Shown: positions 1 to 64,000, counted from the stretch's first letter. The stretch is 64,000 nucleotides of DNA from a bacterium (GCA_963692865.2 OY843592.1:2880001-2944000), one strand, 5' to 3'. Made by a program: numbers and translations. The notes: generated from the letters alone by a model not told the origin.

Positions 1-665
1 GTGTCGCGCGTAATCCCTCCCAGCACCCCATGCAGCGGCGGCGTCTTGAGCACGCCGTCTCTGACGATGAAGATGTTCTCGCCCGAACCCTGCGTCACCA
101 GACCCTCCGGGTCCAGCATGAGCGCCTCATCAAAACCCGCGCCGACGGCTTCGAGTTTCGCCATCTGGCTCACGGCGTAGTTGCCCGTGGTCTTGGCCTT
201 GGTCATGTAGCTGTTCGGGTGATGGGACGTGAAGGACGAGACCTTCACTCTGATGCCTTTGGCCAGGCCCTCTTCGCCCAGGTACGCCCCCCAACTCCAC
301 ACGGCCACCATCGCATGGGTGGGCGACCCCTTGGGGTTCACCCCCATGGAGCCGTAACCGAGCCAGATGAGCGGGCGAATGTAGCATGCCTCCATCTCGT
401 TGGCGCGAATCGTCTCCAACACCGCCTGGGTGAAGTCATCCTGGGAGACGGGCGCATCGAGCCCCACGATCTGCGCGGAATCATAGAGCCTCCGCATATG
501 CTCTTCGAGGCGGAAGACGGCGGAGCCGCGCTCGGTCCGGTAGCAGCGAATCCCCTCGAATACCCCCAATCCGTAGTGCAGCGAATGCGTGAGGACATGA
601 ATCCTGGCTTCATCCCAGGGGACGAACTTGCCGTCCATCCAAATTTTATCCGTTGCGCCTTCCAA
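1..665 (-). CDS. ilvE: Branched-chain amino acid aminotransferase (3' end runs off the window)
   Basis: Not in the ORF track. Manual minus-strand translation from TTG at 665 (GGAGG upstream) gives EGATDKIWMDGKFVPWDEARIHVLTHSLHYGLGVFEGIRCY...YIRP...KAKTTGNY...GSGENIF...GITRDT, which carries class IV aminotransferase motifs. Confidence 0.93.
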   Translation of the reverse strand, partial: MEGATDKIWMDGKFVPWDEARIHVLTHSLHYGLGVFEGIRCYRTERGSAVFRLEEHMRRLYDSAQIVGLDAPVSQDDFTQAVLETIRANEMEACYIRPLIWLGYGSMGVNPKGSPTHAMVAVWSWGAYLGEEGLAKGIRVKVSSFTSHHPNSYMTKAKTTGNYAVSQMAKLEAVGAGFDEALMLDPEGLVTQGSGENIFIVRDGVLKTPPLHGVLGGITRD

Positions 666-722
666 AAAAACATCCTCCAGTTCTGCGGGATTGTGGAGTA
701 CGGAGTTTCGGACAACCGCGCA

Positions 723-752
723 AGTATAGTGATTCGAGACGGATGGGCGCAA
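723..752 (-). promoter_or_regulatory. Candidate sigma70-type promoter for ilvE
   Basis: Minus strand reads TTGCGC-N18-TATACT about 60 bp upstream of the start; pattern match only. Confidence 0.4.
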
Positions 753-793
753 GCCTCCGAGGCAAATAAATCATGCGCAATTCCCGGTCGAAA

Positions 794-1777
794 TCAGTCT
801 TCGTACACCTCGGGATTGAGCAGCGTCTTGGGATTCACCCGTTCTCCCCTCATCGCGGCCAGCACGTTATCGCCCGCCAGCCGATTCACGCGCTCGCGCG
901 CCTGGTGGCTTGCTCCTGCGAAGTGCGGCGTAACCACGGCGTTCGGAAGCCCGAAGAGGGGGTTTTCGGCGTCCGGGGGTTCTTCCTCGAAGACGTCGAT
1001 GCCGGCCGAGGCGATTTCCCCTTCCCTGAGCGCGTGGACCAGCGCCGCCTCGTCGATAATCGCCCCGCGCGCGCAGTTCACGAGCACGGCCGATTTTTTC
1101 ATCAATCGAAACCTGCGGGCATCGAACATGTGCCGCGTCTCGGGCGTGAGGCTGCAATGAATCGATATGAAATCGGATTCGCTCGTCAAGCCGTCCAAAT
1201 CCACCGGCTCCGCACCCGCCTCGCGTATCGCCTCATCGCTCACGAAAGCGTCATACGCCAGGATGCGGCCCTGAAAGCCCGAGAGCAGCCGGGCCAGCTC
1301 CCTCCCGATGTTCCCGAAGCCGACGATGCCGAACGTCGCCCCGCTCATCTCGTTGGCGATCCAGATGCCTTCGCGCCAACCTCCCTTGCGCAGTTTCTCC
1401 ATCCCCTGGGGAATCCGGCGGCTCGCGGCCAGCATTAGCCCGAGAGACGCTTCCGCCACGGCGACGGCGTTCGCGCCCGGGCAGTTCGTCACCGGAATTT
1501 TTCGTTTCGTCGCCGCGGGAATGTCTATGTTCTCCACACCCACGCCTATCTTGGCGATGAGTTTCAGGCGCGTCGCGGCCTTTATCACCCGCTCCGTGAT
1601 CTGTTCTCTCGAGGTCACCAACAAGGCGTCCCATTCATGGGCGTCGCGCACCAACTCGTCTTCGGTCCACTTTCTGTTGCCGCCGTCGCGAAACTCGCCA
1701 TGCGGCTTCAGCATGTTTCGCAGCGATTCGATGGGCGCGCGCGCCTCGGGCACGAAAAAAACGACGTTCCGGTTCAA
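794..1777 (-). CDS. D-isomer-specific 2-hydroxyacid dehydrogenase (phosphoglycerate dehydrogenase-like)
   Basis: GVGVENID, GIVGFGNIG Rossmann motif, VNCARG, DVFEEEP, TPHFAG; no ACT domain. Confidence 0.9.
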   Translation of the reverse strand: MNRNVVFFVPEARAPIESLRNMLKPHGEFRDGGNRKWTEDELVRDAHEWDALLVTSREQITERVIKAATRLKLIAKIGVGVENIDIPAATKRKIPVTNCPGANAVAVAEASLGLMLAASRRIPQGMEKLRKGGWREGIWIANEMSGATFGIVGFGNIGRELARLLSGFQGRILAYDAFVSDEAIREAGAEPVDLDGLTSESDFISIHCSLTPETRHMFDARRFRLMKKSAVLVNCARGAIIDEAALVHALREGEIASAGIDVFEEEPPDAENPLFGLPNAVVTPHFAGASHQARERVNRLAGDNVLAAMRGERVNPKTLLNPEVYED

Positions 1778-1813
1778 AAAACACCCTCCACTCAGACACC
1801 GCGCGCCAACCGG

Positions 1814-2611
1814 CTAGGTGCCGACAATCAACGTGGACGTTCGATCCCTAAGGAAGGAAAAAGTCGAGAGATACGTCAATATGCCCGTCCGATGATTCTC
1901 GGACGGTACATTCTCAATCCGAATGAAAGAGCGCCCGAATTCCCCCACCGCTTCGACCTCGTGGATGTTCCGGTCGACCGTGGGGTCGCACATGACCCGC
2001 AACTTCGTCCTAAGCGGACCGATGCCTGCGAAACTCACGGCGGCGGACACGTTCACGTTCGCCGGAAACGCTTTGCACGCCTCCAGGGGATTCCCCTCGA
2101 AAATCACCGTCGGCTCATCGATGGCGTCGAGATCGATTCCCTGCGCCTCGATATAGGGGGCTCCTTTGAGGCTCTCGGGCGGCTTTCGGGTCGTCATGGT
2201 GACGGATTCCATGCTGCCTACCGAGGCTCCTTTGAGACCGTCCAATCCGATGATGGCGCCCGACGGAACGAATATGCGGGAACCTCTCCGCTTCGCCTCT
2301 TCGATCAAATCATCCCGATCGAGAAGCGCACCCACGGAGTTGATGATCACGTCTTTCCCCCGCGTGAAACTCTCATGGCAAACCGCCTCCACTGTGTTTC
2401 CGCCCGAGGCTTCCATTATGACGTCCGCCGCCTGCGCCACGCCCGCCAGATCCGTCATGCGCGGCGGATTCTCGAGACCCGCCAGAAAATCTTCCACTTT
2501 TTCGAGTGTCCGCGTCGAGGCGACCGGTATTTCGATGGGCACTCTTCCCTCATCCGCCGCCTTCACCACGGCCTTGCCTATGACGCCCAAGCCCACAACG
2601 CCCAGTTTCAT
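1814..2611 (-). CDS. nadX: L-aspartate dehydrogenase
   Basis: GLGVIG, SVGAL, PSGAIIGLD, TRKPP, FPANVNVSAA and DPTVDRNIHEV motifs; 265 aa. Confidence 0.88.
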   Translation of the reverse strand: MKLGVVGLGVIGKAVVKAADEGRVPIEIPVASTRTLEKVEDFLAGLENPPRMTDLAGVAQAADVIMEASGGNTVEAVCHESFTRGKDVIINSVGALLDRDDLIEEAKRRGSRIFVPSGAIIGLDGLKGASVGSMESVTMTTRKPPESLKGAPYIEAQGIDLDAIDEPTVIFEGNPLEACKAFPANVNVSAAVSFAGIGPLRTKLRVMCDPTVDRNIHEVEAVGEFGRSFIRIENVPSENHRTGILTYLSTFSFLRDRTSTLIVGT

Positions 2612-2695
2612 AGCGCTCTCCGCGAAATAAAAGATTTCATTTCAATGACTTAAATGAATATACTTCGTCCAAAAAAATCAATTCGCTCAAGCAGG

Positions 2696-3769
2696 CTATT
2701 CAACGCGGCTTCCCAGACCGAGACGCCAGTGATCCGCCAATACGAGCGCCATCATCGCCTCGCCTATGGGCACCGCCCGCGTCGCCACGCACGGGTCGTG
2801 CCGCCCCTCCACCCTCACGGTCGTTTTCTCTCCAGTCGTCGTCACCGTGTCCTGCTCGATTAGAATGGAGGAAGTCGGCTTCACGACGAACCGAACCACC
2901 ACGGGCGCGCCCGTGGATATGCCGCCCAAAATTCCACCCGCGTTGTTCGTCCTCACTATCGTATCGCCGTTTTTCATCTCGAACGGATCGTTGTTCTCCG
3001 AACCCCGCATGCCTGCGGCCCGAAAACCGGAGCCGATTTCGACCCCCTTCACCGCGTTGATGCTCATCATCGCCGCCGCAAGGTCGGCGTCGAGACGCCC
3101 GTAAAGCGGCTCTCCCCAGCCGGCGGGAACGCCGTCGGCCCGGACCGTAATGGCCCCGCCCACGGAATCACCCGCCTTTCTCGCCTCCAGAATGGCCGCT
3201 TCCATCCGGGACGCCGTTTCCGCGTCCGGGCAGCGCACGATGTTTCGCTCTATCTCATCCGCGTCGAAATGCGCGCCGTCCCAACGAACCTCCGCCACCT
3301 GATCGACGTAACCCACAATCGATACGCCGAGGCGGGAGAGGAGTTTCTTGGCTATCGCTCCCGCCGCGACGCGAGCGGCCGTCTCCCGCGCGCTGGAGCG
3401 TCCTCCTCCCCGGTGATCCCGAATCCCCCATTTTCGGATATATGTAAAATCCGCATGCCCCGGGCGAAACAGGTGGCGCAGGGGTTCATATTTACTCGAA
3501 TCGGCGTCCTTGTTTCGGATGAGCACCGAGATGGGATGCCCGGTAGTCAAACCTTCGAAGACGCCGGATAAAATCTCGGCGCGGTCCTCTTCATTCCGCT
3601 GGGTCGTCACACGGCTCTGGCCCGGCCGCCTGCGGTCCAAATCCCGCTGCAAATCAGATTCACTGAGCGGCAGGCCCGCCGGGCACCCGTCCACCACGAC
3701 GCCCAGGGCGGGGCCGTGGGACTCACCCCAGGTAGTAAAGCGAAACAAACGGCCAAAAGTGTTCGACAC
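2696..3769 (-). CDS. aroC: Chorismate synthase
   Basis: [42 protein letters not shown]. Confidence 0.98.
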
Positions 3770-3780
3770 AATCTTCCTCT

Positions 3781-4320
3781 CTAACTTTCGGGCTGCGACA
3801 GCACCGCGCGTATTTCCGGGAGAACCGCCGCGACGACCTCTTGGGGCGCGCGCGTGTTCTCCACGATCAGGCTTGCGAGTTCTTCATAGCGCGGAACGCG
3901 CTTTTTGAAAAGCAGACGAAGCGCCCCTTCAGGATTCTCTTCGTTTTCGAGATAGGCCGGCCAGCCATCGGCCCGCACCCGCTCGGTGATTTCATCCTCG
4001 CCCACCTGGAGATACACCACGCAATGGGACGCAAGCAGAGAATCGACGCCCGGCGTCATCGGAGTGCCGCCGCCGAGCGCCAGAACGAGGTTTTTTCGCC
4101 CCAATTGCTCGCGCAGCAAGTCATTTTCCAGCGCTCGGAAGGATTCTTCGCCTCTCGTTCTGAAAACTTCGCGAAATCTGAGTCGTTCTCCCGTTTCCTC
4201 GAAATGTCTTTGCTCGATCAAGTGGTCGAGATCGAGAAAGGAGAACCCCATTTTCTCGGCGAGCAGAGGCCCGATTGTCGATTTTCCGCATCCCTTGAAA
4301 CCGATGAGCGCGACGCTCAA
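3781..4320 (-). CDS. aroK: Shikimate kinase
   Basis: P-loop [25 protein letters not shown]; adjacent to aroC. Confidence 0.92.
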
Positions 4321-5306
4321 GAGAAACCCTCCATACGAGACTCAAACTCCAGATACCGGGACACCATATCATGGGCCTTTCCCAATAAAACTCCGAAATC
4401 CTCGTCCAAGGGTTCAAACCAGTTCACGCCCTCCAGCTTTTGAAACCAGGTGCGCTGTCTTTTGGCGTAGTTGCGATGCAGTCTGGATATTTCCTGAACC
4501 GCCTCATCCTCGGCCAACTGTCCATTCCGCAGCGCAAGGGCTTCCCGGAATCCGAGACCCTCGAAAATCCGGGCGTCGGTGAGATTCATCTCGGACAGCA
4601 TCGCCACCTCTTCCAGCATTCCGCCCGAGAGCATCCGCCGCACCCTGCGCTCGATCCGCCCGGCGAGGACGGACGCCGGGTATCTGAGACCGATATACAA
4701 CGGAGACGAGAACCTGGGCGCGTTCTGATCGGCGCGCAATCGTGAAACCGGCCGCCCCGTCGCCTCATACACCTCCAGGGCGCGAACCACCCTTCGTAAG
4801 TCGTTGGGGTGGAGCTTTGCGGCCGTTTCGGGGTCGACGGCGGCGAGGCGCTCGTGCATGGCCGCATGCCCGCACCTTGAGGCCTCCGCCTCCAATCGCT
4901 CCCTGATTTCCGGCTGCGCTTCGGGCCCCTCAAAAAATCCTTCCACCAAAGCGCGTATATACAAACCGCTCCCTCCCACCACGAGCGGACATGCGCCCCT
5001 GCGGTAAATACCCTCAATGCAAAGAATCGCCTCATCCGCATAGCGCGCCGCGCTATACGTCTCCCCGAGTTCCGCAACATCCATCATATGATGCGGAACG
5101 CCGCCGCGCTCACTCAAGCCGGGCTTGGCGGTGCCCACGCCGATGCCCCGATAAATCTGTCTGGCGTCGGCGCCGACTATTTCGAGAGACACTCCCACTT
5201 CCTGGAAGCGTCTGGCCAGCGCCACGCCGAAATCCGTTTTTCCCGAACACGTGGTTCCCACAACGAGAATGATGGGGCATGGGTTTTTCGATTGCCCACG
5301 ACTCAT
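4317..5306 (-). CDS. miaA: tRNA dimethylallyltransferase
   Basis: GTTCSGKT, DARQIY, GTAKP, VGGSGLY, RALEV, YAKRQRTWF. Confidence 0.97.
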   Translation of the reverse strand: MSRGQSKNPCPIILVVGTTCSGKTDFGVALARRFQEVGVSLEIVGADARQIYRGIGVGTAKPGLSERGGVPHHMMDVAELGETYSAARYADEAILCIEGIYRRGACPLVVGGSGLYIRALVEGFFEGPEAQPEIRERLEAEASRCGHAAMHERLAAVDPETAAKLHPNDLRRVVRALEVYEATGRPVSRLRADQNAPRFSSPLYIGLRYPASVLAGRIERRVRRMLSGGMLEEVAMLSEMNLTDARIFEGLGFREALALRNGQLAEDEAVQEISRLHRNYAKRQRTWFQKLEGVNWFEPLDEDFGVLLGKAHDMVSRYLEFESRMEGFS

Positions 5307-5422
5307 GGGCTTGGAGCTTCAGGCAGGGGGGAGTCGCTTCCCCAAGAGATGAAAACGCCTCGGAAGCGTTTCGATTCCAGGCTGGGCATGAGAGCGAGCA
5401 CAGGGGGCGCCTCGCCTGAAAG

Positions 5423-5950
5423 TCAAAGCGCTTCGAGCGCGTCCCGAAACGCGGCCAGATCCGCATCCGAGAACAGTACGAACTCTATGCGGGTAAGCAC
5501 GCCCGACGGCGTTTGCAAGTGCGCCGTGCAGACCTCGAGCATGCGGGAGGCGACCACATTTACGTCCAGCCCCCCGACGCCGGTCCCGATGGCGGGAAAC
5601 GCGATGCTGCCCAGCGAATTCTCCTCGGCCACCTCGAGGCTCGCGCGCGTGCAGGCTTCCACGATTTCAGGCGATGTCCGCAGGTCGGTCCCCATTCCCG
5701 CCGCATGGATCACGTGCCGGGCGGGGAGTTCGCCGCCACCCGTGATTACGGCGTCTCCGACCCGAATCGGCCCCTTGGATACGGCCTCGGCTTCTATCTC
5801 CTCCCCGCCTTTTCTCTTGATGGCGCCCGCCACGCCCGCGCCCATCCAGAGACGGTTGTTGGCCGCGTTCACTATGGCGTCCACGCCGGACTCGGTGATA
5901 TCACCCTGCCGGAGAACCACGCACCCACGACCGACGCGCTTTTCATTCAT
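5423..5950 (-). CDS. Macro-domain protein (ADP-ribose binding / O-acetyl-ADP-ribose deacetylase-like)
   Basis: GDIT...DAIVNAAN...GAGVAGAI...VIHA...SIAFPAIGTGVGG. Confidence 0.93.
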   Translation of the reverse strand: MNEKRVGRGCVVLRQGDITESGVDAIVNAANNRLWMGAGVAGAIKRKGGEEIEAEAVSKGPIRVGDAVITGGGELPARHVIHAAGMGTDLRTSPEIVEACTRASLEVAEENSLGSIAFPAIGTGVGGLDVNVVASRMLEVCTAHLQTPSGVLTRIEFVLFSDADLAAFRDALEAL

Positions 5951-6011
5951 GAGGAAAAGTTCCGATTGGGCGGGAGCGCCCCGGAGGACACTTTATTTGA
6001 AAACCGTTTTA

Positions 6012-6404
6012 TCAGAAGAGAGAATCATCCTTCGACGACTCCCCATTCGCATCTGAATCGGCCGACGCGGAAGCGCCTTGTCCCGAAGGCTCAGGCGATC
6101 CTCCATCATCTCCGAAAGGAGCCGGCCCGTCGTGATCGACCATCTGCCTCAATTCTTTCCCGGCCTTGAAGAACGGCACATTCTTGGGCGGAATCGCCAC
6201 CGCCTCGCCCGTTCTCGGGTTTCGGCCGTCGCGGCTGTTTCTCGAACGAACGCGGAAACTCCCGAATCCACGCAACTCCACCTTGTCGCCTTCCGACAAG
6301 GCGCCCATGATGCTCCCGAAAACGATATTCACGACGCGCTCGGTGTCTTTTTTCGTGAGATTGATTTTCTCAGCTATCAGCTCAACCAACTCGGCCTTGG
6401 TCAT
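6012..6404 (-). CDS. ihfB: Integration host factor beta / HU-family protein with an acidic C-terminal tail
   Basis: MTKAEL...VELRGFGSF...GRNPRTGE...PFFKAGKELR; lies downstream of rpsA, as ihfB usually does. Confidence 0.85.
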   Translation of the reverse strand: MTKAELVELIAEKINLTKKDTERVVNIVFGSIMGALSEGDKVELRGFGSFRVRSRNSRDGRNPRTGEAVAIPPKNVPFFKAGKELRQMVDHDGPAPFGDDGGSPEPSGQGASASADSDANGESSKDDSLF

Positions 6405-6654
6405 GAGAATCATCATCCTCCCTGGGAGCGCGCAGTGGGTGCACTCTTATTTCGGAGAACGCACGCTTCGGTGTTTGGGATTCGGCTTTCATCGGGCGTA
6501 ATCACCGAATCAAACGAGGCGATCCACCCGCGCCACATCGCACGTACTGTGAATCGACCGAATGCCGAAAACGACGAACCTCCTCAGGCGACGAGGCGTT
6601 TCGCAATCCTGCGTTCCACACAATTCATCGGACGGCTTCACGCCATCCGCTCGA

Positions 6655-8508
6655 TTATTCCGCTTTCTCTTCCTCGTCCGTTTCTTGCGCAACCTCCGCA
6701 ACGGTTTCCACCTGGGACGACACCTCCGCAACGACTTCCGCCTCGTGTTCGTCCTCTACCTCCACTTCCTCTACTTCTTCGACGGAGGTCGCGCTTTCCT
6801 CTTCAGCCGGCTCTGCGGGCTGGGGCGCCCGGCTGATGACCGGGTCCTCACCGGTGGATTCCACATAGGCGCGGATGCTCAGCCCCAGTCTTCTCTGCTC
6901 CCTGTCGATCTTGATGACGCGCATTTTGAACACGTCGCCCACGTGCACCACGTCTTGCGGTTCTTTCACTTTGTCCGAATCGAGTTCGGAGATGTGCACC
7001 AGCCCCTCCAGGTCTTCCTCCGGAGAAGCGAATACGCCGAAGTTCGTTATCTTCGTGATTTTCGCCTCGATATCGTCATCCACCGCATAGCGGTCGTTGA
7101 TGTCGTCCCAAGGATCCGGGGTGATTTGCTTCATGCCGAGAGAGAGGCGTTCCTTCTCGACGTCCACGCTCAGCACGACCGCTTCGACCTCCTGGCCCTT
7201 GCGCAGGATCTCGGAGGGGTGTTTGAAGCGCTGGGTCCAGGAAATGTCCGAAATGTGGATGAGGCCGTCGATGCCTTCGTCCAGGGCGACGAAGGCGCCG
7301 AATTCCGTCAAATTCCGGATGCTGCCCGTCACGCGCATTCCCACGGGGTACTTCTCCTCCACCGTGGTCCACGGGTTCGCCTCCACCTGCTTCATGCCCA
7401 GGGAGATGCGGCGGCCCTCCTTGTCGAGGTTCAAAACGACGGCTTCCACCACGTCTCCCACCGCGACGAATTTCGAGGGATGGCGAACGCGCCTCGTCCA
7501 GGACATCTCCGACACATGCACCAAGCCTTCGACGCCCTGTTCGAGTTCGACGAAAGCGCCGTAATCGGTGATGGAGACGACGCGTCCACGGACCTTGCCG
7601 GTCATGGGGTATTTGATTTCCACGTGCTCCCAGGGGTCCGGCGTGATCTGCTTGTGGCCCAGGGAGACGCGCTCGCGCTCCATGTCGTATTTGAGCACGA
7701 TGACCTTGACACTGTCCCCGATGGAGAGAAGCTCGCTCGGGTGACCCACCCGCCCCCAGGACATGTCCGTGATGTGAAGCAGGCCGTCGATTCCGCCCAG
7801 GTCGATGAAGGCCCCGTAGTCGGTGATGTTCTTGACGACGCCGACCTTCTCCATGCCTTCGGTGAGATTGGCGAGCGTCTCGCGCTTGAGTTCCGCTCTT
7901 TCATCTTCCAGCAACACGCGCCTGGAGAGAACGATGTTCCCCCGCTTTCTGTTGAGCTTGATGATCTTCATGTCGAAGGATTTGCCGATGAACTGATCAA
8001 GGTTCCTCACCGGCCTGAGATCGACCTGGGAACCAGGCAAGAAGGCCTTGAGGCCGATGTCGACCGTAAGCCCGCCCTTGATGCGCGCGACCACCTCGCC
8101 CTGGATGATCTCGTCGTTGTCATGGGCCTTGCTGATCTCGTCCCATATCTTGATGCGGTTGGCTTTCTCCTTCGACAGCACGATGAGGCCGTCGTCGTCC
8201 TCACGCTCTTCGACGAAAACCTCCACCCTGTCGCCAGGGTTGAGATCCCGCCCGCGGCTCGGGAACTCGAAGCGGGGCACCAGGCCCTCTGATTTATAAC
8301 CTACATCCACCAGCACGTATTCGCCTTCTATCCCTACAACCGTTCCTTCGATGATTTCGCCGTCCTTCACCTGCATCGTGGAGGCGTAGAGGTCATCCAT
8401 TTGTTCGGCAGAAAGGGTGTCGGGGTCTACCTCGTCCGGGAGTAATTCGGCCACCTTCGCCGAGAAGTCGGGAGACGTCTCGGTTTCGTTAGGGGAAGTT
8501 TCACTCAT
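6655..8508 (-). CDS. rpsA: 30S ribosomal protein S1
   Basis: Six S1 repeats (DYGAFIDLGGIDGLLHITDMSW and similar), AFLPGSQVD; follows cmk. Confidence 0.98.
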   Translation of the reverse strand: MSETSPNETETSPDFSAKVAELLPDEVDPDTLSAEQMDDLYASTMQVKDGEIIEGTVVGIEGEYVLVDVGYKSEGLVPRFEFPSRGRDLNPGDRVEVFVEEREDDDGLIVLSKEKANRIKIWDEISKAHDNDEIIQGEVVARIKGGLTVDIGLKAFLPGSQVDLRPVRNLDQFIGKSFDMKIIKLNRKRGNIVLSRRVLLEDERAELKRETLANLTEGMEKVGVVKNITDYGAFIDLGGIDGLLHITDMSWGRVGHPSELLSIGDSVKVIVLKYDMERERVSLGHKQITPDPWEHVEIKYPMTGKVRGRVVSITDYGAFVELEQGVEGLVHVSEMSWTRRVRHPSKFVAVGDVVEAVVLNLDKEGRRISLGMKQVEANPWTTVEEKYPVGMRVTGSIRNLTEFGAFVALDEGIDGLIHISDISWTQRFKHPSEILRKGQEVEAVVLSVDVEKERLSLGMKQITPDPWDDINDRYAVDDDIEAKITKITNFGVFASPEEDLEGLVHISELDSDKVKEPQDVVHVGDVFKMRVIKIDREQRRLGLSIRAYVESTGEDPVISRAPQPAEPAEEESATSVEEVEEVEVEDEHEAEVVAEVSSQVETVAEVAQETDEEEKAE

Positions 8509-8643
8509 CTGTTTGCGTTACCTCGTTCTGGGAAAAAGAAATTGCCGCCACCGCTCAAGCACCCGTCGCTATAGCGGTCATCGGCATGAAATTGTCGGAA
8601 AAATTCATATTACACGCGAGAAAGACGAGAATCAACCAGTAAC

Positions 8644-9381
8644 TCAAGCATCCTCAATAACTTCCCCGTAAACCGAGCGGATGTTCTCTACCATGACCTC
8701 GATCACCCGGTCAACGCCCATACCGCTCGTATCGATTTCCACGGCGTCCTCGGCCTTGCGAAGCGGCGCGCTGGCCCTGTGGCGGTCTCTCTCGTCCCTG
8801 CGCTTCAAGTCTTCACGCAATCGCTCGGGATCGAAGGAGACTCCCCTCGCCTTGAGTTCAGCGAAGCGCCGCTCGATTCGCACCTCGATGTCCGCGTCGA
8901 GAAAAAATTTGAGCCCGGCCTCCGGGAAGACGACCGTGCCGATGTCTCGCCCGTCGATAACGGCCCCGCGCTCGCGCCCGAAATTCCTCTGGAAATCGAG
9001 CAGCGCCGCCCGCACTTCCGGTATCGCCGATACGCGCGACGCCATATCGCTTATCGCTTCTTCGCGGAGCGCGTCGGTAACGTCCTCCTCATCCAGAACG
9101 TTCTTCCAGTCATTCCCCTCTCTACGGCACTCGAAGCGCAAATCGCGCGCGGAGCCGACCGCCAGGCTCTCGAAATCATCTTCCCGATTTTTCTTCTGAA
9201 CCTGATAGCCCACCGCCCGGTAGAGCGCGCCGCTCTCGAGGTAGTCGAAACCCAGCCTCTCCGCGATCCCCTTGGCCGCCGTGCTCTTGCCCGAACCAGC
9301 GGGGCCGTCGACGGGAATGACGATGCCGGCCGATTTTCGGCGCGCGCGCGCGCTCAAGCCCATCCCTTTTTCCGCGCCCAT
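8644..9381 (-). CDS. cmk: Cytidylate kinase (true start may be ~9357-9363)
   Basis: DGPAGSGKST, SGALYRA, DGRDIGTVVFP, RRDERD. Confidence 0.96.
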   Translation of the reverse strand: MGAEKGMGLSARARRKSAGIVIPVDGPAGSGKSTAAKGIAERLGFDYLESGALYRAVGYQVQKKNREDDFESLAVGSARDLRFECRREGNDWKNVLDEEDVTDALREEAISDMASRVSAIPEVRAALLDFQRNFGRERGAVIDGRDIGTVVFPEAGLKFFLDADIEVRIERRFAELKARGVSFDPERLREDLKRRDERDRHRASAPLRKAEDAVEIDTSGMGVDRVIEVMVENIRSVYGEVIEDA

Positions 9382-10220
9382 TCATCCCGGCCGTCCTTGG
9401 CCTTTTGAAACGCGCGCTCAAGCCCCTCGGAATCCGCCTCATCCAGCATACGGCGAAGCGCCGCCAGTTCCCGCTCGAACCTCTCAAGCGCGCCCAGCAG
9501 CGCCTCCTGGTTGTCTTCGCAGATTTCGCGCCACATTTCCGCGCCCGAGGACGCGATTCGCGAAAAATCCCGAAACCCGCTCGCCGCATGACGGAGCGCA
9601 CCGCCATCGAGGGCGGTGTTCATCATGGCGTAGGCCACAAGGTGGGGCAGATGGCTGATGTCGGCCATCACGCGATCATGGGTTTCGGGGTCGAGAATCT
9701 CGACGTTTGCGCCCACGCCCTCCCAAAGCGCGCGCAGGCGTTCGATGGATTCGGGGTGCGTTCTCCGCGTCGGCGTCAGGATGGTCTGGTGCGCATCGAA
9801 GAGAGTGGAAAAACTCGCCTCCACGCCGGTCTTCTCGCCTCCGGCGACGGGATGGCTCGCCAGGAATTTCACCTCTCCCAAATCCATCGCCTCGACCGAC
9901 CGCACATACGGCGCCTTTACGCTGCCCACGTCGGTGAGCAGTGCTCCGGGGGCCATCTTCGGCAGAATCGCCTCCGTCACCCGCACGGCGGAACGTACGG
10001 GTGTGCACACCACCACGAGGTCCGAATCGCGCACCGCCGCGAGGTGATCCGTCTCGAAGCGGTCCACCACGCCAAGTTCAAGCGCGCGCTCCAGGTTGCC
10101 CAAGCTGCGGCCCGCTCCCACGAACCTCGAAACGAGGCCCCTCTCCCGGGCGGCGCGGGCCAGCGAGCCGCCGATGAGTCCCACGCCGATGATGGTCATC
10201 TGCTCAAAAAGCACTTTCAT
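9354..10220 (-). CDS. tyrA: Prephenate/arogenate dehydrogenase
   Basis: GVGLIGGS, TDVGSVK, HPVAGGE, HDRVMADISHLPH, GFRDFSRIASS. Confidence 0.95.
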   Translation of the reverse strand: MKVLFEQMTIIGVGLIGGSLARAARERGLVSRFVGAGRSLGNLERALELGVVDRFETDHLAAVRDSDLVVVCTPVRSAVRVTEAILPKMAPGALLTDVGSVKAPYVRSVEAMDLGEVKFLASHPVAGGEKTGVEASFSTLFDAHQTILTPTRRTHPESIERLRALWEGVGANVEILDPETHDRVMADISHLPHLVAYAMMNTALDGGALRHAASGFRDFSRIASSGAEMWREICEDNQEALLGALERFERELAALRRMLDEADSEGLERAFQKAKDGRDEWARKKGWA

Positions 10221-10271
10221 ATCCTTGTCATTATTTTATAAATTACATAAAGTTGCCAATGTATCTATTTG

Positions 10272-11366
10272 TTATACTTGCAATTCCATTACTTTACATA
10301 ACGCCTTGATTACCGCCTCGTTCTCCTGCGGCGCGCCGATGGAAATCCGCAGATGGCGCGGGAAACCATACCCCGCCACGGGCCGGACGATGACGCCTTC
10401 TCTCAGCAGCGCTTCGTACACCCGCATCGCTTCGCCCACCTCGACCATCATGAAATTCCCCTGCGTGGGCACGAACGGGAGCCCCATGGCCGACAGCTCG
10501 TACACGAAATACTCCCGGCCCTCGGCGTTCACCGCGACCGACCGCTCGACGTGTTCGGTATCGCCCAAGGCGGCCTGCGCGGCCACGAGAGCCAGGGAAT
10601 TCACGTTGAACGGCTCGCGGACGCTCTCCATCGCCCCCGCGACTTCCGCATCCGCCACGCCGTAGCCGACGCGCAGGCCGGCCAGCCCGTAGACCTTCGA
10701 GAAGGTGCGCATGGCGACGAGGTTCGGGAACTCGTCCAGCATCCGCGCGGCGTCGGGGTAATCCTCCAGATGCGCGTAGTGGCAATAGGCCTCGTCCATG
10801 ACGAGGAGGGTGGATGGCGGGATTTTTCCCAAAAACTCGCGGAGTTTTTCCTCCCCCACAGCCGTACCCGTGGGATTGTTGGGATTCGCGATGAAAACGA
10901 TTTTCGTCTTTTCGCATACGAGGTCCGCCAAGGCGTCCAGGTCCTGGTGATAATCACGCATCGGGGCGCGCCTGATCTCGCATGAGCAGAGCTGAGAGAC
11001 GATATGATAGACGATGAAGGCGCCTTCGGAGAAAACCACGGGGTCTCCGGGGTCGAGATAGGCGTGCGCGAGAATCTCCAGAACCTCGTTCGTTCCGTTG
11101 CCGAGGACGAAATTCGCAGGCGCCAGCCCGTGGTGCTCGGCAAGCGCGTTCTTGAGATAAAACCCGCCGCCGTCGGGGTAACGGTGCAATTCCTGAATAG
11201 CGCTGTTGACGGCTTCCACGGCCTTGGGCGACGGCCCCAGAGGGTTCTCGTTCGAGGCCACCTTGATGGAGTCGGCGATGCCGAGTTCGCGCTCGAGCTC
11301 CTCCACCGGCTTTCCCGGCTGGTAGACGATGATGTCCGATACGGGCCGCGCCCTTTGAAATTTCAT
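10272..11366 (-). CDS. hisC: Histidinol-phosphate aminotransferase
   Basis: YQPGKP, ASNENPLG, RYPD, NPNNPTG, DEAY, RTFSKVYGLAGLRVGY. Confidence 0.96.
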   Translation of the reverse strand: MKFQRARPVSDIIVYQPGKPVEELERELGIADSIKVASNENPLGPSPKAVEAVNSAIQELHRYPDGGGFYLKNALAEHHGLAPANFVLGNGTNEVLEILAHAYLDPGDPVVFSEGAFIVYHIVSQLCSCEIRRAPMRDYHQDLDALADLVCEKTKIVFIANPNNPTGTAVGEEKLREFLGKIPPSTLLVMDEAYCHYAHLEDYPDAARMLDEFPNLVAMRTFSKVYGLAGLRVGYGVADAEVAGAMESVREPFNVNSLALVAAQAALGDTEHVERSVAVNAEGREYFVYELSAMGLPFVPTQGNFMMVEVGEAMRVYEALLREGVIVRPVAGYGFPRHLRISIGAPQENEAVIKALCKVMELQV

Positions 11367-11429
11367 CCCCTCTCCTCACGCTCAGGCGTCGCGGGAGCCA
11401 CGCGCCCGAAAAAACCCGTTAAACCCGGC

Positions 11430-12272
11430 CTATCCATTCCCATCTCGCGTCCCTTGCAGCACGGGATAAGAACCCAGCACGCGAATGAATTCCACAAGCC
11501 CCCTCAGATCCGAAATACCTTTTGCGATTGCCTCGTCTTCCGCGAACCCGTCGACTTCCATGTAGAAGACGTACTCCCACGCCACTTTGCGCGACGGGCG
11601 GGATTCGAGTTTCGTCATGTTCAGCTCACGCCCGGCGATGGGCGCAAGCGCCTTGTAGAGCGCGCCCGATTCATTCTTCAAGCCGAAGAGCAGACTCGTC
11701 TTCGAGCGCTCTCCGCGCTCCGGCTTCTCGGTTCCGATGACGAAAAAGCGCGTCACGTTGATGATCTCCGAATCGAGTTTTTCCGCAAAAATCTTCAGGC
11801 CATAATACTCGGCCGCGAGGCGGCTTCCCAAAGCCGCGAGCTTCGGCTCGCCCGCGGCCATCTTCGCCGCCAGCGAGGTGCTCCAGACCTCTTCAATCCT
11901 GACGCCCGAGGCGTTCTCGCGAAGCCACGTGCGGCACTGGGCCACCGCATGGGGGTGGCTGAGGATGCGCTCCACGTTCTCGATGGAGTCTTCGTTCGTG
12001 AGCAGGTGGATGTCGATGGGCAGGCGCACTTCGCACTCCACCAGCAGCGGGGATTCCAGCAGCCTGTCCAGCGTGATGTTGACCGTGCCCTCTATCGCGT
12101 TCTCGATCGGGACCACGCCCCACCGGGAGCGGCGGCCTTCCACCTCATCGAACACGGCGTCGATGCTCTCTACGGGCGTGAGAACCGCCTCCTCGCCGAA
12201 GCGCAGTATGGCGGCCTCGTGCGTGAAGGTGGCCTCCGGTCCCAGATAGCTCACTCTCGGCAAATCGCTCAT
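11430..12272 (-). CDS. pheA: Prephenate dehydratase (PDT + ACT, no chorismate mutase domain)
   Basis: YLGPEATFT, VPIENAIEG, SHPHAVAQC, NVTRF, TKLESRP; likely start at ATG 12272. Confidence 0.94.
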   Translation of the reverse strand: MSDLPRVSYLGPEATFTHEAAILRFGEEAVLTPVESIDAVFDEVEGRRSRWGVVPIENAIEGTVNITLDRLLESPLLVECEVRLPIDIHLLTNEDSIENVERILSHPHAVAQCRTWLRENASGVRIEEVWSTSLAAKMAAGEPKLAALGSRLAAEYYGLKIFAEKLDSEIINVTRFFVIGTEKPERGERSKTSLLFGLKNESGALYKALAPIAGRELNMTKLESRPSRKVAWEYVFYMEVDGFAEDEAIAKGISDLRGLVEFIRVLGSYPVLQGTRDGNG

Positions 12273-12420
12273 GACCCAAGGCTCCGATTCAAGAATGCCG
12301 CCCAGCAAACCGCGCTATCCTACCCCAAGGCCCGGCGATTGTGAACGCCCCGAAGCTCTGGCAAACTGGCCAGGGTTCATCGACGACGACCGACATTTCT
12401 TAAGCATTCATGAGGGAAAG

Positions 12421-13554
12421 ATGAAGATTACAGACGTCGAAGCATACATGCTCACCGGCCCGCCCGAGGAGCGGGGCCACTGGGTCAGCCATTATCCCGT
12501 CCACCAGGCGAACGAGTTGCTGATACGGCTCAAAACCGACGAGGGGCTGGAGGGCTTCGGCCTCGGCAGCAGCCGCCTCCTCATCAAGGGCGCGGCGGAG
12601 ATGTTCAACGAAGGACTCAAGGAGTTCATCATCGGCGAGGACGCCCTCGCGCCCGAGAGACTTTATGAGAAGGTTTTCTCCATCACGCACCAGAAGCTCG
12701 CCTTCGTGAAGGAATGGTCCCGAAACGGGCTGCTCATCACCAGCGCGGCCCTCGACCTCGCCATGTGGGATATTCTCGGAAAGGCCTCAGGGCAGCCCCT
12801 GTTCCGCCTCTTCGGCGGATACCGCGAGGAAGTGCCCTGCTACGTCACCTGCGCCTATTACCGTGACGGGAAGGATTTGAATGAGCTGCGCGAGGAGATG
12901 GAAATGCTGAATGAGCAGGGGCACAGGGCGTTCAAGGCCAAAATCGGCGGCGCCTCGCTCGAGGAGGATATGGCGCGGCTGCGGGTCATCCGCGAGGTCA
13001 TCGGCGATGAGGCCGAACTCATGCTCGACGTGAACAGCGCGTGGGATCTGCCCACCGCCATCGAGGGGGCGCGTCTGCTCACCGAAATCCGCCCCCGCTG
13101 GCTCGAAGAGCCCGTGCGCTGGTTCGACGACAGGCGCGAACTCAGGATTCTCGCGCGAAAGACGGACATCCCTCTCTCCGCCGGTGAGAGCGAGCAGACC
13201 GGACACGGCGTGCGCGCCCTGCTGGAGGAGCAGGCGATAGAGGTCGTGCAGTTCGACTGCACGCGCATGGGCGGGTTCACGATGGGGAGAAAACTGGCGG
13301 CGCTCGCGGAACTCAACCACGTGGAAATCGCTCCGCACCACGACTGCTTCATCCACGCCCACATCGTGGCGGCCTCGCCGGCCGGCTGCATCGTGGAGTC
13401 CTTCACGGACCCCGAGCGCGACCCGCTCCAGGCGGAACTCTTCGAGAACCCGCCCCGCATCGAGAACGGGACGCTATACCTGAACGACGCGCCGGGGCTG
13501 GGACTCACGCTCTCAGAGAAGGCGATTGAGAAGTTCGGAACGCGCATCGCGTGA
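12421..13554 (+). CDS. Mandelate racemase / muconate lactonizing enzyme family (enolase superfamily)
   Basis: MKITDVEA, DLAMWDILGK, KAKIG, LMLDVN, WLEEP, AGESE, APHH, PGLG; GAGGG RBS before 12421. Confidence 0.93.
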   Translation: MKITDVEAYMLTGPPEERGHWVSHYPVHQANELLIRLKTDEGLEGFGLGSSRLLIKGAAEMFNEGLKEFIIGEDALAPERLYEKVFSITHQKLAFVKEWSRNGLLITSAALDLAMWDILGKASGQPLFRLFGGYREEVPCYVTCAYYRDGKDLNELREEMEMLNEQGHRAFKAKIGGASLEEDMARLRVIREVIGDEAELMLDVNSAWDLPTAIEGARLLTEIRPRWLEEPVRWFDDRRELRILARKTDIPLSAGESEQTGHGVRALLEEQAIEVVQFDCTRMGGFTMGRKLAALAELNHVEIAPHHDCFIHAHIVAASPAGCIVESFTDPERDPLQAELFENPPRIENGTLYLNDAPGLGLTLSEKAIEKFGTRIA

Positions 13555-13814
13555 GGGGGACGAGAAGGCGCCAAGCGATTCGTCAGTCAACCCTATTGTT
13601 ATCTTGAGCCGCTGAATCTAGTTCAGGGCCTGCCCCCCGACCCTGTCCGGCAAGCATCGAGGCGAGTTTTCGGGCGTCCCAGGTGAGTTCCGGCCAGTTG
13701 TGATGTTCATGTATCCACATATCAATCACCGCATTATTTGCAGTGGTTATGCCCTTTATTCACCGCATGTCATTCGTGCCCGGATATATCCGGGCCTTTT
13801 TATCTGCCTGGGGC

Positions 13815-13919
13815 CGGCCCTGCATCGAGAACGGGACGTTCTATCCGAACGATGCGCGGGTTCTCGGGCTTACGCTGTCAGAAGAAGCGATAGAGAAGTT
13901 CGGGACGCGAGTCGCGTGA
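13815..13919 (+). pseudogene. Diverged duplicate of the last 35 codons of the upstream enolase-superfamily gene
   Basis: Gap-free manual alignment to 13450-13554 gives 84/105 identical nt and the same TGA stop (..CIENGTFYPNDARVLGLTLSEEAIEKFGTRVA* vs ..RIENGTLYLNDAPGLGLTLSEKAIEKFGTRIA*). Confidence 0.9.
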
Positions 13920-13969
13920 GGGGAGGTTGAAAAAGCCCTTGCGGTTCGTTCGCGTAGGTGGCCTTTGAT

Positions 13970-14110
13970 CGTCATTCCGGCGAAAGCCGGAATCCAGAAC
14001 CGATGAGAAGGATAAAATTACGGCGTTCCATTTCCTCGTTCATTCGCCCGCAACGACAGCCAAAGAACAAAAAGCAAAGTCCCTGGATTCCGGCATGCGC
14101 CGGAATGACG
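13970..14110. repeat. Inverted doublet of CGTC-tagged REP-like palindromes
   Basis: CGTCATTCCGGCGAAAGCCGGAATCCAG at 13970-13997 and an inverted copy at 14083-14110. The flanks are shared with the doublet at 16720-16853. Confidence 0.88.
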
Positions 14111-14144
14111 GCTTTGTGGTTCGGTTCAATGTATGTGCCGGATT

Positions 14145-14168
14145 GTAGGAGTCGCATATATGCGACCC
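14145..14168. repeat. GTAG-tagged REP-like hairpin
   Basis: GTAGGAGTCGCATATATGCGACCC; related to copies at 28778, 46570 and 53000. Confidence 0.75.
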
Positions 14169-14200
14169 ATCCCAAGACACAACAAAAAGGCCGAATGTAT

Positions 14201-14316
14201 GGGGTTGCTAAAAAGCCCTTCGTCGGGGTTCCCGCGCTCTCAAGGCCGAAAGTCCTTTATTTTCAACGGATATTCGGCGTTAACTAAACCGCCGAACAAG
14301 CGCCTCCAACATCCCC
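14201..14316. mobile_element. MITE-like mini-element (degenerate GGGGTTGYTRAAAA termini)
   Basis: Left end GGGGTTGCTAAAAAG, right end CTCCAACATCCCC; no ORF inside. Confidence 0.5.
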
Positions 14317-14584
14317 AGGCCGGCGCGGGCGGGTCGAGCGCGAAAGGCGAGGGTTTGCATTTTCATCGCCCCGTGTCGTACATTTTTCCTGGCGCCCGAG
14401 TCATTTCGCAATCGCCTCATGCCTTCGGGAGAGTGCGGGGGTTGTGGCCCGCCGGGCGCCGCTTTTTTATTCCCTCCCAATCTCTTCGAGTATCGACGCT
14501 CGCGCCTCGTCTGCAGGCATGTTGTCGAGCTTGTCGATGAGCCGCTCCGCTGCCTCGCCGTCCACCATTCCACGCGCTCAAATG

Positions 14585-15475
14585 CTACAAATACTTCTTG
14601 AACCACTCTATCGCCTCGACCATGCCGATTTCGTGGTGCTCGGGGCTGCAGAAATAATAGGACTCGTAATGCTGCGCGCCGGGGAGCTTGACGATCTTCT
14701 TCGGCTCCCCGCAGGCCTCGTAGCAATTGATTTGCTCCTGCACGGGCACCAGGAAATCGTTTTCCGAATAGATGAACATGACGGGGCGCGGGGCGATTCT
14801 ACTCGCCACCCACTCGGGCTTGTAGCGCCAGCAGGCTTCTGCGCTTTGCAGGTCGTAGTCCTTCACGTAGTCATCGTGTTTCTGGTGGTTCTCCTGGATG
14901 ACCTTGAGCGTATGGGGGTCGCAGAGCATGATCTCGGGCAGCGGCATCGTGGTCGGCTCGCCGGTGGTGACGCGCTTGCGGGCGGCCTCCATGACCGTCT
15001 TCTGGAACGAATCCCACTCGTGCGGCCTCCTCACCGAGCGCATCCAGCGCTCGCCCTCATGCACACCCACGGAAGAGACCACCACCTTCACGCGCTCATC
15101 GAAGGCCGCCACCCAGATGGCGTTCGCCCCGCCGAAGCTCGTGCCGAAGATGCCGATCCGCTCCGGGTCCACGCCCTCGACCGTCTCCATGTAGGAGATG
15201 GCGTCGTAGGTGTCCTGCGCCTGCTCCAGGGGCCGCTGGCGGCCGCGCTCGCCCTCGCTCTTGCCGAAGCCTCGGTGATCGGGCGCGAGGATGAAATAGC
15301 CCTCCTCCCAGAGCCGCCTGGGCACGTCCATCCCGTAGACCTCCTTCATCCCGCTGTAGCCGTGCAGGCAGATGATGGCCGGTCCGGGCGGGTCGCCCGC
15401 TTTCCAGCCTTTGGGGGTATAGAGATGGGATGCGATTTTGAGGCCGTCGCTGTAGTAAAAAATCTCTTCGTACAT
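14585..15475 (-). CDS. Alpha/beta-fold hydrolase (S9/S15 / CocE-like)
   Basis: LHGYSG oxyanion motif, DHRGFGKSEG, nucleophile elbow GTSFGG, DFLVP, C-terminal GAQHY. Confidence 0.9.
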   Translation of the reverse strand: MYEEIFYYSDGLKIASHLYTPKGWKAGDPPGPAIICLHGYSGMKEVYGMDVPRRLWEEGYFILAPDHRGFGKSEGERGRQRPLEQAQDTYDAISYMETVEGVDPERIGIFGTSFGGANAIWVAAFDERVKVVVSSVGVHEGERWMRSVRRPHEWDSFQKTVMEAARKRVTTGEPTTMPLPEIMLCDPHTLKVIQENHQKHDDYVKDYDLQSAEACWRYKPEWVASRIAPRPVMFIYSENDFLVPVQEQINCYEACGEPKKIVKLPGAQHYESYYFCSPEHHEIGMVEAIEWFKKYL

Positions 15476-15564
15476 GCAGGTTTCCCCTCCAGGCGACGCC
15501 GCTCGGCGCCGAAGATAATTATCCAGAAAATTCCACCGGCGCGTGAGCCGCCGGACGATATCCG

Positions 15565-16404
15565 CTATTGGACTTCGATGCCTCTCAATTCGCGCAGCAA
15601 TTCACCGGCGTCGGGCGCGCGCATGAGCGCCTCCCCGACCAGGATGGCGTCCACCCCCTCATCCACGAGAGGGACCACTTCGCGCCACCCGAAAATTCCG
15701 CTCTCAGACACCAGTACGAGCGATTCCCGCTGCTCCGGCGTGAGCCGCCCGAACACGCGGGATGTGTGCTCCGTATCGACCTCGAAGGTCTTCAAGTTCC
15801 GGTTGTTCACGCCGAGAACGCGGGTCCCCGCCGCCAGGGCGCGCCCGAGTTCATCTTCGGCATACACCTCAACGAGCGCGCCCATGCCCAGTTCTTCGGC
15901 GAGCGCGCGCAAATCCTCCATCTGCGACGTCTCCAGGATGGCCGCTATCAGAAGCACGGCGTCCGCGCCGCCCGCGCGGGCCTCCCATATCTGGTACTCG
16001 GTGAAGATGAACTCTTTTCTGAGAACGGGGAGAGCCACTGCGCCGCGCACATCTTCCAGATGCGCCATCTCGCCCAGAAAGCGCCTCCGCTCCGTCAACA
16101 CCGAGACGGCGGCGGCGCCCCCTTCTTCATAGGCTCTGGCGATTTCGCCCGGCTCGAAGCGCTCGGCGATCTGGCCCTGGGAGGGAGAGGCCTGCTTCAC
16201 CTCGGCGATGACGCGCATCCGGCCGCCGTCCGCGTCCTCGCCGGAATCGGGCCGCCCGATTGCGCCCGCGAAATCAAGCGCCTGCGGCGCATCCCTCGCC
16301 ATTGACTTGATATCGGCCTCCGAACGCCGTCTCCTGTCCGAGGCGATGTCCTCGCGGACGCCTTCCACGAGCTTGTCCAGAACCGTATGCGTCGCAATCG
16401 TCAA
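15565..16404 (-). CDS. trpC: Indole-3-glycerol-phosphate synthase
   Basis: IAEVKQASPS, SVLTE, LRKEF, GADAVLLI, GVNNRNL, SESGI, LVGEALM. Probable TTG start at 16404; the ORF track extends to 16437. Confidence 0.96.
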   Translation of the reverse strand: MTIATHTVLDKLVEGVREDIASDRRRRSEADIKSMARDAPQALDFAGAIGRPDSGEDADGGRMRVIAEVKQASPSQGQIAERFEPGEIARAYEEGGAAAVSVLTERRRFLGEMAHLEDVRGAVALPVLRKEFIFTEYQIWEARAGGADAVLLIAAILETSQMEDLRALAEELGMGALVEVYAEDELGRALAAGTRVLGVNNRNLKTFEVDTEHTSRVFGRLTPEQRESLVLVSESGIFGWREVVPLVDEGVDAILVGEALMRAPDAGELLRELRGIEVQ

Positions 16405-16457
16405 AATTTCATACTCCCAGGAGGAATCGATTGCCAACCGACGAGAGAGAAGATACC

Positions 16458-17010
16458 CACTCCCCCCTTGAGGGTCGGGCTTCCCGAGGGGAAAGCCCGA
16501 CCCTCAAAGGGCTGTTGAAAAACCCCCCTCTGCCCCGCGGGAGCGCATCGCATTCTTGTACCCCCCTGACAAGGGGTTGTTGAAAAAGTCCTTGCAGGTC
16601 AGTCGGTAATCCCGCCGCAGGTCAGACATATATGTCTGACATATCATGCGGCCCAACCTTTTTCGCCTCTCCGGCAACGGGCCGCATGATATGCGGCCCC
16701 TGCAATCGAGATTGCACACCGTCATTCCGGCGCATGCCGGAATCCAGGGACTTTGCTTTTGAATTCGTGTCTTTTCGCATGATTGTTTTTCATGGTCGTC
16801 CTGCGGTTCGAAATTCACCTCGGCTCTGGATTCCGGCATGCGCCGGAATGACGATCAAAACCGTCGAACCCTCCCTTCCCGGTCGGCTGCATTCGCCGAA
16901 TCGCGAAATCAGGTGTTTTTCAACAGCCCCCTCAAGGGGGGAGTGATTTTCCTCCCGCACCAGTCGGTTACATACGCCGAATCATAAAATCTGATTTTTT
17001 CAACAACCCC
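16458..17010. repeat. Nested composite repeat locus between trpD and trpC
   Basis: C/G-run palindrome (16458-16945) interrupted by a TIR element at 16508-16930. Inside are a second left end (16573), a GTAG doublet (16617-16703) and a CGTC doublet (16720-16853). An extra right end lies at 16996-17010. Confidence 0.9.
16508..16930. mobile_element. Non-autonomous TIR element with a 5-bp CTCAA target-site duplication
   Basis: AGGGCTGTTGAAAAA ... TTTTTCAACAGCCCC, flanked by CTCAA at 16503-16507 and 16931-16935. Removing it restores a continuous palindrome. Confidence 0.75.
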
Positions 17011-17027
17011 GAGCCGCGCCGCCTCGC

Positions 17028-18038
17028 TCAGGAATTGGACACTTCCACGAGGCGCGCCAGAACTTTAGCCGCCTCGCCCGAGTCTATCGCCGAGGCCGCC
17101 TGCGCGACGCCATCTCTCAGATCCCCCGCCCTGTCCGCGGCGATGAGCGCGGCGGCGGCGTTCAAGAGCACGATGTCGCGCCTGGGGCCTTTCTCACCGC
17201 CAAGGACCGCGCGCGTGATATCCGCGTTCTCATCCGGCTCACCGCCCTTCACGGCGTCTGAGTCGGCGCGGTCGAGGCTGGCATCCTCGGGCGTTACGTC
17301 ATACGTCCTGATCTCGCTCCCGTCCCACTCCGAGACGCGCGTGGGGCCGGTGAGCGTCAACTCGTCCATCCCGTCCGACCCGTGCGCGACCAGCGCCTTC
17401 CGGCAGCCCACCTGGCGCAGCACGTCCGCCACCAGTTCGGTGAGTTCCGGCGCATAGACGCCCACCAGCTGGCTCTGGGCGCGCGCGGGGTTCGTGAGCG
17501 GCCCCATGACGTTGAAGATGCTGCGCATGGCGATCTCGCGCCTGGGGCCGATGGCGTGCTTCATCGCGCCGTGCAGCATGGGCGCGAACAGAAAACCCAC
17601 GCCCGCCTCGTCGATGCACTCGCCCACCTTCTCGGGCGAGGCCTCGATGTTCACCCCCAGCGCCTTCAGCACGTCGGCGGCGCCGGATTTGCTCGACACC
17701 GCGCGGTTGCCGTGCTTCGCCACCGGCTGGCCCGCAGCCGCCACGACGAGGGCGGCGCTCGTGCTGATGTTGAAGGTGTGGGCGCCGTCGCCGCCCGTGC
17801 CCACCACGTCGACCACGAAGGGGTGTTTCGTCTTTATCCACGTCGCCTTGGCGCGCATGGAGCGGACGCTGCCGGCGATCTCCTCGGGCGTCTCCCCCGC
17901 CATGCGAAGCGCCACCAGATAGGCGCCGATCTGGGCATGGGTGGCCTCGCCCGTCATGATGAGGTCCATCACCTTCTCCGCCTCATCCGCGCTCAGGTGA
18001 CGGCCTTCCACGAGCTTACCGATGGCTTCCTGAATCAT
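17028..18038 (-). CDS. trpD: Anthranilate phosphoribosyltransferase
   Basis: GTGGDG, FNIST, KHGNRAVSSKSG, FNVMGPLTNPA, DGMDE. Confidence 0.98.
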   Translation of the reverse strand: MIQEAIGKLVEGRHLSADEAEKVMDLIMTGEATHAQIGAYLVALRMAGETPEEIAGSVRSMRAKATWIKTKHPFVVDVVGTGGDGAHTFNISTSAALVVAAAGQPVAKHGNRAVSSKSGAADVLKALGVNIEASPEKVGECIDEAGVGFLFAPMLHGAMKHAIGPRREIAMRSIFNVMGPLTNPARAQSQLVGVYAPELTELVADVLRQVGCRKALVAHGSDGMDELTLTGPTRVSEWDGSEIRTYDVTPEDASLDRADSDAVKGGEPDENADITRAVLGGEKGPRRDIVLLNAAAALIAADRAGDLRDGVAQAASAIDSGEAAKVLARLVEVSNS

Positions 18039-18096
18039 GAACGCAAATCCTCATAAAGTGGTGGGTTCTTCATTCGTTTACATTTTCTCGGGCCAA

Positions 18097-18414
18097 GGGG
18101 CTCTTGAAAAAGTCTGTATACGACCCCTAAGGAAATCTCTCCCCACCCAGGAGAATTACAAATCCACTCCCCCCCTGAGGGTCGGGCTTCCCGAGGGGAA
18201 AGCCCGACAGAAGCCGAGCGGTTTTGGCGAAAGCTGATGCGGTGGGGGGTAAATCGTGTTTTATCGTGCAATTTCAATTATACCCCCCACCGGTTCGCTT
18301 GCGGGCATGCGCCCTTACCTCACCGACTCCCCCACAAGGGGGGAGTGAAGTATCCTATTTCGCCGGTCGGCTCCATACGCCGAACCACGAAAACAGGGGT
18401 TGTTCAACAACCCC
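18097..18414. mobile_element. TIR-bounded mini-element enclosing a ~183-bp C/G-run palindromic repeat
   Basis: GGGGCTCTTGAAAAA ... TTGTTCAACAACCCC. The inner repeat 18165-18347 (CACTCCCCCC...CGGTGGGGGGTA...TACCCCCCACCG...GGGGGGAGTG) is homologous to 24633-24816. Confidence 0.7.
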
Positions 18415-18500
18415 GAAAGGGGCGATGGACGCCCTCCCCGAAACCATGCGCGCGATACCCGCAAATTCGGGGCTACCATACCGCGTCCGCGCGGCTTCCC

Positions 18501-19085
18501 TCAAGGCCGCTCGACCCCGCCTTCGAGCGCATTCTGGAGCAGCGCCTTGCCCTCGGGCGAGAGAATCGACTCGGGATGAAACTGAACGCCCGCGACTGAC
18601 TTCTCCCGCACCCGAAGCCCCATGATCTCGCCTTCGTCCGTCTCCGCGCAGACTTCGATTTCGGGAGGAACGCTCTCGCGCGCGAGCAGGAGGCTGTGGT
18701 AGCGCGTGGCCGTCATGGGATTCGGAAGTCCGCGAAACACGCCCCGCCCGTCGTGGCGTATCTCCGAGGTTTTTCCGTGCATGATCCGTCCGGCGCGGAC
18801 GATGCCGCCGCCGTAGACCTGCGCGATGGCCTGATGCCCCAGGCACACGCCAAGGATGGGGTATTCCCCCGCGAATCGCTCGACGAGCGGCATCGAGAGT
18901 CCGGCGGATTCGGGCCGCCCCGGCCCCGGGGATATGACGATCAACTCAGGTCCCAGTCCGGCCACGTCGTCGAGCCCGAACCGGTCGTTTCGCCACACCG
19001 TCACCTCCGCGCCGAGTTCGGCGAGGTATTGAACGAGGTTGTAGGTGAACGAGTCGTAATTATCGATCATCAATACGCGCGTCAT
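18501..19085 (-). CDS. trpG: Anthranilate synthase component II (glutamine amidotransferase)
   Basis: IDNYDSFTYNLVQY, SPGPG, LGVCLGHQ, RYHSL, GVQFHPES. Confidence 0.96.
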   Translation of the reverse strand: MTRVLMIDNYDSFTYNLVQYLAELGAEVTVWRNDRFGLDDVAGLGPELIVISPGPGRPESAGLSMPLVERFAGEYPILGVCLGHQAIAQVYGGGIVRAGRIMHGKTSEIRHDGRGVFRGLPNPMTATRYHSLLLARESVPPEIEVCAETDEGEIMGLRVREKSVAGVQFHPESILSPEGKALLQNALEGGVERP

Positions 19086-19100
19086 GCCGCCTTCTCCGCC

Positions 19101-20621
19101 CTAGGGGAGGCCGCCCCGCGCCACGTCCAGGGCGCGGAGGGAGCCTCGGGCCTTGTTGATGGTTTCCTCGTATTCGAAACCGGGCTTGGAATCCGCCACG
19201 ACGCCCGCCCCCACCTGGAGGTAGAGCCTGCCGCCGCGCGCGTAGAGCGTACGGATGGCGATGCAGGTGTCCATGCTTCCGCCGAAGCCGAAATAGCCCA
19301 CTGCGCCCGAGTAGGGCCCCCGGCGCACCGGCTCCATCCCGTCGATGATCTCCATGGCGCGCACCTTGGGCGCGCCCGAGACGGTGCCCGCCGGGAAGGA
19401 GGCCCTGAGCACGTCGAACGCATCCTTGCCCTCGGCCAGCTCGCCCACCACGTTGCTCACGATGTGCATGACGTGGGAGTAGCGCTCGATCACCATCTGC
19501 TCGGTGACGCGCACCGTGCCGCGCTCGCACACGCGGCCGACGTCGTTGCGGCCCAGATCCACGAGCATGATGTGCTCGGCGCGCTCCTTCTCGTCCGCCA
19601 GCAGCTCCTCCGCCAGCGCCCGATCCTCCGCCTCGTCGCGCCCGCGCCTTCGCGTGCCAGCGATGGGGCGCACCTCGACCCTCTCCCCCTCCAGCCGCAC
19701 GAGCACCTCGGGCGAGGCGCCCACGAGGGTCACGTCGCCGAGCTCCAGGTAAAACATGTAGGGCGAGGGGTTGACCGTCCGCAGCGCCCGGTAGACGGCG
19801 AACGGGTGCACGTCCAGGGCGCTTTCGAGGCGCTGGGAGAGGACGACCTGGATCGCCTCGCCCGCGTGGATGAGTTCCACCGTATCGGCGACGGCCTGCT
19901 CGAACCCCTCCCGCGTGAAAGACGAGTAAAGGCCCGGCATGTTCTCGACGGGGCGTCCGCTCCCGCCATCCTGAGGCGTTTGCTCGGGCTCGTAAGGCGG
20001 GGCGACGGAAGGGCCTCTGAGCTTCTCGATGAGCGCATCGACGCGCGCGCACGCATCCTCGTAGGCGGCCTCCCCGCCGTCATCCGTAATGTGCGCATGG
20101 GCGAGGACGTAAATCTTCTGCGCCGCGTTGTCAAAGATGATGAGCGACTTCGTGATCATGAAAAGCAGTTCGGGCAGTTCGAGATCGTCACGCGCGTTCT
20201 CGGGCAGGCGCTCGATGAAGCGAACCGCGTCGTAGCCCATGCAGCCGATGGCGCCCCCCCAGAACCTCGGCAGGCCTGGAAGGTCGACGGGTATGTAGGG
20301 CTGCATCAACTGCCTGAGCGCGTCGATGGGATCATCGACGATAAACGCTTCGCTCTCCCCCTCCTGCGTGATGCGCACCCGCCTCCCCTTGCTCTCGAAG
20401 ATGAGGTAGGGCTCGCTTCCCAGAAAGGTGTATCTCGCCCACTTCTCCCCGCCCTCCACGCTTTCGAGCAGAAAGGAATGGGAGCCGTCGGCGATTTTCA
20501 GATAGGCCGACACCGGCGTATCGAGATCGGCGAGAATTTCGCGATAGACCGGAATGATGTTGCCCCGCTCGCAGAGAGCGAGGAAAGTTTCCTTGTCCGG
20601 CGCATGTTTATTCGGGTTCAT
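19101..20621 (-). CDS. trpE: Anthranilate synthase component I
   Basis: LLESVEGGE, NPSPYM, ASPE, PIAGTR, EHIMLVDLGRND, YSHVMH, SGAPKVRAM; likely start ATG 20621. Confidence 0.97.
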   Translation of the reverse strand: MNPNKHAPDKETFLALCERGNIIPVYREILADLDTPVSAYLKIADGSHSFLLESVEGGEKWARYTFLGSEPYLIFESKGRRVRITQEGESEAFIVDDPIDALRQLMQPYIPVDLPGLPRFWGGAIGCMGYDAVRFIERLPENARDDLELPELLFMITKSLIIFDNAAQKIYVLAHAHITDDGGEAAYEDACARVDALIEKLRGPSVAPPYEPEQTPQDGGSGRPVENMPGLYSSFTREGFEQAVADTVELIHAGEAIQVVLSQRLESALDVHPFAVYRALRTVNPSPYMFYLELGDVTLVGASPEVLVRLEGERVEVRPIAGTRRRGRDEAEDRALAEELLADEKERAEHIMLVDLGRNDVGRVCERGTVRVTEQMVIERYSHVMHIVSNVVGELAEGKDAFDVLRASFPAGTVSGAPKVRAMEIIDGMEPVRRGPYSGAVGYFGFGGSMDTCIAIRTLYARGGRLYLQVGAGVVADSKPGFEYEETINKARGSLRALDVARGGLP

Positions 20622-20666
20622 CTTTATTCGAGAAGTCGCCTTGTGCGCGACGCCTCTCCTCCATAC

Positions 20667-20703
20667 AAAAAAAGCCACGGGACCAAACAGGCCGCCATGG
20701 CTT
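20667..20703 (-). terminator. Intrinsic terminator of the putative trp attenuator
   Basis: Minus strand AAGCCATGGCGGCC-TGTTT-GGTCCCGTGGCTT followed by a U-run, 45 nt upstream of trpE. Confidence 0.75.
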
Positions 20704-20741
20704 GGGGGGGGGTCGATTCCAAAAAATTCAGACAACAGCCC

Positions 20742-20813
20742 TTATGGCGCACCTCCGGATTCGGCGGAGCGTCGCCAGGGCCAAGCCTCCGTGCACCTTT
20801 CTCGCGTTTTCAT
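20742..20813 (-). CDS. trpL: Putative Trp leader peptide (MKTRERCTEAWPWRRSAESGGAP)
   Basis: 23-aa ORF with an AGGAG RBS and two Trp codons (W-P-W), directly upstream of the terminator and trpE. Confidence 0.7.
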   Translation of the reverse strand: MKTRERCTEAWPWRRSAESGGAP

Positions 20814-20880
20814 CCGCTCCTATCCCCATATAAGAAAATCTTCCTACTCCGAGGAAGATACCCAAGTTTGGGAGAAATGG

Positions 20881-21681
20881 TCAAGCGTCGGTTTCCTCGG
20901 GCCCCGGCGCAGCCTCGGGCGGCAGCTTCTCACCGTAGTCCACGCGCACAAGCGCCAGACCCTGGGGAGGCGCGTTGACGCCCGCAAGCGTCCTGCTCCT
21001 GCCAGTGAGCACTTCACGCACGGATTCGGCAGCGCGCTCGCCGCGGCCCACCTCAACGAGGACGCCGGCCAGGTTCCTCACCATGTGGCGCAGGAAACCT
21101 TTCGCCGTCGCCTCGATGAGAACCTCATCGCCCGCGTGCTCCACGCTCAGGCGCTCGAGGCGGCGCACGGTGTCCTCGGGCCTGCCCTTCTCCCGGCAGA
21201 AGCTGGCGAAATCATGCTCGCCCTCCAGCATTTCCGCCGCCTGCCGCATCGCCTCCAAGTCAAGGTGTTTCCGAACGTGCCAGGTGTATGGACTACGGAT
21301 GGCGCTCGGCGAGCGGCGGTTCAAGACGCGGTAGCGGTAGGTCTTGCGAACGGCGTCGAACTGGGCGTGAAAACCGCCCGGCGCCTCCCGGCAATCGAAT
21401 ATCGAGACGTCGCGGCCCATCATGGTGTTCAGGCCGATCCGCACTTTGTAAGGCTCAATATCCGATCTCGTATGAAAGTGCGCCACCTGCCCCCAGGCAT
21501 GGACGCCGGCGTCGGTGCGGCCCGAGCCGATGATGCGTATCGGCTCCCCGCACATCCTCGAAAGCGCGTCTTCTATTTCGCTCTGAACGGTTCTCTGGCC
21601 GGGCTGGGTCTGCCAGCCGTGAAAATTCGCGCCATCGTATTCTATCCACAGGACGAGGCAGCGTGTATTTTCGGCGTTCAT
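20881..21681 (-). CDS. truA: tRNA pseudouridine(38-40) synthase
   Basis: YDGANFHGWQ, GRTDAGVHA, FHAQFDA, GEHDFASF, FLRHMVR, APPQGL. Confidence 0.98.
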   Translation of the reverse strand: MNAENTRCLVLWIEYDGANFHGWQTQPGQRTVQSEIEDALSRMCGEPIRIIGSGRTDAGVHAWGQVAHFHTRSDIEPYKVRIGLNTMMGRDVSIFDCREAPGGFHAQFDAVRKTYRYRVLNRRSPSAIRSPYTWHVRKHLDLEAMRQAAEMLEGEHDFASFCREKGRPEDTVRRLERLSVEHAGDEVLIEATAKGFLRHMVRNLAGVLVEVGRGERAAESVREVLTGRSRTLAGVNAPPQGLALVRVDYGEKLPPEAAPGPEETDA

Positions 21682-21684
21682 CGG

Positions 21685-24558
21685 TCAGGCGGAATGTGCG
21701 TTCGAAAGCGTCCCGTTCAGCGCTTCACGCAGGGAAACCCCCGTGGCGGAGGCCTCGATTCCGGCGATCCGCTCGGGCGGACCTTCGGCGAGCAGGTAAC
21801 CGCCCTCCTCCCCACCCTCGGGTCCCAAATCGATGATGTGGTCGGCCGCCTTGATGACGTCGATGTTGTGCTCGATGACGACCACGGTATTGCCCTGATC
21901 GACCAGGCGATGCAGCACGTCCAGCAGCTTTTCGATGTCGGCGAAGTGAAGCCCCGTGGTCGGCTCGTCGAGAATGTACACCGTCCTGCCGGTGGCCCGC
22001 TTGGAGAGTTCTCTGGAGAGCTTGATGCGCTGGGCTTCCCCGCCGCTCAGCGTCGTGGCCGGCTGGCCGAGGCGCAGATAGCCCAGACCCACGTCCTGGA
22101 GCGTCTTCATCTTCCAGCGAATTGCGTTGATGTTCTCGAAAAACGCCAACGCCTCATCCACCGTCATTTCGAGCACCTCAGCGATGTTGCGGCCCTTGTA
22201 GCGGACGTCGAGCGTATCGCGGTTGAAGCGCCTGCCCTGGCATTCCGAGCAGCGAACGAACAGGTCGGGCAAGAAGTGCATCTCGAGCCGGATGTAGCCG
22301 TCTCCCTGGCAAGTCTCGCAGCGTCCGCCCTTGACGTTGAAGCTGAAGCGTCCGGCGAGATAGCCGCGCTTTCGCGCCTCGGGCACCTGGGAGAAAAGGT
22401 TGCGAATCGGGGAGAAAACGCCCGTGTAGGTGGCCGGGTTGCTCCTCGGCGTCCGCCCGATGGGCGATTGATCGATGGCGATAACCTTGTCGATGAGATC
22501 GGCGCCCTCGATGGCATCGTGCGCGCCTGGAGTGGCCAGCGAGCGGTAGATGCGCCGTGAAAGCGCGCGGTAGAGAATCTCGTCCACGAGCGTGCTCTTG
22601 CCGCTGCCGCTCACGCCCGTCACGCATATCAACAAGCCGAGCGGAAAATCGACGTTCACGTTCTTGAGATTGTGCTGCCGCGCCCCCCGGATGGAGATGC
22701 GGTCCGCACCCGGCGCCCTGCGCTGCTCTGGGCGGGGGATGTCGAGTTCCCCCGTGAGGTACCGCCCCGTCAGCGAAGCGGTGCTCGAGCGGATATCGCC
22801 AGGCGCGCCGCAGGCCACGAGGTACCCGCCATGCTCGCCAGCGCCGGGACCCAGATCCACCACGTAGTCGGCCGATTCGATGGTCTCGCGGTCGTGTTCG
22901 ACGACGATGATGGTGTTGCCCATGTCGCGCAGGCGGCGCAGCGTATCCAGAAGGCGGCGGTTGTCGCGCTGGTGCAGGCCGATGCTCGGTTCATCGAGTA
23001 CGTACAAGACGCCCACCAGAGAGGTTCCGATCTGGCTCGCCAGCCGGATCCGCTGGCCCTCGCCTCCGGCGAGCGTACCCGAGGGCCTCTCCAGCGTGAG
23101 GTAGTTCAGCCCCACTTTTTCGAGGAACTCGAGGCGCTCGATGATTTCCTTCAAAATCCGCTCCGCAACGAGGTCGCCCCCGTCCGAGCCGTTTTTCTCT
23201 TCAAAAAAGGCGCGCAAGTGTTTGATGCTCATGGCGGAGATTTCGGCGATGCTCTTTCCGCCGTAAGTGACGGCGAGGCTTTCGGGCTTCAGGCGGCCTC
23301 CCCCGCAGGCCTCGCACGGCATGACGCTCATGTATTTTTCCAGGTTCGCCCGCATCCCGTCGCTCACCGTCTTCTCCATACGCTCGGCGAGCGCGGGCAC
23401 GACGCCCGGGAAAACGCGCTCGCGCCTGAGCGTGCGCCGCCCCGTCTTGTGGCGGATCTTCAGCTTCCCTCCCCTGCTCCCGTAAAACAGGATGTTCTTG
23501 TGCCTCTTGGAGAGTCTGGCGAAGGGCCTGTCCGCCGGAATTTTTTCGGCCTCGATGACCGCACGCAGGGCGGAGGCCAGAAAGCTCTTGCTCCCCGCGA
23601 GGGGGGCGATGGCGCCCTCATCGAGCGTGAGCTTGGGATCGGGGACGATTTTCGCCTCATCCATGCGGTGAACCGCGCCCAGACCATTGCACTCGGCGCA
23701 CGCGCCGTAGGGGCTGTTGAAAGAGAACATGCGCGGCGCCATTTCGGGGATGTTCACGCCGCATTCCGCGCAGGTGCACTCTTCGCTGAAGAGGTACTCG
23801 GTGCCGTCGTCTTCGAGGAAAATCACCAGCCCTTTCGCGAGACCCAGAGCCGTTTCGATGGATTCGCCAAGGCGGTTCTCGATGCCTGCGCGCAGGACGA
23901 CGTGATCCACCACCACCTCGATGTTGTGCGTCATGTGGCGGTTGAGCGATATCTCATCGCCGAGACGGAAAAACCGCCCGTCCACGCGCACTCTCAGGTA
24001 TCCCTTGCGCTCCAGATCTTCGAACTCCTTGCGGTAAATTCCCTTTCGGCCCCGCACGATGGGAGCGAGGATTTCGAGTTCCTTATCCTTCCCCAGGCTC
24101 ATCGCCCGGCTCACCATCTGCTCCACGTTCAAGGCGTTCATGGATTGCCCGCACGAGGGGCAGTGCGGGAGACCCAGGCGGGCGTAGAGAAGCCGCAGGT
24201 GATCGTAGATCTCCGTCACGGTGCCGACGGTCGAACGCGGGTTCTTGCTCACCGTCTTCTGTTCGATGGCGATGGTGGGCGAGAGGCCTTCGATGGAGTC
24301 GACGTCGGGCTTCCCGATCTGGTCGATGAACTGGCGCGCGTAGGCGGAAAGCGATTCGATATAGCGCCGCTGCCCCTCTCCGTAGAGGGTATCGAAGGCG
24401 AGGGAACTCTTGCCCGAACCGCTCAGGCCCGTGATGACGATGAGCCTGTCGCGCGGCATGTCGAGATTCAAGTCCTTGAGGTTGTGCTCGCGCGCACCCC
24501 GGACCCGGATTTTTCTCTCCCGCCGCGTTCTTCCGTTCAGGGACGACATGCGGGGCAC
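21685..24558 (-). CDS. uvrA: Excinuclease ABC subunit A
   Basis: [23 protein letters not shown], zinc fingers, two ABC signatures ([18 protein letters not shown]). Confidence 0.99.
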
Positions 24559-24566
24559 CCGAATAC

Positions 24567-25145
24567 GGGGTTGTTGGAAAAGCCCTGATTTCGCGGTTCA
24601 CCGTATCTAACCGACCGACGGAGGGAAGGAATCACTCTCCCCTTGAGGGTCGGGCTTCCCGAGGGGAAAGCCCGACGAAGAGCTGAGGGCGTAAGCCCGA
24701 AAGCGATTCGGTGGGGGGTATAACTCGGAATGGCAATATAACGCATTTTACCCCCCACCGATTCAGCCTTCGCACAACCCGCTCGGCTTCATCGACTCCC
24801 CCTCAAGGGGGGAGTGAAATTCAGCACACTCCCTTTGTGAGACTTTTTCAACAGCCCCGTCAAGGGGGGTTGCCTTTACCTCTCAGGGACTTTTTCATCG
24901 GGCATTCCCCTCGGGATGCCCGACCCCTCAAGGGGGGAGTGAAATCAAAAGCGTGCGCGCAACTCAAAATTGCTTCCCGGGGGTTTTTCAACAGGCCCAT
25001 ATATGTCCGACCTACACACCCTCTTCGAACGGCGACCGTAGGGGCGGACCCATGTGTCCGCCCGTCTTTCAGAGGGGCTTTTCGCGTTTACCCCCCTGAC
25101 AGGGGGGCAAGGGGGTCGCCTTTGCAGGGCTTATTCCACAACCCC
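24567..25145. repeat. Nested composite repeat locus directly upstream of uvrA
   Basis: Left TIR at 24567; ~184-bp palindromic repeat at 24633-24816. Stacked right TIRs at 24844-24858, ~24891-24927 (interrupted by a hairpin), 24984-24998 and 25131-25145. GTAG REP at 25038-25063. Confidence 0.88.
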
Positions 25146-25195
25146 ATGTCCTCTCCAGTCGCGCGGGGCCTCCCGAAGGCGAGGCGATGAGCGGG

Positions 25196-25969
25196 CTAGT
25201 AAAAGATGAGCCCGCCCGTCACGTTGATGTCCTGGGCGGTCATGTGAGCGGCCTCCTCGGAAGCCAGAAAAACGCACAAAGCGGCGTGATCCTCCGCATC
25301 GACGAGCGTCTTCAAGGCCGCCGGCGCGGTGAAAGTCGCTTTCGCCTCCTCGAAAGTGGTGTCGAAACTCTGCGCCATGTTCTCGATGACGTTGTCGATC
25401 CTAGGTCCGGAGGTGGCGCCCGGGCATACCGCGTTCACCGTGACGCCGTACTCGCCGAGTTCGAACGCGAGGGTGCGCGTCAGGCCGATGACCGCCATCT
25501 TCGACGCCGTATACGGCGTGCGGTTCGGCAGGGGCCGCTTGCCGCTCATCGAACTGATGTTGAGGATGCGACCGTACCTGTTCTTCTTCATCGTGGGGAT
25601 GACGTGCTTGGTCATGAGGAACGTGCCCGTTACGTTCACGTCGAAGCACTCCTCCCAATCCTCGCGCGTCACGTCCTCGCACGCCTTGGTGGGACCCGCG
25701 ACGCCGGAGTTGTTCACCAGAATGTCGATGGTCCCGAACCCGGCGAGCGTCTTCTCGACGAGAGCCTGAATCGCAGCCTCGTCCGTCAAGTCCGTGGGCA
25801 CGACGAGGGAGGAACCCTCGGGCATCTCGGCGGCGGTGGCCTCCAGATTCGCATGCGTGCGCGCGGCGAGCACGACCTTGGCTCCTTCGCGCGCGAACGT
25901 CTTCGCGATGACCTTTCCGATTCCCTGCCCCGCCCCGGTTACGATGGCGACTTTATCCTTCAAACGCAT
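25196..25969 (-). CDS. Short-chain dehydrogenase/reductase (classical SDR)
   Basis: TGAGQGIG, DILVNNSG, NISS, YTASK, VNAVCPG. Confidence 0.95.
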   Translation of the reverse strand: MRLKDKVAIVTGAGQGIGKVIAKTFAREGAKVVLAARTHANLEATAAEMPEGSSLVVPTDLTDEAAIQALVEKTLAGFGTIDILVNNSGVAGPTKACEDVTREDWEECFDVNVTGTFLMTKHVIPTMKKNRYGRILNISSMSGKRPLPNRTPYTASKMAVIGLTRTLAFELGEYGVTVNAVCPGATSGPRIDNVIENMAQSFDTTFEEAKATFTAPAALKTLVDAEDHAALCVFLASEEAAHMTAQDINVTGGLIFY

Positions 25970-26012
25970 TTTCAGGCTTCTCCAGTTTATCCGAATAAGA
26001 GTGGATGAATTT

Positions 26013-26435
26013 TCATTCCACCGCAGGCAGTTCCGCTCCCGGGAACCAATAGCCCAGCTCGAAGGCGGCGGTATCGGGCGCGTCGGAGCCGTGCGTGGAG
26101 TTGCGCTCGATGCTCTCGCCCAATTCCGCGCGAATCGTTCCCGGCCCGGCCTCGGCGGGGTTCGTAGCGCCCATCACGTCACGCCAGCGTCTGATGGCGT
26201 CGGTGCGCTCCAGGGCAAGCACCACCGTGCGCCCTGAGGACATGAACGTCGTGAGATCGCCGAAGAAGGGGCGCTCCCTGTGGACGGCGTAAAAACCCTC
26301 CGCCTGCGCTTTCGACATGTGGACGAGCTTCATGCCCAGAACCTCGAAACCCTCCTCCTCGATGCGCGAGAGAATCTTGCCGCTCAAGCCGCGCGCCGTG
26401 GCGTCGGGTTTAATCATTGCAAACGTGCGTTCCAT
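26013..26435 (-). CDS. ndk: Nucleoside diphosphate kinase
   Basis: [34 protein letters not shown]. Confidence 0.98.
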
Positions 26436-26462
26436 GTGCTCTTTCCCTTTCTAAGTGTAGCG

Positions 26463-27359
26463 TTATGTCCTGCCCAGCGCCTTCGCCATGGTGAGGCCCA
26501 TCTCGGCCGGGCTTTCGGTAACGTGAATGCCGCATTCGGACATGACCCGCATCTTCTCGGCAGCTGTGCCCTCACCACCGGAGATAATCGCGCCCGCGTG
26601 GCCCATGCGCCTGCCCGGAGGCGCCGTCTGGCCCGCGATGAAACCCACGAGCGGCTTGGTGACGTTCTCTTTCGCCCAGAGCGCCGCGTCCTGCTCAGCT
26701 GTGCCGCCGATTTCGCCGATCAGGATGATGGCCTCGGTCTGCGGATCGTCCTCGAACATGCGCAGGAGTTCGATATACATCGTACCGATAATGGGGTCGC
26801 CGCCGATGCCCACACAGGTGCTCTGCCCCAGTTCCTGCTCGGTGAGCTGGGCGACGACCTCGTAGGTGAGCGTACCGCTCTTCGAAATGACGCCGATGGC
26901 GCCTTCTCCGTGGATGTGGCCCGGCATGATGCCCATTTTGCAGCCGCCTGGCGTGATGACGCCCGGACAGTTGGGGCCGATTAGCACCGCGCCGCTATCT
27001 TCCATGTGGCGTTTCACGTATACCATGTCGCGCACGGGGATGCCCTCTGTTATGCACACTATAAGCGGGAGACCGGCGTCCACGGCTTCCACAATGGCGT
27101 CCGCCGCAAATGGGGGCGGAACGAAGATGAGCGAGGCGTTCGCTCCCGTCTCGCGCACCGCATCGGCCACCGTGTTGAACACGGGCACACCGTCCGCCTC
27201 CTGCCCGCCCTTGCCGGGCGTTACGCCCGCCACCACCGCGCCGCCGCCTCCAGCAAACTCGCGGCTGTATTTCTGGCACTGCCCGGCGTGAAAGCCTCCC
27301 TCGCGGCCGGTGATGCCCTGCACGAGGATGCGCGTCTCCTTGTCTACCAGAATACTCAA
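26463..27359 (-). CDS. sucD: Succinyl-CoA ligase alpha subunit
   Basis: [40 protein letters not shown]. Confidence 0.98.
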
Positions 27360-27370
27360 AACCAGACCCC

Positions 27371-28531
27371 CTATCGGTTCAGGGCCGCCACCACCTTCTC
27401 GGCGGAATCGGCCATGCCATTGCCCACTGTGAAATCAAGACCCGAGCCTTCGAGTATCTCGCGGCCCTTCTCCACGTTCGTCCCCTCCATGCGGATGATG
27501 ATGGGCACGTTCACGTTCACGGTTTTGACCGCTTCCACGACGCCCTCCGCCAGAATGTCGCAACGCAGGATGCCGCCGAAGATGTTGATGAAGACGGCCT
27601 TCACGTCCGGATCGTCCATGAGGATGCGGAAGGCGTTCTCCACCATCTCCTTGCTCGCGCCGCCGCCGACGTCCAGGAAGTTCGCGGGCGCGGCGCCCGC
27701 GAGCTTGATGATGTCCATCGTCGCCATGGCGAGGCCCGCGCCGTTCACCATGCAGGCGACCGATCCGTCGAGCTTGATGTAGTTGAGGTTGAACTTCGAA
27801 GCCTCGACCTCGAGCGGATCCTCTTCGTCCTCATCGCGCATCACAGCCACCTCCTCGTGGCGGTAGAGCGCGTTGTCGTCGAAGTTCACCTTGGCGTCGA
27901 GCGCCAGGATGCGGCCGTCCTTCGTCTGCACCAGCGGGTTGATCTCGACCAGCGAGGCGTCCATCTCGTCGTAGAATCTATAGAGATTCGTGACGAATTT
28001 CACGCCCTCGCGAACGAGGTCGGCGGGCAAATCCAGCCCGAAAGCCACGCGCCGCGCGGTGGACGGCCATACGGAGAGCGCCGGGTCGACCGGAATCTTC
28101 AGGAGCTTTTCGGGCGTGTTCGCGGCCACCTCCTCGATGTCCATGCCGCCCTCGGTGCTCGCCATGATGGTGGGTCGGCCCGTGGCGCGGTCGAGCACGA
28201 CGCCGAGATAGAGTTCGCGCTCGATGTCGCTCGCCTCCTCCACCCATACCTTCTTGACGAGGCGGCCCTCCGGCCCCGTCTGGTGCGTCACGAGCGTCAT
28301 GCCGAGAATCTGCGAGGCCGCCTCTCTCGCCTCCGCAGGCGATCCGGCCAGCTTGACGCCGCCTCCCTTGCCGCGTCCGCCCGCGTGGATTTGCGCCTTG
28401 ACGACCACCGTCCCGCCCAGGTCCTGGGCGATGCGTTCGGCCTCGTCCGCCGTCTCGGCGACGTCGCCCCTCGGGACGGCCACGCCGTATTTCGCGAGCA
28501 ATTCCTTGCCCTGATACTCGTGGATGTTCAT
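27371..28531 (-). CDS. sucC: Succinyl-CoA ligase beta subunit
   Basis: [53 protein letters not shown]. Confidence 0.98.
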
Positions 28532-28634
28532 CCAGCTCCTCCAGAATCATTACGATGAATACGCTTCAACGCTGCACTTTCAAGCACAATGGAGAATCAC
28601 AATACTTCGGTTGACAAACCCTTTTTGCCGCCTT

Positions 28635-29010
28635 GCAGGGACAGGTCGCGACCTGTCCCTACAGTCTTTACTCCTCCCTTGCAGAGCGCCGACCAACCAC
28701 TCCCCCCTGAGGGGGGTGTTGAAAAAGCCTGCAATGCCGGTATGACGGCGACGGGACACCGCCTTGCCGAAGGGTGTGTGGGGGTCGCATATCATGCGAC
28801 CCGGATTTTCATGCCTCCCGCGACCGGGCCGCATGATATGCGGCCCCTACAAAAGGCAACCCCGTATGCGTTCCCCTGCGGAACCCCCGGCCTGTCCAGT
28901 CATCGCGTATGACGTAGGGGCGTCGAACTTCCCGAAGAGGGAAGTTCGACCGTGCCCGCCCGTCCCTCGTGTTCGCCCCGACGCGGACAGGCACATGGGC
29001 CTGTCCCTAC
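28635..29010. repeat. Composite repeat locus between fumarase beta and sucC
   Basis: GTAG-type hairpin at 28635-28662; CACTCCCCC-CTGAG followed by a left TIR at 28712; REPIN-like doublets at 28778-28850 and 28914-29010. Confidence 0.85.
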
Positions 29011-29052
29011 TGGATATTCAACTCTACTGCAACCGCTCCTCCTGCCCGGCCC

Positions 29053-29598
29053 TTACCTCGCAAACGCCTTGTAGCCTTCGGCGAAAATATCTTTCCCGCG
29101 GCTGTCCACGGCGACCACGACCGGAAATCTTTCGACCACCAGCCTGCGAATCGCCTCGGTCCCCAAATCCTCATAAGCGATGAGTTCGACCTCCTTGATC
29201 CGCTTCGCCAGCAAGGCGGCCGTTCCACCGATGGCGGCGAAGTAGACGGCGCGGTGCCGGGCGATGGCCTCCACCACCGCCGGGCTCCTGCCCCCCTTGC
29301 CTATCATTCCGGTGAGGCCGAGTTCCAGCATCCGGGGCGTATAGGCGTCCATGCGGCCGCTCGTCGTGGGTCCGGCCGAGCCGATGACGGCGCCCGGCTT
29401 GGGCGGCGTCGGCCCCACGTAGTAGAGCGCCTGGCCCGCCACGTCGATGGGCAGCGGCTCACCGCGCTCCGCATCCTCGAGCATCCGCTTGTGCGCCGCG
29501 TCGCGCGCCGTGTAGAGGACGCCGCTCAACTCGCACATATCCCCCATCGATAGGGATTCGACCACCTCGGGGCCGAGCGGAAGGTCTAGCGAGCGCAC
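29053..29598 (-). CDS. Fe-S hydro-lyase (class I fumarate hydratase / tartrate dehydratase) beta subunit
   Basis: TARDAAHKR, YYVGP, GPTTSGRMD, MIGKG, EDLGTEAI, DSRG; TCA-cluster context favours fumarase. Confidence 0.92.
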   Translation of the reverse strand: MRSLDLPLGPEVVESLSMGDMCELSGVLYTARDAAHKRMLEDAERGEPLPIDVAGQALYYVGPTPPKPGAVIGSAGPTTSGRMDAYTPRMLELGLTGMIGKGGRSPAVVEAIARHRAVYFAAIGGTAALLAKRIKEVELIAYEDLGTEAIRRLVVERFPVVVAVDSRGKDIFAEGYKAFAR

Positions 29599-29599
29599 G

Positions 29600-30442
29600 C
29601 TAAAGAACCACTTCGGCGTGGCGATGCGCGTGGCATTCCACGTTCACGCAGATCGGCAGCGCCCCGATGTGGCAGGCGTAGGTTTCGACGTGCACGGCGA
29701 TGCAGGTGGTGTCCCCGCCCATGCCCATCGGCCCCACGCCGGTACTGTTCACCGCCTCCAGAATATCGCTTTCGAGTCCGGCCACGAGCGGATCCGGGTT
29801 GGGCGCGCCCAGTTCACGGAAAAGCGCCCATTTCGCCTGAAGCGCCGCCTTCTCTATCGAACCGCCGAGGCCGATACCCAATAAAACGGGGGGACACGGG
29901 TTTCCCCCCGAGTTGAGTACGTGGTCGACAACCGTCTGAATCACTCCCTCGCGGCCATCCGAGGGCTTGAGCATGCGCGCCATGCTCATGTTCTCCGCCC
30001 CCGTCCCTTTCGCGGCAAAATACAGTTTGAGCTTCTCGCCCTCGACGACGCGGTAGTGGATGACGGCGGGCGTATTGTCCTTCGTGTTCACGCGGCGGAG
30101 CGGGTCGTTCACCACCGAGCCGCGCAGATAGCCGTCCCGATAGCCCTGGCGCACCCCCTCGTTGATGGCGTCCTCCAGAAGCCCGCCCTCTACGCGGACC
30201 TCCTGACCCACCTCGGCGAAGACGATGGAAACGCCCGTATCCTGGCAATAAGGAACGCGCTCCGCGGACGCGAGGGCGGCGTTTTCGGTGATCTGGTCCA
30301 GCACCATGAGACCCAGGGACGAGGTTTCACCGGCCTTCGCCTCTTCCACCTTGCGCACGTAATCGGGATCGACGTGGTAGTTCGACTCGATGGCCATCTC
30401 GCGAATCCTGGCCGTCACCTCGCTTGCGTCTATCGTTCGCAT
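29600..30442 (-). CDS. Fe-S hydro-lyase (class I fumarate hydratase) alpha subunit
   Basis: PYCQDTG, NTKDNTPA, KGTGAEN, NPCPP, GPMGMGG, CHAHR. Confidence 0.92.
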   Translation of the reverse strand: MRTIDASEVTARIREMAIESNYHVDPDYVRKVEEAKAGETSSLGLMVLDQITENAALASAERVPYCQDTGVSIVFAEVGQEVRVEGGLLEDAINEGVRQGYRDGYLRGSVVNDPLRRVNTKDNTPAVIHYRVVEGEKLKLYFAAKGTGAENMSMARMLKPSDGREGVIQTVVDHVLNSGGNPCPPVLLGIGLGGSIEKAALQAKWALFRELGAPNPDPLVAGLESDILEAVNSTGVGPMGMGGDTTCIAVHVETYACHIGALPICVNVECHAHRHAEVVL

Positions 30443-30482
30443 GGCCCGCCCGTCCGTCGCGCGTCGTCTACAAGCGGCGCGC

Positions 30483-32685
<2,203 letters not shown>

Positions 32686-33127
32686 TCACTGCTCCCTTTA
32701 AGTTTCCTCATGCGAAAAATACGTCGCCTGAAATACGAACGAATCAGAACGTCAGACTTGTTATCGGATAAAATCCGTCGAACAGCCCCCGGACGAATTC
32801 GCGGGCAAAAAAGTTCATCGCGCCTTCCAGCGAACTTCACCGCCCTCTCCATATCACGTCCCCCGCTCCGACGCCAGTCCGGGGGGAGAAGATTTCTTCA
32901 ACTCCCCGAAGCCTCGAAATCCGGCTGGAATTTCGGGGCCGGTTCTGTTAGGGTGGGGTTGATTTTCAGGCGGCGCAAAGCCGCCCGGAATAAGTGAAAA
33001 TTTGGATAAAATTGGATAAATTCACGATGTTTTTCGATAAATTCGGCGAGACTTGAAACATCGGGAATGTTCTCATGTAACTCGTTCAAAATCAATCAAT
33101 TATCCTCCCCCCGACGCGTGGTTGCCC

Positions 33128-33961
33128 ATGGCCCGTCGCAGAAGACCGAAACTCGGCCAACACTTCCTGCACGAAAAGAGGTATCTATCGCAAATCATTG
33201 ATTTAGCGGATATTATGCCGGGAGAAAATGTGCTCGAAATCGGCGTCGGCGAAGGCGCTCTCACGCGCCGCCTCCTCGACGCCGGCGCCATCGTCCACGG
33301 CATCGAAATCGACGAAGCGCTCATCCCCGCACTAAGAAAGCTGAAAGATGAACACGCTCGATTTCACCTGATTCAGGGCGACGCGCTCGAAATCGATTAC
33401 GCCGTCCTCCCAGAGAAAATGAAACTGGTGGCGAACCTGCCCTATCAGGTCGCTTCGGCGATAATCTCGCAACTCACTGAAAAGATTGAGCGATTTTCCC
33501 TCATGGTATTGATGGTGCAACGCGAAGTGGGCGAGAGGCTTTGCGCGGCGCCTGGTGGCAAGGATTATGGTTCACTCACTCTTTGGGTGGGGTATCGCTA
33601 TAAGACAGAGCTATGCCAAGTGGTGCCCCCAGGCGCTTTTCGGCCGCCTCCAAAGGTCAACTCCGCGATTGTTCGTCTGCAGGCGAGGGAAAAGCCCCAA
33701 GTAGAGGTGGGAAATGAAAACCTGTATTTCCATATCATCCAGGCGGGTTTCGCGCACCGCAGAAAAACCCTACTCAATAATCTCAAGGCGTTGAATCTAT
33801 GTGATTTAACAGGTTCGAAAAGCTTCTCCTCGAACCCGAAGGTTTTGCAAAATCTTCTCGAAAGAGCAAGCATCGACCCCGAACGGCGGGCCGAGACTCT
33901 GGACGCATACGAATTCGCGAGAATCGCCCGAGCCGTGGAATCGCTCATGGGGAACAAGTAG
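33128..33961 (+). CDS. rsmA: 16S rRNA m6,2A dimethyltransferase
   Basis: LGQHFL, LEIGVGEG, EID, GDAL, ANLPY, MVQREV, FRPPPKVNS, RRKTL; likely start ATG 33128. Confidence 0.96.
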   Translation: MARRRRPKLGQHFLHEKRYLSQIIDLADIMPGENVLEIGVGEGALTRRLLDAGAIVHGIEIDEALIPALRKLKDEHARFHLIQGDALEIDYAVLPEKMKLVANLPYQVASAIISQLTEKIERFSLMVLMVQREVGERLCAAPGGKDYGSLTLWVGYRYKTELCQVVPPGAFRPPPKVNSAIVRLQAREKPQVEVGNENLYFHIIQAGFAHRRKTLLNNLKALNLCDLTGSKSFSSNPKVLQNLLERASIDPERRAETLDAYEFARIARAVESLMGNK

Positions 33962-33964
33962 GCG

Positions 33965-34864
33965 TTGGCGGCTAAAATCTTGATTTACCGAATGGGAGCA
34001 TTCGGGGACACTCTGCTATTGGCTTTATTATTCAAACAGTTACGCACTCATTACGAAAATGCTCACATTACCCTGGCTGCAAACCCCAATTATGCCGGCC
34101 CGCTCCTCGATTCGGGACTGATCCACGAAATTCTCGACGGGGCTTCATCCCCTTTCCATCTCTTGTATAGCGGTCAACCACAAGAAAACGACGCTCTGGC
34201 TCGACTCATTGAGCGCTATGACAGGTGCATGTTCTACAGTTCAGACATTTCAGGAGAACTCGCCAAACGGCTGCACATGCATGGATGGGGCAAATACCAG
34301 ATCCATCCGCCTCTTCCACCTGCCTCGGAGGAAGTTCATATCTGCGAGTGGATGATGCGTCCATGGCCATTTTCAGGCGTACGAAAAGCCGGGAATGTGA
34401 AGCTCATTCCTTCGCAAAAAAGTTTAACTTTATCCAATAAATTGTTGCAGGAGTATGGCATCAATGATTCTGTTTTCTTCGCCCTTCATCCAGGTGGCGG
34501 CGGACGCACCAAATGGGTTCCCCTTGAAATTCTCGCTACTGTAGGGCGAGAACATGCCGATAAAACAGGCCAGCGACCCGTCGTGTTGGAGGGGCCGGCG
34601 GATTCAGTGGCGAGCAAGGAATTTCAAAAGCTTTCAGACGATTTCATTCCCATTATTCGAGATATTCCACCCAAAGTTCTAAGCGCTCTTCTTTCAAAGT
34701 CTTCCGCGTATTTCGGGGGAGATTCCGGCGTTTCTCACCTCGCATCTCTTTATGCGCCTCGATCCACGGTCACGATATTATATGGCCCAGATACCAATAT
34801 GCGGGTTTGGCGTCCCATTGGCTCTGGCACACTCTGTATTCCATGGAAAACATTGCAGGGTTAA
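33965..34864 (+). CDS. Glycosyltransferase family 9 (heptosyltransferase-like)
   Basis: RMGAFGD, LHPGGG..K.W, GGDSGVSHLA, LYGP...W.P. Confidence 0.85.
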   Translation: MAAKILIYRMGAFGDTLLLALLFKQLRTHYENAHITLAANPNYAGPLLDSGLIHEILDGASSPFHLLYSGQPQENDALARLIERYDRCMFYSSDISGELAKRLHMHGWGKYQIHPPLPPASEEVHICEWMMRPWPFSGVRKAGNVKLIPSQKSLTLSNKLLQEYGINDSVFFALHPGGGGRTKWVPLEILATVGREHADKTGQRPVVLEGPADSVASKEFQKLSDDFIPIIRDIPPKVLSALLSKSSAYFGGDSGVSHLASLYAPRSTVTILYGPDTNMRVWRPIGSGTLCIPWKTLQG

Positions 34865-34926
34865 GTTTATCTTTATTCTTTGAAGCATTTTGGGCGAGAG
34901 AAGCGTAACTTCGACAAAAACAAAAA

Positions 34927-35655
34927 TCAATCAATAAGGTTCGCCAGCCTGCCCCAGCGCGGGGAACCTGAATCTCCGTTCCAAGACCAATAAATCATGA
35001 AAGCGGAACCACGGATCTTATCGTCCCAACACGGCGCAGACCATAACGAGCAAGGAAAAGGCAGGCCGAAAGCATATCCCGCAATACGAATCGGTATATG
35101 ATTCACGCGCTCACCCATTTTCAAAAAACCCCAAAATCGGCTGTCCTGGCTATTGTTTCGATTATCCCCCAGCATGAATAAGTGCCCAGGCGGAACTTTC
35201 TGCGGTCCCCATTTGCTCTCAAAACCTGCAGTGGCACCATTCGGCTTAAATTGCACATATTTCTCATACAGCGTCGCACACTTTTCCGGTGTATTCGGCG
35301 TGGCGCAGTTGATAAATACTTTTTCCCCTCGAACCATTACTTCCTCACCCGGCAAAGCAATGACACGCTTGATAAAATCCCGCCGTTCATCCTTGGGAAA
35401 CCTGAACACGATAATATCCCCGCGCTTAGGCTCGCGAAACCAATATATGAATTTATTGACGAGTATGTGGTCTCCGACAAGGAGGGTATTTTCCATCGAG
35501 CCCGATGGTATCTTAAATGCCTGCACCACAAAGGTGCGAACAAACATAGCCAACAACAAAGCAATGATGATCGCTTCAGTATATTCACGAAATGTTGATT
35601 TAGATTTGCGTTTACGTTTCGTACTATTGTCCGTTGCTAAACTGACATCCGACAC
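34927..35655 (-). CDS. lepB: Signal peptidase I
   Basis: Transmembrane segment, then IPSGSMENTL, GDHILVNK, FIKRVI, MLGDNRNNSQDSRFWG. Confidence 0.97.
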   Translation of the reverse strand: MSDVSLATDNSTKRKRKSKSTFREYTEAIIIALLLAMFVRTFVVQAFKIPSGSMENTLLVGDHILVNKFIYWFREPKRGDIIVFRFPKDERRDFIKRVIALPGEEVMVRGEKVFINCATPNTPEKCATLYEKYVQFKPNGATAGFESKWGPQKVPPGHLFMLGDNRNNSQDSRFWGFLKMGERVNHIPIRIAGYAFGLPFPCSLWSAPCWDDKIRGSAFMIYWSWNGDSGSPRWGRLANLID

Positions 35656-35657
35656 GT

Positions 35658-37460
35658 TTACTCCTTGCCCACATCCAAAACAGCCATAAATGCTTCTTGA
35701 GGCACTTCTACGGTACCAATATTCTTCATGCGTTTCTTCCCTTCTCGCTGCTTTTCCAACAACTTCCGTTTCCGCGTGATGTCACCACCATAGCATTTCG
35801 AAGTCACATCTTTTCTCAGTGCTCGAATCGTCTCGCGCGCAATCACCCGGTTCCCGACTGCGGCCTGTATGATAACCTCAAACATTTGCCTTGGGATGAT
35901 TTCTTTCATTTTTTGCACCAGTGCCCGGCCATGATAGTAGGCTTTTTCTTTATGAATGATCGTAGAAAATGGGTCTATCGGCTGTCCGTTGAGCAGGACA
36001 TCCAGCTTTACCACCTCAGCCGGACGGTAATCCAAGTGCTCATAGTCGAAACTCGCGTATCCGCGAGAAACGGATTTTAATTTGTCGTAAAAATCAAAGA
36101 GAATCTCGCTAAATGGCAATTCGTAGACGATTTGTACCGTTGTCGTATCGATATATTCCATAGAACGCTGTATCCCACGCTTCTCCTGCGCTAATTTGAG
36201 AACGGCACCCACATATTCCGAGGGCACAAGAATCGTGCCTAAAATGAAAGGTTCCTCGATCGACTCAATTCTCGATAGTTCGGGTAACTTCGCTGGGCTA
36301 TCAATTTCATCCACCGTAGCATCGCTGAGCAGAACACGAAAAATCACTGTCGGAGCCGTGATGATTAGCGTCAGATCATATTCACGCTCCAGCCTCTCGC
36401 GAATAATTTCCATGTGAAGGAGACCCAAAAATCCACACCTGAAACCAAATCCCAAGGCAACCGACGTCTCAGGTTCATAGGTAAAGGCCGAATCGTTCAG
36501 CCTGAGTTTCTCGAGCGCAGTCCTTAAATCTTCATATTCGGCACTGTCTGAGGCATATAAACCGCTATATACCATCGCTTTCGGCTCCTGGAAGCCTCGG
36601 ATAGCCTCATACGCAGGGTTATTGACAACCGTAATCGTGTCCCCCACCCGGGTATCGCTCACCTCACGTATCGAAGCAGACAGAGTTCCCACTTCGCCCG
36701 GCCCAAGTTCTTTTACTTTCACTTCATGTGGCGTGAATGTGCTCAAACTCAGTACCTGATACTCCTTGCCAGTCGACATGAACCGGACGATCTCGCCCCT
36801 GCGAATAGTGCCCTCGAACATCCGGAAAAGTGGAATGGCTCCCTGGTAGGAATCATACCAAGAATCTATGACAAGTCCTTGAGCGGAGCTTTCCGGCTCT
36901 CCACTTGGAGGAGGAATCCGTTCGACGATTGCTTCAAGTAGCGAATCCACGCCTTCGCCTTGTTTCGCGCTCACCAGGAGGCATTCATCCCCATCAATTC
37001 CGATGATGTCCTCCACTTGCTTTATCACGCGCTCAGGATCGGCCGCCGGCAGATCGATTTTGTTGATCACCGGGACGATGGCTAAGTCCTGCTCTAAAGC
37101 TAGATAGGCATTCGCCATCGTTTGCGCCTGGATACCCTGCGTCGCATCGACCAACAGCAAAGCGCCCTCGCAAGCCTGAAGACTTCGGGAAACTTCATAA
37201 CTGAAATCCACATGGCCGGGCGTGTCTATAAGGTTGAAGACATATTCTTCGTCCCGAACCGATCTATAGAAAATCCGAACCGTCGCCGCCTTGATGGTAA
37301 TGCCTCGCTCCTGCTCCAAGGCCATAGAATCCAGTACCTGAGAAGACATTTCACGCTTTGAGAGCGCTCCGGTCATTTCCAGAATGCGATCCGCCAAGGT
37401 GGACTTTCCATGGTCTATATGTGCGATGATGGAAAAGTTTCTGATTCGTTCGATATCCAC
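35658..37460 (-). CDS. lepA: Elongation factor 4 (LepA)
   Basis: [53 protein letters not shown]. Confidence 0.99.
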
Positions 37461-37745
37461 GATTAGAAGAAATCTCTCTGGGAAGGCGAATAGTGCAAAT
37501 GCCGGAATCGAGTGAGGCCAGTTGAAAAGCTCATGGCCGTTTCTCGATTCCCAAGCACCTGAAAAAAAGCAATCCTCAACAAACCTGCTAAATTCCCCTG
37601 TTATCGAGCGAACACGCTATATCAAACTTGTTCAACCTCGGTCAAATTGATTGCTCCCGGAAATACACGATGCTAGCATATACAAAGTGCGGTGTTTCGG
37701 ACGTTCATGCGTATTTCGGACCCAACGATTAGGGTACACTTGGCT

Positions 37746-39155
37746 ATGAGTTGCCGCAGTCTACATGTTTCTACCCACCTATTCTTATTGTTGTCCTGCT
37801 TACTATGCGCCTCACCAGTATCTGCGGCCATGTTTCACCCATTCGGTAGTCATCTCATCATTGATGCGGCCAAGAAATTACAACCTTCCGTTGTACATAT
37901 TCGTGTAAAACCAAAAGACACAGGAGGGAATCCGCTACTCAACCTCTTCGGCAGAGGACGTCAAAAAGACAACCCTCCAAAATTTGATCAGGGGAATGTG
38001 CCCTTTAGCGAGCACTACAACGTGGGATCAGGAATCATTGTCTCACAAAAAGGTCATATCTTAACCAATCACCACGTTATAAAGAACGCGCAAGAAATTA
38101 TGGTCAAACTCCATGAAGGAGAGGAATTTGCAGCCCGTTTGCTGGGTGTGGACGATAAAACAGATCTTGCATTGCTAAAAATAAAACCGACTCAAAAACT
38201 TCAAGAAGCATCTCTCGGAGATTCCGATAAAATAGATGTCGGACAGTGGGTTATAGCGATTGGCAGCCCGTTTGGCTTGGCGAATTCCGTATCGGTGGGA
38301 ATAATCAGCGCAAAAGGTCGGGATTTGAAAGAAGGTCCTTATGATGAGTATCTTCAAACCGACGCGTCGATCAACCCTGGCAACTCCGGTGGCCCACTCG
38401 CAAATACGGAAGGGGTCGTCATCGGGGTCAACACAGCGATATTTTCCAGTGGGTCACGCGCTTGGAGTTTGGGTATCGGTTTCGCTATTCCGATTAACCA
38501 AGCCAAAGCCGTTATTGATTCCCTTCGCCATACAGGCTATCCGGTACGGGGTCGTCTGGGTGCGGCCATATCAGCAGTCCCCCGGCAAGAGGGGAAGAAT
38601 CTGGGCTTAGCCCGCTTCGAGGGCGCCAAGCTCACGCAAGTTACTCGCGGGGGTCCCGCTCATCGTGCCGGCTTGCGCCGAGGAGACGTCGTTGTTGAAT
38701 TCGACGGCAAATCTGTCAGCACATGGCAGAGTCTTCCCCGCATAGTGGCCCGCACACAACCAAATTCCCTTGTGTTGATAAAATATTATCGAGAAAAACG
38801 TCTTGAGAGCGTCTACATACGCATAGGAAGCCAGCCCGAAGCGCCGCAATCACGACAGATGACAAACCATACTTTCATGGGAATGAAAGTAGAGATGCTT
38901 ACCCCGCATCTCGCCCAGCGTTTTGGGTTGATCTATGAGAAAAATAAATTGGTGGTTTCCTTGATTCTGAGAGGCGGAATCGCTGAACTCAGTGGAATCA
39001 GACCCGGCGATGAAATCCAAGAGGTAAACCACAAACCCGTAAACACTATAGAAGAGTTCCGATCCCTGATTGAGGAATCCCGCCTTGACGGTTCAGTACT
39101 CCTGTTCTTGAAAAGAAAAGAAACAAATCTTTTCGCTGCTCTTAAGACCAAGTAA
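37746..39155 (+). CDS. HtrA/DegQ-family serine protease with two PDZ domains
   Basis: Signal-like N-terminus, GSG, TNHHV, DLALLK, QTDASINPGNSGGPL, two PDZ domains. Start uncertain (37692-37746). Confidence 0.95.
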   Translation: MSCRSLHVSTHLFLLLSCLLCASPVSAAMFHPFGSHLIIDAAKKLQPSVVHIRVKPKDTGGNPLLNLFGRGRQKDNPPKFDQGNVPFSEHYNVGSGIIVSQKGHILTNHHVIKNAQEIMVKLHEGEEFAARLLGVDDKTDLALLKIKPTQKLQEASLGDSDKIDVGQWVIAIGSPFGLANSVSVGIISAKGRDLKEGPYDEYLQTDASINPGNSGGPLANTEGVVIGVNTAIFSSGSRAWSLGIGFAIPINQAKAVIDSLRHTGYPVRGRLGAAISAVPRQEGKNLGLARFEGAKLTQVTRGGPAHRAGLRRGDVVVEFDGKSVSTWQSLPRIVARTQPNSLVLIKYYREKRLESVYIRIGSQPEAPQSRQMTNHTFMGMKVEMLTPHLAQRFGLIYEKNKLVVSLILRGGIAELSGIRPGDEIQEVNHKPVNTIEEFRSLIEESRLDGSVLLFLKRKETNLFAALKTK

Positions 39156-39248
39156 GCACTTCGCGACAACCTTGAAATGATGGATCAAAACCATCATCAT
39201 CCCAAGATTCATTTCTCCTTTTACCGAGGTTGAAGGAGACTTCAAAGA

Positions 39249-40391
39249 TTACACTCCCAACCATCGTTCATACTGTTGCAAGGCGTAACGGTCCGTCATT
39301 CCGGCGACATAATCACAAACCATTCGATGTCGTCCATCCGTTTTTTCCAGTTTGCGTACATGTTCCGGGATTTTATGTGGCTCGACGATGTACATGTGAA
39401 ATAATCCATTCAACGTTTTTCGAGCGCTTTTCTCTAATTTCATGACACGTTCGTTCTTATACATCCGCGCCATCAAGAAACGTTTGAGTTCGATGTTCTT
39501 CTCGTTCATCTCTTCATCGAAAACAACCAAATCATGCCCATTTTTTCTGACATCTAAAATATCCCGGATATTCCGAGTCATAAGGCGCTCGCATGTGGAT
39601 GTGATGATATCTTGAACTTGTGAGTTGATAATTCGGCGAATGGTGTCGTGCTTACTCTCTCGTCGGGAAGATTTGGGAAAAGATTTTTTTGAGTTTCCAT
39701 AGTGTTCACGCCAAAGGCGCGTATCCTGCAAATCTTCTAGATCGAATAGTCGTGATGACAAGCCATCGTCCAAATCGTGATTGTTGTATGCAATCTCATC
39801 CGCCACGTCTACCACCTGAGCTTCAAGGCTGGGAGAGACCCTATTCGTCAGACCCGGAGGCATCGGGCCTTCGTAGCGATGAAGGTATTTAATGATTCCT
39901 TCGCGTGTTTCCCATGTCAGGTTCAAACCCGGGAACGATGGGTAGCGCTTTTCTAAAACTTCGACGACCCGCAGGGCTTGCAAATTATGCTCAAACCCGC
40001 CGTGATCTTGCATCAGTTCATCTAAAACTTTCTCTCCGGCATGACCAAAAGGCGGATGACCCAAATCGTGCGCAAGGGCAACGGCCTCGGCAAGTTCTTC
40101 ATTCAAGCTTAGCGCACGCGCGATGGAGCGAGCGATTTGGCTTACCTCTATTGTGTGTGTCAAACGTGTCCGGTAATGATCCCCTTCATGATTCACAAAA
40201 ACCTGGGTCTTGTATTCAAGCCTCCTAAACGCCTGTGTATGGATAATCCGGTCCCGATCACGCTGAAAAGCCGTCCTCATGTCGTGTTCAGGTTCCGGGT
40301 GCCTCCGTCCGAGACTATCGGCGCTATGCGCGGCATAAGGGGCCAACAGGGACTTCTCTCTCTCCTCAATAGAAACTCGAGTGTTGTTCAT
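39249..40391 (-). CDS. dgt: Deoxyguanosinetriphosphate triphosphohydrolase (HD family)
   Basis: FQRDRDRI, KTQVF, RTRLTHT, HDLGHPPFGHAGE, DEIAY..HDLDDG, DYVAGMTD. Confidence 0.95.
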   Translation of the reverse strand: MNNTRVSIEEREKSLLAPYAAHSADSLGRRHPEPEHDMRTAFQRDRDRIIHTQAFRRLEYKTQVFVNHEGDHYRTRLTHTIEVSQIARSIARALSLNEELAEAVALAHDLGHPPFGHAGEKVLDELMQDHGGFEHNLQALRVVEVLEKRYPSFPGLNLTWETREGIIKYLHRYEGPMPPGLTNRVSPSLEAQVVDVADEIAYNNHDLDDGLSSRLFDLEDLQDTRLWREHYGNSKKSFPKSSRRESKHDTIRRIINSQVQDIITSTCERLMTRNIRDILDVRKNGHDLVVFDEEMNEKNIELKRFLMARMYKNERVMKLEKSARKTLNGLFHMYIVEPHKIPEHVRKLEKTDGRHRMVCDYVAGMTDRYALQQYERWLGV

Positions 40392-40412
40392 ATACTTACC
40401 AACTCTCAAAAA

Positions 40413-41348
40413 TCAGTCTGTTTCACAAACAGGCGGGATACTCGCGCGCCATGCGGCGAATAAGTAAGTCGTTGCCAGAGAAGCCCATGGATGCCACCTA
40501 TCAGCTTGCCTGCGCGCCGCTTCCTCGTCCACACGCTCTTCTCCGAAACAATAACGCGCCACAACTTTCTGTACTCCCAGATCACCGCCGGGAAATACCT
40601 CCACGCGGCCGAGCGCCCGAAACAACATTTGCTCGGCTGTCCAACGACCCACACCCCTTATCTCGGTCAAACGAGCCACCGCTTCATCTATAGGGAGAAT
40701 ACGCAGTTCGCTCTCTTCCAATCGACCCTCGAGAGCAGCGCGCGCCACGGCAATCACATATTCGGCCTTACGTTCCGAAAATTGCATCGCGCGAAAGGTG
40801 GATACGCGCGCTCTGGCCAAACGCTCCCGGCGCGGAAAAGCGTAATGCGTCTGTCCATCGATGCGCAATTTCCTCCCCCATCGCTTCACCATACGCCCCC
40901 GTATCGCGCCGGCGAACGTTAAATTCACCTGTTGCGCCGTAATCGCCGTAACAAGAGCCTCGAATACACTCAGGTATCGTATTGGTTTGAGCCCTTTGAA
41001 TTTTTTCGCAATCGGAGCCAAATTCATATCGTCTCTCGCCATCCTGTAAAATGGTCTCAAATCAAGATCAAAAGCCAAAATGTGCCTGATCGCTTCTAAA
41101 CCGGCATTTTGGGCCAATTTCGTCATCCGCCCTTCAGTGGTGATTCGAAACCGAATCGCGCCCCGGCCTTCGCCTTCATTTTCAGCTTCCAATAAGACCA
41201 ATTCACCATTCCCGTCTTCTACAACCCTGCGGTACACCCCGTCTGCGTAGGAGTTGACGAACTCCTCTCTGGAAACGCGGAAACGCAGCAAACTCTCGTG
41301 AAACAAAAAAGGCTCGGGGGGATGCAAGATTTTGGTTACAGATCCCAT
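40413..41348 (-). CDS. alkA: DNA-3-methyladenine glycosylase II (AlkA-like, HhH-GPD)
   Basis: AlkA N-domain, FEALVTAITAQQV, IRGVGRWTAE, FPGGDLG, WHPWAS. Confidence 0.88.
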   Translation of the reverse strand: MGSVTKILHPPEPFLFHESLLRFRVSREEFVNSYADGVYRRVVEDGNGELVLLEAENEGEGRGAIRFRITTEGRMTKLAQNAGLEAIRHILAFDLDLRPFYRMARDDMNLAPIAKKFKGLKPIRYLSVFEALVTAITAQQVNLTFAGAIRGRMVKRWGRKLRIDGQTHYAFPRRERLARARVSTFRAMQFSERKAEYVIAVARAALEGRLEESELRILPIDEAVARLTEIRGVGRWTAEQMLFRALGRVEVFPGGDLGVQKVVARYCFGEERVDEEAARRQADRWHPWASLATTYLFAAWRASIPPVCETD

Positions 41349-41349
41349 A

Positions 41350-42123
41350 CTATTCCACCATCCGTCTACTCACCAAAACACAGGCGACAGCCAGGAACAA
41401 GAACGTAAAACCAAGTAGAAAAGAAAAATGCCAGATGAAATTCTCAACATGCCCATAAATAAACAAGCCGCGCGAGATTCTCACCGCATGCGTGAGCGGG
41501 AGAGCGTCGGATAAGCGTTCCACCCAAAGCGGAAGACCTTTGATCGGAAACAAAGTGCCCGCGAAGAAAAACATGGGCATGACGATGGCGGAAAAATAAA
41601 AATTGAAAAACGAAAAACTATGAGCCAACGACGTCGCAATCAGCCCCAAGGCTGCGAACATCACCGCTTCGATAAACAGAATCGGGAGAATCGCCACTGC
41701 CCACAACGATCCTACCAGGCCGAACAAACTCAAAACTACCAACATCAATGTCGAGCCAATCAATGCGCGGCTGGCGCACCAGAGAAGGTCCCCCAGCACG
41801 ATATCGCCCACCGTGAGCGGAGCCATCAACATGGATTCATACACGTTTTGAATTCTCATTCTCGAATAAGCCCCGTATGTGGACTCATACGTGGCGTTCC
41901 ACATGGCGACGGAAACCATCAACCCGGGGCCTATGAATTGCGCATATGAGATGCCGTCCAGACTCGGCACCAAGCGGCCGAGACCATAACCAAACGCCAC
42001 CAACCACAAAATATGTTCACCCAGATTGCCTGCCCATTCCGCCAGATAGAAAGAGCGATAGTACACCAGATGGCGAACCCAGACGCGAAAGGCGCGATGG
42101 CTCGGAGCCTGGGGGAAAAACAT
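41350..42123 (-). CDS. ABC-2 transporter permease (NodJ-like)
   Basis: About six hydrophobic helices, FIGPGL, PMFFFAGTLFP, LPLTH. ATG at 42123 overlaps the stop of the ATPase gene. Confidence 0.88.
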   Translation of the reverse strand: MFFPQAPSHRAFRVWVRHLVYYRSFYLAEWAGNLGEHILWLVAFGYGLGRLVPSLDGISYAQFIGPGLMVSVAMWNATYESTYGAYSRMRIQNVYESMLMAPLTVGDIVLGDLLWCASRALIGSTLMLVVLSLFGLVGSLWAVAILPILFIEAVMFAALGLIATSLAHSFSFFNFYFSAIVMPMFFFAGTLFPIKGLPLWVERLSDALPLTHAVRISRGLFIYGHVENFIWHFSFLLGFTFLFLAVACVLVSRRMVE

Positions 42124-43049
42124 CAATCCCGAAGCTCCCGGCCAGTCAGCCTTAGAAACAAATCCTCCAGGGTGGCGGGTCTTCTTAAAAAATCCTTCCG
42201 CCCGCAAGAAATCAGATGCTCCATCACACCCGTTCCGTCGTGGCTGTACAGGTACAATATATCGGCAACGACTTCGGTGGTTACGGGGAGGCCTCGCAAC
42301 GAGTCGAGCAATTCTCCCGAAGCGCCGCCTCTCAGTTCGTACACCTCATCGCCTACTTGTTCCTGAACCAGGGTTTGCGGTGACCCCTCAAGAAGAAATT
42401 TCCCCACATCCATGATGCCGATGCGATCGCACATTTGGGCCGCCTCCTCCATATAATGCGTGGTGAGGAGGATGGTCAGACCCCGCGCCTTGAGTTCCCG
42501 GAGCCTCTGCCAGACAAGATGCCTCGCCTGCGGGTCGAGTCCCGTGGTGGGTTCATCCAGAATCAGGAATTTCGGTTCGTGAATGAGGGCGCGCGCAATG
42601 TGGAGGCGACGCTTCATTCCGCCGGACAGCGTCTTGATTCGCGAGTCCCATTTTTCGCTGAGTTGCATGAAATCGAGAAGATACTCGATTCGGGATAATG
42701 ACGCCTTCTTGGAAAGACTGAAAAATCCGGCATAGACCCAAAGATTTTCATATACGGTCAAATCCCGGTCCAGGGTATCTTCTTGCGACACGATGCCCAT
42801 CTGCGCTCGAACGAGGCGACTCTGGGTCGCCACATCTCTACCCAACACCCTCAGGGCGCCCGCATCAGGCTGAACGGCTCCATGCAGCATTTTGATTGTC
42901 GTGGTTTTGCCGGCCCCGTTCGGACCGAGAATCCCGAAACACTCCCCGGGCTTCACCTGAAGCGAGACGCCATCGACGGCTTTGAGCGTTCCGAAGGATT
43001 TTTCGATGCCTTGGGCGTCTATCACGAATTCAGACAACGAAAACTCCAC
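42123..43049 (-). CDS. ABC transporter ATP-binding protein (NodI-like)
   Basis: [56 protein letters not shown]. Confidence 0.93.
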   Translation of the reverse strand: MEFSLSEFVIDAQGIEKSFGTLKAVDGVSLQVKPGECFGILGPNGAGKTTTIKMLHGAVQPDAGALRVLGRDVATQSRLVRAQMGIVSQEDTLDRDLTVYENLWVYAGFFSLSKKASLSRIEYLLDFMQLSEKWDSRIKTLSGGMKRRLHIARALIHEPKFLILDEPTTGLDPQARHLVWQRLRELKARGLTILLTTHYMEEAAQMCDRIGIMDVGKFLLEGSPQTLVQEQVGDEVYELRGGASGELLDSLRGLPVTTEVVADILYLYSHDGTGVMEHLISCGRKDFLRRPATLEDLFLRLTGRELRD

Positions 43050-43063
43050 CGAACTGTTCGGCC

Positions 43064-44314
43064 CTACAAACCACGAAGACGTTCCGCCTCCGCCACTCTT
43101 TCAATCGCAAGGACAAAGGCCGCCGTGCGCAAAGACACCCGCTTCTCCTTTGCGGATTCATACACTTCCGCTGTGGCGCGCGTCATGATTTTGCCCAGTT
43201 CGCCGTTCACCCGAACTTCATCCCAGCCGAATTGCTGGATGTTCTGAACCCACTCGAAATACGAGACCGTCACGCCGCCTGAACTCGCCAGCACGTCCGG
43301 GATCAGCATGACGCTCCCGCTCTCGACCAGAATGTTTTCGCCTTCTTCCGTCACGGGCGCATTGGCCGCTTCCAGAATGACTCCGGCTTTCACGTTCGCC
43401 GCGTTTCCGGCGTGAATGGCGCCGCCGAGAGCCGCCGGAACCAGGATGTCCACATCGAGCGCCAGCAATTCTTCATTGGTGATCTCCTCGGCTCCGTCAA
43501 GACCCTCGAGCGTTCCCGTCTCCTTTCGATGCGCCGCAGCCGCTTCGATATCGATGCCGTCGCCGTTAAAGCAGGCGCCCCGGCTGCCCGAGACCGCCAC
43601 CACCCTCACCCCCAGCTCCTTCAGGAATCTGGCGGCGAACGAGCCGACGTTCCCGAAGCCTTGTATCGCCGCCGTCATGGCTCCGGGCTGCCAGCCTTCT
43701 CTTTTGGCGATCTCCTCATACGCCATCACGGCGCCCCGCCCCGTGGCGGCCTCGCGGCCCGGAGAACCGCCCATGGTCAAAGGCTTTCCGGTGACGCACG
43801 CCGGCGCATACCCGTGCCGGCTGCTGTATTCATCGAAAATCCACGCCATCACCTGCGCGTTCGTATTCACGTCGGGGGCGGGAACATCGCGGTATGGCCC
43901 CAGAATATGGCCGATGCGCGCGATGAATTTTCTGGTCAGCCGCTCCAGTTCATACACGCTGAGTTCTTTCACGTTGACGGTGATGCCGCCTTTTCCACCG
44001 CCGAAGGGAATGTCCACCAAAGCCGTCTTCCAGGCCATCAGGGCCGAGAGTCCGCGCACCTCATCCATGTCCACTTCGTGGTGGTAGCGGATCCCGCCCT
44101 TGAAGGGGCCCCGCGAGCCGTTGAACTGGACGCGGTAGCCCTGCCAAACGCCCAGGGAGCCGTCGTCCCTTCGGATGGGTATCTCGACTTTCATCTCGCG
44201 AAAGGGAGTCTTGAGGAGGAGCCGCATGTCATCGTCCAAACCGATGAGTTCCGCCGCCCGGTCGAACTGCGCATGCGCGGTTTCGAATACGTTGACTCGT
44301 TCGTCTTGCGGCAC
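43064..44314 (-). CDS. gdhA: Glu/Leu/Phe/Val dehydrogenase (glutamate dehydrogenase-like)
   Basis: RGPFKGGIRY, GGGKGG, DVPAPDVNT, ATGRG, QGFGNVG, GGVTVSYFEWVQN. Confidence 0.92.
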   Translation of the reverse strand: MPQDERVNVFETAHAQFDRAAELIGLDDDMRLLLKTPFREMKVEIPIRRDDGSLGVWQGYRVQFNGSRGPFKGGIRYHHEVDMDEVRGLSALMAWKTALVDIPFGGGKGGITVNVKELSVYELERLTRKFIARIGHILGPYRDVPAPDVNTNAQVMAWIFDEYSSRHGYAPACVTGKPLTMGGSPGREAATGRGAVMAYEEIAKREGWQPGAMTAAIQGFGNVGSFAARFLKELGVRVVAVSGSRGACFNGDGIDIEAAAAHRKETGTLEGLDGAEEITNEELLALDVDILVPAALGGAIHAGNAANVKAGVILEAANAPVTEEGENILVESGSVMLIPDVLASSGGVTVSYFEWVQNIQQFGWDEVRVNGELGKIMTRATAEVYESAKEKRVSLRTAAFVLAIERVAEAERLRGL

Positions 44315-44394
44315 GATGTTCCCTCCCCTGGAGATTTCCTGAAAGGATAGAACGCGAATCAGGCGGCGGGAGAGTAAAACGCAGCCTTAAAGGC

Positions 44395-44625
44395 TCAGTG
44401 GCAAGAACACATGCCTCCGCAGCCGCCCCCGCCAGCGGAGTATCCGCTGAAGGTCGAGGCCGACGCCGCAGCGCCGGAAGCGGATTTGGCGAACAGGGAA
44501 AGCTTCTTGTGAACCTTCTTCGAGCCGCATTCAGGGCATTCCACCCGATCGGCGGCTTGCGCGGATGAAACGATGGTCTCGAAATCTTTCTCACAGCTTC
44601 CGCAAAGGAATTCATACATCGGCAT
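44395..44625 (-). CDS. FmdB-family zinc-ribbon protein
   Basis: MPMYEFLCGSC...CPECGS...KKLS plus a Cys-rich tail; this is the real 3' part of the 44395..45162 ORF. Confidence 0.85.
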   Translation of the reverse strand: MPMYEFLCGSCEKDFETIVSSAQAADRVECPECGSKKVHKKLSLFAKSASGAAASASTFSGYSAGGGGCGGMCSCH

Positions 44626-44648
44626 GACTTTTCTAGCCTCCCGGAGAG

Positions 44649-45299
44649 TCAGCGCATTTCGTTGGCCCGGCGCCAGTCCGCCAGAAATTTCTCCAGCCCG
44701 ATATCCGTCAACGGGTGCTTGAGCAACTGCGCGATCACCCCGAAGGGGACCGTCGCGACGTCCGCCCCCATTTTCGCCGCCTCGAGCAGGTGGATCGGCG
44801 TCCGGACGCTGGCCACGAGCACCTCGGTGGCGAAGTCGTAGTTCTCGAAAATCCGCACGATGTCGCTCACGATCTGCATGCCGGGGTTCGAGATGTCGTC
44901 CAGCCGGCCCACGAAGGGGCTCACGAACGAGGCCCCCGCCTTGGCGGCCAGCATGGCCTGGGCGGGGCTGAAGATGAGCGTGACGTTCGTGTTGATGTTC
45001 TCCTCGCGCATGGCCTTGACGGCGCGCAGACCCTCGACGCCCACCGGAACCTTCACCACGACGTTCTCGTGGATCGCGGCCAGGTCGCGGCCTTCCTCCA
45101 CCATCTCCTTCCACTCCGTGGCGATGACCTCGGCACTCACCGGCCCGTCGACCACCTCGCATATCTCCTTGATCCTCGTGTGGTGGTCGGCGCCCTCTTT
45201 CGCGATGAGCGAGGGATTCGTCGTCACGCCGTCCAGAATGCCCGTGGACGCCGCTTCGGTGATTTCCTCGATATTGGCCGTGTCGATGAATATCTTCAA
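44649..45299 (-). CDS. tal: Transaldolase / fructose-6-phosphate aldolase (small type)
   Basis: TTG start at 45299: [47 protein letters not shown]. Confidence 0.93.
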
Positions 45300-46029
45300 T
45301 GAATATCTCCCGCCGGACGTTTGGTTGCCCCAGCGGAGCCGCGCCCCGCTTACGGGCAGATTACGCCTCTGCGCCCAAATGTCAACACGGCGGGGGGTGC
45401 GGAACTTGCGGGACAGCGCGGGGAAATGCGCCGAGATGCGCGCAACGCGCCGGATTTGCGGGCAAATGCGGTGCGCGAAAAATTTTTCCGGGCCTTTATT
45501 TGAGCGCCCGGCGCTCATATTTTTGAAAAAACCATTATATTTCAACGCCTTAGAGTGAACCTTCCGGCGATTATTTTTCAGGAATTTATACAAAAACCCC
45601 CTGAATTTATCTGAATTTATCCTATTTTTCAGGAATTCCGCATCCGCTCCCGCGCGCTCGTTCCTGCCGCCCGCCGTCGCCCGCGCGTAGCCGCAGGCGC
45701 CCGGGAGGCGCGCGAAGCGCTCCCTCCCCGGATGCGCCGGGGTGGGTTTACCGCCAAAAATCTTCTGCGTCATCTTCTCATCCTCATGCGGGAGCCGCGC
45801 GGGTTTCGCCCGCTCCGACGCCTCGCCCCGGCAAGGGGCGATTGCGCCGCCACCATAGCAGACGCCCGCGGCGCGCAAGAACCGCAAATGCGGGGAAATG
45901 CGCTTTCGTCGTGAAGTGAAAATATCCGGGAATAAAGGGAGAAAAAACCGCCGAAAGCCGAAGATACGGCGGCGAATGGCGATAGGTTCCCGAAATGAAA
46001 ACCCGGTCGATGAACCGGCGGCGTCATGC

Positions 46030-46770
46030 GGGGGCGTCGAACTTCCCCGAGGAGGGGTTGCTGGAAAACCCCGTCTTCGACTCCCCCAAACCGCCGCCGC
46101 CTCTTCCCTCACCCGTCGATACGCGGCTTCGTCGCTACTCAGGACGAGGCGGAGAGGGAGAATTGAAAAAGTCCATAGAAGGAGCGCACCGAATTTCACT
46201 CCCCCCTTGAGGGGGAGTGATTCCAGCCCCTCATAGAGCGTGATTTTGCTCGTCATTCCGGCGCACGCCGGAATCCAGAACAGATGAGATTGATACCGCC
46301 TGCCGCCCCGCCTTGAGGTCACAAATTGTGACCTCAAGGCGCCTGATTCGGGTTTCGTAAGCTGAAACGTGAAATCCGCCGGGAAACGATCCATGTTCCT
46401 CTTGACGCTCTGCAGGAAGGCTTTGTCGGAATCACAACCCCTCCCACAATGGGGTTGTTGAAAAAGTCCTGATGAACGAGTGTTTTACGCGACGGGGAAG
46501 GAATGGTTTTTGTAGGTCAGACATATATGTCTGACATATCATGCGGCCCGCTTTGTGGAGCGAAAATCAGGGTCGCATGATATGCGACCCCTACGGGTAA
46601 AACGTAGTTGATCTGAGAGGGACAGGTTTTTCAACAACCCCGACAAAGGGGGGGTTGCATTTGCCCTGTCAGGCGGCTTTTTCAACAGCCCCCTCAAGGG
46701 GAGGAGTGATTTCAACCCTATAGGGCCTGGTTTTGTTCGTCATTCCGGCGCATGCCGGAATCCAGAACCA
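46030..46770. repeat. Composite repeat locus around an ORF6N remnant
   Basis: Left TIR at 46054; hairpin family at 46112-46149; C/G palindrome at 46197-46219; CGTC REPs at 46251-46278 and 46738-46765. TIR element 46451-46641 encloses a GTAG doublet (46512-46594). Right TIR at 46678-46692 is followed by CTCAA. Confidence 0.87.
46285..46430 (-). pseudogene. Fragment of an ORF6N-domain DNA-binding protein gene
   Basis: Translates [44 protein letters not shown], matching the ORF6N pattern (QAVKRN.RFP.DFMFQLT..E...[13 protein letters not shown]). Truncated at both ends by repeats. Confidence 0.75.
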
Positions 46771-47000
46771 GGGAGAGTGATTATCTTTGGGATTCTCATT
46801 CCCTTTGCTATTGAATAAGCGAATATCTAGCTTGCGAAGTTGTGTTAGAATCGCCGTGAACTGCTGAGTTGGTAAACGAATCGGTGTCGCCTGCGAGAGT
46901 TAAACCGTAGATGCTGGCGCATCCCAGCAGGCCATTTATCATGCCCCTCGCTTTCAGCAACATGGCTCACTTCACTATCTGATTTCTGATTAAACAAAAA

Positions 47001-47504
47001 CTAATGTGTCCTGAATTTATTATAAGGCGTTCTCAATACCACGGCGCAATATATTTCTAACAATGCCTGCCTGATTGGGTCTGGCTCTTCGACGTATCGG
47101 AAGTCCATTTTCTTGATGCGCACTTTCGCACCCTCAAACGCTTTTTTGAAAGCCAAATCTTCCATCAAAACCTTTCGACTATTAGAACCTGAATCATAGC
47201 TAGCTTCGGTTTGTCCTGTTGCTTCTCGCGCAAGAAGAAATGCAAAGGGCGCTGAGTTGTGGGGTGAACTCGGCCTATGGTGCTGCCCATAGCGGTTGCG
47301 GATGTTTATTGATCGCCCAACATAAAGGTGCTTTTTCCCTTCACTGAATAGATAAACGCCTGGTTTCGACATTCCATTCGGCAAGTTGCCATGATGAACG
47401 GGGGGCATCTTTTTGAGCTTCTGGAAGAGCGAATCAAGTTTGTCAACCATCGCTCTGAATCTGCGTTGCACGGCGCTTGAATCTCCTTGGTTTGGCGTTC
47501 GCAT
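47001..47504 (-). CDS. GIY-YIG superfamily nuclease (probable GTG start 47471)
   Basis: PGVYLFSEGKKHLYVGRS...R...H, later LLE and YN; visibly AT-richer than its neighbours. Confidence 0.75.
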   Translation of the reverse strand: MRTPNQGDSSAVQRRFRAMVDKLDSLFQKLKKMPPVHHGNLPNGMSKPGVYLFSEGKKHLYVGRSINIRNRYGQHHRPSSPHNSAPFAFLLAREATGQTEASYDSGSNSRKVLMEDLAFKKAFEGAKVRIKKMDFRYVEEPDPIRQALLEIYCAVVLRTPYNKFRTH

Positions 47505-47595
47505 TCCTTCACATCAACTGTCCCACTCCCGCTAATTTTGCTCAAGGCAGATACGAAGGAATAACCACCGAAAATGTCTTTACAAACGGGCTCCC

Positions 47596-48225
47596 CTACC
47601 CCGCCAACCCGTCGATGATGTTACGCCACTCATCCGGCGTGACCTCCACGATTCGCATCTCGCCCACCGAGACGCTGCATATCACGACGTCCACTTCGAG
47701 TTCCCGGAGCGTTGCGAGGCTTCTCGCCAGTTCCGCCTCGTCTCCCCCGTCGTCGGCGACGACGATGGTCTTCCACTCGCCATCATCGAGATAGATCACG
47801 TCCCCGGTGAAGAGATACGTCTTGCCGTGAGGGGAGTGGTAGCGGTAGCAGACGCTGTTGTCCGTGTGGCCCGGCGTGTGGATCACCTCCAAGTCGCCTG
47901 CGAGATATTCGCGTGGGGGGGAGTCGAAAAGCACATCGGCGGAAACCGTCTTGGGGAGATATGGTTCCACGAGCGTATGGCAGCAGAGCTTGAAGCCGAA
48001 ACGCCCGGCCACGTCTGCGAGTGAATCGTCCACCTCGTGGCAATGGCTCAGGCAGTGATAGGCGATTCCACCCCGATCACCGATCGCATCGAAATCCTCT
48101 TTGCTCTTCGGGTTGTAGAAGAGGACGTTTCCCCCCGGACGCTCCAGCAGATAAGCGTGCACCGTCAGGACGCCAAACTGCTTCTGCTCGGCCGTCTGCC
48201 ACAGGTCGGGATAGAGTCGCTTCAA
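47596..48225 (-). CDS. Metallo-beta-lactamase-fold hydrolase
   Basis: LSHCHE (variant HxHxD), HTPGHT, LFTGD; GGAGG RBS before TTG 48225. Confidence 0.85.
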   Translation of the reverse strand: MKRLYPDLWQTAEQKQFGVLTVHAYLLERPGGNVLFYNPKSKEDFDAIGDRGGIAYHCLSHCHEVDDSLADVAGRFGFKLCCHTLVEPYLPKTVSADVLFDSPPREYLAGDLEVIHTPGHTDNSVCYRYHSPHGKTYLFTGDVIYLDDGEWKTIVVADDGGDEAELARSLATLRELEVDVVICSVSVGEMRIVEVTPDEWRNIIDGLAG

Positions 48226-48303
48226 GCTCTTCGTCCTCCGATTGAGAAAACAAGTGTGTCGAAAACCCTGCGATGGAGAACGAAAGAACACCGTAGGAGT
48301 TGC

Positions 48304-49038
48304 CTACCCCCCCAACCTCCGATACGCCTCCGTGCCGCGCAAGTTGGAATCGGGCTTGACGCCCTCCAGGGGGGTGTGGCCTTCGGAATCTTTCGCGGCG
48401 GGGTCGGCGCCGGCGTCGAGGAGGGCTTCGACGACTTCGAGGACGACTTCGTCTTTCGCCGCCGCGTAGTGAAGAGGGGTCCGCACGCGGTTGTCGCGCA
48501 CGTCGGGGTTGGCGCCCGCCGCGAGCAGGGCCTTCACGACGGCGGGGGCCGTGCTGCGCATCCCCGCCCAGTGGAGCGGCGCCAGGCCTCTTCTGTCCGG
48601 CGTGTTCACGCGGGCGCCGCCGCGCGCCAGTATCCCCACGTTGGCGCCGATTTTTCCAAAGGCCGCCGACGCGTGAAGGGGCGTCCACCCGTATATGCCC
48701 TCCGCGTTCGGGTCGGCGCCCGCCGCCAGGAGCGCTTCGAGCACGGCGGGGTCCGCGCGGAACGCCGCCGCCGTGTGAAGCGGCGTCGCTCCCCTCCTGT
48801 CGCGCGCTTCCACGTCGGCGCCGGCCCGGAGCAGGACCCGCAAAACGTCCGGGTCCTGGACGTAGCGCACCGCCCGGTGGAGCGGCGTCGCCCCGTTCTT
48901 GTCGCGCCCGTCCACATCGGCCCCGGCCTCGATCAGGCTCCTCACGGCTTCCAGGGCGTCGCTGCCCATCACCGCGTGGTGCAGGGCGGTGGCGCCGTCT
49001 TCATCGCGCGCGTTCGGGCCGTTCGCTTCCGCAGACAT
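48304..49038 (-). CDS. Ankyrin-repeat protein (about six full repeats plus a partial one)
   Basis: ~34-aa repeats G.TPLH.A.......V...LL.AGAD; likely start ATG 49038. Confidence 0.95.
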   Translation of the reverse strand: MSAEANGPNARDEDGATALHHAVMGSDALEAVRSLIEAGADVDGRDKNGATPLHRAVRYVQDPDVLRVLLRAGADVEARDRRGATPLHTAAAFRADPAVLEALLAAGADPNAEGIYGWTPLHASAAFGKIGANVGILARGGARVNTPDRRGLAPLHWAGMRSTAPAVVKALLAAGANPDVRDNRVRTPLHYAAAKDEVVLEVVEALLDAGADPAAKDSEGHTPLEGVKPDSNLRGTEAYRRLGG

Positions 49039-49182
49039 CAAGATTCTCCCGCTTCGGCGCGCGCCCGTATGCCAGCCTCCGGCGCTCAAATCTTCACGAG
49101 GCGCCCGCCTGGGTACTTTTTTTATCGAACTACATTCAATCAATTATATCAACCATATACGACAAACCGAATCAAATGCGCC

Positions 49183-49455
49183 CTAATTCTCCTCGGCGGG
49201 CGGGCCGCCTCTTTCGGCGAACTTCTCCGCGCACGAGACGCTGCAGAACGAACGCCTGCCGCCGCCCGCGCGCTTCGTGATCGCGATGCGCGAGGGGAAG
49301 AACGTCTCGCACTCGGGGCAACTCAGCATCTCGTCGTCCAGGCTGTCTTGCGATCCGCTATTCTTCCGGGCCGCGCTCCCGATACCACTGATCAGGCTGC
49401 GCACAAGATAGAATATCAGCCACGATAAAATCAGATAAAAAAGGAATCGGAACAT
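49183..49455 (-). CDS. Small membrane-anchored zinc-ribbon protein (PP0621/TRASH-like)
   Basis: N-terminal hydrophobic helix; CPEC...FCSVSC. Confidence 0.7.
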   Translation of the reverse strand: MFRFLFYLILSWLIFYLVRSLISGIGSAARKNSGSQDSLDDEMLSCPECETFFPSRIAITKRAGGGRRSFCSVSCAEKFAERGGPPAEEN

Positions 49456-49531
49456 GCGTTCGGGCCTCAGGAAGTGCGGCGAGCGTCTCGAAAAACGCCA
49501 CTCTACACCCAGAACCGCCGGATGGGAATCC

Positions 49532-52500
49532 TCAGGCGCGCGCGAGGGCGGGCGCGTTCGCGTGGTAATCCTGCAGGGAGCGCACCGAATACTCGTTCTC
49601 GCGCAGGATGCGTATCGCGCGTATGGCCGCCTGGCCCGCGGCGAGCGTGGTGCAGTAGAAGATGTTCCTCAAGAGCGCCGTTCTGCGGATGGAGTAGCTG
49701 TCCCGTATCGACTGCTTGCCCGAGGTGGTGTTGAGCACGAACTGCACCTCCCCCGCCTCCATCTGCTCCACGACGTGTCCCGCCTCGCCGTCTATCACCT
49801 TGTGGACGAAGTCCGCCTCGACCCCGTTCGCCATGAGCGCCGCCCTCGTCCCCGCCGTGGCCACGAGCGAGAAGCCCAGTTCGACGAGCAGTTGCGCCAA
49901 GGGGATGATGGCCGCCTTGTCTTCGTCCCGCACGGAGACGAACGCCCGGCCCGAAAGCGGGAGGACGGAGCCGGCCCCCTCCTGGGCCTTCAAGTAGGCC
50001 GTCGGGAAATCCGCCCCCAGCCCCATCACCTCGCCGGTGGACTTCATCTCGGGCCCCAGGATCACGTCCACGCCGGGGAACTTCTTGAAGGGGAACACCG
50101 CCTCCTTGACGCCGAAATGGCGCGGCTCGGGGTCGCGCTCCATCCCGAGCGCGCGCAGCGTCTCCCCCGCCATCACGCGGGCGGCTATCTTGGCGAAGGG
50201 CGCGCCCACCACCTTGCTCACGTAGGGCACGGTGCGGCTCGCGCGCGGGTTCACCTCCAGGATGAAGACCTGGCGCTTGTGGACGGCGAACTGCACGTTG
50301 TTGAGTCCGACGACGTTCAGGGATTTCGCCAGAATCCGCGTCTGGCGCTTGATCTCCTCCACGATGTCGGGGCCGAGCGTGTAGGGGGGGATGGAGCAGG
50401 CCGAATCGCCGCTGTGGATCCCCGCCTCCTCGATGTGCTCCATCACGCCCGCGATGATGACGTCCTCCCCGTCCGAGACCGCGTCCACGTCCACCTCCAC
50501 GGCGTCTTCGAGGAACCTGTCGATGAGCACGGGCCGCTCAGCGGAGGCGCGCACGGCGTCCCGCATGTAGGCGGAGAGCTCCTCCGCGTCGTGGACGAGC
50601 GCCATGGCGCGGCCGCCGAGCACGTAGCTGGGCCGCATGAGCACGGGATAGCCGATGGCGTTCGCGATCGCGAGCGCGTCCCCGGTGTTCGTGGCCGTCC
50701 CCGAGGGCGGCTGGGTGAGGTGGAGTTCCTTGAGCAGGTGGCTGAATCGGTCGCGGTCCTCGGTCAGGTCGATGCTCTCCGGCGAGGTTCCCAGAATCGG
50801 CGCGCCTGCGTCTTTCAGCGCGAGGGCGAGCTTGAGCGGCGTCTGGCCGCCGAACTGCACGATGACGCCGCGCGGCTTTTCGCGGTGGACGATCTCGAGC
50901 ACGTCCTCGAGCGTCAGGGGCTCGAAGTAGAGCCTGTCGCTCGTGTCGTAATCCGTGCTCACCGTCTCGGGGTTGCAGTTCACCATGATGGCCTCGAAGC
51001 CCGCCTCGGCCAGCGCCATCACGGCGTGGACGCAGCAGTAGTCGAACTCGATGCCCTGCCCGATGCGGTTGGGGCCGCCGCCCAGGATGATGATCTTCTC
51101 GCGCGCGGTCGGCGGCGCCTCGTCTTCCTGCTCGTATGTGGAATAGAGATACGGCGTATGGGCCTCGAACTCCGCCGCGCAGGTGTCCACCTGCTTGTAG
51201 ACGGGACGCACATTCATGCGGCGCCGCGCCGCGCGAACGGTTGCCTCATCAGCGCCCTGCCTCCGGGCGATCTCCAGGTCGCTGAAGCCGTTTTGCTTCA
51301 GGAACCTGAGCGCGGCCTCATCCTCCAGAAGACCGGGCGCGCCGGCGTCTTCCTCCATATCGACGAGTTCGGCCAGATGCGCGAGGAACCAGGGGTCGAC
51401 GCCCGAGGCGCGGTATATCTCATCCTCGGACATCCCCTCCCTGAACGCGCGGGCGACCGTCCAGAGGCGGTCCGGGCCGGGTATTCTCAATCCTTTCAGG
51501 ATCAGCTCCTTCCGCTCATTTTCGGATAATCCTTCGAGCTCCTCGGGCCTGGGGTCCGCCAGGCCGTAGCGGTCGATTTCGAGCGAGCGGACGGCCTTCA
51601 TCAAGGATTCGCGGAAGGTTCTCCCGATGGACATCACCTCCCCCACCGAGCGCATCTGGGTGTCGAGGACGGGGGGCGTCTCGGGGAATTTCTCGAAGGT
51701 GAAGCGCGGTATCTTGGTGACGCAGTAGTCGATGGACGGCTCGAACGAGGCGGGCGTCTGCCGCGTGATGTCGTTGGGTATCTCGTCCAGCGTGAGGCCG
51801 ACGGCGAGCTTGGCCGCTATCTTGGCGATGGGAAAGCCGGTGGCCTTGCTCGCGAGGGCCGAGCTTCTCGACACGCGCGGGTTCATCTCGATCACGACCA
51901 TCCGGCCGTCGGTGGGACTAAGGCCGAACTGGATGTTCGAGCCGCCGCACTCGACCCCGACCTTGCGGATGCAGGCGATGGCCGCGTCGCGCATGGTCTG
52001 GTACTCGCGGTCCGAGAGCGTCTGCGCGGGGGCGACGGTGATGGAGTCGCCCGTGTGGACGCCCATGGGGTCGAAGTTCTCGATGGAGCAGATGATGGAG
52101 ACATTGTCCTTCAAGTCGCGCATCACTTCGAGTTCGAATTCCTTCCAGCCCAGGACGCTTTCTTCCAAAAGCACCTGATCCACCGGACTTTCCGAGAGCG
52201 CCCAGGCGAGTTTCTCCTCGAACTCGTCTTCGGTGAACGCCACGGCCCCGCCCGAGCCGCCCAGCGTGAAGGCGGGGCGCAGGATAATCGGGAAGCCGAT
52301 GCCGCGCGCCGCCGCCCAGCCTTGGGCCATCGTGGTGACGACCTCGCTCCGGGGGAGATCCAGACCAATCTCGCGCATCGCCCGCTTGAAGAGATCGCGA
52401 TCTTCCGCGCAGCGGATGGCGGGCAGCTTGGCGCCGATGAGCTCCACGTCCAGCGCGTCGAGCGCGCCGCTCTCCGCGAGAGCCACCGCCGTGTTCAGCC

Positions 52501-52783
52501 CCGTCTGGCCGCCCATGGTGGGCAGCAGGGCGTCCGGGCGCTCCTTCTTGATGATCTCCTCCACCACCTTCGGCGTGATGGGTTCGACGTAGGTGGCGTC
52601 GGCCATCTCGGGGTCGGTCATGATGGTGGCGGGGTTCGAGTTCACCAGCACCACCTCGTAGCCCTCCTCGCGCAGGGCCTTACACGCCTGCGCGCCCGAA
52701 TAGTCGAACTCGCACGCCTGCCCGATGACGATGGGGCCGGAGCCGATGATCAGTATCTTGGATATGTCCGTTCGTTTCGGCAT
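49532..52783 (-). CDS. carB: Carbamoyl-phosphate synthase large subunit
   Basis: [56 protein letters not shown]-terminal MGS domain. Confidence 0.99.
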
Positions 52784-52910
52784 GAATCAGGCCACTCGCT
52801 CTAAGTAAGAAGGTAAATATAGGGAATTACATACTTGCGTTGACGATTTCTTCTCGCCGGTCAATTCATCATTCCCTCTCCAAAACCATCCCTCACGCCC
52901 GGGTTTCCTT

Positions 52911-53106
52911 ACTCCCCCCTTGTAGGGGTCGGGTATCCCGAGGGGAATGCCCGATGAAAAACCCTTGATTCAGCGGTTTGGTTCGACGGTTGTGAAGGTG
53001 TAGGTCGGACATATATGTCCGACATATATGCGACCCGGCCTTTTTTCGCCGCCCGTCATGGGCCGCATATATGTGTGGGACAACCCCGAGGAGGGGTTGT
53101 CACCTA
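52911..53106. repeat. Composite repeat locus between carA and carB
   Basis: ACTCCCCCCTTGTA plus a left TIR interrupted by hairpin 52929-52954; GTAG doublet 53000-53106 with an embedded GACAACCCC-GAGGA-GGGGTTGTC. Confidence 0.82.
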
Positions 53107-53158
53107 TAAAAACAACTCCATTCGCCCCATAAGAATCAACTCCGCGCATTTCCTTATC

Positions 53159-54250
53159 TCACTCCCCCACGCAGAAGCTGAAAAATTCATCGAACAGCGC
53201 GCCCGCGTCGCGCGGGCCGGGGCAGGCCTCGGGGTGGTACTGTACGCTGAACACTTTGGGAGAGTCCGAACGCAGTCCCTCGCAAGTGTTGTCGTTGAGA
53301 GAGGAATGCGTGACGGCCACGCCGGCGGGCAGGCTCTCCGGGTCCACGGCGAAGGAGTGGTTCTGGGAGGTGATGTCCACCTTTTTCGTGCTCAAATCCT
53401 GCACGGGGTGGTTCGCCCCGTGGTGGCCGAACTTGAGCTTGTACGTCCTGCCGCCCAGGGCCTGCGCGAGTATCTGGTGCCCCAAGCAGATGCCCACAAT
53501 CGGCGCCCGGCCCATGATGCCCCGCACGTTTTCGACGACGTAGCCGAGGGCCGCCGGGTCGCCCGGGCCGTTCGAGAGGAAAACGGCGGCGGGCTTTCTC
53601 GCCAGTACGCTCTCGGCGGTCTCCGTCGCCGGCACGATTTCGAGATCGAAGCGCTTCCCGAGTTCCCGGAAAATGTTGTCCTTCGCCCCCAGGTCGTAGG
53701 CCACGCAGAGCGGGCGGCCTTTTCTCTCGCCCCAGGCGTGCGCGGCATCGCAGGTCACGCCGCGCACCATGTCGCGCCCGTCCAGCCCCGGACTCGCCTT
53801 GGCGCGCGCGATGAGGCTCCCCTCGTCCAAATCCGTGGAGGAGAGCACCGCCTTGAGCGCGCCCGCTTCGCGGACGTGGCGCGTGAGCGCGCGCGTATCG
53901 ACGCCCTCGATTCCGGGAACCCCCTGTTCTTTGAGGTAGGAATCCAGGTCCCCGTTCGCCCGGAAGTTGCTGTGGCGCCTCGAGACTTCCTTCACGATGA
54001 AGGCCTCGACCCAGACGCGGCGGGATTCCTCATCCCCCGGGATGACGCCGTAGTTCCCGATGTGGGGATAGGTCATCACCACCATCTGGCCGCGGTAGGA
54101 GGGGTCGGTGAGCACCTCCTGGTAGCCCGTCATCGCCGTGTTGAAGACGAGTTCGCCTTCCGCGTCCGCGTCCGCCCCGAAACCCGCGCCCCGGAAGACT
54201 CTGCCGTCCTCCAGGGCCAGGAGCGCCGGTTTGATTTTCCGTCCTCTCAT
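53159..54250 (-). CDS. carA: Carbamoyl-phosphate synthase small subunit
   Basis: LALEDG, FNTAMTGYQEVLTDPSY, SNGPGDP, GICLGHQ, SVQYHPEA. Confidence 0.99.
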   Translation of the reverse strand: MRGRKIKPALLALEDGRVFRGAGFGADADAEGELVFNTAMTGYQEVLTDPSYRGQMVVMTYPHIGNYGVIPGDEESRRVWVEAFIVKEVSRRHSNFRANGDLDSYLKEQGVPGIEGVDTRALTRHVREAGALKAVLSSTDLDEGSLIARAKASPGLDGRDMVRGVTCDAAHAWGERKGRPLCVAYDLGAKDNIFRELGKRFDLEIVPATETAESVLARKPAAVFLSNGPGDPAALGYVVENVRGIMGRAPIVGICLGHQILAQALGGRTYKLKFGHHGANHPVQDLSTKKVDITSQNHSFAVDPESLPAGVAVTHSSLNDNTCEGLRSDSPKVFSVQYHPEACPGPRDAGALFDEFFSFCVGE

Positions 54251-55569
54251 GTGGCGAGCGCCTCCTGGGCGGAGATTTTCATTTCACGGCCAAGCCTGCT
54301 CATCCGCACTTCTCCGCCGACGACAGTGGCGACGGCGCAGCCCCTGAGCTTCCAGCCCGCGAAGGGGGTGTTCCTGCCGTTGCTCTCGAACGCGTCGGGG
54401 TCGACCGTGATTTCGCGCTCGGGGTCCAAAATCGTCACGTCGCCCGGAGCGCCCTCTTTCAGCGTGCCGTGGGGCAGGCCCAGCACCTCGCGCGGCCCCG
54501 AGGTGAACTTGGCGATCATCTCGGGGAGGGTGAGCACGCCCCCGCCCACGAGCCTGTCCAGCGCGAGCGATACGGCCGTTTCCAGCCCCACGACCCCGAA
54601 CGGCACGGCGTCGAACTCCCTCTGGGTCTCGGCCTCGTAGTGCGGCGCGTGGTCCGATGCGATGACGGAAATCGTGCCGTCCCTGAGTCCCTCCAGCAGC
54701 GCCTGTCTGTTCGCCTCATCGCGCAGCGGAGGCGCCATCTTGGCCGAGGAGTCGAAGTCCTGTATCACCTCGTCGGTCAGGGAGAAATGGTGCGGCGTCA
54801 CCTCCGCCGTCACGCGCACCCCGCGCGCCCGCGCCGCCCGCACCAGGTCCACCGCGCCCGCGGAAGTAACATGTAGAATGTGGAGCCTGCCGCCGGTCAG
54901 CTCCGCCAGGCGGATGTCGCGATATACGCAGATGTCCTCGCTCGCCGCCGGGTTGCCCGCGAGCCCCAGCAGGGTGGAGACCGCCCCCTCGTTCATCACC
55001 TTCGCGCCCGAGAGCGACATATCCTCCGCGTGGTCGAGCACGCTCACGCCGAGCATTCCGGCGTATTCCAAGGCCGCGCGCATGAGCGCCGCCGTCTTGA
55101 CGGGCGCGCCGTCGTCGCTGAAGGCCACCGCGCCCGCCTCCATCTGCTCGGCCATCTCGCTCAACTCCTCGCCCTTAAGACACACCGAGACCGCGCCGAT
55201 GGGGAACACGCGGCAGGCGCCCACCTCGCGCGCGCGCTTGAGTATCCGCTCGGTGATGGAACTCGTGTCGTTCACCGGGTCGGTGTTCGCCATACACGCC
55301 ACGCCGGTGAAGCCGCCCGCGGCGGCGGCGCGGGTGCCGCTCTCGATGTCTTCCTTGTATTCCTGGCCCGGTTCGCGGAAATGGACGTGCATGTCGATGA
55401 AGCCGGGCGCGACGACGAGTCCCGCCGCGTCGATGACTTCATCCCCGCCGCGCGACGGGATGTTCTTCTTCCTGCGGGCGACTTGTCCCCCCTCGATCAG
55501 GATGTCGCATACCTCATCGACGCCGTCCGGGGGGTCGATGAGGCGGCCTCCCCTAATGAGCAACGGCAT
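54247..55569 (-). CDS. pyrC: Dihydroorotase (type I)
   Basis: [40 protein letters not shown]; likely start ATG 55569. Confidence 0.96.
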
Positions 55570-56572
55570 CTCTCGCCTCCTCCCGCGATTTCCTGGGCGC
55601 GGCGGCGTCTTCCCCCTCCGGATCCGCATCCTCCGACTCCTCGTCCCGACTCACCGAGAGGAGATAGAGGATCGCCATGCGGCAGGCGACGCCGTACTCG
55701 ACCTGCTCCAGGATGACGGAGAACGGCCCGTCCGCCACGTCGGGGGACATCTCCACGCCCCGGTTGATGGGGCCCGGGTGCATGATGAGCAGGTCGCGCT
55801 TGGCCCCCCGGAGCTTCTTCTTGGTGATCCCGTATGTGCTGGCGTACTCGCGCGCGCTGGGGAAGGCGCTCCCCGCGCCCCGCTCCAGCTGGATTCTGAG
55901 CGCGATGAGCACGTCCGCCCCGTCGATGGCCTCGTCGAGCCGCGTCGTCACGCGCGCGCCCAGGCACTCGACTTCCGCGGGCAGCATCGTGGAGGGGCCG
56001 CAGAAGGTGACGTTCGCGCCCAGCTTCAGGAGGCCGGCCACGTTCGAGCGCGCCACGCGGCTGTGCGCGATGTCCCCCACGATGGAGACGTTCAGGCCCT
56101 CGAACTTCTTCTTGTGCTCCCGGATGGTGTAGAGGTCGAGCAGCGCCTGCGTGGGGTGTTCGTGGCAGCCGTCGCCCGCGTTCACGACGGCGCAGTCGAG
56201 TTCCCGGCCCAGATAGGCGGGCGCGCCCGACGCCGAGTGGCGGACGACGAGCACGTCGGTCGCCATCGCCTCGATGTTCCGCGCCGTGTCGCGCAGGGTT
56301 TCGCCCTTCGCCGCCGAACTCGTGGAGACGGAGAGGTTGATCACGTCCGCCGAGAGGCGCTTGCCCGCGATCTCGAACGAAGCGCGCGTGCGCGTGCTGT
56401 TCTCGAAGAACAGGTTGACGATGGTCTTTCCCCGCAGCGTGGGCACTTTCTTGATGTCGCGCTCGTTGATCTCGCGGAAAGAATCGGTCTGATCGAGCAG
56501 AAACGTGATTTCCCCGGGCTCCAGTTCCCGGATCGAGAGCAAATCCTTTCTTCGGTAGGTTTCCAGGCTCAT
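55553..56572 (-). CDS. pyrB: Aspartate carbamoyltransferase catalytic subunit
   Basis: [50 protein letters not shown]. Confidence 0.98.
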
Positions 56573-56611
56573 ATTATCCCCCCCTTGTAACGCCCCGGCT
56601 TCGAGGCCCGC

Positions 56612-57136
56612 TTATCGCTTGAAAACGGCGTCGCGGCCGTCTGTTTCCTCCAGATGCACCCGCACTTCCTCGGGGTGGACCGCCTCGATGTTCTTGCCCA
56701 CGAAATCGGCGCGGATGGGCAATTCGCGCCCCCCCCTGTCCACCAGGATGGCGAGCCGCACCCTGCGGGGCCTGCCGAAGCTCATGAGCGCGGCCAGGGC
56801 GGCGCGCGCCGTGCGGCCCGTGTAGAGCACGTCGTCAACGAGAACCACGTCCTTGCTCTCGCAGGAGAAGGGGAGGTCCGTCTTCTTGAGGCCGGTTCTC
56901 ACGCCTCCCCCGTGGTTCAGGTCGTCGCGGTAGAGCGTCACGTCGAGCGCGCCCACGAGCGGATGCACGCCCACCAGAGACTGGAGCTCCCGCGCCAGCC
57001 TTTGCGCGAGCGGCGCGCCCCTCGTGCGGATGCCGATGAAAACCAGATCCGACAGATCGGCCGTACGCTCCAGAATCTCGTGCGAGAGGCGCCTCAGGGT
57101 GCGCCTCAGTTGCTCGGCGTCGAGTTGTTGCGTCAT
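56612..57136 (-). CDS. pyrR: Bifunctional pyr operon attenuation protein / uracil phosphoribosyltransferase
   Basis: RLSHEILE, GIRTRG, LDVTLYRDD, LVDDVLYTGRT, DRGGRELPIRADFVGK; likely start ATG 57136. Confidence 0.95.
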   Translation of the reverse strand: MTQQLDAEQLRRTLRRLSHEILERTADLSDLVFIGIRTRGAPLAQRLARELQSLVGVHPLVGALDVTLYRDDLNHGGGVRTGLKKTDLPFSCESKDVVLVDDVLYTGRTARAALAALMSFGRPRRVRLAILVDRGGRELPIRADFVGKNIEAVHPEEVRVHLEETDGRDAVFKR

Positions 57137-57181
57137 CAGGGCGAAATCCGGTGCCCGGGCGTTTGCGCGTGAAAGGAACGC

Positions 57182-57212
57182 AAAAAAAACTCCATGCCCA
57201 CAGGGCATGGAG
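57182..57212 (-). terminator. Attenuator terminator in the pyrR leader
   Basis: Minus strand CTCCATGCCC-TGT-GGGCATGGAG followed by T8. Confidence 0.85.
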
Positions 57213-57251
57213 TCTCGAAAACAGGCGAGAAAACGGCAATCATCTGCGCAT

Positions 57252-57286
57252 CCTCCTTCGCCGCCTCACGGGACGGCATTAAAGGG
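57252..57286 (-). promoter_or_regulatory. PyrR-binding RNA element
   Basis: Minus strand CCTTTAATGCCGTCCCGTGAGGCGGCGAAGG matches the PyrR consensus (CUUUAA ... GUCCNGNGAGG loop); lies upstream of the terminator and pyrR. Confidence 0.8.
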
Positions 57287-57383
57287 GAATCTCTTTATCA
57301 CCGGTTTGTTTCCGCCCGGCGAATATCCGGCCGGGCCATTTCCCCGAAACTAGCAGTCTTTGCCGCAAAGGGCAAGGGCGGAT

Positions 57384-57698
57384 TCAGGTTCGCTTCAAAA
57401 AATCCATCGGCCCGCCGGAGATTTCCTCCCTTTCGTCTGGCGCGTGAGCCGTTTCCTCCAGAATCTCGAACAGGCCGGATGCGTCCTTTTTCGACAGATT
57501 GCGCGTCGCCTCCCCCAGCACGCGGACCCGCAGGGTCCTGTTCTCTAACTTAAGCCTCAGCACGTCGCCGACCTCCACCCGGGAGGAGGCTTTGGCCGCT
57601 TTCCCCTCGATCTCGACCCCGCCCGAATCCGCCAGGCTCTTGGCGAGGGGACGACGCTTGACCAGGCGGCTAAGGCGCAAGAACTGATCCAGGCGCAT
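57384..57698 (-). CDS. S4-domain RNA-binding protein (YabO/RqcP/Hsp15-like)
   Basis: MRLDQFLRLSRLVKRRPLAK...KASSRVEVGD; downstream of mfd. Confidence 0.88.
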   Translation of the reverse strand: MRLDQFLRLSRLVKRRPLAKSLADSGGVEIEGKAAKASSRVEVGDVLRLKLENRTLRVRVLGEATRNLSKKDASGLFEILEETAHAPDEREEISGGPMDFLKRT

Positions 57699-57707
57699 CT
57701 TGCGTCG

Positions 57708-59192
57708 TCATTGGGTGATTTCTTTGGGGTCCGCCACGATGCTGCGCGTCTTCTGGACCTCCACCTCGAAGTCGAGCCGCGCGGCCTTGTTCTCCGTGTC
57801 GAAGGACATCTTTTTCGACCCCGTTTTTCCTCCTTCGTCCTTCGACTGTTCGGAGAACGCCTTGATCATATCCGCAAAACTGACTTTGTCGATAAACGAG
57901 TCGGGCAGCAGATACACGTAGCGGAACAAATAGATGTTCGCCGAGGGGTCGGGACTCACGAACAGCCTGTGTCCCGCCGCCAGGGCGCCGATGGCGTCTT
58001 TCCCCACGCTGGCGCCCTCGCCCACCTTCACCCTGTCCGATTTCCAGCGGGGCTTGTCCCGCCTCGCGCCGTAGGTCCACAAAACCCTGTCCTGGCCGAA
58101 CAGCCCTCCCTTCTCCTTGAGCTTGATGCCGACCAGCCGGAAGCTGATCTGCTCGCGAACGTCCTTAAAGACGGCGGAAAGGCCGCCGGGCGAAGGGCTG
58201 GGGTCGTAGCTGATTTCCAGAAAAGCGGCTCTCTTGAGATCGGTCACCCATTCGCGGCGTCTCTTGGCGAGTTTTTCCCGGAACATCTTGTCGCGGATTT
58301 TGCCGGATACCCTGTCGAGAGTAATCACCTTGCCCGGCGTAACGTCATCGACGCGAATGACGTGAAAACCCACTCTCGTCCTCGTGGGCTTGCTCGTCGC
58401 GCCCTTCGCCGTCGCGAAAATGAGTTGTTCGAGTTCGGGAAAAACCTCGCCCTTCTTCACGGAGCCCAGCGCGCCGCCTCGGCTCCGGGCGGGGCCTTCG
58501 GAATGCTTCTCGGCCAGCCTGGCGAAATCCGCGCCCGGCTTCGCGGCCTCCTCGTACGCAAGGTCCGCTTTTTTTCGCTGCGCTTCGATCTCCCCGGCGA
58601 AAGCGTCCTTGCTCACGGGAAAGAAAATCTGCCGCACCACCCGGCTCTCGGCCTCACGGTAGTCATCGGCATGCGCTTCGTAATAATCCGCGATTTCCTG
58701 CTCCACCACCGAGACGCGCGCGCCGACTTCCATGCTCTCCACTTTCCGCGCCAGCAACTTCTTGCGAAGCTCGTCGCGGTACTTCTCCATCGTCATTCCC
58801 TGCAACGACAAAAACGAGCGCAATCCGGCCGTCGTCGTTTTGTTCTGGCGAAGTATGCCCGCGATTGCTTTTTCAATTTCTTTTTCGCTGACTTTCAACG
58901 CCAGAGCCGAGGAGCGCTTCAAAATGAGTTTGCTCTGGATCATGGCGTCGAGCGCCTTGATTTCGAGTTCGCGAATCCGCCGGTTCAGTTGCGCTCCCCT
59001 GTAATCCCGCCTCAACTTGTCGACCCTCGGCTTCACGAAGTCCTGAAGCTCCGAGAGCATGATGATGTCATCGTCAACCTTCGCGATGATCCTCTCGATC
59101 GTTACGGAGGCGGCGGTCGCCGCGACGGGCGCGCCCGCCAGGGCGCAAAACGCAATCGCCGACACGCAGAAACGCCTAGCCCGATACGACAT
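57708..59192 (-). CDS. SurA-like chaperone / parvulin PPIase with an extra C-terminal domain
   Basis: Signal peptide, ERIIAKVDDDII (SurA N-domain), FARLAEKHSE...GGALG...GFHVI (parvulin), then about 165 extra residues. Confidence 0.85.
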   Translation of the reverse strand: MSYRARRFCVSAIAFCALAGAPVAATAASVTIERIIAKVDDDIIMLSELQDFVKPRVDKLRRDYRGAQLNRRIRELEIKALDAMIQSKLILKRSSALALKVSEKEIEKAIAGILRQNKTTTAGLRSFLSLQGMTMEKYRDELRKKLLARKVESMEVGARVSVVEQEIADYYEAHADDYREAESRVVRQIFFPVSKDAFAGEIEAQRKKADLAYEEAAKPGADFARLAEKHSEGPARSRGGALGSVKKGEVFPELEQLIFATAKGATSKPTRTRVGFHVIRVDDVTPGKVITLDRVSGKIRDKMFREKLAKRRREWVTDLKRAAFLEISYDPSPSPGGLSAVFKDVREQISFRLVGIKLKEKGGLFGQDRVLWTYGARRDKPRWKSDRVKVGEGASVGKDAIGALAAGHRLFVSPDPSANIYLFRYVYLLPDSFIDKVSFADMIKAFSEQSKDEGGKTGSKKMSFDTENKAARLDFEVEVQKTRSIVADPKEITQ

Positions 59193-60162
59193 TTTCAAGA
59201 TTTTCCAGATAGTATGTGATCTTCGCATTTCGTTTGAGTTCTCCGAGCCAGCCTTCGAGCCGCGCCCTTCCCTTATCGGCCAGCAAACGTTTTTTGATGT
59301 CATTCTTCACGGACGCGAGAGTTTTCTGGAGCGGGAGCCTCCTCTCCGAGACCTCGAGGAGGTGGAAACCCGCCGGGCTCCGAACGACCCGGCTCACCTC
59401 GCCCAATTTCAGCGATTTCACCACGTTCTCGATGTATTCGGGCAACTCCCCCGGCTGGAAATAGCCCAAATCGCCGCCCACGCCGCGCTCGGGGCCGATG
59501 GAGTGCTTTTGCGCGAGAGACGCGAACGATTTGCCGTCGAGAACGAATTTTCTCAACCGCTCGGCCATTTTAGCCGAAGAGACGACGATCTGGCGAACCC
59601 GCAGGCGCCTCCCGACCCGGAATTTCTCCTTGTTGCGGTTATAGTAATCTTCAATCTCGGCTTCGGAGACCTCCAGCTTCGAATACACCTCCTTTTCCAG
59701 CAGATGTTCGATTTCGAGCGTCTCGCGCATCGTCTTGAGCCACGACTCCTTGTCGACCCCCTGCTCTTTCAGGACGGCGTCCAAATCCTCTCCGCCATAT
59801 TGGCCGCGAACGAATTCGACGAAACGCCGCACCCTGCCTTCGCTCACATATCCGTCCCCCTCCCGGAAGCGCTGAAGCAAGAGGCGCCTTTCCACGAGTT
59901 GATCCAGCACGATCCTGGATATGGGTTTTTCGGCCCTGCCCGAAACCTTCTCGCTCGCGCGCGTCATGAAATGCGCGCGCACGTCCGCCTCGGTAATCGG
60001 CTCGCCGTTCACCTGCGCCAGCAGGATATCCTTTTTCTCGCTTTTCGCCTGGAACGAAAAATCACAGCCCGCCGCGACGAGCAGCGCCGCCCAACAAACC
60101 CAAGCCCGCCGTGTTCGACCGCCCCGCATCAGACGCCGCGCGCTTCCCCCGTTTTCCGCCAT
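59176..60162 (-). CDS. PrsA/SurA-like parvulin PPIase, probable lipoprotein
   Basis: LLVAAGC lipobox-like motif, LAQVNGEPI, RQIVV, FASLAQKHS, GGDLG, GFHLL; start uncertain. Confidence 0.85.
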   Translation of the reverse strand: MAENGGSARRLMRGGRTRRAWVCWAALLVAAGCDFSFQAKSEKKDILLAQVNGEPITEADVRAHFMTRASEKVSGRAEKPISRIVLDQLVERRLLLQRFREGDGYVSEGRVRRFVEFVRGQYGGEDLDAVLKEQGVDKESWLKTMRETLEIEHLLEKEVYSKLEVSEAEIEDYYNRNKEKFRVGRRLRVRQIVVSSAKMAERLRKFVLDGKSFASLAQKHSIGPERGVGGDLGYFQPGELPEYIENVVKSLKLGEVSRVVRSPAGFHLLEVSERRLPLQKTLASVKNDIKKRLLADKGRARLEGWLGELKRNAKITYYLENLENVVSG

Positions 60163-60169
60163 GAGAGCC

Positions 60170-63100
60170 TCACGCTCCTTCCACCACAAACTCGCCTTCG
60201 GAGACCTTGCACACTTCCAAAGCATCCAGCACCTGAACGAGAAAGTCAAAATCCTCCGGCCAGCGCCCGCTGATGCCCGCTCGAAAAGCATGGGCGTCGG
60301 TGAACACCATGCCCGGCATATCGAGAAAAGCGGCCGTCAACTCGTAGTCGCCCGGGAAAATCTCCATATGCGCCTCCTTGCCGCGAAAATGAAGGGATTT
60401 GATTCCGCAAAGGCGGGCGCGCAAACGGATTTCCCCCAGTTGCAGAAGGTGGAGGGCGCGCTCCGGCATCTCGCCGTATTTGTCCCTGAGCTCCACGCCC
60501 AACTCTCTCAATTCGGCCGGCGCCTGCGCCGATGCGATTCGGCGATACACGTCGAGGCGCTCGGCCTGGGCCGGAATCCACGAAGGCGGCAGCGTGCCCG
60601 CCACCGGCGCGACGATCTCGGGCTCACGGCGCTCGACGGCCTCGCCCTTGGCCTCCTGCACCACCTCTTCCAGAAGGCGGCAGTACATGTCGAATCCCAC
60701 GGCCGAGATTTGCCCCGATTGCCGATGCCCGAGCAAATGGCCTGCGCCGCGAATTTCCAGATCGCGCATGGCCAGCCTGAAGCCGGCTCCCAGTTCGCTC
60801 AACTCCTCGAGCGCCTGGAGCCGCTCTCTGGCCTGCCTCGTCAGGGAGCCTCCGCCGGAGACAAGGAGGTAGGCGTGCGCTTCGAACCTGTCGCGCCCTA
60901 CCCGGCCGCGCAACTGGTACAGTTGCGCCATGCCGAACGTGTCCGCCCGGTTGATCACGATCGTGTTCACCGAGGGGATGTCGAGGCCGCTTTCGATGAT
61001 CGTGGTGCAGAGAAGCACGTCGGCCCGGCGGGTCACGAACCGCTCCATCACCTCTTCGAGTTCTCTTTCCTTCATCTGGCCGTGGCCCACCAGTATCCGC
61101 GCGTCGGGCGCGAGTTTCTGCAGAAGCTGCCGCATGGCGGGGAGGCTCCTCACCCGGTTGTGCACGAAAAACACCTGGCCCCCCCGGTCGATTTCCTTGG
61201 TGATGGCGTCTTTGATGAGTTTTTCGCTGAAGCGCGATATGTAGGTGCGCGGCGCGACCCGGTGGCGCGGGGGCGTTTCGATGACGCTCAAATCGCGCGT
61301 GCCCGAAAGCGCCATCTGCAAGGTTCGGGGAATGGGCGTGGCGGTGAGCGTCAGAACGTCCACGTCGACGCGGAGTTTCTTGAGCTTCTCTTTATGGGAA
61401 ACGCCGAAACGATGCTCTTCGTCGATGACCAAAAGCCCCAGATCGCGAAACGACACGTCTTTCTGCAACAGTCGATGGGTGCCGACGACGATGTCCACGC
61501 GACCGGTGGAGAGTCCCTCGACCACTTCGTTCTGCTCTTTTCTGCTTCTGAAGCGCGAGAGCATCTCCACATGGACCGGCAACGATTCGAAGCGCTTGCC
61601 GAACGTGTCCCGATGCTGGTGCGCCAGCAGCGTCGTCGGCACGATGACGGCGACTTGCTTGCCCGCCGAAATCGCCCGGGCGGCGGCGCGGAGCGCCACC
61701 TCCGTCTTTCCGTAGCCGACATCCCCGCAGATGAGGCGGTCCATCGGGCGGGCGCGCTCCATATCTCCCAGCACGGCGCGAATGGCCTGTTCCTGATCGG
61801 GCGTTTCCTCGAACCCGAAGCTGGCGGAGATTTCATGATCGAACGCGCCTTCCGTCGAAAAGGAATATCCCTCGGCGGCGCTTCGCTCCGAATACAGGCG
61901 CACCAGATCGCGAGCGATCCCCCGGAGCGATTTCTTGACGTTGTTCTTCGTCCTGCTCCACCGGTTCCCGCCCAATCTGTCCAGGGGCGGCGGGACGCCC
62001 GCGCCGCGATATTTGTGGATGCGCTCGACGTCGTCCATCGGGACGTAGAGTTTGTCGCTTCCCGCATACTGGAGAGTGAGGAATTCGTTCTCCCCGTCCC
62101 GATGCTCGATGACGCGCGTGCCCATATAGCGGCCGACGCCGTGCTCCACGTGCACCACAAGGTCGTTTTCATTGAGGTCCTTCAGGCCCTCGCCGGGCCT
62201 CGACTTCGGGAGGCGGCGCGAATCCCCGCCCAAAGCGCCGACCAGCAGGTCCTGCGCGCGGAACAACACCCTTCGCTCTTCGGGGAGCCGGAAGCCGTCG
62301 CCGAGTTTCCCCTCCGCCAGAACGACGTCGTGGCGGCCATCCATCAGCGAGGCGCCCTGGGGCAAAACTTCCACGCCCACTTCATGCTCGCGCAGGAGCG
62401 CCTGTATCCTGAGCGCTAGTGTCCTCTCCTCCGCCACGATGACGACGCTCTCATCCTCCCGGCGCCATGCGCGGAGTTGATCGACGAACGCCTCCACCCG
62501 CCCCCGGAAGGGGCTGATGTTTTCCGCGCGCAAAACCTCGTCCGCCTCGAAGCCCTCCTCGGGATTCGGGGCGTCCAGCCCCAGGGAATCGAACTCGAGG
62601 CGCGGCCAGATGGATAGCTCCTCGCGAATCTCCTCCGGCGCGAGCCACAAACGCTCGGGGGCGAAGGAAACGAGGCCCCTCTCGGGCGCCAGACGCGCCT
62701 CCTCGTTCACTTCCTCCCACAACTTCTCCATCGCCTCGTCGATGTTCTCCGCTTCGTTCAGGATCCAGAGCGCGCTTCCGGGCGCCACGTCGAACAAGGT
62801 CGTCATCTCGGACAGGAACATGGGCGCGAGACCCTCCATGCCCGAAAAGTGCCCGTCCGCGTCCAGGTATTCGAGAAGGCGCTCCATCCGTTCGATCGTT
62901 TCCGGCGCGGCGGCTTCCGAAAGCGCGCCGCGGCCCCTCTCCACCTCCTCCGGCGAGAAAACAATCTCTTTCGCCGGAAAAACGTCCACGCTTTGCAGGG
63001 TGTCCAGATTCCGCTGCGTCTGGGGATGGAAACTTCGCAAGGAATCGAGTTCATCCCCCCGAAACTCCAGGCGCGTCGGATATGCGTTCTGGGGGGAGAA

Positions 63101-63637
63101 GAAATCCAGAATACCGCCCCTTACGGCATATTCTCCGGGAGATTCAACCACCGACCTCCTTTGGTACGTCAGTGATTCGAGCGAACCGATGAACGGGTCG
63201 CGCTCGATCTCCATGCCTTCGCGCAAGTGAACGATGGCGTCGTTCAACCGCTCCGGCGGGGGCACGCGCATCCCCATGGCCAGCACGCTCGTCAGGACGA
63301 CGCCTCGCTCCCCGCCGCGCAAAAACCGCAGCGCGGACATCCTCTCTCCGACGACCTCACTGGACGGAGACAACCGGGAGAAGGGGTACACGTCCCACGC
63401 CGGGAAGCCCAGCACCGGCAAATTCCCCGCCCCCGACGAGGAAGCGCCGACGAACAGCTTCATGTTCGCTTTCATCGCGTCGAGGCGGCGCGGCTCTCCT
63501 TCGACGAAAATAACGGGCCCGGCGTGTTCGCGCGCGATCCTGGCCAGCCACCAGGCGACCGACGCATCGCTGGCGCCGCGCAGGTGAACCCGCTTGGCTC
63601 CATCGACATCCAGAAGCGGCAAAAAGGATTTATTCAT
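60170..63637 (-). CDS. mfd: Transcription-repair coupling factor
   Basis: UvrB-like N-terminus (VRGGILD), CarD/RID (VVHVEHGVGRY), GDVGYGKTEVA, DEEHRFG, QLRGRVGR, RDLEIRGAG, TRCF domain. Confidence 0.98.
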   Translation of the reverse strand: MNKSFLPLLDVDGAKRVHLRGASDASVAWWLARIAREHAGPVIFVEGEPRRLDAMKANMKLFVGASSSGAGNLPVLGFPAWDVYPFSRLSPSSEVVGERMSALRFLRGGERGVVLTSVLAMGMRVPPPERLNDAIVHLREGMEIERDPFIGSLESLTYQRRSVVESPGEYAVRGGILDFFSPQNAYPTRLEFRGDELDSLRSFHPQTQRNLDTLQSVDVFPAKEIVFSPEEVERGRGALSEAAAPETIERMERLLEYLDADGHFSGMEGLAPMFLSEMTTLFDVAPGSALWILNEAENIDEAMEKLWEEVNEEARLAPERGLVSFAPERLWLAPEEIREELSIWPRLEFDSLGLDAPNPEEGFEADEVLRAENISPFRGRVEAFVDQLRAWRREDESVVIVAEERTLALRIQALLREHEVGVEVLPQGASLMDGRHDVVLAEGKLGDGFRLPEERRVLFRAQDLLVGALGGDSRRLPKSRPGEGLKDLNENDLVVHVEHGVGRYMGTRVIEHRDGENEFLTLQYAGSDKLYVPMDDVERIHKYRGAGVPPPLDRLGGNRWSRTKNNVKKSLRGIARDLVRLYSERSAAEGYSFSTEGAFDHEISASFGFEETPDQEQAIRAVLGDMERARPMDRLICGDVGYGKTEVALRAAARAISAGKQVAVIVPTTLLAHQHRDTFGKRFESLPVHVEMLSRFRSRKEQNEVVEGLSTGRVDIVVGTHRLLQKDVSFRDLGLLVIDEEHRFGVSHKEKLKKLRVDVDVLTLTATPIPRTLQMALSGTRDLSVIETPPRHRVAPRTYISRFSEKLIKDAITKEIDRGGQVFFVHNRVRSLPAMRQLLQKLAPDARILVGHGQMKERELEEVMERFVTRRADVLLCTTIIESGLDIPSVNTIVINRADTFGMAQLYQLRGRVGRDRFEAHAYLLVSGGGSLTRQARERLQALEELSELGAGFRLAMRDLEIRGAGHLLGHRQSGQISAVGFDMYCRLLEEVVQEAKGEAVERREPEIVAPVAGTLPPSWIPAQAERLDVYRRIASAQAPAELRELGVELRDKYGEMPERALHLLQLGEIRLRARLCGIKSLHFRGKEAHMEIFPGDYELTAAFLDMPGMVFTDAHAFRAGISGRWPEDFDFLVQVLDALEVCKVSEGEFVVEGA

Positions 63638-63724
63638 GACGTGAAATTTCAGATGTCAAATCGAACATCAGGCAATGAAGTGTGTCGAAATATCTCGTAT
63701 CGCATGAAAAATTGCAGAAAACGA

Positions 63725-64000
63725 TTAATTCAAATACTTTTTGGTGATGATGAAATCTCTGAGCACGTTGGAAGAATCCCTGGGCAACGCGATCTGCGAA
63801 CCGTTCAGGGATATCTGGGTGCCCGCCACGTTTCCCACGGTAAGGCTGAATTTTTCCGACGCTTCCCAGTTTCTCTCCTTGCCCGCCGACAAAAGGAGTT
63901 CTTCCTTGTTTTTCGCATCGATCACGATTCGCAGCCAAGTGTCTTCCGTCGCAAAAACCTTGAGCGTCAGCGGCGGCGCTCCCGGCTCCGACCGGGCAGG
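63725..64000 (-). CDS. RodZ-like protein, C-terminal DUF4115 domain (5' part outside the window)
   Basis: Frame open to the window edge: LTLKVFATEDTWLRIVID...LTVGNVAG..ISLNG. Confidence 0.75.
   Translation of the reverse strand, partial: PARSEPGAPPLTLKVFATEDTWLRIVIDAKNKEELLLSAGKERNWEASEKFSLTVGNVAGTQISLNGSQIALPRDSSNVLRDFIITKKYLN

Follow-up and report, generated by a model that had tools for sequence, protein, structure and literature searches.

Short REP-like hairpins occupy fixed two-state slots in the palindromic repeats of a sponge-associated bacterium and its genus

The process by which REPs and comparable tiny palindromes multiply is, to our knowledge, still unsettled. Among the systems closest to the one considered here are the small dispersed repeats (SDR) known from Nostoc and its relatives, which Elhai et al. 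reportedly described in 2008 as 21-27-nt hairpins, with compensatory changes, that lie within other repeats and mini-transposons, are limited to a single clade and were suggested to be mobile; they are also said to nest inside copies of themselves. In the insertion of IS200/IS605 elements, the target bases are all kept. The sole enzymology concerns the REP-associated tyrosine transposases (RAYTs), which cut and rejoin REP DNA in vitro; when single-stranded REPs are the substrate, TnpAREP cuts and recombines them to either side of the stem-loop, with CT and CA as the cleavage dinucleotides (PMC8266576). REPs have also been reported within other palindromes, together with hybrid dimers and with sub-families whose stems carry alternative but complementary residues (PMC3733652). 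The passages of the REP-related literature consulted contain no description of the fixed-length replacement presented below.

The window, a whole stretch of 64,000 nucleotides, belongs to the genome of a sponge-associated bacterium (G000), of which 4.15 Mb were searched for hairpin copies. An earlier note had picked out in it four tiny hairpins, a, b, c and d, and re-reading the sequence confirmed all their coordinates and strings. These hairpins are REP-like stem-loops of 18-28 nt, (G)TCR...YGA(C), and make up a single superfamily restricted to the genus; the separate standing that had been given to a, b and c gives way to a single family, b being a from the opposite strand with one compensatory stem pair. 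The note's TC...GA hairpins of 18-27 bp are real, yet their bounds are partly a choice of cut because unbiased maximal palindromes end in GTC...GAC. Changes in the stem are paired: among 90 copies selected by the loop only, pair 3/24 is G-C in 58 and T-A in 17, pair 7/20 is T-A in 76 and A-T in eight, and pair 2/25 is C-G in 72 and T-A in eight. One copy of c has an inverted loop in an unchanged slot, and the stem TCGGACAT is common to d and a 28-nt hairpin found in the E1 slot. The centre CATATATG is shared by d and REP1, and GTAGG-d-CCTAC occurs as a stand-alone REP (nine copies), which fits the note's alternative view of d as a chimera of two GTAG REPs.

The hosts, claimed to be four unrelated repeats, fall into two sets: a CCCC-TTGA-GGGG core is common to those of a and b, and GTAG REPs house both c and d. 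The window's elements listed here lie on the plus strand except where stated. Hairpin a is found at 16475-16500 within a P1/T1-type palindrome, CACTCCCCCCTTGAGGG-a-CCCTCAAAGGGCTGTTGAAAAA (16457..16522), and the orthologous left flank in G014 and G031 carries an unfilled E1 (the GGAGT form). It also fills (18182-18207) the X-end slot of a MITE-like E1 element (18164..18349), laid out as P1 end, slot, X module, GGTGGGGGGT, core, ACCCCCCACC, Y module and P1 end, and (24650-24675) the Y-module slot of a second E1 (24632..24826), whose other end is unfilled (GGAGT). In a U unit on the minus strand (24890..24945), composed of a CACTCC arm, the CCCC-TTGA-GGGG core and a T1 arm, b (24898-24923) stands in for GCTGT; another U unit (52911..52961) bears, in the reverse form, the b variant TCGGGTAT...ATGCCCGA (52929-52954). 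A GTAG REP of the GGGCGGGC...GCCCGCCC sub-family (28914..28961) has c (28923-28949) in place of GGCCT, and a chimera at 46030..46075 has the c left arm TCGAACTT, CCCCGAGGAGGGG at its centre and, on the right, the T1-type arm TTGCTGGAAAA, with a partial copy of c at 46037. Three REP1 doublets complete the set: a REPIN at 16617..16703, which by sequence, predicted fold and genome census has d (16622-16639) for GGCCG in its left REP and an intact right REP, another at 46512..46592 with d (46517-46534) in the left REP, and a third at 53000..53075 with the d variant TCGGACATATATGTCCGA (53005-53022).

In all these hosts the position of the hairpin is fixed, immediately 3' of GTAGG(G) in the GTAG-type REPs and immediately 3' of the common mini-hairpin CCCC-TTGA-GGG(G) in P1, T1 and E1. 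Each host therefore comes in two forms, with 5 nt or with a hairpin in the slot, and both have identical exact junctions. The replacement of about 5 nt without duplication, as the note had it, is real, with a loss of 4-5 nt in five or more host families, and this loss is constant over P1, T1, REP1, the GGGCGGGC REP, REP-c and the GGCGGCC-type REP (a further host of d, where 4 nt are lost). The net difference in length is reproducible: between CCCCTTGAG and GCCGAGC the spacing is 13 nt in the unfilled and 34 nt in the common filled form, the difference of 21 being 26 minus 5, and shorter filled forms such as GG-a-CAGAAG (32 nt) are also present. Of 668 core matches, 128 are followed directly by GGAG and 126 by the first four letters of a hairpin (TCGG, TCTG, TTGG or TCGA). 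The 5-nt loss at c holds with GTAGGGGCG-GGCCT-CCGTGCCCGCCC as the comparator, and not the GACCC initially chosen, and the 4-5 nt given for b become five (GCTGT) because five G is the usual number in the T1 host (42/53 T1 arms).

The hosts of c and d, together with GTAGG-d-CCTAC, are like the REP/REPIN-RAYT systems in being GTAG-tagged palindromes of 20-30 nt with hundreds of extragenic copies, in forming inverted doublets foldable as one long hairpin (253 REP1 doublets; predicted fold of the d doublet, z -5.7 against shuffles) and in having sub-families that differ by complementary stem changes. Such tagged palindromes comprise REP1, REP-c, the GGGCGGGC, GGCGGCC and GGACAGG REPs and GTAGG-d-CCTAC, and do not include P1, T1 and E1. 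The search for RAYT-type HUH transposase genes that the earlier note had proposed was borne out, as G000 has two intact and one truncated RAYT gene, with REPs on the flanks of RAYT-like genes as in the described systems. The gene at G000:C1:1531610-1532143 is flanked by REP1/d repeats, and that at G000:C1:17496-18020 has a GGACAGG-type REP both on its flanks and inside it. The RAYT genes match NF047646 with E-values of 4e-16 and 6e-18, at scores under its curated cut-off of 80 bits, and PF01797 with 24.1 and 26.2 bits, above the cut-off of 23. Unlike in these systems, a REP-like hairpin here takes the place of 4-5 nt of another REP's stem, creating a two-state slot, and the same hairpin superfamily also occurs in the non-GTAG repeats P1, T1 and E1.

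Judged by the reported description of the SDRs, the hairpins are like them in their small size (18-28 nt), embedding, compensatory stem changes and restriction to one genus; self-nesting was seen in none of the copies listed. Both E1 (~190 nt), with 110 cores in G000, and the elements framed by T1 are MITE-like in their terminal inverted repeats, their non-coding nature and their variability at orthologous sites, and differ in that no autonomous partner was identified for E1/T1. The hairpins themselves depart from MITEs further: at 18-28 nt they have only the stem as an inverted repeat, and a small target loss of 4-5 nt instead of a target-site duplication. With IS200/IS605 they share the absence of target duplication, dependence on a hairpin, the presence of TnpA-related HUH enzymes and insertion 3' of a fixed motif; unlike those elements, they lose 4-5 nt of the target, lack a gene and a left/right sub-terminal pair, and show no replication-strand bias, and a PF07282 profile search gave no match for TnpB.

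Hairpin copies are far above chance in number: there are 27 exact copies of the a 26-mer and 62 of d in the 4.15 Mb, and control patterns read backwards had no match in any genome searched. Of 93 a-type candidates defined by the loop, 83 lie in P1/T1/E1 slots, three resemble such a slot flanked by variant sequence and seven are stem-less chance matches; none of them, and none of the copies in the survey of d hosts, is in unique DNA. All 83 slotted a/b copies point the same way with respect to the host core. The variant TCGGGCAT is found in T1 slots in four of the five copies of G000 and at 11/12 loci, a count that includes the G000 loci and in which the probe itself fixes the variant's 3' arm; the common hairpin pool is dominated by variants other than this T1-slot type. 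The a/b hairpin is present in 13/18 other genomes of the genus and 0/12 outside it. The hairpin forms are old, with junctions that recur in many species of the genus: REP1+d in 11 and b+T1 in nine of 22 genomes. The unfilled P1-E1 junction is present in 16 of 22. Other species have both junction registers, (i) and (ii), and two rarer grafts (G008, G002) are likewise multi-copy and multi-species, as are all the junctions tested. Furthermore, d lies inside larger repeated units, each of which recurs with its own d variant. Most hairpin copies have spread with their hosts, i.e. the REP doublets, the ~190-nt E1 and the ~55-nt U units, since junctions are multi-copy and multi-species, stem variants track the host and none is in unique DNA.

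Over the time-scale of species divergence, resident copies have changed form in place. The c locus (28923) is filled in G000, and an unfilled REP with identical unique flanks is found in G012, G016 and G002; a gene tree assigns the gain to the G000 lineage. Another REP family takes this position in G018 and G032. At the neighboring REP doublet, G012, G018 and G000 have the unfilled form and G002, G011 and G032 have d, the d-filled versions being on two different spacer backgrounds. The sister genomes G018 and G032 have different alleles of this doublet. Likewise, the b locus (52929) is filled in G000 alone of five species, with the hairpin absent in G032, G018, G003 and G031. Alleles imported from other lineages could mimic such in-place switching. 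Two of three E1 pairs at most 3% apart differ by the swap alone. On a tree of the E1 interior the slot state is without signal (20 changes at the X end versus 19.1±1.7 when shuffled), and its association with neighboring E1 sites declines with distance, phi being 0.38 right next to the slot and close to 0 past 45 columns. These patterns mark the E1 copies as mosaics, an argument limited by the weak resolution of a tree built on 120 columns, with 31 of its 59 inner branches open.

On this evidence the interpretation in the earlier note is partly supported. A swap by a hairpin does take place at resident repeats, orthologous loci differing by it exactly; that hairpins insert anywhere is not supported. 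The proposed class of free micro-elements is at odds with the multi-copy, multi-species junctions, with variants and orientation that follow the host, and with the strain-variant contigs, which show no presence/absence difference.

The explanation we favor, with confidence about evenly balanced, is that the hairpins are two-state cassettes of compound palindromic repeats that are exchanged between copies of the host repeat by a putative mechanism. The switch would be a copy-to-copy exchange anchored in the common left motif and returning at the short right junction, and could occur as replication template switching at hairpin-prone repeats; in the GTAG hosts, cleavage and strand transfer by the putatively active RAYTs of the genome could act instead. 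The founding grafts would have been few, about one per host family, each removing 4-5 nt. Neither these grafts nor the loss of 4-5 nt across five or more host families is explained by cassette exchange. The sequence shared to the left of the slot is just 5-18 nt, which is short for gene conversion of the RecA type, and the identical d 18-mer is found in four different GTAG hosts that are alike only at the left GTAGG(G). Several features speak for a bare 18-28-nt stem-loop as the mobile unit, with a putative RAYT-type HUH or other trans-acting enzyme cutting the target twice ~5 nt apart and pasting the hairpin into the stem of a palindromic repeat without duplication: the steady loss over six hosts, the one d 18-mer in four host families, the gains in place at orthologous loci, the c copy with an inverted loop in the same slot, the uncoupling of the E1 slot state from the E1-interior tree, and the RAYT genes, one adjoining d-bearing REPs. 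Nevertheless, we consider this rather unlikely. Freely moving hairpins are hard to square with zero copies in unique DNA, one orientation relative to the host, context-specific stem variants despite a pool dominated by others, or the lack of replication-strand bias; d is on both sides of none of 203 classified doublets, as against ~18 expected under independence, and 22 of 29 hairpin-like sites in the strain contigs are colinear with C1, with neither gain nor loss. Moreover, the a/b hosts have no GTAG tag, and the junctions G/TC and GA/C differ from the CT/CA dinucleotides at which RAYTs cleave (PMC8266576).

Local origin, in which fold-back or quasi-palindrome template switching rewrites the host stem from a nearby host template, would account for the loop CCCGAGGGG resembling the adjoining core CCCCTTGAGGGG, for the centre that d has in common with REP1, and for the 3' arm of a, GAAAGCCCGA, resembling the subsequent X-module units CGAAGAGGCCGA and CGAAGGCCGA; paired stem transversions (G-C to T-A) are also easier by arm-to-arm copying than by two independent mutations. 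However, these apparent resemblances are short and G+C-rich, c has no similarity to its own flanks, and de novo local synthesis would not repeat near-identical 26-nt hairpins in ~90 copies and many species, making such an origin very improbable. That the hairpins are selected functional modules, e.g. for protein-binding or as RNA structure of transcribed intergenic repeats, with merely apparent mobility, would agree with the stem covariation, with junctions conserved across the genus and with the predicted folding of the composites, better than shuffles for the d doublet as noted above and for E1 (z -4.7). We nevertheless regard it as very unlikely, given dozens to hundreds of copies, their variable presence at orthologous sites, the absence of any Rfam family matching the hairpin repeats within the window, and the fact that covariation of DNA palindromes can arise without selection on RNA as well.

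Whichever process operates, the genus offers natural before/after pairs, in which one locus has a 5-nt stem segment or a complete foreign hairpin with exact junctions, and these loci are defined substrates for asking if RAYTs or template switching graft hairpins. Were cut-and-replace true, such a 'negative target-site duplication' would be direct evidence that hairpins of the REP type move as single units. The findings also caution that repeat families in such genomes are put together, mosaic-like, from modules that can be exchanged, with consequences for assembly, repeat annotation and any inference from the copy history of repeats. The T1 frames are kept in other species with different repeats between them.

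The hairpins a to d, 18-28-nt stem-loops (TC...GA) that stand in place of about five bases in other repeats, were each found, when the sequence was read back, exactly where the earlier note had placed them. The window spans C1:2880001-2944000 of the studied UBA8248 assembly (G000; 4.15 Mb, 61% G+C, 8 contigs). Across this assembly, the a 26-mer has 27 exact copies and b has 9, while c is present in 2 exact copies (6 at ≤4 substitutions) and d in 62 (167 at ≤3 substitutions). Backwards-read control patterns gave zero matches in every genome searched; the very permissive hairpin pattern and the generic stem finder are both prone to false positives. Judged by their sequences, a, b, c and d are one superfamily. 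Hairpin b is the other-strand reading of a and differs from it by a single compensated stem pair (TCGGGC[T/A]T...A[A/T]GCCCGA), c is built on the same plan as these two (TCGAACTT-CCCGAAGAGGG-AAGTTCGA), and d (TCGGACAT-ATATGTCCGA) has its entire stem in common with one of the 24-, 27- and 28-nt relatives (TCGGTCT.., TCGGCCTT.., TCGGGCAT/TCGGACAT-CTCCTCATCGGG-..) that are also housed in the slot of the element E1, i.e. the fixed host position that holds either a 5-nt form (unfilled) or a hairpin (filled). The stem pairs covary: in 90 copies picked by the loop alone, pair 3/24 is G-C in 58, T-A in 17 and another combination in 15; pair 7/20 is T-A in 76 and A-T in 8; and pair 2/25 is C-G in 72 and T-A in 8. 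When maximal perfect hairpins are listed without bias, these units end at GTC...GAC, so the TC...GA boundary is partly a choice; the list holds about 10 abundant palindrome families in G000.

The hosts fall into two groups. Hairpins a and b always lie directly after the mini-hairpin CCCC-TTGA-GGG(G). Of 668 matches to this core, 128 continue with GGAG, the normal arm of the P1 repeat, and 126 with a hairpin start (TCGG, TCTG, TTGG or TCGA), with the arm of the T1 repeat following in most others. The T1 motif TTGAAAAA has 944 copies in G000 vs ~27 expected by base composition. E1 is a palindromic element of ~190 nt with 110 cores in G000, and is organized as P1 end, slot, X module, GGTGGGGGGT, core, ACCCCCCACC, Y module, slot and P1 end. 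The hosts of c and d are GTAG REPs: 143 of the 167 d copies reside in REP1 (GTAGG-d-CATATCATGCGRCCC), 9 are stand-alone GTAGG-d-CCTAC units, REP-c and a GGCGGCC-type REP hold 2 each, and the remainder are degenerate forms.

The earlier claim that each hairpin replaces about 5 nt without duplication is borne out by a genome-wide comparison of filled and unfilled host copies: a loss of 4-5 nt is recurrent and duplication is seen nowhere in E1, T1, REP1, the c host, REP-c or the GGCGGCC-type REP. Between the same flanks, the E1 X end measures 13 nt unfilled (GG-GGAGT-CGAAGA) vs 34 nt in the common filled form (GG-26 nt-CGAAGA), and the Y end 31 nt vs 52 nt. The T1 host usually has five G (42/53), and b therefore replaces GCTGT. 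In REP1, d stands in place of GGCCG or GGTCG; the correct host of c is GTAGGGGCG-GGCCT-CCGTGCCCGCCC; and d replaces GCGGA in REP-c and GCGG (4 nt, read by eye) in the GGCGGCC-type REP. A second register, GGGG-a-CAGA, was dropped as proof of another independent 5-nt event, as an intermediate, GG-a-CAGAAG, exists (e.g. at window 18182); this register is not clearly an independent event.

Comparisons with related genomes reveal slots that have changed state in place. At the c locus, the unique flanks are identical, and G000 has a 27-nt hairpin where G012 and G016 have GGCCT between GTAGGGGCG and CCGTGCCCGCCC and G002 has GGCCC. A tree of two flanking genes (1575 columns; 13 genomes, with G005, which is without the upstream anchor, excluded and others not included) joins G000 to G018 and G032 with a support of 93, the three unfilled genomes falling in a separate clade (support 100); the gain of c therefore lies in the G000 lineage. 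In G018 and G032, this position is occupied by a GGACAGG-type REP with paired stem changes relative to the GGGCGGGC type. In the neighboring REP1 doublet, G012, G018 and G000 have the unfilled state, G002 and G011 have the TCGGAC variant of d, and G032 has its TCAGAC variant; the filled copies have two different spacer backgrounds, which implies at least two events. Likewise, the b locus (window 52929) corresponds to a U unit without the hairpin in G032, G018, G003 and G031, and the locus at window 16475 to an unfilled E1 at the common left flank in G014 and G031. Among the E1 copies of G000 itself, two of the three pairs that are ≤3% apart differ only by GGAGT vs hairpin, and the association of slot state with nearby sites declines from a phi of 0.38 at four columns to ~0 past column 45 (69 strict-pattern X ends). 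On a poorly resolved tree of the interiors of 63 of the 110 E1 elements, those parsable at both ends, slot state carries no signal at the X end (20 changes vs 19.1±1.7 in 300 shuffles) or the Y end (14 vs 15.9±1.4 in 300 shuffles). The flips at orthologous loci and the mosaic makeup of the E1 copies demonstrate that the 5-nt form of a resident repeat can be converted to the hairpin form, or the reverse.

The distribution of junctions provides evidence that most hairpin copies travel with their host repeat. At least 17 genomes of the genus carry these repeats. The a/b hairpin was found in 13 of 18 other genomes within the genus and in none of 12 from outside; among 22 other genomes, the REP1+d junction is found in 11, the b+T1 junction in 9 and the unfilled P1-E1 junction in 16. 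The ratio of filled to unfilled forms varies widely by species (e.g. 2 vs 58 in G008 and 73 vs 103 in G000). The junction classes at the loci of other species are those of G000, and two rarer grafts, first encountered at a single locus of G008 and G002, likewise have multiple copies and recur in several species. The stem variant depends on the type of slot: of 5 copies in T1 slots of G000, 4 have the TCGGGCAT stem, as do T1 slots at 11 of 12 loci, G000's own included, fetched with a probe that itself fixes the 3' arm of this variant, and the E1 X-end slots mostly contain TCGGGCTT, TCTGGCTT or TTGGGCTT. Hairpin d is embedded in larger repeated units, each of which recurs with its own d variant. 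Of the 253 REP1 doublets, 50 with an unclassified side were left out; in the 203 fully classified ones, d is on one side in 70 + 51, absent in 82, and on both sides in none, vs ~18 expected under independent sides. Contigs C2-C8 represent strain variants (97-98% identical) of regions of the main contig, C1, rather than extra genome, and a comparison of 29 hairpin-like sites on them (flanks ≥150 nt; the finder also lists false positives) recovered no hairpin gain or loss relative to C1, 22 being gap-free alignments and 7 lying in rearranged repeats. Candidate junctions in public-run contigs over window 16000-29500 were rejected as cross-matches to other copies, the contigs of the four runs breaking at repeats.

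These results bear unequally on the available explanations. A freely inserting version of the micro-element that the earlier note had suggested is disfavored because the junctions are conserved, multi-copy and context-specific, the orientation is fixed, and hairpins sought in unique DNA were absent from it. The opposite possibility raised there, namely that each filled form is a single variant that was later amplified, describes the majority of copies, which spread with their host; as the sole explanation of the composites it is overturned by the orthologous sites that also switch in place. The original observation is confirmed and its interpretation is supported in part, for the in-place swap and the loss of about 5 nt, whereas free insertion is not supported. 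In every host, the left boundary falls within a motif (GTAGG or CCCCTTGAGGG) that donor and recipient both have, and on the right a lone C or T forms the boundary. Given these boundaries and the rewriting of resident repeats, we favor exchange between copies of one host family. This exchange does not account for how each graft originated or why 4-5 nt are lost repeatedly, and that regular loss is the best argument for the enzyme-like cut-and-replace of hairpins that was first proposed, which we regard as rather improbable. As to the mechanism of copy-to-copy exchange, we infer that it might proceed by template switching during replication of the hairpin-prone repeats or, in the GTAG hosts, by cleavage and strand transfer by a RAYT (REP-associated tyrosine transposase). 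TnpAREP cuts 5' and 3' of REP stem-loops and recombines them in vitro (PMC8266576).

Three RAYT-like loci were recovered in G000 with relatives' genes as tblastn queries, followed by NF047646, a first whole-genome PF01797 scan having returned no RAYT match through a lapse of sensitivity. The suggested search for RAYT genes flanked by hairpins led to the gene at C1:1531610-1532143, which is intact, contains both the HUH and Y motifs and has REP1+d ~60 nt upstream and REP1 copies downstream. The gene at C1:17496-18020 is also intact, with GGACAGG-type REPs flanking it and one in frame, and that at C1:861539-861943 is truncated and flanked by REP-c. Loci related to the G000 RAYT are present in five distant metagenome-assembled genomes, which give the gene no taxonomic placement. 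The in-frame REP of C1:17496-18020, GTAGGGACAGGTCGCGACCTGTCC, lies between the HUH and Y motifs, and a relative (G013, locus L031) contains a comparable insert derived from a REP, which translates as ...GTVGTGPRACP...; as its gene carries this insert, tblastn with the G013 RAYT matches REPs genome-wide. A PF07282 search of G000 found no TnpB-type gene, and 8 of 8 repeat motifs in G000 are without replication-strand bias (~50:50).

The hairpin slots represent a variation on REP/REPIN/MITE-type repeat biology, and the swaps offer clean natural substrates to test the grafting of tiny palindromes. REPs that lie within other palindromes have been described, as have hybrid dimers and sub-families whose stems vary in a complementary manner (PMC3733652), and REPINs and RAYTs are described in PMC3116915. 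A partial literature search, which does not prove absence, found no earlier account of a hairpin that takes the place of a small, fixed number of bases in the stem of another repeat. The nearest analogue in size and behavior would be the small dispersed repeats of Nostoc, reportedly the subject of Elhai et al. 2008.

Several further features of these repeats were observed. The T1 motif, as GGGG(C/T)TGTTGAAAAAG, is extremely abundant genome-wide (e.g. window 16512-16522 and 46455-46466) and, at orthologous intergenic sites of several species, frames cargo that varies. At the intergenic hot spot in window 18040-18480 and its orthologues (L021-L028), G000, G003, G012 and G018 have common outer T1 frames with entirely different repeats inside, and G031, G014, G004 and G005 have a short spacer without repeats. 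Orthologues of the REP1 doublet that neighbors the c locus (window ~28650-28730) bear other grafts: the right REP of G002 (L059) holds a GTAGCGCTCCC...GGGAGCGCTAC hairpin and the left REP of G008 (L069) a GGCGGCC-type hairpin; the junctions of both are low-copy repeats common to several species. A further cassette with two unrelated hosts is a ~29-nt module, AATCAATGCCGACCG..GGGAGGGATT, found in the loop of a ATTCCGGC...GCCGGAAT hairpin in two copies (G000:C1:126883 and 2350391), with a related piece occupying an E1 end slot in G014 (L017). An Rfam scan of the window had as its only match a PyrR binding site (RF00515; window 57182-57289, minus strand; 55 bits vs a gathering score of 54). The strain variants on C2-C8 account for the reported contamination and permit strain-level comparison. 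Where G000:C5:28230-28450 corresponds to C1:344495-344565, one strain variant has an element of ~150 nt that ends in TCATTCCGGC....GCCGGAATGA hairpins and the other has a solo 24-nt hairpin at that place; deletion between the palindrome copies is possible because two copies are both direct and inverted repeats. A 56-nt insertion or deletion between two direct 15-nt GGGGTTGTTGAAAAA repeats also sets strain variants apart (G000:C4:8078 vs C1:1185762).
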